Below are positions 1 through 64,000 of a DNA stretch of 64,000 nucleotides, piece after piece. The position numbers and the translations under genes were made by a program. The DNA is taken from assembly GCA_002269645.1 (NCBI GenBank), contig NIVC01000073.1, forward strand, positions 806,001-870,000. The letters are read 5' to 3'. The DNA is from Macrostomum lignano. Lineage: Eukaryota. Under the pieces are notes generated by a model. It had not been told where the DNA came from. It saw only the letters and a list, made by a program, of their open reading frames with translations, and searched no databases. Numbering within the stretch: the stretch's first letter is position 1; each line of letters opens with the position of its first letter.

Positions 1-114
1 GGAGCATTTGAGCCACAATGTGCAGGTAGCGTGAGCTGATCTTTCCGACGCTTTTTAGCCTTACAGAATTATCCAGACTCAAAGAAGTTTCGCTAATTAC
101 TTATTCCTAATAAT

Positions 115-400
115 TATAAACACATAGAAGTGTGGGAACCCTGGTGCAACGCGTCCTACAACCTACGACCAGCTGGCTGGAGGCAATTCTGTCCATTCCG
201 CAGACTCCTGAGCACAGGCAAGCGCGCCAGTACTGTACACAGGCGCGCACTCACACATTCGCTCACACATGGTGTGACTTTTTCATCTGTCAGGCATGCA
301 CACTCCGTCGGCTAATTTTCGAGCACGCAAGCCCCAAGTGAATGTTGGCTTGCGCACGGAATCGAACCAACTGGGTTGTAACGCGATGGTCAGACGTGTT
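115..400 (-). mobile_element. tRNA-derived SINE-like repeat in intron
   Basis: Minus strand has B-box GGTTCGATTCC; body shares blocks with 23500-23870 (e.g. ttttcgagcac.caagcccca, tcaggcatg.acac). Confidence 0.55.
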
Positions 401-449
401 TACGTTTGAGCTGCTCTGCCCCACAACGCATCCCTAATTGAATTCTCAC

Positions 450-1070
450 CGCCGAACTTGTGCAGAATCATGTACCGAACAGAGTCGGACTTCTCCAGCC
501 TGTCTCGGTAGCTGCGGTACTTGTGAATGAATCGGGCATAGTGATCGGCGATCAGCTTCTCGCTGTGCGAGTCGCTCCAAAACAGCACCTGCCAGTCTGG
601 GTTCTGGTCAAGGCAGCTCTTGATGAACGGCTTGTAGGTGTCAAACACCTGTTCGCTCTTGAACACGTAGTGAAGTATCTTCGGGATGCCAGAAATTCCT
701 GTGTAGTTGCTGAATGAACTGACCGGCGTGACTGGATTAGTAGTCACTGGATCAGCTTGATGCCCGGTGCTCTGATGTTGCTGATGATGCTCAGTAACGC
801 ACTCATTATTGTGTTTCAATAATTTTGGACCAGTTATAAGCAGCACTAGATTCTGCAATATATCAGCACAAAGGTAGAAAGTATCTATACAAGGTGCGAA
901 GGAATTTGATACGAATAATTTGTTCTCAGCGTCAATTGTATCCTTACCAAGCTGAGTAGGACCAATGCTGCCACTCGGAACATTTTAGGCCAAGCTCTCA
1001 GGTCTGTTAGCATGTTGTTCTCTGAAACATACGAACTTCGCAGCTGCAACTGATGCCAAAATCTGCGCAT
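450..1070 (-). CDS. GT32 / Gly_transf_sug (SUR1/OCH1-like) glycosyltransferase, first two coding exons (948-1070, 450-852); gene continues off the left edge
   Basis: Exon 1 gives a short tail plus hydrophobic anchor (MFRVAALVLLSL), GTAAG donor at 947, TGCAG acceptor at 853, in-frame join to NLVLLITG. Exon 2 has IPKILHYVF...NPDW.VLFWSD...KSDSVRYMILHKFGG, which in GT32 precedes the DXD motif; GTGAG donor at 449. Confidence 0.8.
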
Positions 1071-1165
1071 TCACTTTTTAACCATAGACAGCTGTCTGCT
1101 TGCTGACCTACGGCAAAAATTCAATGCAAGAAGCAGAATTTCAGCTTCACTGTTTTGCTTTAAAC

Positions 1166-1450
1166 CAGGGGTCGACCAACTCTGGCCTGTGCATGGGCCA
1201 CATGCGACCTGCATCATGCCAAGCCTCTCTATCTAAGCCCTCGGGTCCTTTGAAACTTCACAATAGCAATCCGGCCCGCTCAAGCTTGCATGGTGTCTTC
1301 TCAGCTTTCTTGTCTAAAATCTCCTCTCTCCTCTCTAGCCTCCTATTCTCTCTCCTCTTCTGTCCTCTCTATTTTCTATTCCATCTCCTCTCCCCACCTG
1401 CGCTAGATTCTCCATATGGCGCTGGATATAAAGAGTTCGCCAATCCCTGC
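1166..1450. mobile_element. hAT-like MITE with CT-rich interior
   Basis: Imperfect TIRs CAGGGGTCGACCAACTC / GAGTTCGCCAATCCCTG; a related 3' end (gttgtccgacccctg) occurs at ~26705-26720. No clear TSD. Confidence 0.45.
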
Positions 1451-3087
1451 TCCGCTACCGTATAGATAACGGAATTCCTTATTTGGTATCAGTGCATTAT
1501 AACATCTATATTTAGCTCGAGTTAATCTTTGGTGGAGAATTTATCTCTGCTCATGTCAGAAAAAAAGCTCGTACACTTAAACTCTGAGATACTCTATGGC
1601 ACAAACTCCTTGGCTTCGCTTATTATAGGATTTTTCGTTTGATTTTATAAAATTGTCATTTGATTTCGTCCATACTTTCCAAATCGTTACAGATTGGCGC
1701 AGGGTTACAGGAGTTTAGCATAAAATTACAGGTGCACATTAGATCACAGAAAGGCTTCAAATTACAGATTTTTGAAAACCCCTTTGATCGTGCCTACTGC
1801 TATAGATCTATCACCTACTGTAATTTAAGATCATAGTTGCATTTTATTCAAAAGATATAGGAATTTTTAGCTTCTGTCTTCAAATTAAAGATGAGCACCA
1901 GATTACAGGCATCAAAGTACAGAAAGGCATTAATTTACCGGAATTGGGTAAATTCCGGTAACTGAAACTTGTACTTGATTTTATATCAGTTTAATTTACA
2001 AAATGAAATGCAATATATGCAGTAGTAATTGCAGTTATATATATACCAAATTGGCAGAATGGTTTCTTCCATGTTTGCTTAATCAAAACAATAAAATCCA
2101 AACAAAATTTGTATTGTGATAGCTTATTTAATTCTATAGTTTTAGTCTAAAACTATAGACATTCTTTCCAAATTATTCAAAGTATAAAGTTTAATATAGT
2201 TTCAAAGTTTAATATTCAAAGTAATATAAAATTTAAGTTTAATATTAGTTTTAAATATAGTTCTTGAAATTTAATATTCAAGTAATATTCAAAGTTTAAT
2301 ATAGTTTTATTATTTTAGTCTAAAACTATAGAATTAAATAAGCTATCACAATACAAATTTAGTTAATACCACAGAGTGACAACTAGAATTTATAGTGGAT
2401 TCAGTGAATTTAGATATAGCTGCATATTCGACTAGACTAATATAAATTACAAGAATGTATGCCCCACTGCCCACTGACCCTATGTGCGTAACTGTGTGTA
2501 CTAGTTCTTCATAAAAAGAAAAAATTTTCATTTCGATTTCGAACTGCATTAAGCCTTAATATTTAGGCACTAAAATGGTTCTGACAGGTTGCTCATTTAA
2601 TCTTTTCTTTAATCTTAACCACAACCTTATAAATTCATTACTGTTTAATTTTTTTTCAAATCAGTTAGAACCAGATAAAGCAAAGCGATGACATCAATTA
2701 CAATTATATATTAATCTTATCTACAATAAGTAGATAATTAGATATTAAGAAAATTAAATAGTGGTAGCGACAAATACAAACAATGTGACCGAATAAGCTT
2801 TTGGAAAAAAAGAATATTATATATTAAAGAAAAAGTTCATTTTCTCTGGATGAAGACCAATCAGTTAAATTAAAAATCTTTATCCAACATTTGTTCTAAT
2901 GAGAACTATCAGATTAGCTAGAAAAGACTGACCTAAAATTTTTTAAATTAAAATTTCTTTCGTTTATTCTTATTTGCTGCCATTTGGTAGACAAGTTTTC
3001 ACTTGCAGATTTTATCTAGAACATGAACACTAGGCCTACAGGCTAGTACCTAATTGTGAAGCAATTCGATCCTAATAGGATAAAACA

Positions 3088-3623
3088 ATGGCTCATCGCC
3101 ATAAAACACGAGTTTTAGTTTACTGGCAGGACCAAACTGAAGGTGAATGCCATTATGTGTTTAAAGAGGATTTGCAAATCATTCCAGGGTCAGAAAATGA
3201 AAGTAGGAAAATCAAGAAAGGTGCATTTGTCATGTACAATGACGAAAATGGCAAGTCATGGATTGGTTGTGTTGGCAAGTAAGTATTCTCTTTCTATTTT
3301 ATTATTCTGAAATTTAGCATTCAATTGGGCATAGGCATGAGTTAAGGCTTGAGATTTTCACTGCAAATTATGTCACATGGCATCATTGCACCTAATGTAT
3401 AATGCCATTTTGGACTTTATGATGCATAAACTGATCTCTACTAAATGCAACTTGTATAAGGTGACTAAGATAGATAAGCACCACTATATCTATGGCTATG
3501 CAATGCAAGTCAATAGATTTTAAATGTCCTATATAACTTCAACATTTTAGAAAGGTCTTGTCTACTACTTCTACTATCTTGGCACCTACTTCTAGACGAC
3601 TGACCCCAACATTGCTGCCATCT

Positions 3624-3659
<36 letters not shown>

Positions 3660-6600
3660 TTGACTGCTTCTCCAGGTAAATACATTTTTTGTAATTCAAA
3701 GTATATTTGCAGGTTGACTGATTAAGTAGGACTCAAATCACAGCAGGGAGGGGACATTAAATTGCAGATCTGATACTTCAAATCACAGTTGGCTGTTAAA
3801 TTGCAGAAATGGCTGATGGAAGGTTACTTTACCTAGGGCCTATATATTATCCTATTGCTTCATAAGCATACCCTGTAATGTAAATTTATTATTTAAGAAA
3901 ATATTTTCATAGCTAGCAGTCACTGACTATCATGTTCATTACATTTTATCTTACCTTCATCCTAACCTCGATGCAGGCCATAAGAAAATGTCCAAGGACA
4001 ATGCAACTCCTGCCAGTGTTGGCTCGGACAGCAGGACAAGTGACCCAGTTTCTGGCAACCCGCCAACTCTACCATCGTTGCCACCTGAGCAGCAGCAGCC
4101 ACAGCAGCAATTGACTGCTTCTCTAGGTAAATACATTTTTTGTAATTCAAAGTATATTTGCAGGTTGACTGATTAAGTAGGACTCAAATCACAGCAGGGA
4201 GGGGACATTAAATTGCAGATCTGATACTTCAAATCACAGTTGGCTGTTAAATTGCAGAAATGGCTGATGGAAGGTTACTTTACCTATATATTATCCTATT
4301 GCTTCATAAGCATACCCTGTAATGTAAATTTATTATTTAAGAAAATATTTTCATAGCTAGCAGTCACTGACTATCATGTTCATTACATTTTATCTTACCT
4401 TCATCCTAACCTCGATGCAGGCCATAAGAAAATGTCCAAGGACAATGCAACTCCTGCCAGTGTTGGCTCGGACAGCAGGACAAGTGACCCAGTTTCTGGC
4501 AACCCGCCAACTCTACCATCGTTGCCACCTGAGCAGCAGCAGCCACAGCAGCAATTGACTGCTTCTCCGGGTAAATACATTTTTTGTAATTCAAAGTATA
4601 TTTGCAGGTTGACTGATTAAGTAGGACTCAAATCACAGCAGGGAGGGGACATTAAATTGCAGATCTGATACTTCAAATCACAGTTGGCTGTTAAATTGCA
4701 GAAATGGCTGATGGAAGGTTACTTTACCTAGGGCCTATATATTATCCTATTGCTTCATAAGCATACCCTGTAATGTAAATTTATTATTTAAGAAAATATT
4801 TTCATAGCTAGCAGTCACTGACTATCATGTTCATTACATTTTATCTTACCTTCATCCTAACCTCGATGCAGGCCATAAGAAAATGTCCAAGGACAATGCA
4901 ACTCCTGCCAGTGTTGGCTCGGACAGCAGGACAAGTGACCCAGTTTCTGGCAACCCGCCAACTCTACCATCGTTGCCACCTGAGCAGCAGCAGCCACAGC
5001 AGCAATTGACTGCTTCTCTAGGTAAATACATTTTTTGTAATTCAAAGTATATTTGCAGGTTGACTGATTAAGTAGGACTCAAATCACAGCAGGGAGGGGA
5101 CATTAAATTGCAGATCTGATACTTCAAATCACAGTTGGCTGTTAAATTGCAGAAATGGCTGATGGAAGGTTACTTTACCTATATATTATCCTATTGCTTC
5201 ATAAGCATACCCTGTAATGTAAATTTATTATTTAAGAAAATATTTTCATAGCTAGCAGTCACTGACTATCATGTTCATTACATTTTATCTTACCTTCATC
5301 CTAACCTCGATGCAGGCCATAAGAAAATGTCCAAGGACAATGCAACTCCTGCCAGTGTTGGCTCGGACAGCAGGACAAGTGACCCAGTTTCTGGCAACCC
5401 GCCAACTCTACCATCGTTGCCACCTGAGCAGCAGCAGCCACAGCAGCAATTGACTGCTTCTCTAGGTAAATACATTTTTTGTAATTCAAAGTATATTTGC
5501 AGGTTGACTGATTAAGTAGGACTCAAATCACAGCAGGGAGGGGACATTAAATTGCAGATCTGATACTTCAAATCACAGTTGGCTGTTAAATTGCAGAAAT
5601 GGCTGATGGAAGGTTACTTTACCTAGGGCCTATATATTATCCTATTGCTTCATAAGCATACCCTGTAATGTAAATTTATTATTTAAGAAAATATTTTCAT
5701 AGCTAGCAGTCACTGACTATCATGTTCATTACATTTTATCTTACCTTCATCCTAACCTCGATGCAGGCCATAAGAAAATGTCCAAGGACAATGCAACTCC
5801 TGCCAGTGTTGGCTCGGACAGCAGGACAAGTGACCCAGTTTCTGGCAACCCGCCAACTCTACCATCGTTGCCACCTGAGCAGCAGCAGCCACAGCAGCAA
5901 TTGACTGCTTCTCTAGGTAAATACATTTTTTGTAATTCAAAGTATATTTGCAGGTTGACTGATTAAGTAGGACTCAAATCACAGCAGGGAGGGGACATTA
6001 AATTGCAGATCTGATACTTCAAATCACAGTTGGCTGTTAAATTGCAGAAATGGCTGATGGAAGGTTACTTTACCTAGGGCCTATATATTATCCTATTGCT
6101 TCATAAGCATACCCTGTAATGTAAATTTATTATTTAAGAAAATATTTTCATAGCTAGCAGTCACTGACTATCATGTTCATTACATTTTATCTTACCTTCA
6201 TCCTAACCTCGATGCAGGCCATAAGAAAATGTCCAAGGACAATGCAACTCCTGCCAGTGTTGGCTCGGACAGCAGGACAAGTGACCCAGTTTCTGGCAAC
6301 CCGCCAACTCTACCATCGTTGCCACCTGAGCAGCAGCAGCCACAGCAGCAATTGACTGCTTCTCTAGGTAAATACATTTTTTGTAATTCAAAGTATATTT
6401 GCAGGTTGACTGATTAAGTAGGACTCAAATCACAGCAGGGAGGGGACATTAAATTGCAGATCTGATACTTCAAATCACAGTTGGCTGTTAAATTGCAGAA
6501 ATGGCTGATGGAAGGTTACTTTACCTATATATTATCCTATTGCTTCATAAGCATACCCTGTAATGTAAATTTATTATTTAAGAAAATATTTTCATAGCTA

Positions 6601-8853
6601 GCAGTCACTGACTATCATGTTCATTACATTTTATCTTACCTTCATCCTAACCTCGATGCAGGCCATAAGAAAATGTCCAAGGACAATGCAACTCCTGCCA
6701 GTGTTGGCTCGGACAGCAGGACAAGTGACCCAGTTTCTGGCAACCCGCCAACTCTACCATCGTTGCCACCTGAGCAGCAGCAGCAGCAGCAAGAGTTCGT
6801 TGTGCCTGAACATCTAAATGGAACTCTTCAGGACGGCAATTACCATCTGGTCCCTATTTCCGAGGAAGACTTAAATGCCATTCTCGCCGCTGGTTGTCAT
6901 GTTGCCGTTGTCGATCTTGATGCCGATGCCGCTGTTGATCTTGATGCCGATGCCGCTGATGCTGGTTCTTCTAATGCAGCCTTTTCCGGTAAGGAAAATT
7001 CATCGAAGCAGCGAGGTGTGAATTATATTTGCCCGTTCAAGAAGCCATCGGAATCCGAGGGACAACAACATGGAATTTTCCATTCCCGGATCCGTCAACA
7101 TCTACGCGAAAGCCACAAAGATATTCTTGGCTCGAAGAATATAGACGATCTGGTTGCAGAGATCAAAGTATTTAATCAGCAAGAGGTTGAAGATGACTCT
7201 TCCAGAAAGGTGAAGTGCCCAGATTGTGATGTTCTGTTTGAGAAGCGCTCAATGACTGCCCATCGTGTGCGGTTTCATTACTACAAGCCTGCAGAAGCTG
7301 CTGCCAAGAAAGCCCAGGAAAAATTTGATGCGCTTAAAAAGTCCATTGATGCCAAAAAGGAGGCGACTTTGCTGGAGGTCGAGCTCTCAGACTTGGCCAA
7401 GTGGCTACCAAAGTGGGAAGGAGGCGGACTTAAGGCGTCGTCGATTCGGAAGAACACTGATGCTCTGTCTCGATTAGCTAAAGCTTGTGGGCTGACGGAC
7501 CTTCTTTCGATTTTGACTGAAGAGTTTCGTGATAAAGTTAGCGCGTTCGTTGAGGAGGACTCGAAGCGAAATAAATCAGCCGATCGATCATGCATCAACG
7601 CGTTAACGCATTTAGTTTCGTTTTTCCGAGCACGCCGTTTTGTCGAACTACGGAATCTAGGCCTGAAATGCTACCTTCTGGAGTTCGAAGAGCGTCTAAA
7701 GCGCCTAACCAAGGCGTATGGACTTAAGGTTCGTCGGCCAAATGATGCCAGATTGCGGAACGTTCTCGATAAGGAATTACTGAAGCCAGAAGAAGTCGAA
7801 AGTTTGCACTCGCATGTGCATTCCTTAATTACTAGAGCAGAATCAGCTGCAGAATCAAACATTTTGTCCAACGACGTCATTGTTGGCATCACCACTTCAA
7901 TGTGCTTCTCGAATGGCAACGCCAGTAGGCCGGACATTCCGACTAATGCAACCATTGAGGAAGGCCTTGAGTGGCTGACTGATCAGAAGAGCGAATTTTT
8001 CGTTAAAGAGCACAAGACGTCCAACATGTATGGCGCCTGTAGAGTTGCGGTCGACAGCGTTGCCGAAATTCTCGCGAATTACATTCAAGAGAGAGCAAAG
8101 ACGGCCTCACCAACTGACAGGCTCTTCCCACTTGGCACGGGTGGCTTTGCGAGGGTATGGACAAGGGAGCGAGCAAAGAATTCGAAAATCGAGCATGTGA
8201 CTAATACAGCCTATCGGAAATTCATTGAAACGTACTCCGCAATGTACCTAGACGAAAATCAACAAAAGGCAGTATCGATCCGACTGTGCCACAAACCCAA
8301 TGTTGCACGCCAGTCGTACCAAGCTACAATGAAGTCAATGAGCATGGCTGCACGATTTGCGATTGGTGGCATCATTTCTGGTCTGGCCAACATGCAGCAA
8401 CCGGACATCGTTGGACCGGAGGCATTCCTTGCTTTTGTCCGAGGTCCAGCGGCAGCATCTCACAAGTCAAACACGGTGAATCCAGCGAAGAGTCGACAGG
8501 CGGCTGCAGCAAAGAAACGCAAGGCTGAAACAGCCGTCGATCAAGCGAAAGCGAACCCAGCGAAGAGTCGACAGGCGGCTGCAGCAAAGAAACGCAAGGC
8601 TGAAACAGCCGTCGATCAAGCGAAAGCGAACCCAGCGAAGACTCGACAGGCGGCTGCAGCAAAGAAACGCAAGGCTGAAACAGCCGTCGATCAAGCGAAA
8701 GCAAACCCAGCGAAGAGTCGACAGGCGGCTGCAGCGAAGGAACGTCCCGCTGAAACAGCCGCCGATCAAGCGAATCCAGCGAAGAGTCGACAGTCGGCTG
8801 CAGCGAAGAAACGCCAGGCCGAAACAGCCGGCGGCAGTCGGCAGTCAAAGTGA
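3088..8853 (+). CDS. Spliced tyrosine recombinase with C2H2 finger; exons 3088-3278, 3551-3675, six 150-bp repeat exons (3977, 4421, 4872, 5316, 5767, 6218 starts) and 6662-8853
   Basis: All junctions are GT-AG with matching phases (2, then 1-1). Last exon has CPDC..H...H, then YR catalytic-type motifs SRPDI (R), EHKT (K), TAYRK (R), LCH (H), RQSY (Y), followed by four ~25-aa basic repeats. Confidence 0.75.
3676..6790 (+). repeat. Tandem array of 444/451-bp intron+exon units (~7 copies)
   Basis: ORF starts at 3988, 4432, 4883, 5327, 5778, 6229, 6673 (steps 444,451,444,451,451,444); the units differ by a 7-bp gggccta indel. Confidence 0.97.
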
Positions 8854-10369
8854 AAGCCTACAAATTGCCCTTGATATTGTTGGTTCTGTTCTTCATTTTA
8901 CAGCAGGCATTCTAAATAGCAGGGTTGGTATTGGCATTTATAGCAAGTCCTTCATTTTACAGCTCAGACATTCAAATTGCTGGGATGACATTTAGGGCAT
9001 TCAGTGTGCTTTAAGACTATTGTGCTGATTTTCTATGGTCATTTTATTAGCACTTAGTTTGGCATGCTACTATGCTTTAATGGCTTTGAATACGATACCT
9101 TGAAACTGTTTGCTTTTTCTTAAGCTACTTATTTACCACCAATTGTTTAACATTGTGCGATTCGTTCTACGACCCCTGTCTGTTGCAGAATTTCTGCATT
9201 TTTCAGCAAAGTACTTTTATATGCTGGTCAATTGAAACTGTTCTATGTTTTCTCTTTATCTTAGCTGCTACACCACTTTGAAGCCAAATTGACTTGTGTT
9301 CTAAATTTTAAAGCTGGTTAAAGCTTTAGTTTGGTTCATTTTTGCCAAATATCTCTTTTCTGTCAGCATTTTATCGTATATAAATATTACATATTCATCA
9401 GATTGATAGGTGAAGTCCTTCATTTTACAGCATTCAAATCGCAAGGGGTAGTATTTATAGTAAGTTCTTCATTTTACAGCTCAGCCATTAAAATTGCATT
9501 AGTTAGTATTTACGCAGTTGCAGCAAGTTAAATTTTTCTTTGAATCTATTTTGAACTTCTCCATTTTTCTCCATTTCAAAGTTTGCCAATAGTCTAGCTG
9601 TTCTAATTTTCAACGGTTTGAACCCTTCAAATTTTTTTTCCGAGTTGGTTGTTGAAAATAAAAAGACTTTTAATTAACTTTTATCACTTCTTTATCACTA
9701 TTTATTATTTTGGACTTTGTATACATGCTATCTTTTAAAAGTTAAAATAAAAATACACCTCTAAGCTGTTGTAGTTTTGTTCACAGTTAAAAATCGCTAC
9801 TTAAACTTAAACATAACTTATAGGAGCAGGACAGTATAAATAGTGTATATATATGACAAAGCGCAACTACATATTTTCAAACTAAATTAATCATGGTTGG
9901 ACATTGTATCGATTTGTGGCATTCCATAAGCAATTTTGAGGATTTGTACCACATTTTGAATAAGCTTGCAATCAAATTAGCTATTTTACAAATTTTTGGT
10001 TTTTCGTTATTTCTGAAGCACACAATTTTTTGGGAAAATGCTCCTGCAATATGATGACCTGTAACTTAGTGTTTTCCTGTAATGGAAAAGCCATGGAAAA
10101 CACTGTAATGCAGAAGTTGGCAGCGCGGCCATAGAGTCTATGGCAATAAAGTGCGCTGTTTTCCAATTGAATTCATAACTTTGCCACTTCATTTCGACAT
10201 ACCCAGTAGAAAGGCAACAAAAAAGTCGATGCGCTTGTCCAGTACAGAAAGAACTGTTAAAAACAGAAAGCTGTGTATTTAAGTCACATGAGGAAGTAGG
10301 CAGTTGCAACAGTGAAATCAGTTATGTCAGCCAAAGTTAATGCTCATTCGCTGCAACAAGCTACAAATT

Positions 10370-10720
10370 TCACATTATCTGCTGCTCATTGATGCACAGG
10401 GGCAGAAACCGCATCACATGTCGTTCCCAGGCAAGGCACTTCGCGGTGGAAATTTCCTCTAGTGCAACGTAGCCGCAGCGGAAAAGCACCATGAGTCTCC
10501 ACTGCGTTAGGTTGATGCCATCAGGCGGATAGCTAAGTTCCTGTTGAAGCTCAGGTGTTGCTAGCTGGCGTTTAAGCGAAGCCTTGAGGCAACTGTGTGC
10601 CTGCTCCGCGGCGTTAAGAAATGAAGAGTACGGTGGCAGAGTTCGCAGTTGAATACGATTGGCCGCGTTTATACGTTTCCAATGGACGCGTATGCAGCCA
10701 TTTTTAGGCACACAAGGAAG
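10370..10720 (-). pseudogene. IS630/Tc1 transposase C-terminal fragment
   Basis: LRTLPPYSSFLNAAEQAHSCLKASLKR; N-terminal DNA-binding and first catalytic regions absent. Confidence 0.75.
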
Positions 10721-11959
10721 GTGACTTGCCCAAGAAGAGGACACGTTCATATAGGCTTTTCATTTCTATGAGAGGTTTTGCCATAGATATTCACCCACTG
10801 ATATCCCAGCCCCTCTGGCAGTGTTTGAGTCACTCCGCGCGTCAAGTCGAAATGAAGTGGCAAAGCCACGAATTCAATCGGAAAACAGCGCACTTTATTG
10901 CCATAGACTCTATGGCCGCGCTGCCAACTTCTATGGACGAAATCAAATGACAATTTTATGAAATCAAACGAAAAATCCTATATTAGCTCGTATATGCATA
11001 AAAAATTCGGTGACTTCTTACCGGGAAATAAGTCGATGTGATTTTTTAATTTCTGTTAATTATCCGAAGGATTGTCGTTAGCTGTGCTTGAAAATGAAGC
11101 ATTAATGGGGATTCACCGATTTTTCGTTAAGCAGTTGGCGCTCAATCCATTTTGACGATTGCTGATCAAAGGGTGCTCGAGACACAATTGCGAATCCCTT
11201 TCTGAATCTTACTGGCTTAATCCTATAAATTAGTCTCTGCCACTCCGCTCACAACTGTAAGGTCCTGGCACTCCATCTAGCAGCATTTGAATTGTCTCTT
11301 TTTAAACATGTATAGCTTTCTTCTCCGCGTCCGCACCGTTCTTAGCCAGAGTTTCTGCTAATCTCGTAAATAAGCCAGCTTTTGCGTTCAGGCGTGCATT
11401 GCTAGCACTGCATGTACAGTTCTAGTTTGGCACGGGCTTGCTGTAGCCCTGAAGCCCAACTGCCCATGGGAAGAGAGGAGACGGCCAGACCTCAAGTGTA
11501 AATCGGTCTATCTAAAGTGTACTTCCGATTGGCCATGCAAAGAGTTTGCTGTCGGCTGCCCCCTCATGCGCCGAGAGCGCACATAGAGAGGAGCCTCCTC
11601 TTCTTTGCTCATGTAGAAATTCATTAGAGGATTGCACCTGGCTGTACAGCTAATACTCCAAGCTGTGATCCACTGCCAACTGTTTGTATGCTTTTGTAAA
11701 TGTATAGCCAAGCTGTTGCACGTAAATACTTTGTGTCAGACGTCCAACCAGCCCATGGTTAATAATTGTCTTGATCAAAATTTAGAGCGTCGCCAGGGGC
11801 ATGTCCCACCTGTCACCCGTTATGAAAATTAATCATTTTGCTTTACAGCGCCAAAATGAGTGCTAACAACATAGATTCCCAAAATGATGTAGGAACTGTC
11901 ATGTAGAACTTTTGGCTTCGCCCTTCCCACCATAAAATCCATGGCGACGCCCATTAATG

Positions 11960-12930
11960 GTGGACTGTGTTTATGGATTTGGAGGCACACAATGGTAGAT
12001 TGTGTCTATGGTTCTTGAGGTACACAATGGTAGATTGTGTCTAATGGTTTTGGAGGTACACAATGGTAGATTTTGTGTCTATGGTTTTGGAGGTACACAA
12101 TGGTAGATTTTGTGTCTATGGTTTTGGAGGCACACAATGGTAGATTTTGTGTCTATGGTTTTGGAGGCACACAATGGTAGATTGTGTCTATGGTTCTGGA
12201 GGCACACAAAGGTAGATTGTGTCTATGGTTCTGGAGGTACACAATGGTAGATTGTGTCTAATGGTTTTGGAGGTACACAATGGTAGATTGTGTCTATGGT
12301 TATGGAGGTACACAATGGTAGATTGTGTCTAATGGTTTTGGAGGTACACAATGGTAGATTGTGTCTATGGTTCTGGAGGTACACAATGGTAGATTGTGTC
12401 TAATGGTTTTGGAGGTACACAATGGTAGATTGTGTCTATGGTTCTGGAGGCACACAAAGGTAGATTGTGTCTATGGTTCTGGAGGTACACAATGGTAGAT
12501 TGTGTCTAATGGTTTTGGAGGTACACAATGGTAGATTGTGTCTATGGTTCTGGAGGTACACAATGGTAGATTGTGTCTAATGGTTTTGGAGGTACACAAT
12601 GGTAGATTGTGTCTATGGTTCTGGAGGTACACAATGGTAGATTGTGTCTAATGGTTTTGGAGGCACACAAAGGTAGATTGTGTCTATGGTTCTGGAGGTA
12701 CACAATGGTAGATTGTGTCTATGGTTCTGGAGGCACACAATGGTAGATTGTGTCTATGGTTTTGGAGGTACACAATGGTAGATTGTTTGCTTTGATTTTG
12801 GAGGCACACAATGGTAGATTGTGTCTAATGGTTTTGGAGGCACACAATGGTAGATTGTGTCTATGGTTCTGGAGGCACACAATGGTAGATTGTTGGCATT
12901 GATTTTGGAGGCACACATGGTGTCTATGGT
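11960..12930. repeat. 32-34 bp minisatellite (ggtagattgtgtctatggttctggaggtacacaat)
   Basis: About 28 tandem copies visible directly. Confidence 0.95.
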
Positions 12931-12950
12931 GTTGGAGCCCACTTTTCTGA

Positions 12951-13205
12951 AGTGGTTTCAATAGCTTCATGCTCGTTAGCAAAGTTTTCAACTAGTTTTA
13001 ACTCCATAGCTGTAAAGTGGTTTCAATAGCTTCATGCTCGTTAGCTAATTTTTCAACTAGTTTTAACTCCATAGCTGTAAAGTGGTTTCAATAGCTTCAT
13101 GCTCGTTAGCTAATTTTTCAACTAGTTTTAACTCCATAGCTGTAAAGTGGTTTCAATAGCTTCATGCTCGTTAGCTAATTTTTCAACTAGTTTTAACTCC
13201 ATAGC
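12951..13205. repeat. 65-bp tandem repeat, 4 copies
   Basis: agtggtttcaatagcttcatgctcgttagc... starts at 12951, 13016, 13081, 13146. Confidence 0.95.
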
Positions 13206-14256
13206 AGTACTCCGCTGTTCCATCTGATTTTGTTGCTACCTTCTTATCTTTAAATCTTGGGACACCCGTAAGTTTACTTTTACTGTGTATAGTATACTTA
13301 TTCATCTTTTCGGTGCCTTTGAATACCATGCGTATCTGTATTCCTAAATTTCAAAGGGCCATAACGATATACTGGCTAAATTAGCTGGCCGCAAGAACTA
13401 TTAATCACGTCAGCTTTACAGTTCGGCCATATGTCGGTAACTTAGACAAAATGTCCTGGGGATCATACACTACGAATCAGGAGAGATTCTCGGGCCTAGC
13501 TTAAAAACGTCGGAGACATAGCTACATGTATGAATTTGGGCTTTCGGGCTGAGTTTATCGGAAACCATATCCATTTATTTAAATAACAACGCTTTTATAA
13601 TTGAATGCGCTGTACGGTGTAGATTAAAAATGTGCAGTCGTAATTTTTTCAAATACACATTTATAATTTATTGCATGTAGAACCGAGTGTGTGGAAATTT
13701 CTCAAATGGAAACCCCCCACCTACTGACGAACGTTAAATGCTGTTGCATAAGTTACCGCATTTTCATTATAGCGTGCGAACATTTTAACCCAACTGTGGA
13801 ATTCTTGATAGCTGTTATCTCGGTGTAAAAACTTAATTGCACTGAAATAAAAAAATAGCTACGCTCGTACATGTAGGTCGACAGCTCGATCGTCAGTCAC
13901 ATGGTAGATGCAAAAATGTAGTTCCAATGAAAACCATGCATGCACCTACAGTATGCATGTACATGTAGTTCACGCGGTAATTATATATTGCACTGTGTGT
14001 GCGTGTTACTGGATGTTTGATTGCATTGTTAGAAACTTTCGGTTGACTTACGGAAGCGAACTTCGACATGCAAAAACGCTATGTGCGGACTGCAACATAT
14101 ATTGAATTTTCAGTTGGTCTTTATCTGGTTTGAAATGCTTGTTGAGGAAATGATTCCCATAATTCGTCGCGTAGTTATATGTACGCAGCATATAGCTACA
14201 TGTACATGAGAACCCCATATATCTATTATGCATCTGTACTTGTATTTAATATCACC

Positions 14257-14560
14257 CAGAGGCGTCACCATGGATTTTAAGGTGGGGGGGGGACAAAGCC
14301 AAGAATTCTCTACATGTACATGTACATGACTAAATTCCTACATGTACATTATTTTCAGAATCTGTTGTCAGTACTAATTTTAGTGCAGCAGCCACTCATT
14401 TTAGCGCCGCAGGCGCTATATTTTGGCGCCCTGAAGAAAAATCATTGACTACCACAACGAGTCACAAGGTGGGGTGGGGGGACAAGCACAGGCATGTCTC
14501 CCCCATGGCTTTGGGGGGGGGACATGTCCCTCCTGCCCCTCCCCCGGTGGCGACGCGCCT
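14257..14560. mobile_element. MITE-like element (CAG.GGCG...CGCGCCTG ends); related to 11785-11955
   Basis: Imperfect GC-rich TIRs; ggcgtcaccatggatttta at ~14260-14280 is the inverted match of taaaatccatggcgacgcc at ~11934-11951. Confidence 0.45.
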
Positions 14561-17500
14561 GAATATTGCTGCTGGCTGAAATCAATGCCCCACAACTTTC
14601 ATGGCCAGCTCACAATCCTGGAGTTTATTCCGGACTTTTTAATACTAATTAAGGCGCAGTTGCGCTCGGTCGTCCGGTGCAGCGTGCAGGGCCAGATTGA
14701 GGGAGGGGGGGGAGGGGTTGCACAGCTGCATGCAGCCAAAAGGCTCCGGAGGCAGTGGCCAGCAGCATCTGACGGCGCCGGTGCAGTATAGCGCTCAGCA
14801 GGGGCGGTGCTCCAGCACGGCTATCTGTAATAAAAGGGTGTTGTTCGGATGCAGGCGCTTTTAAAACTTTGTGATTGACCCTTACTTCAATGATTTCATT
14901 TAAACCACAGGCGTACATGTTTTGTAGAAGCATGACTGGCAAAAGATGTGCCCAAAGCTTCGAGACACCGAAAAACACCAAACTCTAAGTACTTATATGG
15001 ATGCATTTTGTAGCTTTGTAATGCAGAACTTAAAAAAAGATTAATTAGGCTTCAGAATGATTTAGCTCTGCAAATGGCAGTTAATATACATGAAAAATGC
15101 AGACAGTTATAATAGTAAAAAGCAATGACATCACTCCACTATAAAAAGACAACTATACTGTGGTTCCAAAGAAACGACGAATTGAAGAGGTATATTTTTT
15201 AAACTAGACCCTGGATTTGCTTAAATTACGGAAAATTTGCAATATAACCTTAGCCATTCTTGGAAAAAATTCCGACACCACAACCGTGTGTCCGTGCCGC
15301 CCGTGCGTAAGCGTTTAAGCAGTATTTCGGTTTCGGTATAGACCTACATATATATAATAAATTTAATTATATGAACAAAGTAGATTTGGGCCAAGCTTAG
15401 GGCTTCAAGTTTTACTATCGAAACAGTGGGCAACATTGTCAATTGATGTTTTTTTGTTAATCATGCCTATGTTAATTATTGCTGTTGCATTAGGCCATGA
15501 TTAACATCTTGCCAAATTGTTACCAATGCTGTATTGCTGGAAATCACTCGCAGTGGTCAGTAGTAGGCCTAGCTAGGCCTAGCTTAGCTTCTAGCTTTAT
15601 TGTTTGGGTCTAATTGAAATATGCTAGGCTTATGTATGATTATTATGGCTTTATGCCCTACTAGGCCTACTAGTCCTACACTCCTACCTACTAGGCCTAA
15701 AACAGTTTTATTTTATATTTTGCCTTTGCCTTGCTTGACAAGGCCTATGCTATGCCCCTAGTATCTTTACAATTTTAGTATCTTAACAACCAACCAAGGC
15801 AAGGTAGGCCCTTGATTAGGCCTGGTAAATAATTTTTTAGACCCTATGCCCTAGGCCCTATGACAACTTTATATAACTCTTGGAGTTGGAATAACAATTC
15901 ATGAATTTAGATCTTGACCTATGCAAGCAAAATTGTAGGCCTATATGCTATACTAGAATGCCTATTATATCTATTAGCTAATTAGGCATTGCCATTGGCA
16001 TTAGGGACCTACTTTACTTAGGCCTAGGGCTAAGTATGATTGTATATGATTGTATATTAAATGCCTTAAAGCCAATACTAAAAGCCAATATCAATAACTA
16101 TAGAATATAGACATCTATAGCTATATTTAAAGCTTAATGATTTGTTTCTCTATCATAAGCATAGTGTTTTGCTTATATTCATATTGAATTATAGTGGCTT
16201 ATTTTTTATTGAAAGCCAGGAGCTATATAAATATATACTCAGATAAACTTTAGGCCTATGAAATATTGTCATATCTGGCAAGAGGCATTGCTAGCCATTT
16301 TGCAAACTCTAGAAAAAAACTAGGGCCTAGATTGGCTAGAAAAAATCTAGGCTAGATTGGTTAGAAAAAAAATTATAACTCATTTATGCACACTTGACAA
16401 ATTTGTGTGCACTTGTGTGCTGAAAAGGGGCCTACTTGTGCACTCAAAGAAGGTATGTGTGCACTTGATCATATGTGCTTGCGCAAAAAGCTGTTTGTTG
16501 CAGAATCATAGACAGGATTTGACTTTTACATGTATATAACATGGTTAGGCCTATGCGGCATATGTGCACTCAAGTTCTCCTATTTTTCATAGTTTGGAAA
16601 GTTGTTTTACATCAGAAAATTTTAAAACAAAAGTAAAACAAAGAATAATAGGCCTAGTTTTTAGCAAAAACAGTTATTTTAAATGGGATAGGCCTTATGG
16701 CCTCATCTTTTTAAATCTTAACTGTTGACCTCTGCCTAATAAATTTCCTATGAGCTGCCACCAAGTTATGCTTAACTTCTGTTTTAGTATTTCTAACTGT
16801 TTCTTAGAATCCCAGATATTTCTGGTAGTGTCTAATGTATTAGTCTGGAAGTGTCTGATGTATGGCCTAAGCAGTCTAATACTAGAATATGTATTTGTCC
16901 AATTGGGTATTCACTGAGATTCAAGGGTCATAGCACAACTCTTATTATCCCTTTGGATAACCTTTTAATTCGCACTTCTTAGCAACCTCTTTTGTACTTG
17001 TTCTCTTGTTCTTAGCCTGCAAATAAATTGCTTATTAAGATTTGCCAGTAGGAGATTTGCCTACTGAGCTTTTCCCATATATATGTGCAACTGATAGCCA
17101 ACTTGGCCAATCTGGCCACCATAAATTGTGGGAGACCAGGGGTAAGTTGCAAAAATGCCCACCCAAAAGAATAGATAAAATACTAATTATCTGATGAGAC
17201 ATTTAACCTTAATAAGACAATCATAGTTATGCTTACCATTTATCCAAAATTGCATTAACTTTTGCCCCAGTGTTTCTTTCATAGGTAAGTTACATTTTTG
17301 GTCAAAAAGTAAATTGCATGGCCAGTGTAAATCAGGGGGTTGTGCATGTATGTTTTCTTACCAAGAATTGCCGGTAGTGCAAATTGCCTGCAAGCAAATC
17401 TTAGCAGGCAATTCATCTGCAGACTGCAAGCAATCGTCATGGACCCATAGGTAATAGTCGAAATATAGCAAAACATTTTTTTCTGCTATTTTCTTATTCT

Positions 17501-18457
17501 TAATAAATAGCATAAGTTTTAGCATACTATTTCTCTCTTGCTTGTCTTTCAATTTTGTCATACAATTATATTTGTCTTCTTATTAATCTATGCTAGCTAC
17601 TATTTTGAAGTACTTTTTTATTTCTTCTAAAAATTCAAAATTTAAAAATAATACTATGGAACTTTTTTTAAAAAGATTTAAACTACCATATTATTGTAGT
17701 TGCAGCTATTTGAGCAATTGCTTTTCATAGGGATATTTGTAGCTACTATAGTCATAGATACTTATTATAGTTGCTAACCCCACTGAATTTGTTTTTTGTA
17801 ACAGGAGCCAACAGCCAACAGTGATAGAAAGGCAACTGTTGAGTCATAAGTGCATCACATGAATTGTAAAAATGTAAAAGAGTCTACCAAGAGTCATTGT
17901 GTTAGTATTTAACTAAAGTAGACAAAATACACAAGGTTATAAATGCAACACGTGTGTTTCTAATTCATAAAGGGATACAGATGCACTTTAGAGGCAACTA
18001 CAAATGATTCTACAGTGATTCTCTCATGCATCAGATGACTCTATAGCCTCAAAGTCATTTCAGAGTTGCAGAGAATATATGCCTCAAATTGACTCATAGG
18101 CATTTCTTTGATGACTTTTTGTCAACTTCTACTAAGGCATCTCATTGTTTTAGAGTCAACTCTAGGATGACACAAGTTACTCTGGCACGCTTCTAGGCCT
18201 ATGTTAACCCTTTTCATCAGATACAAACTACAAATATGTAGTTATACAAATATGTAGGGCCTGTCAACTTAAGTGATGTAATGACGAAAATGACGTATCA
18301 TTTGTGTACATAGGTTACTCGGGCTCCACTTTATGAGCTTAAGTTGACAGGCAATCTGTAGTAAACCCGAAAATATCGATATTCCACATTCAGTACAGTA
18401 GAACAAAGCATCTAAAATACAGATGCGAGTTTTGTAACTTTCTTACAGTACAGCCAG

Positions 18458-20350
18458 ATGAGCTCCAATCTGTACGAAAGTCACAAGTTCTCCGAGGACG
18501 TCAGCAGGGATATGCGCATTCCCGAGAGAATCGGCGCCCAGGGCGCGCTGGACTCCTCGTCTAAGGGATTCGGAGTTGACTCAGATTATCCGGGCTCCGG
18601 TTTTAGCCGCATCGTGGTAGACATGAGCATCCCGGATCGCATTCTGGCCACTGGCGAGGCTGGGGACGCCAGCGACCCGAGCTACGATCCGCTGGACCCC
18701 AGCATCCAGGTCAGGCCCGGCGACCTCATCTCGGTGGAGTCGCCACCCGACACCATCACTCTGGACCGGGTGCGCTACCCAGATATCCAGCCTGAGCAGT
18801 CGGAGAGGTGCCTGCTTTGTTGCATTCGGTTGGGACTCTTGCCAGTTTTGAGTCCTCCTCCAGCCTCCCAGATTCCCAGTTGCTGGGCCAGCCTCCTAGA
18901 TCCCCAGTTGCTGGGCCACTAGGGCCAGCCTCCCTGATCCTCAGTTGCTGACCCAGCCTCCCAGATTCTGAGTCGCTGGGCCAGCCTCCCAGATCCTCAG
19001 TTGCTGGGCCAGCCTACCAGAGTGTCATTTGCTGGGCCAGCCTCCCAGATCCTCAGTTGCTGGGCCAGCCTACCAGAGTGTCATTTGCTGGGCCAGCCTC
19101 CCAGATCCTCAGTTGCTGGGCCAGCCTACCAGAGTGTCATTTGCTGGGCCAGCCTCCCAGATCCTCAGTTACTAGGCCAGCCTCCCAGAGTGTCATTTGC
19201 TGGGCCAGCCTCCCAGATCCTCAGTTGCTGGGCCAGCCTCCCAGAGTGTCAGTTGCTGGTCAAGCCTCCCAGAGTGTCAGTTGCTGGGCCAGCCTCCCAG
19301 AGTGTCAGTTGCTGGGCCAGCTTCTCCAGAGTGTCAGTTGCTGGGCCAGCCTCCCAGAGTGTCAGTTGCTGGGCCAGCTTCTCCAGAGTGTCAGTTGCTG
19401 GGCCAGCCTCCCAGAGTGTCAGTTGCTGACCCAGCCTCCCAGATTCTGAGTCGCTGGGCCAGCCTCCCAGATCCTCAGTTGCTGGGCCAGCCTACCAGAG
19501 TGTCATTTGCTGGGCCAGCCTCCCAGATCCTCAGTTGCTGGGCCAGCCTACCAGAGTGTCATTTGCTGGGCCAGCCTCCCAGATCCTCAGTTGCTGGGCC
19601 AGCCTACCAGAGTGTCATTTGCTGGGCCAGCCTCCCAGATCCTCAGTTACTAGGCCAGCCTCCCAGAGTGTCATTTGCTGGGCCAGCCTCCCAGATCCTC
19701 AGTTGCTGGGCCAGCCTCCCAGAGTGTCAGTTGCTGGTCAAGCCTCCCAGAGTGTCAGTTGCTGGGCCAGCCTCCCAGAGTGTCAGTTGCTGGGCCAGCT
19801 TCTCCAGAGTGTCAGTTGCTGGGCCAGCCTCCCAGAGTGTCAGTTGCTGGGCCAGCTTCTCCAGAGTGTCAGTTGCTGGGCCAGCCTCCCAGAGTGTCAG
19901 TTGCTGGGCCAGCCTCCCAGATCCTCAGTTGCTAGGCTAGCCTCCCAGATCCTCAGTCGCTGTGCCAGCCTCCCAGATCCTCAGTCGCTGTGCCAGCCTC
20001 CCAGATCGTCTTCTCTCCAATAGCTTGAAAAAATCAATCACGCACGTTTTTCAATCGATGTGTTTCCAAATCGAAACCCCAGCGACAGGCCCAGGCGTAA
20101 GCGCAACCCCGGCGGCAGCGACGCCTCCGACCCCGGAGCCCTGGTCGCCGCCTCGGCTACTGGGGCCGCCCCGGTTGGCGGCAACCTGAACATGGCTCTG
20201 CTGCGGCTGCAGAAACGACTGGAAGCTCTAGAGTCGGAGAATGAGCAGCGCAGACGGCGGGAGCTGGTGCTGTACCCGGCTATTGGGCTGTACTTCCTGT
20301 TCAAGATTATGGGCTGGCTGATGCGGCCACGGCGTTCTGTTGGCTTTTAG
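18458..20350 (+). CDS. MFF: Mitochondrial fission factor (Mff/Tango11), exons 18458-18807 and 20083-20350
   Basis: N-terminal Mff repeats (DMRIPERI, MSIPDRIL, SPPDTITL); C-terminal coiled coil LLRLQKRLEALESENEQR plus TM (LVLYPAIGLYFLFKIMGWL); phase-2 GT/AG intron gives in-frame join. Confidence 0.88.
18860..20005. repeat. 28-bp minisatellite (ttgctgggccagcctcccag + atcctcag/agtgtcag) with 478-bp higher-order duplication, filling the Mff intron
   Basis: Unit visible directly; ORF pairs 19057/19535 and 19197/19675 are 478 bp apart. Confidence 0.95.
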
Positions 20351-20547
20351 TGAATTGTGTTCAATAGGATAAGATTCTCATGCATCTAGATTTGACAGGT
20401 AGGACTCAGAAAGTTTTGATCCAGTTACAAACCTCTGCATAATTTAAGGTTGCCCAGTTAATTAGATCTAATTCTCATCCTCGAACTCGCAGGATCCTAG
20501 GTCCTAGCTCGATCAGGAAAACTTTTCTAAGCACCCAAAACTACATT

Positions 20548-21005
20548 TAGAATCGCTCATAAACCACCCCTAGAATCGCTCATAAAGCACCCCAATAATC
20601 GCTCATAAACCACTCCAAAATCGCTCATAAACCACTCCAAAATCGCTCATAAACCACCCAAAAATCGCTCATAAACAACCCCTAGAATCGCTCATAAACC
20701 ACCCCTAGAATCGCTCATAAACCACCCCTAGAATCGCTCATAAACTACCGGAAGAATCGCTCATAAACTACCGGAAGAATCGCTCATAAACCACCCCAAG
20801 AATTGCTCATAAACCACCCCAAGAATTGCTCATAAACCACCCCTAGAATCGCTCATAAACCACCCCTAGAATCGCTCATAAACCACCCCTAGAATCGCTC
20901 ATAAACCACTCATAGAATCACTTATAAACCACTCATAGAATCACTCATAAACCACTCATAGAATCACTCATAAACCACTCATAGAATCGCTCATAAGCCA
21001 TCCCT
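20548..21005. repeat. 23-bp minisatellite (tagaatcgctcataaaccacccc)
   Basis: About 20 tandem copies. Confidence 0.95.
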
Positions 21006-21684
21006 AGAATTACGCAAAATCCCGGGTTGCTCTTGACGTTAGAGTACCCTGAGGTACGGGAATTACATACATGTATTTTCTCTTGCATTTTGCGCCACTT
21101 CATCCCTTAGCAACTGGGATTGTTATGTATTGGGAATATAGCTTATTACGAGTATATGTACAAGCGCAGGTCTAATTCCCGAAAAATTCACAAGCCTTCG
21201 ACAAATTTTCGTTTTTAAGAGCAATTTCAATTTTGCAAATATTTTGCTTTGAAAATCTGATAAATTGTATCTCGTCTGCTTTTCGTCTGCTTCTATTGTA
21301 ATTTTACGAAATTTTAAATTCTTATATATATATCTTATAGCTATTGTATATACCTCGTACGTATGAATTCTAATATTGAAAAGAATTTGGCTATTTTTAT
21401 TATGCTTCGTAACTGTATGCAAACCTTCTTATATTAATTGTGGTAGTTCCATTTAGTAAGGTCTGTTATTAATAAGTGTGTGTTAATAATGAATTATGAG
21501 GTATCATGCTGTACTTTATAGTTTCTTGTCTAGCGTGTATAACCTTGAACGCATGTGTAATTTTAAGCAAAATTATTATATACAATTTATTATTTGGCTT
21601 TAATATTCACTCTCTGTACTGTGCTGATCGCTGTATTATCAAAAAGAATCTTAAGTGCTTTTCCTTTAAAAAATAACTTTAGGT

Positions 21685-22150
21685 TAGTTAGTCAGCCCTT
21701 GTCAGTCAGTTAGTCAGTCAGTCAGTCAGTCAGTTAGTCAGTCAGTCAGTCAATCAGTCAGTCAGTCAGTCAGTCAGTCAGTCAGCCAGCCAGCCAGTCA
21801 GTCAGTCAGTCAGTCAGTCAGTCAGTTAGTCAGTCAGTCAGTCAGTCAGTCAGTCAGTCAGCCAGTCAGTCAGTCAGTCAGTCAGTCAGTTAGTCAGTCA
21901 GTCAGTCAGTCAGTCAGTCAGTCATTCAGTCAGTCAGTTAGTCAGTCAGTCAGTCAGTCAGTTAGTCAGTCAGTTAGTCAGTCAGCCCTTGTCAGTCACA
22001 CAGTCAGTCAGCCCTTCAGTGCAGTCAGTCAGTCAGCCAGTCAGTCAGCCAGTCAGTCAGTCAGTCAGTCAGTCAGTCAGTCAGCCAGTCAGTCAGTCAG
22101 CCAGTCAGTCAGTCAGCCAGTCAGTCAGTCAGTCAGTCAGTCAGTCAGTC
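21685..22150. repeat. (CAGT)n microsatellite
   Basis: Direct inspection; ends ~35-75 bp upstream of the possible MTRR starts. Confidence 0.98.
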
Positions 22151-22224
22151 CCACACAGTACAGAAAGCAGACCCTGACGCCATTGATGCTAAGGAAGCGA
22201 AATTATCGCATACTGAAACAAGTC

Positions 22225-25200
22225 ATGCCGGCCACCTGGCACATTCTCTACGGCAGTCAGACTGGCCAAGCGCAGGCCATCGCAGAGGACATCGCTTCGG
22301 AGTTGCAGACTCGACCGAAGATTCGCGTTGAACTGCGCACCTGCAACGAACAGTTAGACCTAGCAACTGTCCGTCGGCTTATCATAGTGTGTTCATCCAC
22401 TGGCGATGGGGACGCACCGGATAATGCGGCTAAATTTGTCCGCCTGCTGAGCCGGTCGGATCTGCCAGCCGATGCATACAGCCATATTCGATTCTCTTTG
22501 CTAGGCCTGGGCGATACCAACTACACTAGCTTTGGCAAATGCCCGCAAACCATTGAGACTAAGCTTAAATCGTTAGGCGCCGAACTGTTTCTGCCAACCG
22601 CTTTGGCTGACGATGCAGTCGGCTTGGAACTCACTGTTGGACCGTTTCTAGAGCGACTCTGGCCAGCTGTGGATGCTTTGATTGCCGCCGATGCCGCTTC
22701 TGACGTTAAAAACGACGCTAAGATTGTTGATAATATGGCTGGTATTAGTCTGACAGGTGCTGGGTCTGGTGCCCTTGATATCAATGCGGACATTGGCTGC
22801 GATTACTCCGACGATGGCCCAGTGAGTGCTGCTTACAATTGTTTTGGTCTTATGCACGAACATCGGCCTATGAGTATGTAGGGCTTCTTGACATTAGGGC
22901 CATGAGAAAGTCAGGTCTGCTGTAACATTCCGTGTGATCGTCTGTCTAAGTGTATTTCCAGGGTTGCAGTCACTTCCCGATGTGTCTATTCCTTCGAAAT
23001 CCTTCCCTGAAAATACTTTTAGCGTCAAGAACTCCGATTTGAGTTTTTATTATTCTGTGTCTAGGAAGAGATCGCCTACTGAAGAGTAGCATGGTAAGAA
23101 TGTGAATCGAGTCTTGTGAAGTGTGTTAAATAGAACTTGTCTTCCAAGTAGTGTTTGTCTACGAAATTTTGTCAGGTTGTCCCGTAGCCTGGTAGTCCAG
23201 CGCGGCGCTCTGATGTACCAGCGGTCCAGGCTCGAATCCAAGTGCAGTCATTTTTAGTATATGGATTGGATGGAATCCCGGCTTGGCCAACCCCAAAGGC
23301 ACAGTGAAGTGTACATGCCTAACGATAAATAAAGTCAGGGCCGCTGTACACTTCTGTGTGAGTGTGTGCCTGTGCGTGTGACTGCGTACGTATCCGAGCG
23401 CTTGTGTGCCAATGTCGCTTGAAGTGGGCCAGAATGCACGCAGCCCCCTGTCTCTAATAGGAACGGCTTATCGTCCTGGCTCAGCGAAGTACAGAAACCA
23501 ATCAATGTATTGTGCTCGTTTAAGAATGCGACTCCTAACGAGGGTCATTTAGAGCAAACTGGCTGTAGAGTATACTTGCAGGAGGTCTGTGTGCACCCTT
23601 CGCATGAATCAACTCTGCCCATTGCGCTGACTCCTGGGCACACAAGCGCCAATACTGTTCGCAGGCACGCACTCACACAGGGTGTACAGCAGCCCTTAAA
23701 ACTTCCCAATCGTCAGGCATGTACATCTCCATATGCCTTGGAGGGTGGGCCTGCATGACCGCACGACAACCTCCACGGTCAATTTTCGAGCACACAAGCC
23801 CCAAATTAATGTGGCCGCGGATTCAAACCAAGTGGGTGTTGATGCGCGAGCGAAGACGCTTTGCCCCGCAGCCACACCATTATCAAGCCATTATTCCGAC
23901 ACAAAGATTTCCTCTGCTCTGCTCGCGTTCCTATAGGTTTTCGGCGATGATCTCGAGGGTGTTGCGTGGCCAGACGAGGCCAGCCTGGCTGTCCCACCGC
24001 TGCCGGCTCGCTACCTCAGCCTGGTTGATCATCCGGCTGACGATGGAGCCGCTTCCGTAACTGTTGATGCTGCCGATGCTGCCGATTCGGAGTTGTGCGG
24101 CGACGGCGGCGCTGGCGGCGCTTTCGGTCGACCGCCCGGTGCCATCGGCGGAGGCGGCGCCACATATTTAGCGCCTCTATTAGCGCTAGACGAGTTATCT
24201 TCGTCTGCGGCGCCAAAACGAATCTGGCGCGTTAGTCTTGATGTGTCTGGCGCCGGAGCCTGGGCGCACAGTCTGGCGCCTGGCGATGCCATCTCGCTCT
24301 GCCCGGCCAACTGTCCCCAAGAGGTCGACGATCTGCTGCACCGTCTCGGCGTCGACGGCCGTCGGGTTGTTCGACTGGTTTGCAGCGGTGGCAAGAAGGC
24401 GCCAGACCATCTGCCGCCTGCGGACAGGCCGGTGACTCTGGCCAGCCTGCTGCTGCGCTACGTTGATATTCGACAGCCACCGAGCAATCTGCTGCGCCGG
24501 GTGCTGGCAGAGTATGCTGGGAACCGTCGGGAGCGCCTGCGGCTGCGGCAGCTTTGCGCCAGGTGACAATGTGATAGTTATGCATGGAATCCATTATTCT
24601 ATTAGTTAATCAAGTACAGAGAGTCGGCACTGATTCACATTGATTGACAATCGGCACTGATTCACATTGATTGACAATCGGCACTGATTCACATTGATTG
24701 ACAATCGGCACTGATTCACATTGAGAATCGTCACTGATTCACATTGAGAATCGTCACTGATTCACATTGAGAATCGTCACTGATTCACATTGAGAATCGT
24801 CACTGATTCACATCGAGAATCGTCACTGATTCACATTGAGAATCGTCACTGATTCACATTGAGAATCCCCCTGATTCACATTGAGAATCCCCCTGATTCA
24901 CACTGAGAATCCCCCTGATTCACATTGAGAATCCCCCTGATTCACATTGAGAATCCCCCTGATTCACATTGAGAATCTCCCCTGATGTCAACACCTGCGC
25001 TCACCTGGAACTTTTATTAACGCAGGCAAACCAGCGAAGCCAAGACTCGCCTGTTGCTGGGGCCCCGGCTGTCCCTACTGGATCTGCTGCGTCATTTCCC
25101 GTCCTGCCGGCCGCCGCTGGATCACCTGCTGCCCTACCTGCCTAGGTGAGGCCCGTTTAATGGAATGCAACCTGATATTTATGAGCTTTCCTTTGTTCCT

Positions 25201-27232
25201 CATTTGTATAATTAATGGTTTTCGATTCTTGATTAAAAAAACACCTGAAGTTCACAAGTGAAAACAGCCTAATATTCGAATTTTAAAATTCATTAGTAAA
25301 AAACATCACAGTCATGGAAAAATCGCTCCGAATGTATCAGCAATACCCTCTTCAAATCTAGGACGAAAAAATCGGACACGAACCTGTCCAAGAATCCCCC
25401 ACAAATCCGTCCTAGAATCAGACACAAGCCAGATCAAACAAAAAACCTGTCTCAGAATCGGCCATAAAACCCGTCCCAGAATCGGCCAAAAAACCCGTCC
25501 CAGAATCGGCCAGAAACCCGTCCCGGCCAAAAAACCTCCCGGTCAAAAACCCGTCCCAGAATCGGTCAAAAACCCGTCCCAGAATCGGCCAAAAACCCGT
25601 CCCAGAATCGGCCAAAATCCGTCCCAGAATCGGTCAAAAACCCGTCCCAAGATCGGCCAAAAACCCGTCCCAGAATCGGCCAAAAACCCGTCCCAGAATC
25701 GGCCAAAAACCCGTCCCAGAATCGGCCAAAAACCCGTCCCAGAATCGGCCAAAAAACCCGTCCCAAAATCGGTCAAAAACCCGTCCCAGAATCGGCCAAA
25801 AACCCGTCCCAGAATCGGCGGGTCACAAACTGCCGCTCGAACACTCCAGACTGCAGGCCCGGCCGTACTCCCTAGCCAACTACGGTTCGCCTAGCTCCGT
25901 CAAACTGTACTTTAGCGAGGTATACATCCCTGCTGAGTCGGGTCGCACAGCTAGTCGTGAAGGCGTGGCCACAGGCTGGCTGAGACGCCTATCGCCGGGC
26001 GCTCGCATCCCAGTCTACGGCAGAGAGAATCGCAATTTTCGGCTGACAGAATCGCAGATGACCGATGGGCCGCTGCTGCTGATCGGGCCGGGCACTGGGT
26101 GCGCGCCTCTCTGCGCTTTTCTGGACTGGAGACGACAGCGGCTGCTTGAGAATGGGTGAGCTGGACCTAAAGATAAACAGTTGTTCGCCAAGTCTTGGAA
26201 GTCAGGAAATTTACAACTTTAATAACAGACACTACAGCTTACAACAAAATCAAAAAATCCTCTGAGAAACCTTTTCCGTAGGCTCTCTCCTCTCTCCTTT
26301 CCCCTTTCCCTTCTCTCCTCTCCCCTCTCCCTTCTCTCCGTCCTCTCTCCCCTCTCCTCTCCCTTCTCTCCTCTCTCTCCCCTCTCCTCTCCCTTCTCTC
26401 CTCTCTCTCCCCTCTCCTCTCTCCCCTCTCCTCTCCTCTCCCCTTTCCCTTCTCTCCTCTCTCCCCTCTCCCCCCCCTCATCTCTCTCCCGTCTCCTCTC
26501 TCCCCTGTCCCCTCTCCCTTCTCTCCTCTCTCCCGTCTCCTCTCTCCTCTCTCCCGTCTCCTCTCTCCTCTCTCCCCTATCCCCTCTCTCTCTTCTCTCT
26601 CACTCTCTTCTCTCGTCTTTCATAATCCATTCCCTCTCCTTTCTACTCTCATCTGAACAGCAGCCATAAGCTGGATTCTTAATCCGGCCCTTGAGTTAAA
26701 AAAAGTTGTCCGACCCCTGGTCTATTTGAATTATTGACCTGGAAAAATTTAATGACCTTTTGATATTTTTTGCAGAGACGCCAAAGAGCAGCAGCTGGGC
26801 GAAGCCTGGCTGCTTCACGGCTGCCGCCGACCCGATTGGGATTTCGCTTTCCGCGAACCGATCGAAGTGCTGAAAGATTCTGGCGCTGTGCAGCAGGTCC
26901 GACTGGCTTTCTCTCGTTTAGACGAATCCCAGATTCCTAAGCTGGCATCGAATCAATGCAGAGGCTACGTGACTAATTGGATAGCAACGGAGGCTGCCGA
27001 GATTAGGCGCCTGTTACTAGGCGAGCACAAATCCACCTGTTGCGTATTGGTTTGCGGCGATGCCACTGGCATGGCTAAGGACGTCCTGGCTGCGCTGGAG
27101 GCCGCCCTAACTCCGGGTATCGACAAGGTCGACGATTCGTCCACGAAAAAGTCGGGCGGCGGATCGGCTGCCGCTCACCTGCTGGCTCGGATGCGAATTG
27201 AAGGCCGGTACAAGGAGGACGTCTGGTCTTGA
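22225..27232 (+). CDS. MTRR: Methionine synthase reductase-like diflavin oxidoreductase; exons 22225(or 22183)-22821, 23937-24562, 25026-25145, 25850-26155, 26776-27232
   Basis: Flavodoxin motifs ILYGSQTGQA, SSTGDGDAPDNA, LGLGDTNY; FAD domain LLDLL..FPSC.PPL and LQARPYS; NADPH domain GPGTG, HGCR, VCGDATGMAKDV, EDVWS*. All four introns GT-AG with consistent phases. Confidence 0.85.
23175..23460 (+). mobile_element. tRNA-derived SINE (same family as 27425-27580 and 50327-50705)
   Basis: Head gtagcc..tccagcgcggcgctct...ccaggctcgaatccaagtgcagtca (B-box-like), shared body ggcacagtgaagtgtacatgcctaacgataaataaag, tail cccc..tctaata. Confidence 0.65.
23500..23870 (-). mobile_element. Second SINE, tail-to-tail with the previous one
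   Basis: Minus strand ggtttgaatccgcggccacattaatttgggg; the cacattaatttgggg block recurs at ~50398. Confidence 0.5.
24625..24985. repeat. 22-27 bp minisatellite (gattcacattgagaatcgtcact) in MTRR intron 2
   Basis: Tandem copies with graded unit variants. Confidence 0.95.
25365..25820. repeat. ~23-bp minisatellite (aaaacccgtcccagaatcggcc) in MTRR intron 3
   Basis: Tandem copies visible. Confidence 0.95.
26280..26625. repeat. CT-rich low-complexity tract in MTRR intron 4
   Basis: Direct inspection. Confidence 0.9.
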
Positions 27233-28794
27233 GAAACTCGCAGCCGCAGGGCAATATTGGAACAGTGCTGAGCCAAACAAGATACAGATAAAATATAGTT
27301 AAAGTCGTCATCTTACCACTTTTCACATAATTTTCTACTACTCCTTGCTTGGTAGTATAGTTTTCATATAGAGAGATAAATTTATCTGAGCATAAAAAAT
27401 TGCTTGGCCTAGTAAAAAACCTCAGAGGTGCCGTACTCCAGTGGTGTGATTTTAGACCCAGGCTCGATTCCAAGTGCAGTCGCAGTAATGCCTTTGGGCA
27501 GTAATGCCTCTCGCCGGTTGTGCGACAATGTCGCTTAGAGTGCGCCAGGGTGCACACAGCCCCCTGCTTCTAATAAAAGAAGAAAACCCTAGCTAGTATG
27601 CTAGGCTAGGCAGGGAGAATTTAAATGATTAATTTACTATATTGGTTATATTATCTATCAATTTATCTATTCCGATAATGTGTCGTGTTCCTTATTATTG
27701 CTGTCAACACTCCTTAATAAATCATTGAATTTTGCTAGTAGTTTTACGTTAATCAAAAATTTCCGGATTCTGGCGCAAATTCAAATAATTTCACTATACG
27801 AATTCACACATGTATTTTCTATCGTGGATCTATTGTGACATGATTAGTCTTATCACTTAGATTTTTTACATTTATTATGTTTAATTAAGATGTCACATTA
27901 TGCCAATGAGATCGATATTTTGGTGCATTTTGTTGACTAGTCGAATGTACGGCATTGATATACTTAATATGTGCGTTATCGAAACCTAATTTCATCTGTG
28001 ATTTGCTGTTTGACGAGATGCTTTCCTTAGCTCTTGTGTGTGCCTTTATTAGTGTACCAAAGTCGGAGCCGAAGTTTAAGCTTTTCTACTAACTAAATAA
28101 AATCTGATGTGAAACCAGCTCTGCCAACTTTGACCTTAGAAAATTTGACAATTACAATGACAATTACTTTGGTTAAATTATTATAGTTGAGTAAACAATA
28201 ATGTGATTTCAGTATATTTGCTTAAAACTATAGAATCCTATCTGATAGGTTAAATAAGCATGCACAAAGACATTAAACAACAACAATATAACAGGGCGCG
28301 TTTCAGGGACTTGGCGCGAATGCAGACCGCACCGCGGCATCAGCCAGCAGACAGTCGACAAAAAACGCCGGACATTAAATTAGACATGAAATTAGAAATT
28401 AGACATTAAGAAACCAGTGGAAACGGCGCTTTTACAGACTGTGTTTCTAATTCGCTTGTTAGTGCAATATGACGTCAAAATTAAAAACATTAAAATAAGC
28501 TCAGTGGTTTTTCCTAGAGGGCTATAAAAAGGGCGACACAGACTACTGTCAAAGCCTTCTAGTCTCTGTAGATATGCCTACAACGGTAGGAAAACTGCGA
28601 GTACTACGCTCTTGTGTATGTTATCTAAACTCGTCTGACTAAATATAAATGTACTTTTAAATGTTTTGCGAAAAAGTACTAACAGATAATAGGATAATTA
28701 GAGATGTGAAAAAGTACAGCGTCTATTATTGTTTAGGTTCGAGCATAGTTTGTCTGCGCTGCAGTCGTGTATTTTAAATTAAATGTGGGCAGTT

Positions 28795-29030
28795 GAAAAT
28801 TTCCCTTCTTGAACCCCGGGGTTTGCGGCCTCGGGAGCATATGGGGTTAAGGAATCAACAACAAGCATTTACCTCGATATACACAAGTATACGCAAGACG
28901 GATGAAACCCAGTCTAGGGGGCAGGCCCAGTTTAGCTCAGCCAATGAGAGACCAGTAAGGACAGAGGTCAGTCAGACACAAGCGGGCAAGAGTCAAACTG
29001 TTTATCCACCTGACTAGGGGACTAGGGCGC
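28795..29030. repeat. Dispersed repeat, inverted copy at ~56920-57200
   Basis: ggggcaggcccag...gctcagccaatgagaga.cagtaagga matches the reverse complement of 56925-57100. Confidence 0.6.
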
Positions 29031-29124
29031 TTAGTGTTCTTATCTTCTTCTAATCTAATCTTCTATCTTCTATCTAATCTTCTAATCTTCTTCTATCTTC
29101 TATCTATCTTCTAAATCTAAATAT

Positions 29125-29250
29125 AATCTGGGGGTTGCTTGCTATCTGGGGGGTGCCTGCTATCTGGGGGGTGCTTGCTATCTGGGGGTGCTTGCTAACT
29201 GGGGGTGCCTGCTATCTGGGGGGTGCCTGCTATCTGGGGGATGCTTGCTG
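29125..29250. repeat. ~19-bp tandem repeat (ggggtgcttgctatctgg)
   Basis: About 6 copies. Confidence 0.85.
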
Positions 29251-32200
29251 TCTTAGGATGTTTTCTTTTTGCATTGCACTTCATCTGAGCAGTTTTTCTA
29301 TTGACTATGTGAAGGCTTTGTTTGGCCATCTTATTGATACTTGTAGAGAACAGAGATTCTATCTAGATGTCCCCCATCGGGGGGCGAAGATTGCTAGTCT
29401 AAATATACTAAATCTCTAATATTTGTATGCTTGTCCATAACGCTCTAGAGATTGCAATTCTTCACCGATTTTCATCGCGTGAAGAATTTCACCGATTTGT
29501 AATTAGCCCAGGATCGTATGGTTAAAATTTCTTTTATCTGCCTCAATGCTAAAGGGATTAAATATTCAAAAAACTGTTTTAAATAGGCTTTTTCATTGCA
29601 AATTTTATCAGCGAGAAACTTCACAGCCAATTTTAATTGATTGCGCCAGAGCAACTGCTAAGAAAACTCACTGGGCCCCACTTAAAGGGGGGAGAATAAA
29701 AAATTATTCTGGATGCTGGCAGCCAGCTCTAATTAGCTAGTCCGTCAATATCTATATTTATAATACTGAAAAGTTTAGATCAGTGCATTCTTTGCAACTG
29801 ACATGTCTAGTTACTCTAGTTCTGTGGTTGCTTCAGAAGTTGTCCAAAATTTTACTTCTGCAGTAAAGAAGTCAAATATTGTCTCAAATAAATAAATTGA
29901 ACTTGACTTGTCAGTACAATATTGTCGACTTTCAAAACCCTATACATTTGATTTAACATCAAGACTTAAATTCCATATCGTAGTCAGAGAATTTCGCATG
30001 TCTTGGAGCGACCAGCGGCGCTCTGCACCCTTGCCAGCTTCTCCCGCTTCTTCTCGCTCAGTGGAGGCAGGCTCGCAGGCCCGCCACCCCCAGCCTCTGC
30101 AGCTTCTGTTCCGCTCTTCGCCTGCCTACCAGCCGCCGCCTCAGCTCCGCTCTTCGCCTGCCCACCAGCCGCAGCCTCAGCTCCGATCTTCGCCTGCCCA
30201 CCAGCCGCAGCCTCAGCTCCGCTCTTCGCCTGCCCACCAGCCTCTGCCTCTGCCGCAGACGCCGGCACAATCTGCCGCAGTCTGGCGTGAAGCTCCTCGA
30301 ACTTTTCGCCGCGCCACGTCAGCTGGTCCTCCGCGTCCTTGTACATCTGCACGTAGATGAGCTGCGTGAGCGGCATCGACATCGGACCCTCGGGCGGCCA
30401 CGCCATCTTCTCCAGCATCACCGGAACGATCGGCTTGCGGATGGCGTCGGCGAGGCCCACCTCTCGCCTGCAGTTGGGCGAGGCGGCGTACTTGGGAGTG
30501 ACGAAGGCGACAACGACGCTGCAGCCGCGAACTCCGCGGTCGATCTTCTCGTAGAGCGAGTCGCCGCCTCCCATCTGGAAGATGTCCATCCAGCAGGTGA
30601 AGCCAAGACTGCACAGTCGAGAGTAGAGCGCCTTCACCTCTGACTGCTTGGACCACTGGTAGGACAGGAACACCTGCGGAGCGGCTGGCGGAGCGTCGCG
30701 GCTGTCGGCCGAGTCGGACTTGTCCTTGGCCTTGGCGTCCGTCTTGGAGGCCTCCTTCCGGTCGGGCAGCACGATGGTCTCGTCGGCGCTGGGCGGCTGC
30801 CACCAGTTCGCGTACTCTGTACTCACCGAGTCGTAGTCGGGCGCCACGGCCAACCGGATCTGAACCAGCAGCTCCATGAACTTGTCCGGCGGCCAGAACA
30901 CTCCACCGGAGCCGCGCCTTGCCGCTTCGATCGAACAAGCGGATGTACAGGTACTCGGTCAGCAGAGGTCCCATGGCTCCTTCCGGAGGCCAAGACACTC
31001 GCTCGAGCTGCACCGGGATCAGGTGCTTGTTCAGCGACACGGACAGGTTCAGCTGCAAATTGGAGATGAGCACGGGATGTATGTGTGAGCACACATGTAG
31101 CTACTCTACTGCAAGGATGAACTCAGGATGAACACGCTCACCTCTCGTCTGCAGTTGTCCGACTTGGAGTACTTGTCCGTCACGCACGCAATGACCACCT
31201 TGGCTGACCGAACTCCAGCATCGATAGCCGAGAACAGCTTGTCTCCGCCTCCCATCTGGCCAATGTCCATCCAGCAGCGATATCCGGCCTTCTCCAGGTG
31301 CTGCTTGAGCATCTTCACCTCGGCCTGGTGGCCCCACTGATAGCTGAGGAAGACGTTGCGAGGCGCCGTGAACTCGACCGGGTCGTCGGAGGCAGCGGAC
31401 TCTGAATGGAAGCGGCGAGCAGAGAACTCCGTTGTAGTATCAGTTATTCAATTAGCAACGATTGGTCTCTATTCAAGCTCAGATAGCTTGTACTCACCTG
31501 CGTTCAGAATGGACGCCTCGACAATGGCTGCTGCGTCAAGACGGTTCATCTCCTTGAGCTGCTGCAGCACAGCCTTGGACGCTTCCGCTGCTCGGTTGTT
31601 TGTGTAGAACTCGGCCAGCATACTCATACACGGGTCCGCAGTTGTGGCCCATGCTCGAATGTCGTCGGCCGAGAAGTTCAGTCTCTGAGCCAGCAGTCGC
31701 CAGTCAGTGTCGGACTCCGGGTTTATCAGTCGGGACACTTCGCGAGACCAGGCAGGAGCCGCGCTCAGAGTCTGTAGTGGAGTTGTAACTGCGAGTTGGC
31801 TTCTTTATCAACCATATGAGCCTACAGAAGGCTTCTTCTCAGCGACTCACCTTGAGATCGATCTCCTCGACCTTCTCGCCCAGCACGCCCACAGCGACAT
31901 TCAGCTCATCCACGCGGCCCTCCGTCGCGTCCACTCTGCCCCGAACTTGTCCGAGCTCGTCTCTGGTCTCGTCTACGCGACCCGACACCTCGTCGACTTT
32001 GTGTCCGGTGTCGCTCAAGTCTCGCTCGAGTCCGCCGATCTTGTCGCTCTGGTCGGTGATTTGGCCTTCCAGACCGACGAGCGAGCGGTTGGCGATCACA
32101 TCGAGTAGGTGGTTGCAGGCGTCGAGCAGAGCCGGGCTCGACTTCCAGTGCTTGATGTCGGACTCTCGCTCGGCCAGCAGCTGCGGACTGTCGACTCCGA

Positions 32201-35200
32201 CACTTCGCATCAGCGCGAGGCAGCTGGCCAGCTTTTCAGTCGCCGAATCCTTTTCAAGATAATGATTTACGACGTCAGTTATGGCTGTCATTAACTTGCA
32301 TGTACTGAATTTGCACTTTTCAATGGTATTCATCGCTGGAATGATGAGACTTATGTTGGACTTGGCCGCTTCTGCCAGTGTATCTAGGCAGTTTTCCATC
32401 ACAATACGCTGATCTTCACCAAGAAACCCAAGTCCTTCTAGCGCTGTAAATTGATGATCTCCTATCTTCTTGAGCATTTTGAGCATGTAATCGCGTAATT
32501 CATCGGGGCAGTGCTTGCTGTTGTGCTTGCAAGCGTGTGCGACCAAATATGTCAGTTGCGTATCGATGTTCAGAGTGCCATCCTGAAGGCTAATAAGCTG
32601 TGGAATTTGCTGCGCCAATGTGTCTGGCACCTCGTTGCGTGAACTGCTTTGCAGAGTGTCTGGAATGTACGGAGAGATGCTCTGAAATACTCATATTTTA
32701 CACAGTGTCTGTAAAGAGATGGTATTTAAATTTTACATATCAATCCAGGTGCCAAGCCGGTGTAAATTTCCGGTTGCTCTCTCTTCGTTCTTTTATACGT
32801 GTCCACTAGAAGAGGTAGATGCGGCAGAAAAGCAAACACGGTATCTGAGCTGTTGCCAAGGCAGTTGTTAAGCCCCAGCAAAACTCCGGTAGCCATGTCG
32901 CCTCGTGAGCTGCTGAAGAACCTGTCCACGGCTTTGGTGTACAGAGGAAATAGGTCCTTGTTGATTGTCACTAGCTACAGGTGTCAATTTTCAATTTAAT
33001 TTTTTAGTTTTACGAACGGAACTTTTGCAGTAAAATGCTTCGTAGCATGGGCTGATTGAAGTTATTTTTACCTTCGCAGCTTGTTGGAATCCAGCGGTTA
33101 GACTAACAACAACAGAGTGCAGTATTTGGCCTTCCAGAGTCAAGGTGTCACTGCCAGTTACGTCGGCTGTAGCCAATTCATTTTCAAGGCAGGTTTCCAG
33201 AAGTGGACGAAATTTCTCAAGTAGATTGCAAATGGTTTCTGGCGAGATCCTCCTGTTAATGAAAATTAGCGTCTTGATCAACTTACCTCTTGGAAGCTTC
33301 CAAGTAATTCTTTGTTGGGCTTTTAAGTCCAGCACTACAGCAGAGCATAGGTCGTGCATACTTCCTTTCGACTTGCGGTCAGACCTCATGGTAAATCTGT
33401 TTGCTACTTCCAGAGATGCCAATTTTTGCCTACTAGGCTGAAATAAAATTTAAAACATTAATGCGCCAATCTTACACCACATTGTCGATGAAATCGAGCG
33501 GTATTCTAAGAAACATGCTTCCATAGTTCAAAGTGTCGAGTGTAATAACTGGCTGTCGCACACACTGAACCATTGCGTCAAGGACAGCAGGTAGCTGGTC
33601 AGTCAGGTCCAGCCAGTTAAACATGTCGCACCGCCAGCCGCTCACGAGAATAGTTAAGCTTAGGCTGCGAACGGCTAGTAGCAGAATTTCGAGCAGCTTG
33701 AGCTGCATTGGTATCTGCCGGAGCATCGACTTTCCGGGCGATTGGCTAGAAAAAACACGAATCAATATGGAGGATTTTATTATAATTATCTTAGCTACCG
33801 ATCGAGCTAACAGATTTCAATACCTATAATTACCTATAACCTACAAATAATGAATCTAGTGGATATATTGGCTTCCTGAATATAAAGGCTTAGTGTGCTC
33901 AATAAGCGTCGTTATATAGCTATACACAGCCATCAAGTAGAGACCAATTTTTGAAAGGACACGGTCTGTTTGAGTATATCGGCTTCCTTTCGTACAGCAG
34001 TCGTGCGATTTGATCGCTGAGTTGATGTTGACTGCTTTTGATGCAACGCAAAATTATAATTTACGTTCTATAATTACGATCCTAACCTCTCAGCAAAAAC
34101 ATAAAAAAACAACTCAGCAAAGAAGAGAGTGAAGGTGACTCACAAGATGTTCATGATCAGCTTGTTGAAAAGGTCGCCCGCTCTGAAATCGAGGGCCTGA
34201 CCGGATGTGGCTCGTTTCGCCTCTTCGACTGACAACACTTCGGCCACGAACGCGTCAATGAAAAGCCATAACGCCGGTCGGAATGTCTGAAATGGTTGGG
34301 TTTGGCTTACCTTGAGTCCAATGCGTTAATATTTATTTAGAAATGCATGCGCGATAATACTACATGGATCAAGAGTGCAACGAAGTTGAAATCAAAGTAA
34401 CTGAAAATTTTAATGCAAGTAAAGCAAAACGCTGCCGGCTAGTCGCTTGAAAAGTTTAAAAGGAAAATCTTTACACACACTCAATCTAGCAATGAAAAAT
34501 TTTGACAAAGGTCTGCGTTTACCGGTTTGCAGACTTGCAGACTCCTCTTGCTGATGAACAAATCTATGAGAATTAAAAGCAATAGCATTACTTAAGAGGG
34601 CTCTATATATTAACTGCGTCATGGCACTTTGAGATGCTTTGCACTGAATTTTCTGTGGTTTGTGCTACTACTAGTTTTAGCTATTGACCTCATTGACACG
34701 GTCATCAAACTAAAAGACTTCGGGCGATTACAGACTTTTATAAAAGAGCCTTTACACTGTACTATATAGACCCTCATCTTTTTGCTTAACCTTGAAAATT
34801 GATTTTTGGATAAACGTTCGTCCGCTGATTCTCTCCATCACACGAGTGTTGCAAGCTTAGTAACAGGCTATGAGAACCGACGTAATACCAAATGTATATA
34901 AAAAACCCAGACATTAATTTTGTAAGTCTTAGTCAGCTAAAAGATTGAAGTCTGGTGTGCCAACAGTGACAACCATATGATTTCTATTTCTGACAAGTCC
35001 TGTCGGTACAGTACAGTACATTACACTTCAGTCTTAGCTACAGACTACAACGGAGCGCTAGTCTTATCAAGAGATCTTTAATACAAAAAACTTATTCAGT
35101 ACCTCAGCATTTCGCTGAATTAGTTTAATCCTGTCGCTGTCGATGTACATTTTTCTAAAGTACAAGTCGAACTCTGTGCTAGAGATGCGCATTAGGTTCA

Positions 35201-35365
35201 GGTAGGCGGGCATGCATTCGCTCAGCTCTTCAACGCTGGTCACAAGCTCGGGCATCAGGTTGCTGTACAACTGGCTGCGAATGTCCTTCAGTAGCTGCGG
35301 AACTGCAGCCAGCTTGCCGTTCTCATCCGGTGGAGGTGGCCTGATGAGCAAGAATCCTATGCTTC

Positions 35366-36420
35366 TGTTGTACCTGTGGTTGTCCTGCTGTACAGCGCAG
35401 TGACTTGGGCTCCGTCCTCTCACTTAGAAGCCTTCTTAACTTTAGTAGCGTAGGTATTGCTGCCACCAGTTCCTTCAGGTCTCGGCCTTCGGTGAGGTGA
35501 GCTTCCCGTCGGAACGAAATAATGAAGTCAACGAACACAGCACGACGTGCAGATTTGCAGCTCAACGTATAAGGCGTCTCGTCAGCAGCACCTGCCGGGC
35601 TTGGATGGTACAGGGAGGGCTGAGTTAGCCTCTCGTAGACTTGGATTGGTTTGGTCGGGTCTCAGTCGGAGCAATAGGAACAGAATCAATGTGCGCAAAG
35701 ACTCGGACACTCGGGACTTAGTCACACGCGGACGTAGAACTCGAGGTTGAACAGAAGGAAGACTCCTTGACGGAAACAAGGGGGAGAGGGCTCCTATTTA
35801 TAGCCGGGAAATTCCCACGCTCCAGACCTCGTGACTTGTTCTATTTTTAGAACTGACGTCACTCGAGAGTCTTGGGCAGGGTACAAGCGCGCGGAAGACC
35901 TCGTGACTTGTTCTATTTTTAGAACTGACGTCACTCGAGAGTCTTGGGCAGGGTACAAGCGCGCGGAAGACCTCGTGACTTGTTCTATTTTTAGAACTGA
36001 CGTCACTTGAGGTCCCCGGCCAGAGTACACGCGGCTGTGACTCAGTTGCTATTTTTAGCAACATGAGTCACTCCTCTCCTTAGAGAAGGGAAGGGTCCGA
36101 AAGCACGTGACTCACCCGGTAAACAGGGCCAACGAGTGCAGTAAACATGTTTACTGCACTTTAAGACTCAAAGAACGCAAGAACTGTCATGTGACTTGCT
36201 CACAAGACAGGGAAAACGGGACGGGAGCGAAACAGAGACAGCCCACAGTCGAGAGACTGAGGGCTGAGAACGGAAACGCAACAGGGCGGAAAGGACACGG
36301 GGGCAACAGGCAAGCGAAAGGAGGGCGGGAAGCTGACCAGCGGCAGACAGCAACCCAAAGGGAGGGCGAGGGAACGGCTGACAAGGGTGACGCCTAGCCA
36401 TAAACTAGCGGCTCACTACA
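35366..36420 (-). repeat. 3' LTR (1055 bp)
   Basis: Matches 44130-45184 at a constant offset of 8764. Confidence 0.97.
35795..36115 (-). promoter_or_regulatory. LTR U3 promoter: TATAAATA plus three 72-bp repeats each with TGACGTCA, and three TGA(C/G)TCA sites
   Basis: Repeat units start 35824, 35896, 35968; TATA on the minus strand at ~35795-35802; the same block is present at +8764 in the 5' LTR. Confidence 0.7.
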
Positions 36421-37137
36421 CTCTCCCCGTTCAAATAAAGAGGCGGAGTGAAGGCGGAGCGCGCCTTTATTTAAAAAGGTAAACTGCAGAAAATAAAATT
36501 TTGATTGGCAAAAAGGTGGTAACTTTGGCAGAATAGCAGAAGAGGGTGGGTCAGGCCCATGATTGCGACCCAAAACGCACGGCGGGGGCGCCTGCCCGCA
36601 TGAATTCAGCGCCTAAATACCGGGGTGCTTTAAATAATAGCAGGGCCCGTGGGGGAGAAAGGGGATACCTGAGCAGGTATGGGGACGTAAAAATAGAGGC
36701 CGCAATCGGACTTAAACGCGCGGCTGGGCGAGAGCCGTAAAACTGCCCCATACGGTATTAGTGGAACACACCAAATGCAGACGGGGGGCGCCAGCCCCAA
36801 GAAAGCAAGAAGCGCCTAAATACAAAGGGATGCGGGAGTTCTTGCAGAGCCCTGGGGAAGAAAAGCAAGGGACTGGCCAGAGGCCTTCAAAGGGTTATCA
36901 TCAGCTTGAGCACAAATGGCAAATGCTGCTCACAAAAGGAGAAAATTAAATGGCGCGATTGCGCAAAATTTGCACAGTTGCTATGGGCGCTAAGTCAGTG
37001 GCGCCGAAGGGTTTCGCACTAGGCTGCTTCCTAAAATCAATCAGTCCGCCCTGCCGCAGTTCATTATGATCTCGGGCACTGCCGGTGTGCGCCCAGCAAT
37101 TTGCCCAGCGATTAGCTGAGCTACAACGCGCGCTGTC

Positions 37138-40100
37138 TCAGGGTGCGGTGGTCGTCTGAGCGTGGGCTCGGCGAGTTGGTGAGTCCAAACCCGTCAGGTC
37201 GATGCAGACGGGAGCGGCAGTTCGCGGTCGGCGCTGCCCCTTGGCTTCGGGCTTGGTGTCGGTCGTGGCGGGCTTGGGTCGCTCCCGGCTGGTTTCTGCG
37301 GCCTCGCGTGCTTGGTCGGCCTCGACCTGGCGTCGGATTGTCGCGATTCCTTGGGCGACAGCTTCCGTGCTGGCTGTTGACGCAGCCGCCTGTCCTCCTG
37401 ATGAGGTTGGCGCTAGACGACGGACGACGGCCGGGTTCTCCGAGGGCGTCCCCTCGGCACCGGCGGTCCGGTTGTGCCCCGGTCGGCGTCGACGTCTGCG
37501 CCTCCTTGACGGGCGGTGGTTCTCCTCCGGCAGCGGCGTAGCTCCGCCGTCCTGGCGGAAGCCGAGCCGGAGCTGGGGAGGAATGCGATGAGCCTCTCGG
37601 TGCTCGCCAGATTCGAGCTGGCCGGCCGCTGCGCCGATCGGAGGCCCCGGTTCAACATAGTAACGGGGTCGATTGAGGCGAGCCTCAGTAGGCGGCGAGC
37701 GCTCAGTGCGCTTAGCAATACGGCGCGGTTGCATTTCTGCGCTGAAATTCGTTTTAGTTTGTGCGCGGATGCGGGCGGTGCGGCTAACGTAAGTTTTAGC
37801 CCTAGGATTAATAATCAGCCTCTCAGGCTGCCTACGGTTCCTAGCCGGCCTACCGGCATCTACAGTTCCTAATGACGCTTCCACCGGAGTGGTGCATAGC
37901 GACGGCCCAGGGGTCTGGACCACAGAAAAAGCAGCACTGGGGGCGGGAGCAGAAACGGGCGGAAAAGAAACAACAGGCGTAGACGCATCAAGAACAGGCT
38001 CATGCAAATGACATTCACCATACGGCACTGGCTCACGCCGAAGTGCACTTGCCTGGTTCGCTGGTGTCGTGACCGGTCCACCTCCTGGCTGCACCTCCGG
38101 GATCGCCAAAGGCCGGAAGTGCCATCGGAAGGCCGGCCTTGCGTCGTAGCCGTTATCATCATCGTCGTCGGGGTCGTCCTGGTCGTCCTCGGGAATCGGC
38201 GTCAGGGTCGCGGGTCCTGCGCCGTCGGGGACGTCGGGCGGTCGCCGACGCTTCTTCGGTTTGTCGACTTCAGGATCGGAAGTCCTCGTGTAATCGGCGT
38301 CAGGCACGAGTAGGAGGTTCCGGCGATGGACGATTAGTTCGTCTCGTCTGGCTCTCGGGTTGGGCAGTCTCCGTCGAATCTTGTAGACGACCTCGCCCTT
38401 GGGCTCGACGACTTCGTATAGGGCTTTGCGAGGTCGATGAAACTTCGCCGCCTCATCCGGTTCGAGTACCGGGTTGTTGAGGAAGACCAGATCGCCGGGT
38501 TGGAGCTTCTTGGCGACGGGCAGGTTCGAGTAGTGCTCGTCTCGCAGTTGCTGATGCAGATGCAGGCGCTCCTTGGCTAGCTCAGTCGCCTCGTCCAGGC
38601 GACGTTGGAAGTCCTTGACATAGTCGGGCAGGTTGGCATACTCGGGCAGCTTCTTTAGCGAGTTGTCGATCGGAAGTCGGAAGTCACGGCCGAACACCAG
38701 GTAGTGAGGCGTGAAACCTGTCACCGGGTGCACGCTGGAACGGAGAGCCATCAGACAAGCTGGGAGGAAGGTGTCCCAGTCGTTATGGTTGCGCTCGAGC
38801 AGACAGGTGAGGACACTCTTCAGCTGTTTGTTGAGGTTCTCGACTTGTCCGTTGGAAGCTGGATTGTACGGTGTTGTTGTCGTATGCCGAATGCCAAACA
38901 GGTCGCAGAACTTCTTGAAGGCGGAGCCGGTGAAGTTGGTGCCTTGATCGGTGTGAATCCAGCATGGTACACCGAACTCGGGGATGAAGCGCTCCTGCAG
39001 AAGCTTGATGACTGTTTTGGCTTTCTGGTTTCTCATCGGGTAGGCGAATGGATACTTCGACGTCGCATCGCACAAGGTCAGGATGTAGCGGTTGCCGCTC
39101 TTGCTCTTCTGCGCGATTGGTCCTACTACATCACAGTGGATTCTACCCAGAACTTCGCAAACTGGGAAGCTCTGGACCGGAACTCTCTCTCGCCGTCGCG
39201 ATTTACTTTCAAGGCAAGTGCGGCACTTACTGATGAAGGTCTTGGTAGCACGGGCTAATCCGGGTCTCCAGAACCGTTCTCGTAGCCGCAGTAACGTCTT
39301 CGTCTCGCCGAGGTGTCCACACAGTGGCGAACTGTGGAGCTCCTGGAGCACCTGGGCGTCAAGGGCCTCAGGCAGAACAACCTTTGGCGGCTGCTGGCCA
39401 TCGGACAGGTCAATCAGCAGCAGGCCGTTGTCCTCCTGCAGGTTCTCGTAGTATCCGAGCAGGTTCCGCTGCTCCTTCTTCAGTCGCAACCGGGCGTCGA
39501 ACTCAGGCTTCGGGGCTTCGTTCTCGACCAAGTTGAGCACGTAGCTGATGGCTCGATCAGCGCGCTGGGCTTCAACGAACTGTTGGCGAGTCATCGGCAG
39601 CTTCAGAAAATCAGTGAGCACAGCGCGGCATGGCTGAGGGGTCCGGATTCCCGCAGTCTCCGCTTTAATGGCTCCAGGTCGATCACACGGCACCGTCTTG
39701 TCGGCGTCAGGATTAGGTCGCTCCGAGGGACTTTGTCTCACAACGTCGGCGTACGTCCGTTGATCTCGATTCGAAGTTCTCTTCATCGCTCTCAAGACAG
39801 AAAAATCCGCAGATGGAGCAGCGCGCATGCCTCCACTGCATAGCACAGGCGACTCTTGGCTGTAGGGCGGGACGCAACACGTGAAGCACGCTTCGTCGCA
39901 GGCAGCCGTAGCCGTCGGCTCAGTCGTCGTCAAAATTGGGTGAGTCTTCTCCTGCACTGGGCGGTGTCGCAAAGGGGGACTCGACTTTCCGCACAGGCGA
40001 TGAGCAGCTGTCTGTCGGCCCGGGGGACAGAGCTTCGACCTTGCAGCTGGCGCGAGATTCTGGCCTCTGTCAACACGGCGAGAAATCCCAGCGAAAGGCT

Positions 40101-43010
40101 CGGAAGGGTTGTAGTTAAATTGCTTGCCTGGAGTTGCGTTGCGGGCCGTCATCAGAAGGGCTGCTGGTGCGGTGGCCTTTGAATCTTGGTCCGGGGGCGT
40201 CTCCAGAGTCCGAGACCTGTAGTCTTGGGCGTCGTCAAGGAGGTCTGTGTCCACAGTGGCCTCAAGGTCTTCGTCCAGGTTGGTCTCCAAATTGCAGCGG
40301 GCGGCATGGGCATCGCGGCAGAGGGCTGTTGTCGCAGTGGCCTCTGAGTTGTCGTCCAGGCCGGTCTCCAGGCGTTGACTGCAGCGGTGGGCGTCGTGTT
40401 GGAAGGCTGCTGGCGCGGTGGCTTCCAGGTCTTCGTCCAGGTCAGTCTCGGCCTCCAAGCAGCGAGATTGGACTGTCTTCTGGAGGGCTGCTCTGGCAGT
40501 GGCCTCGGGTGTCAGGTCCGAATCCGGTTCCAGGTCGTGGTTGTCACCGGGTCGGGCTGCAGAACCAGGTTGCTCTAGCAGTCGGCCATGCTCGCAGGAG
40601 ATCGGCGGCGCCTCCGGTCTTCTTGACAGGGCATCAGCGTTGGCGTGGTCCTTGCCTTTGCGGTGGTTGAGCTGGAAGCGGAACTCGCTTAGGCGTTCGA
40701 TCCAGCGGCCTAAAATACCTGTGGCCTGAGTCTGGTTCAGTAACCACAGTAAGGCCCGATGATCGGATCGAACTTCAAACTTCTTGCCAATTAAATAATG
40801 ACGGAAATGTCGCATAGCGTCCACAATTGCAAGCAGCTCTTTTTTCGTGACCGTGTAGCGCTTCTCAGGATCGCGAAGTTTACGGCTAAAGAATGCAATT
40901 GGACGTTCGACGCCGTCGGATTGCAGTTGTCCAAGGCAAGCGCCTATTCGAATATCAGAGGCATCCGTGTCGAGGACAAACTTCACAGCAGGATCAGAAT
41001 TAAATTCAGGCAGAGCGAGAACTTCAGTAGAACACAATTTCTTCTTCAAAGTGTCGAACGCTAACTGATGCTCGGGAGTCCAATGCTGCCGCAGGCTGCC
41101 AATGTCCTTTCGCGTCAGGGCATGCAGCGGCGCAGCCACTCCAGCGTAGCCGTCGACAAACTTGTGGTAGTAATTGGCGAGGCCTAGGAATTGTCTCAGT
41201 TGAGTAACGGACTGTGGCACGGGCCAATCACGGATCTGCGCAATCTTGTCCTCACAGGTCTTCAGGCCGTCGGGAGTCACGACGTGACCTAAATAATGCA
41301 GCTCCTTGAGGAACAAATGACACTTCTTCGGTTTCACTTTGAGTTTGGCTGCGATGATGCGCTGGAGTACAGTTCGCAAGTTATCCAGCTGTTCCTCGAA
41401 AGTCACTGAGTGCACCACGATGTCGTCCATGTAGCCAAGCGCAGTCTTTGGCGTCAGGCCGTCCAGGAGCTTATTGATGCAACGCTGAAAGCTGCCGGGA
41501 CTATCGTGGAGACCCATCGGTAGAACGTTAAAACAGAATTGGCCGCGGTCGATCACTGAGAATGCCGTCAAGTGCTGGTCGCATTCGCGCAGCGGGATTT
41601 GCCAGAATCCTTGAGCAAGGTCCAAGCTAGAATACCACTGAGCACCACGAAGCTTCGCGAAGGTTTCCTGGATGTGCGGGAGCGGATACGGGTGATACAC
41701 ACACCTGTCGTTGAGAGCTCTGAAGTCGTGGACTAGTCGGATGTTGCCGTCCTTCTTGGGCACGATGAGCATTGGCGAATTGTAGCTCGAGTAGGCAGGG
41801 CGAATGATGTGCTTCGCCAGCATCTCGTCTAGCAAGGCGTCGAGCTTGTCCTTCAGATGAGGCGGGATTCGGCGTGGTGGTAGCGCAACTGGTGTCCGGT
41901 CCTTCAAGATGATCTCGTGGGTCACCAGGTGAGTCAGGCCGGCGTCTAGCAGGTGCTTGGAGAAGGCCGCTTGACATTCAACTAGTAGATCTCGCACTCG
42001 CTGATGTTGTTCTTTGGACAATTCGCTGTTGATCTCGACTTCATCTAGCCATGCTGTGCTGGACTCTTCAGAGTTCTTCGGGAGGTGTCGCACTTCAGGT
42101 TCGGGCGTCTCGCTCAAGTACATCAGGTCGGCAGTTCGGAGTGGCGTCGCAACACCAACACGGATACCGGCTTGCAGGAACACCTCGCTGTCGGCGGTGT
42201 TGACGACCTCAATGTAGCCGCGACCTTCAGGCATCGTCATCAGAGCAGGCGCTGCTTCCAGAGCGTTGCAGCTGGGATGCAGCCTCGACTTAACCAGCTC
42301 GACAATTGATGGCGATCCTCGATTCTCGGAATGGCCGTCATCCAATCTGACGGGAAGCAGCGCTGAACTTCTAGGCGGCAGGGTGCACTTCTCGGAGGTG
42401 TACACTCGGCAGGTTTGAAGCTCACGACGCGAATAACGAACAGGGATACACGTGCCATTGTTGAACGTTAGCATTCCTTGAGCGAAGTCCAAGTTCTGGC
42501 AGTGCTCTCGCATAAACGATACGCCAAGCAAATTTTCACAATCGGAGACCGTGACGAGGAATTCGGTGTCCGCGACGACATCACCAAACTCCACGGGATG
42601 GTCACCTTACAAGCAAGTGGGAGCTGCGTCCCATCATACATAGTTACGCAATCGGGATTAGCATGCAATATAATACAACGAGGCATCCGACGTCTAATAG
42701 CGGCCCAGGTTGACGAACCAAGAAAGTTTTTCCGGCTGCCGCTGTCTAGCAAGAAAGGGACCTCTCGACTCGCAACTCGACCTGTGACGTACGGATCGGC
42801 CTCACGCGCATGGATTTTTTGATTCGGGGAGGTGTCCACGAAACCTCCGCACTCCGCGTCACTTACTGACGAGCGACTGTCGGACTGGGCATTGGCGCCT
42901 GCACAGCCGACATCCTCTTCTTCTGGTGACCTCTCGGAGTCTGCCAAGTAGCCTGGGCTTGGACCTCGCGGAGGGCGGTGCCGTTGTCGCTCTCCGCCTG
43001 GCCGTTTCCC
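37138..43010 (-). CDS. pol: Gypsy Pol: protease (LLDSG), RT (YMDD), RNase H (DASD), integrase (H..H..C..C, D,D-E), reached by -1 frameshift; one apparent 1-nt deletion at ~42597
   Basis: ORFs 42468-43031 and 37138-42594; motifs read directly from the translations. Confidence 0.93.
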
Positions 43011-44187
43011 TGGTTCTGGCGCGTCGGGCACTGGGTGTTGCGATGACCGGGCTGTCCGCAGCTATAGCAGATTATAGCTCTCTTTGGCGGGCTGGCTACC
43101 TGCTGTTGGTCACGCTGCACCAGGTGATCCAGCATTCGCTGCTGCTTCTCAATCAAGTCGGTTAGAGTCAGCAAGGCTTGGGCGGTGACGTCGGTTTCGG
43201 GTCGCCGTCCTCCTCCCCGTCCAACATCCTAACCGGGGGTTGAGCGGTTCGTTGCGCCAATTCTTTGGCGCCTTCTAGTCGTCGTAGTTCTCGAATCGCA
43301 GCAAGAAGATTGTTCGGGCGAACCCAGTACAGCCGTTCACGCAAGTCTGGCGTCGTCCGGATACCAGCGAGAAATTGATCCGCAATCTCCTTCTCGCGGT
43401 CTTCAGGGTGCATCCGAGGATACGCACGTTCACCCAGAGTTCTCAGGGCGTCAGCAAACTCTTCTGCTGACTCATTCTTGCCTTGTTGACGACGCCTCAA
43501 CAGCTCTCTGTACTCATCAGCACCACCATGACGGGCAAATCGCTCAATCAGACGCTGCTTGACCTCCTCGTAGCTGGCGAAACGCGGAAGATTCATACTA
43601 AGCAAAGAAGGATATGCAGTAGCCAAATCAAGACTCGCGATGAGGTGTTGCTTCATCTCGAACGGGTCGACTATGCGCTCCATCTCGCAACGCTGCTCGA
43701 ACGCGGCAAGCCAGACATGAATGTCCTGACTTGGAGTAAACTTCACAATTTTAACTTGTTTACTCACGGGCCGCTCCATCTGCTGCTGCAGAGCTGCCAT
43801 CATGGTCCTCACGTCCTGGTGCGTGATGTTCCGGCCGATGTTGTCCAGGCCTTGCAGAAGCTCGTCTGGCGGGTCGTCGGACACGTCGCTTCTCGCACCT
43901 TGCCTCGGCGTTGGCTGCTGACCAAAGTCGTTGATCGCTGCTGCTGCTGCGGCGGCTTCTGCTGCCGCAGGCCTCGAACTGCTGATGTGCTGATCCAGCC
44001 GGCTGCTGCACCGGCTCTCGTCTCGCTCGTTGAACATGTTGAACTCGTCGTAGTCGCTGGCCGATGTCGTTCTCGAAAGAGCGGTTGGCTTGGGTGTGTC
44101 GTAGTCGGATCTCACCGCTGCGTCACCAGTGTTGTACCTGTGGTTGTCCTGCTGTACAGCGCAGTGACTTGGGCTCCGTCCTCTCAC
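42863..44187 (-). CDS. gag: Gypsy Gag with CCHC zinc knuckle (one apparent 1-nt deletion at ~43200)
   Basis: Capsid-like helical region (WLAAFEQRC..., RRQQGKNESAEEFADALR) and CYSCGQPGHRNTQC; the two ORFs join if one C is restored in a C run. Confidence 0.85.
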
Positions 44188-45184
44188 TTAGAAGCCTTCT
44201 TAACTTTAGTAGCGTAGGTAGTGCTGCCACCAGTTCCTTCAGGTCTCGGCCTTCGGTGAGGTGAGCTTCCCGTCGGAACGAAATAATGAAGTCAACGAAC
44301 ACAGCACGACGTGCAGATTTGCAGCTCAACGTATAAGGCGTCTCGTCAGCAGCACCTGCCGGGCTTGGATGGTACAGGGAGGGCTGAGTTAGCCTCTCGT
44401 AGACTTGGATTGGTTTGGTCGGGTCTCAGTCGGAGCAATAGGAACAGAATCAATGTGCGCAAAGACTCGGACACTCGGGACTTAGTCACACGCGGACGTA
44501 GAACTCGAGGTTGAACAGAAGGAAGACTCCTTGACGGAAACAAGGGGGAGAGGGCTCCTATTTATAGCCGGGAAATTCCCACGCTCCAGACCTCGTGACT
44601 TGTTCTATTTTTAGAACTGACGTCACTCGAGAGTCTTGGGCAGGGTACAAGCGCGCGGAAGACCTCGTGACTTGTTCTATTTTTAGAACTGACGTCACTC
44701 GAGAGTCTTGGGCAGGGTACAAGCGCGCGGAAGACCTCGTGACTTGTTCTATTTTTAGAACTGACGTCACTTGAGGTCCCCGGCCAGAGTACACGCGGCT
44801 GTGACTCAGTTGCTATTTTTAGCAACATGAGTCACTCCTCTCCTTAGAGAAGGGAAGGGTCCGAAAGCACGTGACTCACCCGGTAAACAGGGCCAACGAG
44901 TGCAGTAAACATGTTTACTGCACTTTAAGACTCAAAGAACGCAAGAACTGTCATGTGACTTGCTCACAAGACAGGGAAAACGGGACGGGAGCGAAACAGA
45001 GACAGCCCACAGTCGAGAGACTGAGGGCTGAGAACGGAAACGCAACAGGGCGGAAAGGACACGGGGGCAACAGGCAAGCGAAAGGAGGGCGGGAAGCTGA
45101 CCAGCGGCAGACAGCAACCCAAAGGGAGGGCGAGGGAACGGCTGACAAGGGTGACGCCTAGCCATAAACTAGCGGCTCACTACA
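44130..45184 (-). repeat. 5' LTR (1055 bp)
   Basis: As above; followed on the minus strand by the PBS. Confidence 0.97.
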
Positions 45185-46704
45185 CTTCTTTGATCAGCTA
45201 AAGTCTCGTATATGGTTGGAATGCTCTGAAAGGCCAAGGCAGAGTCAGGTTGGGGGGGGGGGCTCGCGCAGTAAATAACAGAAGAGTAAATCGAAATTAA
45301 CTATGAATGTGTACTCGTATTTGTCAGTCATAAAAGTGATGACATTTACGATTAAAAATAACGATAGATGCTACTTCCTGGGGTCAGAGAAACTCAGAGG
45401 TAAGGCTTCTGTAATAGTTGCCTACGCATTTTTCGATTCCGTACCCTTCAAACGTCAGAGGTCAGCAAAATTTTCAAGACTAAACGCCCGTTCACGCAGT
45501 CATCAATTAATATTGATGTCACGCCAAGCCATTAAGTCCCGACGATGTTGTAAAAAACGATGGACAAACTGTACATGTGATCTAGCAAAACATAAACTTG
45601 AGTTAGATGGCAGTGTGAACGAACCCTATGTAGTATTTAGCTACCCTGTTTGTTAGCTACTTTTTACATTCACCTTTTAAGAAACAAACGCAATCAACAA
45701 AAATCTTTCATTCTCACCTTCAAGCTCAGTTTAGCTCTGACAGCAAAACTGTACAGTCGAACCAGTAGATATTTTCCTCGATCAATCAGCTTCTCATTGT
45801 CTGTATTGCTTGCCAAAATGCACAGGCAAATGCGATGTGAATCGTCAATTAGATAGGTAAAGTCTACATTTGTCACCTCTCTGCAACAGTCAATGAGGAT
45901 TAATGTTTTCTTCTTGAAGCCGTCACATTTAGCCGCAGTTAAGCATGCAGAGTTGAATTGAAATCCAAACCCTTTCTTACTGAACTGACGAGCCCAGCTT
46001 GAGCATAGCCATGCCCACAGCATCTGCCGTCTGCTTTGACAAGGCGCGACCTCTGTAACGGTTCGCCAGATTGTCAAGGACGCCTAACAACGATCGCATG
46101 AATGCTTGGTCACTGGCGTACATCTGGAATACGTAAATGTGCAAAGTAATTCGGGAAGATCACGACAGTGACCTTGTTTTAGGCTATATAACCTGTCATT
46201 GTTTAAAAGACTTAAATTTTGACTATTGACAAGGCAACCAGTGAAGCGAGCTGGGAATGGAAACACTTCTTAAAATGGCCGCAGACAAAGGCCGTTGCAA
46301 TGAGGCACACAGGAGAGACGAGGAAAAGATGAGGAAAGATTTTCACTGTGATTGTCGTTCGTTAAAAAGTCTCATTTAACCCGCAGAATGTTATACCATA
46401 TGAGGCAGAATATAGCAAAAGCAACAACTTCATTCACTTACGTGAACTATAGAGTTACAAAGAGGCCTGTGCGCAGCTTGACTCAATTTTCGATGCAACG
46501 CTGCCAGAACGCTCTCTCTGTACTGCTCAGTTTTGGCAGTAGATGAGTCGCATGTCTCCAATAGATTCAGATAGAAGCTCTTCACTGTATCGACCAGTTT
46601 TTCGTAATAGATTTTTTCACTGCAAAAAATGCATATTTGTAAGCGAGGCGTTTTATAGTCTCCAGGAAATCATAACATTACTATTGCAATGTGGTCACTT
46701 AGGG

Positions 46705-47390
46705 TTTTCAACAACAACAACAACAACAACAACAAAAATTTCACCCGCCGGCCACTCAGTGGCCAGAAAGGGGGAAAAGTCTTTGGGCCATAGCCCTCAA
46801 AAAGTCACCCCCCCCAGCTTGGTCCGGGGCGCCAGCATCAGTCAAAAGCTCGTCAGGATATCTCGTCGTTCGCCCTTGGCTGCTTGGCATCGCCTGCACG
46901 GTCCCTGCAGCAGCACTTCGTGTAGCGGCTCAGGGCAGCGGGCCTCTGACCGGATGAAGTGGCCAGCCAGTCAAAGTCGTCACCCGCGCAGCAGGTCAGA
47001 AGGCTGCATCAGGCACGCCCTTGCGTAGAGCGCGGCATTGGTCTCGCTGCCTGGACCGCTCCGTACTCCGAGCGCCGCACATAGCCGCATGCGCAGCGTC
47101 CAGCTGCCTCTCAAAGGCATCCGTCAGGGTCCAGGTCTCGACGTTGTACAACAGGACAGTCTCAACGACTGCCTGAAACAGCCGAGCCCTGAGCCCGTCA
47201 TTCAGGGCCTCAGAATGGAGCACGGAGCGCACAGAACGAAACGCGGCCCGCCCCAAGCCAGACCTCGTCGTCTCACAAGGTCGTCGTCAACGTCTGGCAC
47301 GAGGCCGCCGAGGTACAGGAACCGCTGGCAGTGGGTAAGCAGGATGGCCTCCCCAGCAGCGTCTCCAGGTTTTGTAACTGTGAAAGTATT
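46705..47390 (-). mobile_element. Degenerate 3' fragment of RTE-type LINE with (GTT)n tail, in intron of paralogue A
   Basis: LRARLFQAVVETVLLYNVETWTL resembles the post-RT region of the LINE at 63800-63950; multiple frameshifts. Confidence 0.8.
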
Positions 47391-48285
47391 ACTCTCACCA
47401 CTCACCAAAATACTCTCACCACTCACCAAAATACTCTCACCACTCACCAAAATACTCTCACCAACTCCGATTAACCAGTGGGTGACATGCAAGCACAGGG
47501 AGAGTTGGGCTAACGCCCAAAACTGCCCATAGTCCAGCGCTGCCGCTCCCTGTCCCTCCCCTGCTTGGCACTCGGCCGCAGTGATGTCAGGGCGGTAACC
47601 ATGGCTCTCTCAGGTCGTGGCTGCTTCACTAAGCATCGCTACCTCCAAGGATGAAACCCGCAGTGAGGAATGCCCATTCTGCCTCTCACTCTGCCTTGGT
47701 CCGAACCCGGATCTTTCTCTGACTTTTTTAGTCCCGAGAATTTACCAGCTCGTCGGGTACCTAAGGTACCGCTGCGGACACCGGCACTACCAGATCTCCG
47801 GGCGCGGCACCGCAGCACTAGCTGACCGTGGTCTTTAGGGTTAAAGGAACGGTCGGCAACGCCCGAAAACCGTGCAGCACTCGAAAACGTATTTAATCTG
47901 CTTATATACCGTAGAATCCATTGCATGAAATCGGTAAAGAAAATGTTACAGCAGTTCGATTAGCTACCTGAACTTAGACAGCAGAAATGTGACGGTCAGG
48001 TCGCGCAGTCGGGACACCGCGTAGGCTCTGTCCTTCTCGTCTTCTGCCTCAGCTGTATTCGGCTCTTCGATTCTAACGTCTTTAATGGCCAGCAGCAGCT
48101 TACGGGCGCAGTCTGGGTCCTGTCGGGTGAGTTAGAAATCAGCTTCAGCTTGAGGAGTAGTACGCACTGTATTTTACCCTCGCAATGTCAGTAAAAAGAT
48201 CAATTCTTACAGGTTTTATCACACGTGAAATAAAAGACACGTTTCTATAGTGTCAATGTTAACATCAACTTCTGCTAATTTAGCA

Positions 48286-48590
48286 GGTGTTGTAGCCTTG
48301 TGGTTAGAGCGTCGGACTCGTGACTTGAAGGTTGGGGGTTCGATTCCTGATCCAACTGGAACAATTTGTGTCCTTGAGCAAGACACTTATAACTCTGCAT
48401 TGCTTCAGTTCACCCAGCTGTAAAATGGGTGCCAGCATTAGCTGGGGTAATTGAGGGTGTGTGGTGACCCCCCCCCCCAGTCATTGGACTGAACAGCCGT
48501 ACGCAGCCTTCAGATGCGCCGCGCAATAGCTGCGACTGAGCTGTCGGTTGCACGTCTGGCCATTAGGCCAGGTGTAATCAATTACTATTA
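48286..48590 (+). mobile_element. tRNA-derived CORE-type SINE
   Basis: A/B boxes (gtagccttgtggttag, ggttcgattcc) followed by a MIR-core-like tgtgtccttgagcaagacactt...cacccagctgtaaaatggg; short (tta) tail. Confidence 0.75.
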
Positions 48591-50326
48591 TCAGTGTTGG
48601 GCACCAGTCCGTTAATAAGCGTTAATCCGTTAATAAGCGTTAATAAGTGTTAAGATTTTTTATTAACGTTAACGGACTGCCGTTAAGATTTTTTGCACTA
48701 ACGGATTAACAAATTTGCGTTAATAATTTTGTGAATTAACGACAAATTCATCGTTAACGTTAATGACAATGTCAATGACCAAAGACGCAAAGAAAGAACA
48801 AAAATATAAGTCTGACGAGAAGTTACAACATTGCGAATGTATTCGAATTTACTTAAATGCCTAATTAATCTCTTTGTTTACATGTATAACGATGATCATG
48901 CAAATGTAGCAACTTCTTACTAATGAACTTTAATAATGAATTAAAATTGTGAACTTTATTGCTTGCGCGTGAGCATCGATCGCTTTGATTCACTTAACTT
49001 CCTTCCTAATCTTTCGTAACTTTCTGCTGCGCCTGCTAATGCTACAGAAACAACCTTCCTATTCGTATTTTTATTATTAACTAATTAGATTTCAAGTTTC
49101 GAATAAACGATTTACTTCTTTTACCGATGCTTACTTGACGATGTTTAATTCGGATGTGATTGGGGAGAGGGAACATGATTCATGTAGGCTCCCGATTTCA
49201 TTCCAGCAGCATGAGCAGTTTCACCCACCTCAAACTTGTCCTCATCGTGTTTGCTCAGCACAGTCAGCTCGCCCATTAAGTCGACTAAGAATCCGCTTAG
49301 CCGCGGCCCGACCATTAAAGTGCAAAACGTGTCCCAGATGACGCCGCGCAGCTGCTTCTGCCAGCTTTTGTTCCTGTAGCTGTAGGTAAAGAAGTTAAAG
49401 CCAAGTATATGCAGCATATGGTTGCATCCCCGGAAACGGCCCAGGCAGCTGCACAACCAACTATTATTATTATTATTACACGAGCTATTTACAGAGCGTT
49501 CAAGTTTATATATATTAATTATACATTAATATAGCGTTCAAGCTGTTCCCCGTCCCTGCAAGTCCACTGAAAGAAATGTTGGGGGATGGAAGCGATATAA
49601 ACAGCGATAGAGAAAGAGGGGAAGGACAGGGGGACGGACAGGCAGCCACGAAACCCCACCCCACTGGCCAGCCAATCACGAGCCGCTGCCCAAAAGAAAG
49701 ACACAGGGCAGAGAAAAGAAATGGGGGTGTGGTACGCTTTAAACCCTCATACCCGGTCTGACCGGTAGCTTACATAACGTCGCGAATGTGGACAACAAAA
49801 CGGGTCACTACGTAGTGACCAGGAGAATGCCGATCTGGAGGCGACTTGTCTTGACTGGAGAATCGTTCTGTCATTGCCAGTAGAAGATTCTTGACATCGT
49901 ACTGCGACACCGACTCCGAAGGAAATCTCGTTTTGAGTTCGTCCATTATCTTATTGTCCACGTGCTCTTCCCTAGTTAGCAGGTCTAGCGATTTAAAATA
50001 GGAGTCCATTACGCTCGTAGCTAATTTGTTCTGGAACTTGTTCGAAATGCGTGGCTGTAAATTCACGTGTAATCTTTATATCTTAATACTAATCTTAATA
50101 CTCAACAGTTCTGCATGAAATCCTGTTCTGTGCGTTTTAAACGACCTTACAGAATTCGATGTAGCCAATTCAATTTAAATGTAGCTAGCAGCTAGTGAAA
50201 ATGAATCAAACGAATCTCCCAAGATAAAACAGTGTTATACGCTGTAGTTTATTTGTCAATTTAAATATTGTATTTACGCAGAAGATAGATACGCAATAAG
50301 ATAGTATGAAATAACTTTCAATTCCA

Positions 50327-50705
50327 GGGTGCCGTAGCCCAGGTTCCAGCGCGGCGCTCTCAGGTGCCAGCGGCCCAGGCTCGATTCCAAGTGCAGTCAC
50401 ATTAATTTGGGGCTGAATTGGAATCTCGGCTTGGCTCTGCTCGTGCAATTAACGCCCAGTTTGAGAACCAACCCCCAAGGCACAGTGAAGTGTACATGCC
50501 TAACGATAAATAAAGTTAGGGCCGCTGTACACTCCTGTGTGAGTGTGTGAATGCCTGTGCGTATGACTGCGTACGTATCCGCGCGCTTGTGTGCTTGCTC
50601 AGGGGATTCGGCGGAATTGGTAATAATGCATCTCGCCTGTTGTGTGACCATGTCACAAAAGTGTGCCAGGATGCGTACAGCCCTTGTCTCTAATAAAAAT
50701 AAAAA
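50327..50705 (+). mobile_element. Full-length copy of the tRNA-derived SINE family (also at 23175, 27425)
   Basis: tRNA-like head, shared body, A-rich tail tctaataaaaataaaaa. Confidence 0.65.
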
Positions 50706-51880
50706 GGATTAATTTCCAACACGGCTACTTGAGTAGTTGTCGTGAGCACTTGCAATATGGTATATGTATAGACCTCCAAGAAAAGGTTGCTAAGAAAAAA
50801 AATTACGTTATCAGACTTAGGAGTTAAAAGTTTGACAGCGAATTTCAAAACACTAAATAAGCACAATACAACACATGTTACACTACAGTATTATTAAAAT
50901 CGATTTGTCTGTCTACTTTGACTTCAATAAAATTTGTTGCTATGAGAAAAGTCATAGAAACGCCAGCTATTGTCCAAGATATTGAACAGTATGCCGCAAA
51001 AGGCGTGTAACCATAAATACACCTAAAAGTAGCTCGTGACTTTTTGTCGCACTTCGATTCGACTCTCCTTTGCCAACAAACATTCGGTAGTCTATTTTTT
51101 ACTATCAAAATAGTCAAAACATTCGATAAACTGACAATATATTTATTAAGCTGCTTTCGGCAGCAGGTGACTAAACTGGAGTAGCTTTAGTTCTATTAAT
51201 AATGTAACACAGTAGCAAAGCTGTTGAAGGTATAACCAACGGAACCGGTCGATTCCAATAAAATCCTAGAGCTCAAACTGACTCCTATTCGGTACTCTGA
51301 CAGCCTGATCTGTCATAGAATAGTCCTTGAACCATCAAAAATCCGCTAGAAGCTCTTTTAAGTAAGCTAAAAATAACTAAAAACTGATTCATAAAATGTG
51401 GAAGTCAGAAAAACGTATATGATAAGCAAATAAACAATCTTTTAAACGACTCTCATTTGAAAATTGTTGACGTAGAAGGCGGCAGATTAGCAGTCAGACG
51501 CTACAAAAGCAAATAAAAGAGCAGCAGGGGCTGAGCATAAATAACGCGCTAAAAGTATTGATAATAATCTATTTTATATAGGTCAGGGAAGGTATTAATT
51601 GCTAAAGATTAGGTAAAATACTAACAAATAATAAACATAAAGTTAAGAATAAAAACATTCAATAAAGGTCGAATTACAGTGCAACCAACCAAAAGGAAAG
51701 CCTTTAGCAGCCGCAACAAGGGTTTAATCGAAAGTTGAAAAACGCGCTTAGGCAGTCCAATTGGGTTGACATGATTAGCACTTGCGCAAATCAGTTAATA
51801 AAATTTGGGTGTATTAGTTATCTAGAGTCCAACAACAGTCTCAACGAAAAAAGTAGAGTCAACTCTTTTGGGAAATCCGA

Positions 51881-54800
51881 TCACAGAACGTTGCACGTCT
51901 TCGAGCGACCAGCGGCGCTCTGCACCCTCGCCAGCTTCTCCCGCTTCTTCTCGCTCAGCGGAGGGAGGCTCGAAGGCCCGCCAACCTCTGCAGCCTCCGC
52001 AGCCTCAGCTCCGCTTTTCGTCTGCCCACCAGACGCCGCTTCAGCTCTGCTATTCGCCTGCCCACCAGCCGCAGCCTCAGCTCCGCTCTTCACCTGCCCA
52101 CCAGCCGCAGCCTCAGCTCCGCTCTTCGTCTGCCCACCAGACGCCGCTTCAGCTCTGCTATTCGCCTGCCCACCAGCCGCAGCCTCAGCTCCGCTCTTCG
52201 CCTGCCCACCAGCCGCCGCCTCTGCCGCAGGCGCCGGCACAATCTGCCGCAGTCTGGCGTGAAGCTCCTCGAACTTTTCGCCGCGCCACGTCAGCTGGTC
52301 CTCCGCGTCCTTGTACATCTGCACGTAGATGAGCTGCGTGAGCGGCATCGACATCGGACCCTCGGGCGGCCACGCCATCTTTTCCAGCATCACCGGAACG
52401 ATCGGCTTGCGGATGGCGTCGGCGAGGCTTACCTCTCGCCTGCAGTTGGGCGAGGCGGCGTACTTGGGAGTGACGAAGGCGACAACGACGCTGCAGCCGC
52501 GAACTCCGCGGTCGATCTTCTCGTAGAGCGAGTCGCCGCCTCCCATCTGGAAGATGTCCATCCAGCAGGTGAAGCCGAGACTGCACAGTCGAGAGTAGAG
52601 CGCCTTCACCTCTGACTGCTTGGACCACTGGTAGGACAGGAACACCTGCGGAGCGGCTGGCGGAGCGTCGCGGCTGTCGGCCGAGTCGAACTTGTCCTTG
52701 GCCTTGGCGTCCGTCTTGGAGGCCTCCTTCCGGTCGGGCAGCACGATGGTCTCGTCGGCGCTGGGCGGCTGCCACCAGTTCGCGTACTCTGCACTCACCG
52801 AGTCGTAGTCGGGCGCCACGGCCAACCGGATCTGAACCAGCAGCTCCATGAACTTGTCCGGCGGCCAGAACACTCCGCCAGAGCCGGACGCCTTGCCGCT
52901 TCGATCGAACAAGCGGATGTACAGGTACTCGGTCAGCAGAGGTCCCATGGCTCCTTCCGGAGGCCAGGACACTCGCTCGAGCTGCACCGGGATCAGGTGC
53001 TTGTTCAGCGACACGGACAGGTTCAGCTGCAAATTGGAGATGAGCACGGCATGTATGTGTGAGCATGCATGTACTCTACAGCAAAGATGAGCTCAAACAG
53101 GCTCACCTCTCGTCTGCAGTTGTCCGACTTGGAGTACTTGTCTGTCACACACGCAATGACCACCTTGGCTGACCGAATTCCAGCATCGATGGCCGAGAAG
53201 AGCTTGTCTCCGCCTCCCATCTGGCCAATGTCCATCCAGCAGCGATACCCGGCCTTCTCCAGGTGCTGCTTGAGCATCTTCACCTCGGCCTGGTGGCCCC
53301 ACTGATAGCTGAGGAAGACGTTGCGAGGCGCCGTGAACTCGACCGGGTCGTCGGAGGCAGCGGACTCTGAATGGAAGCGGCGAGCAGAGAACTCCGTTGT
53401 AGTATCAGTTATTCAATTAGCAACGAGTGGTCTCTATTCAAGCTCAGATAGCTTGTACTCACCTGCGTTCAGAATGGACGCCTCGACAATGGCTGCTGCG
53501 TCAAGACGGTTCATCTCCTTGAGCTGCTGCAGCACAGCCTTGGACGCTTCCGCTGCTCGGTTGTTTGTGTAGAACTCGGCCAGCATACTCATACACGGGT
53601 CCGCAGTTGTGGCCCATGCTCGAATGTCGTCGGCCGAGAAGTTCAGTCTCTGAGCCAGCAGTCGCCAGTCAGTGTCGGACTCCGGGTTTATCAGTCGGGA
53701 CACTTCGCGAGACCACGCAGGAGCCGCGCTCAGAGTCTGGAGTGGAGTTGTAACTGCGAGTTGGCTTCTGAGCCTATGATATGAGCCTACAGAAGGCTTC
53801 TTCTCAGCGACTCACCTTGAGATCGATCTCCTCGACCTTCTCGCCCAGCACGCCCACAGCGACATTCAGCTCATCCACGCGGCCCTCCGTCGCGTCCACT
53901 CTGCCCCGAACTTGTCCGAGCTCGTCTCTGGTCTCGTCTACTCGACCCGACACCTCGTCGACTTTGTGTCCGGTGTCGCTCAAGTCTCGCTCGAGTCCGC
54001 CGATCTTGTCGCTCTGGTCGGTGATTTGGCCTTCCAGACCGACGAGCGAGCGGTTTGCGATCACATCGAGTAGGTGGTTGCAGGCGTCGAGCAGAGCCGG
54101 GCTCGACTTCCAGTGCTTGATGTCGGACTCTCGCTCGGCCAGCAGCTGCGGACTGTCGACTCCGACACGTCGCATCAGCGCGAGACAGCTGGTGAGCTTG
54201 TTAGCCTCTGAGTCTTGAGCAAGGTGATGATTCACAATCTCACACATGGACGTCATTAGTTTTGGTGCTTCAAACTTTCCTTTATCAATGGTAGTAATTA
54301 TGAGTGCTACAAGATCGATGTTAGATATCGCTGTCGTCACCAGCTGGTCTAAGGCTCCTGACATCACCTGCGGTTGATTTTCTGCTAGGGAAGCGAGGCC
54401 ACCCAGCGCAATAGCGGCGTATGGACCTTGCAGAAAGCTTAGCAGATAATCTCGCATCTTTTCGGCAGATTTGGCGCTGTTAAGTTTGCAGACAGTCCCA
54501 ATGAACTGAACCATCTGTACTTGCACGGTGTCTTCTCCCTCGCTTAGGCTGATTAGCTGGTCGACTCGGCTGGCTAGTTGATCCGGAATCTCCGTTTTCG
54601 CTGACAGTTGCAGGCATTCTGCTCGCAAAAGTTTTTTTAAGGAATGACTATTATCGTTTAGATTTAGATTTAGTTTTTCGAGTCAAAAAATGTTTGTGCA
54701 TTTACTCACGCAACAGTCCCACAAACAATGCTCCAAACATCTGAGAGCCCGCAGTCTTTTGCTCCTGTAGAAATTCCAACAGAAGCGGAAAATGCGGCAG

Positions 54801-57800
54801 AAACTGGAAAACCGTATCCGGGCTGTAGCCGAGGCAGGTTGTCAGACCAATCATTATTCCGCTTGTGCCAGACTCGGGATACTCATTGGTTTTCCGGCAC
54901 ATGCTGATGTACAGCGGGTAGAGCTCTTTGTTGATAGGCAGCATCTGACAATTTGGCAGCGGTATATAAAGTTTTGGGCATAGAAATTTGCATAGCAGTT
55001 GGTTGGCAAGTTTACATTTTAGAAATTGGTCATTTTTGGGGGGTCTGGCGCACATCAAGGAACGGATTGTAAGGACGAATGAAGACTTACCGTCTGAACA
55101 CTAGTTGCCGACATCAGGTTGCTGAGTAGATTGATCAATACGAGACCCTCGGCAGACAGAATTTCCGACCCGCTCATCATTGTCACCATGATGTCGCTAG
55201 TTAAGCAGGTTTCGATAATCTTGCGAAGACTTTCCATACTCTTGCACACAGTAGGTGGCTTGTTTTTTCTACGGTGGACAGAATATAGGTATTTCTGAAG
55301 CTGTCAAAAACTTTGTTGCCAGAAATTTAAAGTAGAAGAGTGGTATAGTAAGTAGGAAGTTATCCTACTAAAGAGAAGCAAAAAGATTTTGAATGGAATC
55401 TCTTGTAGTACTTAAAGTATATGTAATGAGTTCCTGACTCAGCCTTGACTACGTGTAGGGACTCAAAAACCGGTCCTGTCCTGTTCGGCCCCTTGCTTGG
55501 ACTCAACCGCAGGGATGTCAGGGCGGTAACCATAGCCCTCTCAGGTCATGGCTGCTTCGCTAGGCATTGCTACCTCTAGGGGAAATCCGCAGTGAGGAAT
55601 GCCAGTTCTATCGCTCCAGTGTTGACAATGTAGAGCACTTCATCTGTGAATACCCCACCTTTACTTAGGATGCGGAAAGCAGATGATAAAACATGGCTTT
55701 AATGCTTCTCACATCATAAACAAGATGAAGTCTACTGGGATCACGGCGAACCCGATACCGTAGTGCACGCTCTCAATAGTAGTGAAGTTATCATTCAGAA
55801 ATGCCTCAAGCATATCCAGATTTTCTTGAAAACGATCTTGCAGCGCCGGCCAGTTGAAAATTTCCTTGTCAAAGCCGCGTATTGCGCCGAGAAGGCAAAG
55901 ACTTCGACTGGACACCATCTTCTGCATGACTTCAAACAGCTTTGCCTGGGTAACTTTCTCATGCACGATCTTCTTGCCGGGTGATTTGCTAAAACAATAA
56001 ATCAGTTTCGAATATCGAATAATTCTTTCAAAGATACTACAAACCGCAAAGTAGATAACTATATCAAGGACTCCAGTAGGGTCAGTCAAGTTGAAGCGTG
56101 GCTTGTAATCAAGCAAATCGAATCGACTCTCACACACTCTCGACATGATTAGGGCTTAACTATCAACCTCACTGACATAAGAAACACTACTCGTACTATC
56201 GCATCCATCACTTACTAAAGCTTTTCAATCATTTTCTCCAGAATGGAAGCCAGCTTTTGCACCGGTCCGTATATCAACGGGTCACCCTGCTTGTCCTCGG
56301 GCACAGACTCGTCTAGTTTTGTCAGAGCGTTGGCGCACTCTTCGATGAACAAAATGAAAGCCGGTTGAAATTTCTGAAAAAGTTTTTTGTTGAGTACAAA
56401 AAAAGTATTTTTACTTTCAGTAGTTCAGTAGTAAACCTAATTTAACGCTGCTATACACATTAAAACTTGGGGTCGAACCTCGGGAACAAAACGACAAGGA
56501 TGCAAAAAGGTAATATTATCAAACTCACTGCAGCGTTCAACTGAATGAGCTTCAGCTTAGCATTGTCAAAGTACATTTTTTCAATGCTTTCGACAAACTG
56601 CTTGAAGGACACGCTCAGCAGCTTTACATACAACGGCATGCACGAGGCCATGTCCTCAACTGTAGTTGCAGCACTTGGCAACAGTTTTTGGAATAGCTCG
56701 TATCGAGCCTCCTTGAGTATCTCGTCCTCCGGTGTCAACTCCTCATCATCTGATTTATTGGGACGTTGCATGATGAGGTCGATGTTAGCTTTGCCCGAGA
56801 CCAACTCGCTAAGGCTTGATGTGTCCTGAAAGTTAGAACGAGTTTTATTGCCCATTGAAGACTCGAGCTTCAATAAAAGTGTTCTAATAGCTTAAAAACA
56901 CATTAATGAATATTAATGAGATTGGGCCTGCCCCTTAGGCTAAGTTTCGTCCGTCTGACTTTTACATCTCTCCTTACTGCTCTCTCATTGGCTGAGCCAG
57001 ATTGGGCCTGCCCCCTAGGCTGAGAGTTTCGTCCGTCTGACTTTTACCTCTCTCCTTACTGCTCTCTCATTGGCTAAGCCGGATTGGGCCTGCCCCCTAG
57101 GCTGAGTTTCGTGAGTTGTTTATTTTTGTTCATTTATTGATAACTGTGTTGTTAATTCTCAACCCATACGCTCTGAAGCCGCAGACCATGAAGGAAAAGA
57201 CACTTGAGCTGCCAAAATTTAAATGACAATGCGCAGACGAGCTACTAATAAAAGAGTAGGTGCTTAGTCTAGTACGAGTATTTTGGAGTTAATTCTTGGA
57301 AACTGGCATAAATCGCAAGGCAGTGGGCCCTGTAGGCCAATAGAAAAGTCAGGGTTAGTGCTTGTTTCTTGTTTCCTCACTGACTTGCAGTTCGACTGTC
57401 GCTTTGATTTTAAGAAGCAAGTTAAGCCCTGCGATCTTAGTCTCTTGTGTAGGTGGGTTTTTTATCGCCGAGAACAGATTTGCCTGTTTTTCAGATGACC
57501 TTATACCTGTTGCAATCCTAGCCAACTCTTCAAAATACCGTATGAGTTCCTACTGAATGCTCGGCCTCGTGTACTCACCGCCAGTGTATATTTCTTGCTA
57601 ATTGCCAATTCAGTGAGGCGTCGCAGCAAAAAACCGCCTGACTTCGACGTCTTTTTGTTGCTCAACAGCTTGAAGCATGCTTGGTAGGCATCGTTGAACA
57701 GGTACTTGAAATCGACGTCCTTTGTGGCGCTGTGTGTCATAGAACAATTGAACATGAGTCATTATATGTGCCGAATGCATAAAACTTAGAATAAAAAACT

Positions 57801-60784
57801 GCACTTCTCAGTCTACATGCATCTCATTGGTTCTGAATAGGGGCGTGATTGTACTCGTAGCTAAACTTAACTTAAAAAGGGTCTCCTAACGGACGAGCGT
57901 ACGACCGCTCACGATTAGCGCCATCGCCTTCTCAATAAAACTTACTGTATACTATGGCAAGTGTCTTTACTTTCTACTCGCATAATTGCTATCCGAACCA
58001 ACTGTGTATTGACTTGAGCCATCTTTGGCCGCTGAGCTACTGAGGGCAATGTAAACCGGCCTTAAGAGTGCAGTGCCGGGCCCAACTCTTACAGCGTACT
58101 GTGATACAGCATCTTTTGGAACCAGTTCAAATTCTGGCTTTTTAGCCTCACCAAAGCGCCGAGCCGAAGCTCGTGACGACTCTGTCGAGTCTATCAGCGG
58201 CATCATCTGACAGGTCCGAACTGGCTGCCGAATCCAAGGCTCCGAGTAGCCGTCGCATGAAGGCGTCGTCTTTGGCGTAGAACTGAAATTTCGTAGATTT
58301 CGTCGATAGGCTTTGTTTGATACCAGCCAACAGTAATATTAAATAAGCAAGCCACTGACTACTTACAGTAGAAGGACGATGCACGAAAAATCGTGCAAGT
58401 TCTACTTCTTGAGACCCAAAAATATATTAGCGAAATAAAGAACTTTTGTTCTAGGCACTGAATTAATCGTTTACCTTAATTAGTTCCCTAAATCAACCTT
58501 AAGCAAACAAATGTCATTTATTTACATGAACAATTGACGAACTCATAGGAGCCGATTGGCTGCTCTCCAGCTTCCTGCCCAGGCAGCCGAGGGCGAAGGC
58601 CCAATAGGATCGAATCTCGTCGTACTCCGCCCCGCCGTGACTGACGTAGTCCAGGTAGAGCGCCTGGATTTCCTCCGTGTTTTCTAGTGCAACTTCGTCG
58701 CTGAAAATTGCATAAGGGATGAATTAGTTGAGTTAGTTACGGCTCGTAGATTCTAATCCCAAGTTACGAGTATCTAACACTGCTCAAAGTTATTCGAGGC
58801 AATCATCAACAACCAAGTGATCTGTGCTCTGCGCTGGCTTCCAGGAGCCAAAAAAGTTCAAAAGAAAGACGAGATCGTCCGATCTGCCTTGAGAGTTTTT
58901 CTATTTTCAGTATCTCTGCGTTTTTTCAGGTTAACAGTAAAACCCCCTGAAATTTTTTCCGTCAAGAGCACAGACTAACTTCTTGTTGCACACCTTCTCA
59001 AACAAGAATCAAGTCGCCAGCCGCCTCCTGTCCGTCGAGATATTCAAAAAATCTTGAGCACCTGGACCTGGACCTGAACCTGGACCTTCATCAGGCACCG
59101 CATGCAGGTGACTATATGTACACCGTAGATTGCGAATTTCTTTGTGTTGTGCATGCGGACTGCACGCCGCCTAGAATTCTTGCGTTCTGATTGGCTGGGG
59201 GGTTTGTTTGTCTGCCCAGACCGGCCAAGGCCGGGGGGGTTGATGTTTGCTGAATCATGCTGGTTAGAAGTTTAACTATAATATAAGTGCGCACCGGCCT
59301 TCCAAGCCTTTGTGACTTTTTCTACCCTGCAATCACTTCTCGCATCTTATTCATTTGGCCTCAAAGCACAACACTTTGGTGTCGCTGACCAAGCTTTAAC
59401 AATGGGCAAATCTGAACTGCTGGACGTCATTGGCTAGTTAGTATCAGCTAGTCTATTAAAGATTGGTAAGCGACATCAAAGATATTTACAGTTCGTCAGA
59501 CGGAAAAAATGGCTTGGCATTCCTAATGTTAAACCTTCGCAGATGTCTCTAGTGCTGAGAATTACATGTATCAAGTTTCGAGCTTATATGCAAGCCACCT
59601 GTTTTAACACTCACCTGAGATTGTCCAGCATGGTTGAAACAGTGTGGCTCCGCATCTGCGAGACTGCCAAGCTTCTTTCATCGGCGTCGGCTTTAATTCT
59701 AGCTTTACGAATCGTCTGCAAAAGCTGCTTAGCAAAGTTGGGCTCCTGAAATTGTGCGCAACAATAAAAAGCGTTTCTGTTTTGATCTACTAACAGTAGT
59801 CTGTCACTAAATCGCATACGCAGTGCAAATTATCGCTTACATTAAACGTCAAATCTTTAAAGGTCTGTCGCAAATCGGACCAGACATCCGTTGTGAATCC
59901 GCTGGCGCCGTGTGCGAAACAGGCGCAGTAGGCAGACCAGACCGCTTGCCGAAGGTTTGGCAGCCACTCCTTGTGATTTTTTCTGCATGGTATCAGAGTG
60001 GCGAGGTTTTGTTCGTCAGAGACTTATAAGTGTTTGTCTGAGGTTCTGACTCTTACTCTGTCTCGATACCTGCTATCTCACTCAGCCAGCCAATCCAGGT
60101 ATCTCCACTCGACTCTAAAAAACTGTCCCAGGTGTCTCAGTCTACAATTTCTCACTCAACTATCCCAGGCATCTCACTCTACTATTCCAGGCATCTCACT
60201 CTACTGTTCCAGGTGTCTCACTCTACTATTCCAGGTGTCTCACTCTACTATCCCAGGTGTCTCACTCAACTGTTCCAGGCATCTCAATCTACTATTCCAG
60301 GCATCTCACTCTACTGTTCCAGGTGTTTCACTCTACTATTCCATATGTCTCACTCTACTATTCCATATGTCTCACTCTACTATCCCAGGTGTCTCATTCT
60401 ACTATCCCAGGTATCTCACTCTACTATTCCAGATATCTCACTCTACTACGACTACCCTAGGTTTCTCACTCTACTATCCATGTGTTTCACTCAACCAGCA
60501 TATGCCACAGGTGTCTGACTCAGCCAGCATAGATCTCAGGTGTCTTACACTGCATCCCGCATATGCACGATCGTTCTCAGCACACAATAGTATCCGGGTG
60601 AATGTCTTTTCGGCCAAAAACCCGGCCCCTTGGCCATGCAGTCGCAGATTGCTCGCAGAACATTTTCTACGTCTTTCTGGGTAAGATTCGCAGCCGGGAA
60701 GTGCTGGTCATAGTATTTTAAAAGTTCATTGTCACTGTCGTTTGTCTGGGACTTCAAGTCCAAGCTGGCGAAATGAGCATCCAT
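51881..60784 (-). CDS. Paralogue B: helical solenoid-coiled coil-Death-TIR-TIR-CaaX protein (~15 exons, very roughly 1500 aa), apparently intact
   Basis: Checked exons: 60549-60784, 59841-59982, 59615-59745, 53816-~54610, 53463-53736 (Death: TDWRLLAQRLNF...LKEMNRLDAAAIV), 53107-53366 and 51881-53026 (two TIR_2 units: VFLSYQW...WMDI.QMGGGD...S.NCRRE). Other exons approximate (58540-58700, 58150-58290, 57580-57730, 56530-56830, 56240-56380, 55715-55990, 55085-55250, 54710-55000). Ends CNVL*. Confidence 0.8.
60130..60480. repeat. 22-bp minisatellite (ccaggtgtctcactctactatt) in intron 1 of paralogue B
   Basis: Tandem copies visible. Confidence 0.93.
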
Positions 60785-61239
60785 GACTGAAATTTTTAGC
60801 CATCCATTGAGCAAAGCTTAGATTTTCCAAACATTTTTGTTAACGAGCAATTCAAGTTAGTCGCCAAAATTTACCGTGGGAAAACTCTATAAAATACTCT
60901 CACTGACTATTCTGGAATTGGGCAGAAGGAATTTGCATTAGTATATCGTGTGAATTTCGCTGGAGGCCCGTTTTCGCTGCTAAAAATGCCTTCGGACCTC
61001 TATACTGTCTAGATGTCAAATGAATTTGAGTTTGTCTATGGTTAAAACCCTAGCTAACGTGAAGTAACAAAGCGAATTTTTGCAAAATCCATTTTAGAGA
61101 GAAACAGGTATATATTTTTGACCACGTTCCGAACGATCTGTCCTCAAACTTTAAAGTTCAGTACTTCTAAGTGGAATATTTTTTGTCAATTTAGTGTTTA
61201 TTAAAGTTGAAAACCTGTAAAAATCTGCACGATGTGCCA

Positions 61240-64000
61240 ATGATGCATCATCGGATTTTAGCTGTCCGTAAGGGCTATATGCGCACTGCTGCCCGCCGGC
61301 TCAAACAAGACTCGCGGCCTGCCCAGCCGGAGCCTGCTAGAGGACTGGACACATTATCCTCGCCAGTCCCCCGCACTGCACCCGCTAGCAGAACAATCGA
61401 GAAATTTGAAAGTCAAAACCAGCTTGATAACTGCACAAGACTTGCTACCTTCAACGCACGAACGCTCACTGCCTCCTGGAGACTGCATGAGCTAACCAAG
61501 CTGGCAAAGAGCATGAACATCTCCATTCTGGCTGTCCAAGAACACCGCAGGAGCTCCGAAGATTGCGTTGATCCAGGCCTTGGCTGGCAGTTCCGAGCCG
61601 CTCCAGCCTCAGCCCAGGGCTCTGGAGGCATCGGGTTTCTGCTGTCACCTGGTGCCTCAAGGGCCCTTCTGAATATCAGCTTCCCAACCGACCGCCTTGG
61701 CATTGCCTCTCTTGCCACAAAGGACAGGCGCCTTCATGTAATCTGCGTCTACGCCCCCACAGCCCCCCGCACAGCTGCTGATCCTACCGAGACTGAGTCA
61801 ATGTATGACCACCTGGGATCACTCATCAACTCGGTCCCTGATCGCGACCTGCTTTTTGTGGCTGGAGACTTCAACGCGCCACTGTCCCCTGACGGCCGTC
61901 TAGTGAAGAACAACTGCGGCTCCACCAACACCAACTCGGACTTCCTGTCAACTTTCATTCACTCTCAAGACCTGATTGCAGCCAATGGTGTCATGCGGCA
62001 GCGGTACAACAAGCTGCCCACCTTCTTCGGCCCAAATGGACGGACCACCAGGCTGGACTGGATTTTGTGCCCAACGGCAATCAGGTCTCGACTGCGCAAA
62101 GTGGTCAATATCCGCCCCAGCTGCGTGAGGTCCGACCATTCTCTGCTGGCCTGCGACATCGACTGCCGTTGGAAAAAGTTCAAGGCTGGCCCACCGCACC
62201 CCCTCTGGGCAGATCTGAGAAACCCAGACACGCGCAGTGCGTTCATTGAAAAGCTGCAAAATGCTACTCCGGCCCTGAATGAATCGGCGGACGCCTTCAC
62301 CAGAGCTGTTGAGAAAGCTGCCTCGACCCTACCAAAACGAACACCGCACCAGCCAAAAGCCGCCTGGGACTCCGACGAGGAGATCTCCATCGCTAGGCGC
62401 GACGTGCAAAGAACAACCGCAGTCTTTGGCCAAGACAGTGAGCAGGCTGAAACAGCCCGGGCCCATCTTCGCGACACGCATGCCCGGAGGACCGAAGCCT
62501 TTGTCCAGGAGGCTGTTGCTGAGATTCAACTAGCAACAGACAACTGCCGGCACACAGCGGCCTGGCGCGCCATCAACCGCCTGACTGGCAGGAAGCAGAG
62601 GCCCAATGCCGCTGTAGGTGCTGAGTCTATACACCATCGCAAAGCCCTGCTGGCCACTCACTATCACAATGTGCTCAACGCCTCACCACCCTCTGCTGAT
62701 TTGCTACCGATCGAAAACTTTACCCCGGCCGAGCCCTTGGCTTTTAACTCCGGCCCGCTGACTGCCTACGAGGTGAACCGAGTGCTCAGAACCATGCGCC
62801 CCGACGCTGCCGCCGGAGTAGATGGCATTCCACCCAGGGTGCTCAAGCTGCCAGAGCTGACACAGGACATCACAGCTGTGCTCAACAAGCACTGTCCGCT
62901 TGGAGGCAACCCAGGTGCTACTGCTGCTGACAGCTGGCGCACCTCTAAGATCGTCTCCATCCCCAAGAAGGGCGCATCCACCAGTCTGGACAACCAACGC
63001 GGCATCGCTCTGGAATGCACTCTGGCTAAGCTGCTCAATGCTATACTGCGTAATCGGCTGCTGCCTGGCCTCAACCAAATGATCCTGAGCCTCCAAAGTG
63101 GCTTCAGGCCCGGTCGCTCGACAACAGAGCAGATTGCAGCCCTTCGAGCAGTCGTCGAGGCCTGTAAAACTCACCAAAGAGCTGTGTCAATTGTCTTTGT
63201 GGACTTCCGCAAAGCTTTTGACTCAGTGTGCCGGCGCGCGATCGCGTGGCTGCTCGAACACTATGGCGTCCCCCCGGCTCTTATCGTTGCAGTGATGGAC
63301 CTCTACAACAACAGCAAAGCCTTTGTCCAAACCAGCGATGGCCCAACTGAGGACTTCTGCACCAGCTCTGGAGTCCTCCAAGGTGACACGTTGGCTCCAC
63401 TGCTCTTCATCCTTGTCGTCGACTACGTGCTGCGCCGAAGCCTCACAGAGGAGGACAGCTACCTGCTGGCGTCACGCCGGAGCTCCCGCTGCGGTGCTGC
63501 CCCTCTGCCCGCCCTCGCATACGCCGACGACATCGCCCTGCTGTGCCGCAGTCCGACTGCCGCCCAGAGAGCGCTCTCGAGACTCTATGAGGAGAGCGCC
63601 CGAGTCGGACTGCAAATCAACGCACGCAAGACGGAAGTGCTGCACGTGGGCACCGATGCAGCACCAATCCTGACCCTACCAGATGGACAAGTCATTTCAG
63701 CCTGCAGAGACTTCCGGTACCTGGGCTCCTTCGTGATGAGCCCTGACTCCATCATCGCCGACCGGAGGTCACAGGCCTGGCGCGCGGCTCATCTCCTCAG
63801 GGAGGTCTTCAGCTCAGCTGCCAACGACGACCTGAAGATGCGCCTGTTCCGCGCTGCCGTAGAGCCAATCTTCCTGTACGGACTGGAGGCAGTGCCAATG
63901 ACCGACTCGAGGTCCCGAGCCCTGGACGCTGCCTACCGATCGCTGCTGCGGTTCGCCCTTGGCATCCATTACCCAGAGCGGCTGCCAACGGACCAGCTGA
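61240..64000 (+). mobile_element. RTE-type non-LTR retrotransposon, single APE-RT ORF running off the window
   Basis: From ATG 61240, one frame carries LATFNARTL, LAVQEHR, RLDWIL, SDHSLL (endonuclease) and QSGFRPGRST, FVDFRKAFDSV, GVLQGDTLAP, YADD (RT); no stop seen in spot-checked segments. Confidence 0.92.

What the first reader, a model, noticed from the sequence alone, without database searches (positions are those of the whole stretch)
29984..60784. Tandem pair of giant solenoid-Death-TIR-TIR proteins: a SARM1-like NADase immune module with Death instead of SAM
Seen: two paralogues with about 1000 aa of predicted helical N-terminus, a heptad coiled coil, a Death domain and two TIR_2-type domains. 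Each TIR keeps a Glu in S.NCRRE (SDNCRRE, SPNCRRE). Known: the equivalent Glu is catalytic in the NADase TIRs of SARM1, plant NLRs and bacterial Thoeris; SARM1 uses ARM for autoinhibition and SAM for oligomerisation. Inference: a variable sensor coupled to an oligomerising, NAD-cleaving effector, i.e. a possibly uncharacterised invertebrate immune or cell-death receptor family.
Basis: partly seen in the sequence, partly recalled or inferred. Interest (0 to 1): 0.85.

Follow-up and report, generated by a model that had tools for sequence, protein, structure and literature searches.

The report
Flatworm Death–TIR–TIR gene pair
Two neighbouring flatworm genes encode large proteins with a helical-repeat front end, a coiled coil, a Death domain, two SARM1-like TIR domains and a lipid-anchor signal; one copy is intact, the other is broken, and the family is widespread in invertebrates but has never been studied functionally.

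Summary
On the minus strand lie two paralogues with an alpha-helical (HEAT-like) N-terminus of about 890 aa, a heptad coiled coil, a Death domain and two TIR_2 domains. Both TIRs keep S.NCRRE.

The window is Macrostomum lignano. Gene B (51881-60784, 15 exons, 1530 aa) is intact and matches GenBank 'hypothetical protein BOX15_Mlig018443g1'.

Gene A (29984-50009) is broken twice. A young 9.8-kb Ty3/Gypsy element sits inside exon 7, and a 2-bp deletion removes TIR2.

The family is conserved at 40-52% identity in molluscs, an annelid, hemichordates, echinoderms and amphioxus, always named 'uncharacterized'.

A profile of its TIRs matches Cat1 and SARM1 far better than TLR-type TIRs. The Glu aligns with SARM1 E642, but the Trp that SARM1 and Cat1 carry just upstream (SARM1 W638) is an invariant Asn here.

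- a conserved C-terminal CaaX prenylation box
- a p75NTR-like Death domain
- a sharp gene-conversion tract that keeps the two effector halves about 98% identical while the N-termini share only 38%
- the pseudogenisation of A

NADase activity is plausible but unproven. The protein is not a SARM1 or MyD88 family member. It is a new architectural variant of TIR signalling proteins, of moderate to high interest.

The parts
51881..60784 (-). Gene B, intact. 15 exons, 1530 codons plus stop. Exons: 60784-60549, 59982-59841, 59745-59615, 58700-58526, 58282-58152, 57729-57579, 56825-56529, 56373-56216, 55988-55713, 55268-55091, 54944-54710, 54618-53816, 53736-53463, 53366-53107, 53026-51881.
   Evidence: Model built from A/B exon conservation and splice-site phase. 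All 14 introns are GT..AG. Identical to GenBank BOX15_Mlig018443g1 (P0051, 1518 aa, partial) apart from my 12 extra N-terminal residues.
54038..60784 (-). Gene B N-terminal alpha-helical (HEAT-like solenoid) region, residues 1 to about 897 (exons 1-12a).
   Evidence: The AlphaFold2 model has about 50 helices and almost no strand, mean pLDDT 66 (75-92 for model residues 660-880). Best Foldseek matches are karyopherin-beta proteins, CAND1 and SF3B1, E about 1e-6 but TM only 0.2-0.36. No Pfam family matches.
53816..54037 (-). Heptad coiled coil, residues about 898-971, with repeats of the type xVDExxx.
   Evidence: Hydrophobic autocorrelation peaks at 7. One continuous helix in both models. Weak hits to coiled-coil Pfam families.
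53463..53736 (-). Death domain exon, residues 972-1062.
   Evidence: Pfam Death E=7e-8 on the exon. Six-helix bundle, pLDDT about 90. The family profile is closest to the p75NTR death domain (4e-9), then NRADD, UNC5 and MyD88 (2e-3).
52811..53328 (-). TIR1, residues about 1076-1221, split by intron 14 directly after the Glu codon. BB loop WMDIGQMGGGD at 53206-53238; Asn at 53119-53121; Glu1149 at 53107-53109.
   Evidence: TIR_2 E=6e-19. YQW..Q, W.D.GQMGGGD and S.NC..E are invariant in 44 sequences. pLDDT 85-92.
52235..52654 (-). TIR2, residues about 1274-1413. BB loop WMDIFQMGGGD at 52532-52564; Asn at 52445-52447; Glu1347 at 52433-52435.
   Evidence: TIR_2 E=4e-24. S.NCRRE is at least 90% conserved. 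The Glu aligns with SARM1 E642 and the Cat1 Glu.
51884..52234 (-). Low-complexity tail of 12-aa AEAAAGGQ.KSG repeats, then a basic stretch and the CaaX box CNVL (51884-51895).
   Evidence: Sequence. Repeat number differs between A, B and P0049. 40 of 44 homologues end in C-x-x-(L/I/V/M/S), usually preceded by K-S-K/S-T/S.
29984..50009 (-). Gene A, a disrupted paralogue. Exons: 50009-49774, 49373-49229, 48119-47968, 46619-46442, 46123-45981, 45880-45718, 45225-45185 [retrotransposon] 35361-35103, 34286-34144, 33745-33476, 33252-33072, 32974-32737, 32659-31851, 31771-31498, 31401-31142, 31052-29984.
   Evidence: Exon-by-exon colinearity with B, with the same intron phases. No gene is called over exons 1-6 in the GenBank record.
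35366..45186 (-). Ty3/Gypsy LTR retrotransposon inserted in exon 7 of gene A. LTRs 35366-36422 and 44130-45186; gag ORF 43168-44187; pol ORF 37138-42594; target-site duplication GAAG.
   Evidence: The LTRs are 99.9% identical over 1057 bp. RVT_1, RNase H, integrase zinc-binding and core domains occur in that order.
30914..30915 (-). 2-bp deletion in gene A relative to B. It shifts the frame between TIR1 and TIR2.
   Evidence: DNA alignment; translation; coordinate.
29984..32240 (-). Gene-conversion or recent-copy tract of gene A, matching B 51881 to about 54195. It covers the end of the solenoid, the coiled coil, Death, TIR1, TIR2 and the tail, introns included.
   Evidence: Identity steps from 45-50% to 97-100% within about 100 bp. 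Introns are 90-99% identical. pS 0.056, pN 0.0135, pN/pS 0.24.

Best explanation
Shown:
- The window is Macrostomum lignano DNA.
- It holds one intact and one recently inactivated copy of a conserved invertebrate gene family.
- The product is a HEAT-like alpha-solenoid (about 890 aa, fast-evolving), a heptad coiled coil, a p75NTR-type Death domain, two tandem TIR domains of the SARM1/prokaryotic type that each keep the catalytic-position Glu, a disordered repeat tail, and a polybasic CaaX box (CNVL).

Inferred mechanism:
- The protein is geranylgeranylated and sits on the cytosolic face of a membrane.
- The solenoid holds it in an off state, or binds a ligand or partner.
- On activation, the coiled coil (and possibly the Death domain) clusters the tandem TIRs. 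The TIRs then form head-to-tail TIR assemblies.
- These assemblies cleave NAD+ or make an ADPR-type signal. The Death domain recruits a further death-fold partner.
- In logic this is a SARM1-like, TLR-independent stress, injury or immune switch. In membership it belongs to neither SARM1 nor MyD88.

Gene A lost function through a Gypsy insertion and a frameshift after its effector half had been homogenised with B by gene conversion.
For: Architecture.

Identity with GenBank BOX15_Mlig018443g1 and contig NIVC01000073.1.

Family conservation: 44 relatives in 6 phyla, E down to 1e-186, with invariant YQW..Q, W.D..QMGGGD and S.NC..E.

TIR type:
- Profile against the PDB gives Cat1 2e-8, SARM1 4e-7, PdTIR 1e-6 and AbTir 3e-6, against TLR2 0.78.
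- The Glu is aligned to SARM1 E642.
- SARM1-like D594, G601, Y568 and the W-P after beta-D are also matched.
- Foldseek ranks SPARTA TIR and SARM1/TIR-1 first.

CaaX is present in 40 of 44 homologues.

Flatworms lack TLRs (PMC10279657; PMC7958881), which argues for a TLR-independent role.

pN/pS is 0.24 in the shared effector half.

The N-terminus is 38% identical between A and B, and a 202-aa conserved stretch of it has no relative outside Macrostomum at E<1e-10 among 1.8 billion representatives.
Against: - No assay exists for any member.
- The aromatic residue four positions before the Glu (SARM1 W638, Cat1 Trp) is an invariant Asn in both TIRs. W638A lowers SARM1 kcat 100- to 400-fold (PMC8266388).
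- SARM1 R569, R570 and F603 have no counterpart in the alignment.
- Many TLR TIRs also keep a Glu in W-C-x-x-E without being NADases (my own knowledge, not tested here).
- Inter-domain geometry in the models is unreliable (pTM 0.37 and 0.44).
- Prenylation, oligomerisation and autoinhibition are inferred from sequence only.
Confidence: 0.45

Rival explanations
1. It is a non-enzymatic scaffold. A prenylated, membrane-resident 'sorting plus signalling' adaptor uses its TIRs only for TIR-TIR recruitment and its Death domain to bring in death-fold kinases or other partners. This would be a fused TIRAP/MyD88-like logic, or a negative regulator such as amphioxus bbtTIRA/bbtTIRC.
For: - The Death-then-TIR order is the same as in MyD88, and the MyD88 death domain is a detectable relative (E=2e-3).
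- Lipid anchoring of TIR adaptors is an established theme (my own knowledge; Drosophila MyD88 C-terminal localisation domain cited in PMC7075850).
- CaaX is conserved.
- The Trp equivalent is lost.
- Novel amphioxus TIR adaptors act as regulators of NF-kB signalling (PMC6043800).
Against: - The TIR profile does not list the MyD88 TIR at E<=1 and barely finds TLR2 (0.78), while it finds SARM1 and bacterial NADases.
- The BB loop is QMGGGD, not the RDxxPG Box 2 of the signalling TIR groups described in PMC7075850.
- Flatworms have no TLRs to adapt.
- The Glu is invariant over about 600 My in both TIRs, which a pure scaffold would not obviously need.
Confidence: 0.35
2. It is a true SARM1 orthologue, or a SARM1 paralogue in which Death replaced SAM.
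For: SARM1 is among the best sequence and fold matches for the TIRs. There is an N-terminal helical repeat region.
Against: - No SAM domain and no ARM Pfam match.
- Two TIRs instead of one, plus a coiled coil, a Death domain and a CaaX box.
- TIR identity to SARM1 is only about 15-22%.
- The bacterial-type protein Cat1 scores better than SARM1.
- Planarians have a separate SARM gene (PMC7958881).
Confidence: 0.03
3. Neither copy is functional; the locus is decaying duplicated DNA in a polyploid genome.
For: Gene A is disrupted twice. The locus is rich in repeats and transposons.
Against: - Gene B has an uninterrupted 4593-nt spliced ORF with 14 canonical introns.
- Its model matches an independent GenBank annotation.
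- Near-identical intact copies exist elsewhere in the species (P0049, 1579 aa; P0045).
- All family-invariant residues are kept.
- pN/pS is 0.24.
Confidence: 0.03

Closest known systems
SARM1 / TIR-1 (ARM-SAM-SAM-TIR NAD+ hydrolase)
   Same: - Large helical-repeat N-terminus, then an oligomerisation module, then a C-terminal TIR.
- The TIR is of the bacterial-like type (profile E=4e-7).
- The Glu aligns with E642.
- Equivalents of Y568, D594 and G601, and the W-P after beta-D, are matched.
- Likely TLR-independent.
   Different: - No SAM; a coiled coil plus a Death domain instead.
- Two TIRs.
- The solenoid is HEAT/karyopherin-like, and no ARM family is detected.
- Asn in place of W638.
- C-terminal CaaX instead of an N-terminal mitochondrial signal.
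- About 15-22% TIR identity.
MyD88 (Death-TIR adaptor)
   Same: The Death domain lies directly N-terminal to the TIR. There is a distant death-domain similarity (E=2e-3).
   Different: - The TIR is not of the TLR/MyD88 type: no RDxxPG Box 2, and no sequence hit.
- Five times larger, with a second TIR, a solenoid, a coiled coil and a CaaX box.
- The death domain is closer to p75NTR/NRADD/UNC5.
Prokaryotic enzymatic TIRs (Cat1, AbTir, PdTIR, SPARTA TIR-APAZ, ThsB)
   Same: - Best sequence matches (Cat1 2e-8) and best fold matches (SPARTA).
- Shared F.S(Y/H), W.D...G and S..C..E pattern.
- Weak ThsB_TIR Pfam hits.
   Different: - Eukaryotic multi-domain context.
- Trp replaced by Asn.
- Glycine-rich QMGGGD BB loop.
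Uncharacterised 'lower metazoan' TIR groups: group 18 of Toshchakov & Neuwald 2020; eukaryote-only clades of the 2026 TIR atlas; the ecTIR-DC families of Gerdol et al. 2017
   Same: Invertebrate cytosolic TIR proteins with unusual architectures, absent from the model organisms, and of unknown function.
   Different: I could not determine which named group, clade or ecTIR-DC family this one is. Gerdol 2017 is not held and no group membership lists were consulted.
p75NTR / NRADD death domains
   Same: Closest solved relatives of the family's Death domain (4e-9 and 6e-5).
   Different: Those are C-terminal domains of transmembrane receptors. Here the domain is internal and fused to TIRs.

Membership tests
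SARM1 family | Tandem SAM domains that build the octamer | tested here: not met
   No SAM hit in Pfam at E<=0.05 on the 1530-aa protein. A coiled coil and a Death domain occupy that position.
SARM1 family | N-terminal ARM-repeat autoinhibitory domain | tested here: inconclusive
   An all-helical solenoid is predicted, with best fold matches to HEAT proteins. No ARM Pfam hit. The model has low to moderate confidence.
SARM1 family | TIR with the catalytic Glu (E642) at the aligned position | tested here: met
   Profile-to-SARM1 alignment...ancr....rEv... against ...DCKdwvhKEI....
SARM1 family | Trp638 next to the active site | tested here: not met
   W638 lies in a 4-residue SARM1 insertion, or aligns to an invariant Asn. 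Against Cat1 the Asn aligns to the Trp.
Enzymatic (NAD+-cleaving) TIR domains | Glu-dependent NAD+ hydrolase or cyclase activity | not testable with these tools
   Needs biochemistry.
Enzymatic (NAD+-cleaving) TIR domains | Closer in sequence to known NADase TIRs than to scaffold TIRs | tested here: met
   Cat1 2e-8, SARM1 4e-7, PdTIR 1e-6 and AbTir 3e-6, against Hydra TRR2 0.07 and TLR2 0.78, with MyD88 absent.
Enzymatic (NAD+-cleaving) TIR domains | A self-association module that can cluster the TIRs | tested here: met
   A heptad coiled coil of about 75 aa plus tandem TIRs. Oligomeric state was not tested.
MyD88 family | Death domain followed by a TIR carrying Box 2 (RDxxPG) | tested here: not met
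   The domain order is met. The BB loop is D-I-G/F-Q-M-G-G-G-D. The Box 2 definition is from PMC7075850.
MyD88 family | TIR and Death domains most similar to those of MyD88 | tested here: not met
   The MyD88 TIR is not listed at E<=1. The MyD88 death domain scores 2e-3 against p75NTR at 4e-9.
CaaX-prenylated proteins | Cys at position -4 from the C-terminus, with aliphatic residues and a terminal L/M/S and so on | tested here: met
   B ends CNVL and A ends CEIL. 40 of 44 homologues end in CxxX, mostly with L. The modification itself is not testable here.
Ty3/Gypsy LTR retrotransposons (the insertion in gene A) | Two LTRs, a target-site duplication, and a pol with RT, RNase H and integrase in that order | tested here: met
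ecTIR-DC families (Gerdol et al. 2017) | Assignment to one of the numbered families by architecture and phylogeny | not tested
   The paper is not held. Only secondary mentions were read.

The most novel reading that the evidence does not exclude
The family is a second, SARM1-independent lineage of animal NAD+-processing TIR enzymes. It is membrane-anchored by geranylgeranylation. The tandem TIR1-TIR2 pair forms a built-in asymmetric active-site dimer, with an Asn-for-Trp pocket and a Gly-rich BB loop. This pocket yields a different nucleotide product or substrate preference. The Death domain couples the output to a death-fold pathway, and a rapidly diversifying HEAT solenoid acts as the sensor. 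Gene conversion keeps the effector constant while the sensors diverge, as in NLR clusters.
Probability: 0.2. Interest if true: 0.85.

Novelty: new variant of a known kind. Interest (0 to 1): 0.6.

Why it matters
SARM1 is the best-established enzymatic TIR protein in animals, and it comes from model organisms that carry few TIR types.

This family is conserved from flatworms to amphioxus. It has two SARM1/bacterial-type TIRs that keep the catalytic-position Glu, a death-fold domain and a lipid anchor. It persists in a phylum without Toll-like receptors.

It is therefore a concrete, tractable candidate for a second animal TIR effector pathway. RNAi and transgenesis exist for M. lignano (my own knowledge).

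If it is enzymatic, it extends NAD+-based immune or cell-death signalling in animals. If it is not, it shows that a strictly conserved 'catalytic' Glu and a SARM1-like fold do not predict activity, which matters for how TIRs are annotated.

The locus also gives a clean example of effector-module homogenisation by gene conversion next to a diverging N-terminus, and of very recent gene death by a Gypsy insertion.

Tried and rejected
- tblastn and a family HMM against the six-frame translation found only the last 260 aa or so of the solenoid and the effector half. The first 640 aa or so are too divergent, so exons were mapped through A/B comparison instead.
- The word-index protein search failed to return the 100%-identical GenBank protein with the C-terminal query. 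It returned nothing for gene A's N-terminus. Its negatives are therefore not evidence of absence.
A 202-aa contiguous exon stretch was used instead.
- Aligning gene A exon fragments to B with MAFFT scattered them, so that alignment was not used.
- Literature searches for ecTIR-DC, Death-TIR-TIR, bbtTIRA/C and the Mlig locus tags gave no functional study of this family. Gerdol 2017 could not be read.
- I considered that A and B might be haplotypes or assembly duplicates. I rejected this because the N-termini are only 38% identical.
- I considered an intron at the A frameshift site. I rejected this because B reads straight through the same sequence.
- No further family members occur on either strand of the window.

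Full report
**What is in the window**

The region is eukaryotic, with multi-exon genes on the minus strand. Stop-to-stop reading frames and Pfam scans of single exons show three domains in each of two places:
- a Death domain (E=7e-8)
- a first TIR_2 domain (6e-19), split by an intron
- a second TIR_2 domain (4e-24)

A self-comparison of the window shows that 29984-32293 and 51881-54258 are 93% identical overall. It also shows two 1057-bp direct repeats, 35366-36422 and 44130-45186, that are 99.9% identical.

**Gene models**

Protein-level comparison of the two upstream regions gave twelve colinear exon blocks. Enumerating phase-compatible GT/AG pairs gave, at every junction, the same phase and the homologous position in both copies.

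Gene B (60784 to 51881) is a 15-exon, 4593-nt open reading frame encoding 1530 aa. All of its introns are GT..AG.

An exhaustive HMMER search with a contiguous exon stretch, cluster look-ups and a word-index search identified the organism and the annotation:
- The product is identical to GenBank 'hypothetical protein BOX15_Mlig018443g1, partial' of Macrostomum lignano, apart from 12 extra N-terminal residues in my model.
- It lies on contig NIVC01000073.1 of GCA_002269645.1.
- Two further B-type copies of 96-98% identity exist in the species: PAA93690.1 (1579 aa) and UniRef A0A1I8I651.

The exon chain is thus confirmed by an independent annotation.

**Gene A is broken**

The direct repeats are the LTRs of a Ty3/Gypsy element. 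It has a gag ORF and a pol ORF with RVT_1, RNase H, integrase zinc-binding and integrase core domains. It starts TG and ends CA, and has a GAAG target-site duplication.

Removing the element and one copy of the duplication restores an open exon 7 that aligns with B's exon 7. The insertion lies 13 codons into that exon.

In the last exon, A lacks 2 bp that B has (next to 30915). The frame shifts after ...FDRSGKA and never reaches TIR2 or the C-terminus.

No gene is called over A's exons 1-6 in the GenBank record.

The near-identical LTRs, and the otherwise open reading frame, indicate recent inactivation. A sequencing error at the 2-bp site cannot be excluded. The retrotransposon insertion alone disrupts the coding exon.

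**Gene conversion**

Nucleotide identity between A and B jumps within about 100 bp, near A 32240 and B 54195. Upstream it is 45-50%. Downstream it is 97-100%, and this continues through exons and introns to the stop codon.

Upstream, the proteins share 38% identity. In the shared tract pS is 0.056, pN is 0.0135 and pN/pS is 0.24.

The effector half has therefore been homogenised or recently copied, while the N-termini are old and divergent.

**Architecture of the protein**

| Part | Evidence |
|---|---|
| Pfam on the whole protein | TIR_2 twice (1.1e-46) and Death (2.1e-6); nothing N-terminal |
| C-terminal 543 aa, AlphaFold2 with 44 homologues | mean pLDDT 78: one long helix, a six-helix Death fold (pLDDT about 90), TIR1 and TIR2 (85-92), joined by a disordered linker |
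| Long helix | heptad periodicity |
| N-terminal 959 aa model | almost wholly helical, about 50 helices, mean pLDDT 66; 75-92 in the stretch shared with other phyla |
| Fold matches of the N-terminal model | karyopherin-beta proteins, CAND1 and SF3B1, E about 1e-6 but TM only 0.2-0.36 |

A HEAT-like solenoid is thus supported at moderate confidence.

The protein ends in a 12-aa repeat tail, a basic stretch and CNVL. Gene A's downstream frame ends CEIL.

**The family**

44 relatives were found, most about 1000-1280 aa when full length, with E down to 1e-186 and 40-52% identity over the effector half. They come from bivalves, gastropods, an annelid, hemichordates, echinoderms and amphioxus. All are named uncharacterized, hypothetical or 'Death domain-containing'.

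Conserved features:
- YQW..Q, W.D.GQMGGGD and S.NC..E are invariant in TIR1 and at least 90% conserved in TIR2.
- TIR2 orthologues are 55-66% identical to B's TIR2, while TIR1 sequences are 46-51% identical to it. The TIR duplication therefore predates the phyla.
- 40 of 44 relatives end in a CaaX box, mostly C-x-x-L after K-S-K-T.

The N-terminus is not alignable beyond its last 260 aa or so. The conserved 202-aa stretch has no relative outside Macrostomum at E<1e-10 among 1.8 billion representatives.

**What kind of TIR**

A profile of 16 family TIRs was searched against all PDB sequences:

| Match | E-value |
|---|---|
| Cat1 | 2e-8 |
| SARM1 TIR | 4e-7 |
| PdTIR | 1e-6 |
| AbTir | 3e-6 |
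| SPARTA TIR-APAZ | 2e-5 to 1e-4 |
| Hydra TRR2 | 0.07 |
| TLR2 | 0.78 |
| MyD88 TIR | not listed |

In the printed alignments the family's Glu pairs with SARM1 E642 and with the Glu of Cat1's WCWDE motif. Equivalents of SARM1 Y568, D594 and G601, and the W-P after beta-D, are also matched.

The Trp (SARM1 W638, Cat1 Trp) corresponds to the invariant Asn, or falls in a SARM1-specific insertion. W638A lowers SARM1 kcat by 100- to 400-fold (PMC8266388).

Foldseek ranks SPARTA and SARM1/TIR-1 first. MyD88, TLR1, IL-1RAcPb and plant TIRs follow within two orders of magnitude.

The BB loop lacks the RDxxPG Box 2 of the signalling groups (PMC7075850).

**The Death domain**

The family profile is closest to the p75NTR death domain (4e-9). 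NRADD (6e-5), UNC5 (5e-4) and MyD88 (2e-3) follow.

**Context from the literature**

- Flatworms lack canonical TLRs but keep TIR proteins, including SARM and MyD88 (PMC10279657; PMC7958881).
- Surveys have noted architecturally diverse 'lower metazoan' TIR groups (PMC7075850).
- Several eukaryote-only TIR clades are described as not characterised to date. The same source warns that TIR_2 is not a subtype, and that close relatives of an active NADase can be inactive (bioRxiv 10.64898/2026.04.30.722052).
- ecTIR-DC families are described as conserved invertebrate TIR proteins of hypothesised adaptor or regulator function (PMC6321704). I could not read the primary paper.
- No functional study of this family was found.

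**Interpretation**

Shown: the architecture, the conservation, the TIR type, the alignment of the Glu, the CaaX box, the state of both genes, and the conversion tract.

Inferred: membrane anchoring by geranylgeranylation; clustering through the coiled coil; regulation or sensing by the solenoid; NAD+-directed catalysis by the clustered tandem TIRs; and partner recruitment by the Death domain.

I put the enzymatic model at about 0.45 and a purely scaffolding, membrane-resident adaptor or regulator at about 0.35. Both SARM1 and MyD88 membership fail on defining features.

The analogy to SARM1 is reasonable. The family membership, the 'pair' of working genes, and the sufficiency of the Glu are not supported.

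Noticed in passing
window 35366-45186: An apparently intact, very young Ty3/Gypsy LTR retrotransposon. Its LTRs are 99.9% identical, and it has a 339-aa gag ORF, an 1818-aa pol ORF and a GAAG target-site duplication.
   Followed up: yes
window 3637-6792; 11956-12937; 18842-20010; 20538-21022; 21683-22150; 24619-24986; 25370-25819; 26283-26650: Several tandem-repeat arrays, with units of roughly 451 bp, 71 bp, 56 bp and others. The 18842-20010 array lies inside long ORFs that encode repeats such as LLGQPPRVSVAGPASQSVSCWAS.
   Followed up: no
window 22183-27232 (+): A neighbouring multi-exon gene. One exon has a flavodoxin domain (Flavodoxin_1, 8e-25), and the last exon ends ...RYKEDVWS. It looks like a diflavin reductase (MTRR/NDOR1-like).
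   Followed up: partly
window 400-858 (-): An exon with a glycosyltransferase DXD sugar-binding region (Gly_transf_sug, 1.2e-8).
   Followed up: partly
window 6673-8853 (+): A 726-aa uninterrupted ORF with no Pfam match. Its C-terminus has about 25-aa repeats (ANPAKSRQAAAAKKRKAETAVDQAK). It might be a mobile-element protein.
   Followed up: partly
window 47549-47680 and 55480-55609; 23179-23409 and 50329-50594: Short dispersed repeats (84% and 78% identical). The first pair is shared between non-homologous introns of genes A and B. They are probably small transposable elements.
   Followed up: no
window 51997-52225 and 30087-30253: The 36-bp (12-aa) AEAAAGGQ.KSG repeat before the CaaX box varies in copy number between gene A, gene B and the paralogue PAA93690.1.
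   Followed up: partly
window 61400-64000 (-): GC-rich stretch (up to 60% GC) with several 100-190-aa open frames upstream of gene B. No gene is called here in the part of the GenBank record that was read.
   Followed up: no
(tool behaviour): The word-index protein search did not return the 100%-identical GenBank protein for the C-terminal query, and returned nothing for gene A's N-terminus. Negative results from it should not be read as absence.
   Followed up: yes

What the first reader, a model, noticed from the sequence alone, without database searches (positions are those of the whole stretch)
29984..54200. Mosaic divergence: effector halves near-identical (introns included), sensor halves highly diverged
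From about 32235 to the stop in A and about 54200 to the stop in B the DNA is nearly identical. The 96-nt Death/TIR1 intron differs at one base. Upstream exons align only weakly at protein level (e.g. LYSNLMPELVTSVEELSECMPAYLNLM vs LFQKLLPSAATTVEDMASCMPLYVKLL) yet keep intron phases. The switch falls inside an exon (at CLALMR.VGVDSP), and the 3' UTRs are unrelated. Inference: gene conversion homogenises the signalling module while the sensor diversifies, as in NLR clusters.
Basis: partly seen in the sequence, partly recalled or inferred. Interest (0 to 1): 0.72.

Follow-up and report, generated by a model that had tools for sequence, protein, structure and literature searches.

The report
Gene conversion between flatworm TIR genes
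Two neighbouring flatworm genes of an uncharacterised immune-type family keep their signalling halves about 98% identical by repeatedly copying DNA between each other, while their front halves have diverged beyond recognition at the DNA level; the same pattern occurs in this family in an annelid and a scallop, and one of the two copies here has just been broken by a mobile element.

Summary
The window is Macrostomum lignano (flatworm). It holds two minus-strand, 15-exon paralogues with an N-terminal helical region, a coiled coil, a Death domain and two TIR_2 domains.

- **The mosaic.** Upstream of A 32220 / B 54185 the genes are 35% identical in protein, and silent sites are saturated. From 32219/54184 to the C-terminal 36-bp repeat, about 2.0 kb including three introns is 98.1% identical (pS 0.035). 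The last ~100 coding bases are 89% identical. Nothing aligns past the stop codon.
- **Repeated conversion.** A second copy of the locus (Mlig_3_7 contig) has the same switch point. In the tract, 22 informative sites group A with B within each locus, and one groups A with A. So this is repeated interlocus gene conversion, not a single event or a misassembly.
- **Other phyla.** The same coiled coil-to-TIR2 block is homogenised at silent sites in tandem paralogues of an annelid and a scallop.
Gene A is broken here by a young 9.8-kb LTR retrotransposon in exon 7 and a 2-bp frameshift in exon 15. "Sensor diversification" is not shown: recent dN/dS is 0.13 to 0.29.
- **Closest precedent.** TLR1/TLR6 is closer than NLR clusters.

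The parts
51881..60784 (-). Gene B: intact, 15 exons, 1530 aa. Architecture: helical N-half, coiled coil, Death, TIR, TIR, 36-bp-repeat tail, C-terminal CNVL. Exons: 60784-60549, 59982-59841, 59745-59615, 58700-58526, 58282-58152, 57729-57579, 56825-56529, 56373-56216, 55988-55713, 55268-55091, 54944-54710, 54618-53816, 53736-53463, 53366-53107, 53026-51881.
   Evidence: The exon map was carried over from the exact spliced match of PAA93690.1 (P0075) on L001. All sites are GT/AG and the frame is open. Pfam gives TIR_2 twice (3e-47) and Death (1e-6).
29984..50009 (-). Gene A: paralogue with the same 15 exons and the same intron phases, disrupted in this window. Exons: 50009-49774, 49373-49229, 48119-47968, 46619-46442, 46123-45981, 45880-45718, exon 7 in two pieces (45225-45185 and 35361-35103), 34286-34144, 33745-33476, 33252-33072, 32974-32737, 32659-31851, 31771-31498, 31401-31142, 31052-29984.
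   Evidence: Homology-guided search for GT/AG sites with B's phases. Every exon and splice site is conserved in the second locus L001. The frame is open throughout apart from the two defects listed below.
30193..32219 (-). Conversion tract in A: the 3' 369 nt of exon 12, intron 12, exon 13 (Death), intron 13, exon 14 and intron 14 (TIR1), and exon 15 up to and into the repeat array (end of TIR1, linker, TIR2).
   Evidence: 98.1% identical to B 52165-54184. Silent-site difference (pS) is 0.035 against 0.75 upstream. Site patterns are 22 to 1 for within-locus grouping.
52165..54184 (-). Conversion tract in B, the counterpart of A 30193-32219.
32204..32220 (-). 5' switch point in A (B 54169-54185), inside exon 12 at CLALMR|VGVDSP, about 49 codons upstream of the coiled coil. 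The second locus has the same position (L001 about 17169 and 28592).
   Evidence: The last paralogue-specific site is 32220. From 32204 onward no site has that pattern. In the 81 nt upstream, 25 of 25 informative sites are paralogue-specific. The L001 self-comparison starts at the same base.
30099..30250 (-). 36-bp tandem repeat in A (AEAAAGGQAKSG units, 4.2 copies). The 3' edge of the young tract falls here.
   Evidence: TRF. There is a 72-bp length difference from B.
51997..52222 (-). The same 36-bp repeat in B: 6.3 copies here and about 10 in the L001 copy.
   Evidence: TRF. P0075 sequence.
29984..30092 (-). Last coding bases of A plus the stop codon. They end in the CaaX-like CEIL. This stretch is 88.7% identical to B 51884-51992 (pS 0.23), intermediate between the tract and the N-half. 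Either an older conversion reached it, or it lies outside the recent tracts.
   Evidence: In the tail (A 30090-29987) the second locus's B copy agrees with window B at 12 of the 14 sites where A differs.
35366..45184 (-). LTR retrotransposon (Ty3/gypsy type) inserted in coding exon 7 of A, 41 nt after the acceptor. LTRs are 35366-36420 and 44130-45184. The 4-bp target-site duplication GAAG lies at 35362-35365 and 45185-45188.
   Evidence: The LTRs differ at 1 of 1055 bases. The ends are TG...CA and flanked by the duplication. The pol ORF 42606-37141 has RVT_1, RNase H and integrase domains. The site is empty in L001.
30914..30915 (-). 2-bp deletion in exon 15 of A, between these two bases. Window B and the L001 B copy both have TC here. 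It shifts the frame at the end of TIR1, so TIR2 is out of frame.
   Evidence: No reads were available, so an assembly error cannot be excluded.

Best explanation
**Claim.** A and B are lineage-specific tandem paralogues of a conserved bilaterian gene family. The architecture is an alpha-solenoid N-half, a coiled coil, a Death domain, two SARM1/bacterial-type TIR domains, a low-complexity tail and a CaaX end. Repeated non-reciprocal interlocus gene conversion keeps a discrete block nearly identical between the two genes, silent sites and introns included. The block runs from about 49 codons before the coiled coil to the end of TIR2. The N-halves, the extreme C-tail and the flanks are not exchanged.

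**Shown.**
- The tract and its edges.
- Saturation of silent sites outside the tract.
- Within-locus clustering of A and B in two copies of the locus, so conversion acted after those copies split, and probably in both.
- Recurrence of the same block in an annelid and a scallop.

**Inferred.**
- The 5' edge is now self-maintaining, because strand exchange needs near-identity and there is none upstream.
- The edge sits at a domain junction because tracts reaching into the N-half were selected against.
- Homogeneity is favoured because the paralogues use the same partners, or co-assemble through the coiled coil, Death and TIR parts, while their solenoid halves respond to different inputs.
- The GC3 rise in the tract reflects GC-biased conversion.

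**Order of events in this window.**
1. The two loci split (silent divergence about 0.05-0.08).
2. The last conversion happened (about 0.036).
3. A was knocked out very recently by an LTR retrotransposon (LTR divergence 0.001) and a 2-bp deletion.
For: **Tract and contrast.**. NG86 for wA-wB:

| Region | Protein identity | pS | Codons |
|---|---|---|---|
| N-half | 35% | 0.75 | 844 |
| Tract | 98.9% | 0.035 | 561 |
| Tail | 91% | 0.23 | 33 |

Four-fold sites: 86/127 against 12/288, p = 1e-43.

**Second locus.** L001 (NIVC01000023.1) has the same two genes and the same switch.
- Site patterns in 1036 nt of tract: 22 within-locus, 1 orthologous, 0 of the third kind (p = 5e-10).
- The 81 nt upstream give 25 orthologous and 0 within-locus.
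- Pairwise differences: wA-wB 1.74%, lA-lB 1.81%, cross-locus 3.5-4.2%.

**Introns and flanks.** Introns inside the tract are homogenised; none of the upstream introns aligns. The 3' flanks are unrelated, which excludes simple unequal crossing-over.

**Composition.** GC3 is 0.56-0.59 in the N-half and 0.78 in the C-half. Intron GC is 0.30-0.45 (one A intron, holding the TE-like insert, 0.56) against 0.44-0.51.

**Replication in other phyla.**
- Dimorphilus, four-gene tandem array: the last 1.73-1.80 kb is 98.7-98.8% identical in DNA and nothing is alignable in the 5' 3.4 kb. pS is 0.73 / 0.025 / 0.24 for N-half / module / tail.
- Its unlinked paralogue P0026 has a similarly diverged N-half but only 85% module identity.
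- Argopecten, head-to-head pair: pS 0.70 / 0.066 / 0.45. Only introns 16-21 are alignable.
- Between-species pairs with 30-40% N-half identity have 66-86% module identity.

**Lineage-specific duplication.** The A and B N-halves are each other's closest relatives: 39% against at most 18% to any other species.

**Architecture.**
Against: - Only half of the tract is available for the second locus's A copy, because L001 ends at A 31184. The four-sequence test covers 1036 nt.
- Whether the window and L001 are subgenome copies, haplotypes or strains is unknown. M. lignano has three subgenomes (PMC10733133).
- With no outgroup, conversion after the split is proven for at least one locus. For the other it is only inferred, from lA-lB being half the cross-locus distance.
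- Introns 12 and 14 are only about 90% identical, because of clustered changes private to window B. The tract is patchy, not one clean event.
- The GC3 rise is absent in Dimorphilus (0.27-0.30 against 0.30). GC12 also rises in M. lignano. So biased conversion is not established.
- A selective reason for the homogeneity is untested.
- Gene A is dead in this copy, so any present benefit cannot apply to this haplotype.
Confidence: 0.85

Rival explanations
1. A single recent replacement: one partial duplication or one conversion copied the 3' 2 kb of one gene over the other. There is no ongoing process.
For: One event would give the sharp 5' edge and the roughly 98% identity seen in the window alone.
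Against: - The second locus has the same edge, yet its A and B group with each other and not with their window counterparts (22:1 sites; 1.8% against 3.5-4.2%). This needs homogenisation both before and after the loci split.
- The tail at 89% (pS 0.23) is a third age class.
- Patches private to one copy sit inside the tract.
- The same block is homogenised independently in an annelid and a scallop.
Confidence: 0.07
2. Unequal crossing-over between tandem paralogues produced chimeric genes. The shared 3' half is then simply inherited from one parent.
For: Both genes lie head to tail 22 kb apart, and the breakpoint is inside an exon.
Against: - A crossover would also carry the donor's 3' UTR and downstream flank. 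Similarity stops at the stop codon, and the coding tail is already diverged.
- It does not predict within-locus clustering in two loci.
- The Argopecten pair is head to head, where a crossover would invert the DNA rather than homogenise it.
Confidence: 0.04
3. Assembly or polishing artefact: a collapsed or cross-polished repeat makes two different 3' halves look alike.
For: M. lignano is a neopolyploid that is hard to assemble (PMC10733133). The two frameshifts (2 bp in window A, 1 bp in a run of A in L001 A') could be assembly errors.
Against: - The two tracts differ at 38 substitutions and several indels, so they were assembled separately.
- A second, 3-10% divergent copy of the locus (L001, Mlig_3_7; the window's own source assembly is unknown) shows the same structure.
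- Assemblies of two other phyla show the same mosaic.
- A 2-kb block is well within long-read length.
Confidence: 0.02
4. Strong purifying selection on the signalling domains alone, with no DNA exchange.
For: The module is the slow-evolving part of the family: about 50% identity between phyla against about 15% for the N-half.
Against: - Silent sites (pS 0.035 against 0.75) and three introns are homogenised.
- Paralogues are closer than orthologous counterparts.
- An unlinked Dimorphilus paralogue reaches only 85% module identity.
Confidence: 0.01

Closest known systems
Mammalian TLR1/TLR6 and avian TLR1A/TLR1B and TLR2A/TLR2B regional gene conversion (Kruithof et al. 2007, PMC2077338; Huang et al. 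2011, PMC3125219; Velova et al. 2018, PMC6107061)
   Same: - Linked paralogues of a TIR-domain protein.
- A discrete 3' block containing the TIR domain is more alike between paralogues than between orthologues, because of independent conversions in each lineage.
- The block has almost the same extent in every lineage, and the recognition part stays diverged.
- The proposed reason is shared partners.
   Different: - A different, cytosolic family with no LRR ectodomain or transmembrane segment detected by Pfam.
- The block covers a coiled coil, a Death domain and two TIRs.
- It recurs across three phyla rather than within one vertebrate class.
- N-halves are far more diverged (35% protein identity, silent sites saturated).
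- One partner here is a fresh pseudogene.
SARM1 / C. elegans TIR-1 (ARM, SAM, SAM, TIR NAD+ hydrolase)
   Same: - An N-terminal ARM/HEAT-type solenoid, then an oligomerisation element, then TIR of the SARM1/bacterial type with the conserved Glu.
- Full-length human SARM1 and TIR-1 are among the top Foldseek hits for the model of an amphioxus family member.
- SARM1, AbTIR and PdTIR are the nearest solved TIR sequences.
   Different: - No SAM domains. The family has a coiled coil plus a Death domain instead.
- Two TIRs, and a CaaX end.
- TM-scores are low (0.14-0.21), and sequence similarity is confined to the TIR.
- NADase activity and autoinhibition are untested.
Plant and animal NLR clusters
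   Same: Clustered immune-type paralogues with a variable recognition part and a conserved signalling part. Sequence exchange occurs among cluster members.
   Different: - No NB-ARC or NACHT domain here.
- In NLR clusters exchange is mostly discussed as a source of diversity in the recognition repeats (my own knowledge), not as strict homogenisation of a signalling block with a fixed edge.
[quoted passage not shown] 2017, as cited in PMC6321704)
   Same: A TIR-containing family that is widespread in invertebrates and absent from vertebrates. An adaptor or regulator role in immunity has been hypothesised.
   Different: I could not read the original classification, so which ecTIR-DC family this is remains unassigned. 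The papers I could search report no concerted evolution for it.
CYP21A2/CYP21A1P-type conversion between a gene and its neighbouring pseudogene
   Same: In this window a broken copy (A) sits next to an intact copy (B), with a 2-kb tract of about 98% identity that contains A's frameshift. Conversion could therefore carry the defect into B.
   Different: No such transfer is observed here. A's defects are very recent and may be confined to this haplotype or subgenome.

Membership tests
Interlocus (ectopic) gene conversion / concerted evolution | Within the tract, paralogues of one genome copy are more alike than orthologous counterparts. | tested here: met
   22 within-locus against 1 orthologous informative sites. 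Differences are 1.7-1.8% within a locus and 3.5-4.2% across loci.
Interlocus (ectopic) gene conversion / concerted evolution | Silent sites and introns are homogenised, not only amino acids. | tested here: met
   pS 0.035 against 0.75. Four-fold sites 12/288 against 86/127. Intron 13 has 1 difference in 96.
Interlocus (ectopic) gene conversion / concerted evolution | A discrete tract whose both ends lie inside the homologous region, with flanks not exchanged (this distinguishes it from a crossover). | tested here: met
   The 5' edge lies between 32220 and 32204. The 3' edge is in the 36-bp repeat. The tail is 89% identical and the 3' UTR is unrelated.
Interlocus (ectopic) gene conversion / concerted evolution | Both copies are physically separate in the genome (read-level support). 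| not testable with these tools
   No reads were available. Indirect support: 38 substitutions between the copies, and a second, divergent copy of the locus with the same structure.
Solenoid, coiled coil, Death, TIR, TIR family (uncharacterised; probably an ecTIR-DC family) | A Death domain followed by two TIR_2 domains. | tested here: met
   Pfam: TIR_2 in 2 stretches (3e-47) and Death (1e-6), above the gathering scores.
Solenoid, coiled coil, Death, TIR, TIR family (uncharacterised; probably an ecTIR-DC family) | Full-length homology to the family in other phyla. | tested here: met
   74 hits, with E down to 1e-187, in molluscs, annelids, a nemertean, rotifers, amphioxus, hemichordates and echinoderms.
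Solenoid, coiled coil, Death, TIR, TIR family (uncharacterised; probably an ecTIR-DC family) | An alpha-solenoid N-terminal half. | tested here: inconclusive
   Modelled only for the amphioxus member P0042 (residues 1-500 all-helical, pLDDT above 90). The window N-halves have no Pfam hit.
Solenoid, coiled coil, Death, TIR, TIR family (uncharacterised; probably an ecTIR-DC family) | A C-terminal Cys four residues from the end (CaaX-like). | tested here: met
   The Cys is invariant or nearly so in the alignments. B ends in CNVL and A in CEIL.
SARM1-type TIR NAD+ hydrolase | A catalytic Glu in the TIR. | tested here: met
   A Glu (invariant to nearly invariant) sits in the NC(N/R)RE motif of both TIRs. 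It aligns with the KELD Glu of PdTIR 3h16. That this Glu is the catalytic one is my own knowledge.
SARM1-type TIR NAD+ hydrolase | SAM-domain octamer and ARM autoinhibition. | tested here: not met
   No SAM domain in Pfam; a coiled coil and a Death domain are present instead. This is therefore not a SARM1 orthologue. Autoinhibition cannot be tested here.
SARM1-type TIR NAD+ hydrolase | NAD+ cleavage activity. | not testable with these tools
   Needs an enzyme assay.
NLR (NB-ARC/NACHT receptor) | A central NB-ARC or NACHT nucleotide-binding domain. | tested here: not met
   No such Pfam hit in B, the A N-half, or homologues, searched up to E = 0.1.
LTR retrotransposon, Ty3/gypsy type (the insert in A) | Two direct LTRs ending TG...CA, a target-site duplication, and pol in the order RT, RNase H, integrase. 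| tested here: met
   The 1055-bp LTRs have 1 mismatch. GAAG is duplicated. RVT_1 lies at residues 282-442, RNase H at 509-642 and integrase at 1079-1249.

The most novel reading that the evidence does not exclude
Across bilaterian invertebrates this family may work as a 'many sensors, one effector' array. Linked paralogues carry fast-diverging alpha-solenoid input halves. A common output module (coiled coil, Death, tandem TIR, possibly an NAD+-cleaving and prenyl-anchored assembly) is kept interchangeable by selection-maintained gene conversion. The block's edges sit at or near the same domain junctions in flatworm, annelid and mollusc. That would be a gene-conversion route to what protocadherin and UGT1A loci achieve with variable and constant exons. 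The paralogues would co-assemble through the shared module.
Probability: 0.3. Interest if true: 0.72.

Novelty: new member of a known kind. Interest (0 to 1): 0.5.

Why it matters
Regional gene conversion that fixes the signalling end of TIR receptors while the recognition end diverges is known from vertebrate TLR1-family genes. Here the same behaviour appears in an unrelated, uncharacterised family with a SARM1-like build, and it recurs independently in three phyla with nearly the same block edges.

- **Functional hint.** It marks the coiled coil-Death-TIR-TIR block as one functional unit. It predicts that paralogues share partners or co-assemble.
- **Phylogenetic warning.** Trees of this family built on the conserved C-half will show false species-specific expansions. 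Only the N-half records orthology.
- **Experimental system.** M. lignano is a laboratory model with RNAi and transgenesis. It has a natural contrast between an intact and a broken copy.

If the finding goes no further than this window, it is still a clean, well-dated example of concerted evolution next to a very young retrotransposon knockout.

Tried and rejected
**Steps that led nowhere**
- The search for homologous proteins with a concatenated A N-half (874 aa) returned nothing, although L001 carries an annotated 834-aa product there. So I could not fetch the rest of the second locus's A copy. The four-sequence test stops at A 31184.
I modelled the amphioxus member P0042 instead.
- P0049 (amphioxus) is not on record, so there is no DNA-level test in a chordate.
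- A first family alignment timed out and was rerun with a faster MAFFT mode.
- My first exon finder failed on one Argopecten exon and was replaced by a backtracking version.

**Readings considered and rejected**
- *Shared constant exons spliced to alternative 5' exon sets (protocadherin-like).* Each gene has its own physical copy of the block with its own differences and its own tail.
- *A begins just downstream of the LTR element.* Exons 1-6 and the first 41 nt of exon 7 lie beyond the element at 50009-45185.
- *The N-half is under diversifying selection.* Whole-region dN/dS is 0.13 and 0.29; site-level tests were not possible with two sequences.
- *GC-biased conversion as a general signature.* It is not seen in Dimorphilus.

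Full report
**What is in the window.** The window is Macrostomum lignano, a free-living flatworm. The conceptual product of gene B is 97-99% identical to UniProt A0A1I8I651 and GenBank PAA93690.1.

Both genes of the finding lie on the minus strand. I mapped PAA93690.1 exactly onto its own contig (L001), which gave 15 exons, and carried that model to the window.
- **Gene B** (60784-51881) is intact. It has 15 GT/AG exons and encodes 1530 aa.
- **Gene A** was rebuilt by homology. It has the same 15 exons with the same intron phases and similar lengths. It runs from 50009 to 29984, not from about 35400.

Pfam finds a Death domain and two TIR_2 domains in the C-half, a coiled coil in front of them, and nothing in the N-half.

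**Checking the observation.**
- blastn and a global alignment show a sharp step. 100-nt windows have 46-64% identity upstream and 99-100% downstream.
- The core tract, A 32219-30193 = B 54184-52165, has 38 mismatches in 2018 aligned bases plus 11 gap columns.
- Identity inside the tract is uneven: exons 97.7-99.6%, intron 13 (the 96-nt Death/TIR1 intron) one difference, intron 12 89.9% and intron 14 91.2%. The lower intron values come from clustered changes private to window B.
- The tract runs into a 36-bp coding tandem repeat with 4.2 copies in A and 6.3 in B.
- Beyond the repeat, the last 106 coding bases are only 88.7% identical. After the stop codon there is no similarity.

Codon-based measures agree:

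| Region | Protein identity | pS | Codons |
|---|---|---|---|
| N-half | 35% | 0.75 (saturated) | 844 |
| Tract | 98.9% | 0.035 | 561 |
| Tail | 91% | 0.23 | 33 |

Four-fold sites differ at 86/127 against 12/288 (Fisher p = 1e-43).
- The switch is about 15 nt further 3' in the gene (lower coordinates) than stated.
- The identity is patchy.
- Near-identity stops at the repeat, not at the stop codon.

- A 9.8-kb Ty3/gypsy-type LTR retrotransposon (35366-45184) sits inside coding exon 7 of A, 41 nt after the acceptor. It has TG...CA ends and a GAAG target-site duplication.
- Its 1055-bp LTRs differ at one base. Its pol ORF has reverse transcriptase, RNase H and integrase domains.
- Exon 15 of A lacks 2 bp that both B copies have. 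This shifts the frame at the end of TIR1.
- Apart from these two defects every A exon is open and every splice site is intact. Between the two loci A has evolved with dN/dS 0.29.
- So A was a working gene until very recently. LTR divergence (0.001) is about 35 times smaller than the silent divergence of the tract (0.036). The insertion therefore post-dates the last conversion.

**The second locus and the test for conversion.** Contig NIVC01000023.1 of assembly Mlig_3_7 (L001) carries a 90-97% identical counterpart of the region.
- It has both genes, an empty retrotransposon site, and no copy of window 46991-47613.
- M. lignano is a neopolyploid with three subgenomes (PMC10733133), so such counterparts are expected. 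I cannot say whether this one is a subgenome copy or a haplotype.
- Its two genes switch from unalignable to 97.65% identical at exactly the same base as in the window.

Four-sequence alignment:
- **81 nt upstream of the switch:** 25 sites group A with A and B with B. None groups by locus.
- **1036 nt of tract that L001 covers:** 22 sites plus two indels group window A with window B and L001 A with L001 B. One site groups by orthology and none shows the third pattern (p = 5e-10).
- **Pairwise differences:** 1.74% and 1.81% within loci, 3.5-4.2% between loci.

This is the signature of concerted evolution.
- The block was already shared before the loci split, since the edge is the same in both.
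- It has been homogenised again since the split, certainly in one locus.
- Because the within-locus distance in each is about half the cross-locus distance, it was probably homogenised in both.
- The 89% tail is a third, older layer.

Unequal crossing-over is excluded because the 3' flanks are unrelated. Misassembly is very unlikely: the copies differ at dozens of sites and the structure is reproduced in a second, divergent copy of the locus (L001). Selection alone cannot homogenise silent sites and introns.

**Composition.** In both genes GC3 rises from 0.56-0.59 before the switch to 0.78 after it. Intron GC rises from 0.30-0.45 (one A intron, the one holding the TE-like insert, 0.56) to 0.44-0.51. 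That fits GC-biased conversion acting for a long time. But GC at codon positions 1 and 2 also rises, and the annelid shows no such shift. I treat it as suggestive only.

**The same mosaic in other phyla.** While reading homologues I noticed that three Dimorphilus gyrociliatus proteins had identical C-halves and very different N-halves.
- **Dimorphilus (annelid).**
  - The locus is a head-to-tail array of four genes.
  - The last 1.73-1.80 kb of three of them is 98.7-98.8% identical in DNA. The fourth is 100% identical to two of those three (95% to the third) over the 141 bp available.
  - The 5' 3.4 kb is not alignable at all.
  - pS is 0.73 in the N-half, 0.025 in the module and 0.24 in the tail.
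  - The switch lies inside the last exon at ...LD|LEGR..., at the start of the coiled coil.
  - An unlinked paralogue (P0026) has an equally diverged N-half but only 85% module identity. That is what the module looks like without exchange.
- **Argopecten irradians (scallop).**
  - Two head-to-head neighbours give pS 0.70 / 0.066 / 0.45.
  - Only the six introns inside the module are alignable.
- **Protein level, other lineages.**
  - Change-point fits put the start of the high-identity block between 49 residues before and 71 residues after the start of the coiled coil in flatworm, annelid, bivalves and abalones.
  - Amphioxus pairs fall outside that range (about 125 residues before) and are only weakly mosaic.
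  - The block ends within about 8 residues of the end of TIR2 in most of the pairs; in two it ends 21 and 26 residues earlier, and one amphioxus pair gave no sensible end.
  - For Mytilus, Haliotis, Pecten and Branchiostoma the evidence is protein-level only and could partly reflect constraint.
- **Baseline.** Between-species pairs with 30-40% N-half identity have 66-86% module identity.
- **Age of the duplication.** The A and B N-halves are each other's nearest relatives: 39% against at most 18% to any other species. The duplication is therefore specific to the flatworm lineage.

**What the proteins probably are.**
- The TIRs are of the SARM1/bacterial type. The nearest solved sequences are PdTIR, AbTIR, Cat1 and SARM1. 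The Death domain is nearest to that of p75NTR.
- Both TIRs keep a Glu that is invariant to nearly invariant and aligns with the Glu of the bacterial TIR. That this is the catalytic Glu is my own knowledge.
- The family ends in a CaaX-like motif whose Cys is invariant or nearly so (CNVL in B, CEIL in A), which suggests prenylation. This is an inference.
- An AlphaFold model of the amphioxus member P0042 gives:
  - a confident all-helical solenoid (residues 1-500, pLDDT above 90);
  - one long helix, then a six-helix Death fold;
  - two TIR folds and a disordered tail.
- Its best Foldseek matches are full-length human SARM1 and C. elegans TIR-1, followed by CAND1, importins and beta-catenin. TM-scores are low, as expected for a multi-domain model.
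- So 'input half plus output half' is a reasonable reading by analogy with SARM1. This is not a SARM1 orthologue (no SAM domains) and not an NLR (no NB-ARC or NACHT). No input is known.

**Mechanism, and what is shown against what is inferred.**

*Shown:*
- Repeated non-reciprocal exchange is confined to the block.
- The block's edges and relative ages are known.
- It recurs in three phyla.

*Inferred:*
- The 5' edge is now self-maintaining, because recombination needs near-identical sequence and none exists upstream.
- Its position at a domain junction, repeated across phyla, reflects selection against tracts that overwrite the N-half.
- Homogeneity is favoured because the paralogues share partners or co-assemble through the coiled coil, Death and TIR parts. 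Kruithof et al. made the same argument for TLR1/TLR6 (PMC2077338).

Recent evolution of the N-halves is purifying (dN/dS 0.13 and 0.29). 'Diversifying sensor' is therefore not supported as stated.

One practical consequence in this haplotype: a dead A lies next to a live B, with 2 kb of about 98% identity that includes A's frameshift. Conversion could damage B.

**Comparison with what is known, and verdict.**
- The phenomenon is a known kind. The best precedent is TLR1/TLR6 in nine mammals, and the avian TLR1 and TLR2 duplicates (PMC2077338, PMC3125219, PMC6107061).
- New here are the family, the extent of the block (coiled coil, Death and two TIRs) and its independent recurrence in Platyhelminthes, Annelida and Mollusca.
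- The family is uncharacterised and probably belongs to the invertebrate 'ecTIR-DC' group mentioned in PMC6321704.
- I found no paper describing this, but the library is incomplete.
- I rate it a new member of a known kind, of moderate interest.

Noticed in passing
window 35366-45184 (minus strand): A young, apparently complete Ty3/gypsy-type LTR retrotransposon. It has a gag-like ORF (44187-43171, 339 aa, no Pfam hit) and a 1822-aa pol ORF (42606-37141). The LTRs differ at 1 of 1055 bases. It is absent from the counterpart locus L001, so it is a recent, possibly still active, element.
   Followed up: partly
window 46991-47613 (intron 3 of gene A): A roughly 620-bp stretch absent from L001. 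It carries an ORF fragment with a reverse-transcriptase-tail-like sequence but no Pfam hit. It is probably a second, older transposon fragment that is polymorphic between the two loci.
   Followed up: partly
window 51884-51895 and 29987-29998; alignments A1 and A2: The family ends in a CaaX-like box whose Cys is invariant or nearly so, preceded by basic or Ser residues (KKSxxCxxL; here CNVL and CEIL). This suggests C-terminal prenylation and membrane anchoring of an otherwise cytosolic-looking protein.
   Followed up: partly
window B exon 14 (53366-53107) and exon 15 (53026-51881); alignment A1 columns 1428 and 1628: Both TIR domains keep a Glu, invariant to nearly invariant across the family, in S(P/A)NC(N/R)RE. 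It aligns with the Glu of bacterial and SARM1-type TIR NAD+ hydrolases, so the module may be enzymatic rather than a pure adaptor.
   Followed up: partly
window 31805-31813 (B 53770-53778) and 31092-31135 (B 53066-53100): Two clusters of substitutions and small indels inside introns 12 and 14 are private to window B; window A and the L001 copies that cover each cluster agree with each other. They look like multi-base events or tiny imports from a third copy. They are unexplained.
   Followed up: no
L001 about 28476 (equivalent to window A 32352): The Mlig_3_7 copy of gene A has a 1-bp deletion in a run of A in exon 12. Its annotated product stops there (834 aa). This may be an assembly error or an independent inactivation of A.
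   Followed up: partly
window 29984-32219 against 32220-50009, and the same split in B: GC3 jumps from 0.56-0.59 to 0.78 at the switch point in both genes, and intron GC also rises. Nothing comparable is seen in the Dimorphilus array.
   Followed up: yes
window 3637-6823; 12084-12933; 18810-19950; 20588-21068: Four tandem-repeat arrays downstream of gene A: seven copies of a unit of about 447 bp (99% alike), and arrays with periods of about 35.5, 28 and 23 bp. None is related to the two genes.
   Followed up: no
window 23179-23409 and 50329-50594; 28896-28977 and 56953-57110 (inverted): Short dispersed repeats (80-93% identical) lie near both genes. They are probably fragments of mobile elements and not part of the duplication.
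   Followed up: no
L002 (Dimorphilus CAJFCJ010000012.1:333791-359065): A four-gene head-to-tail array of this family in about 23 kb. The whole homogenised block lies in one large last exon. A third gene product of 1513 aa was not among the search hits.
   Followed up: partly
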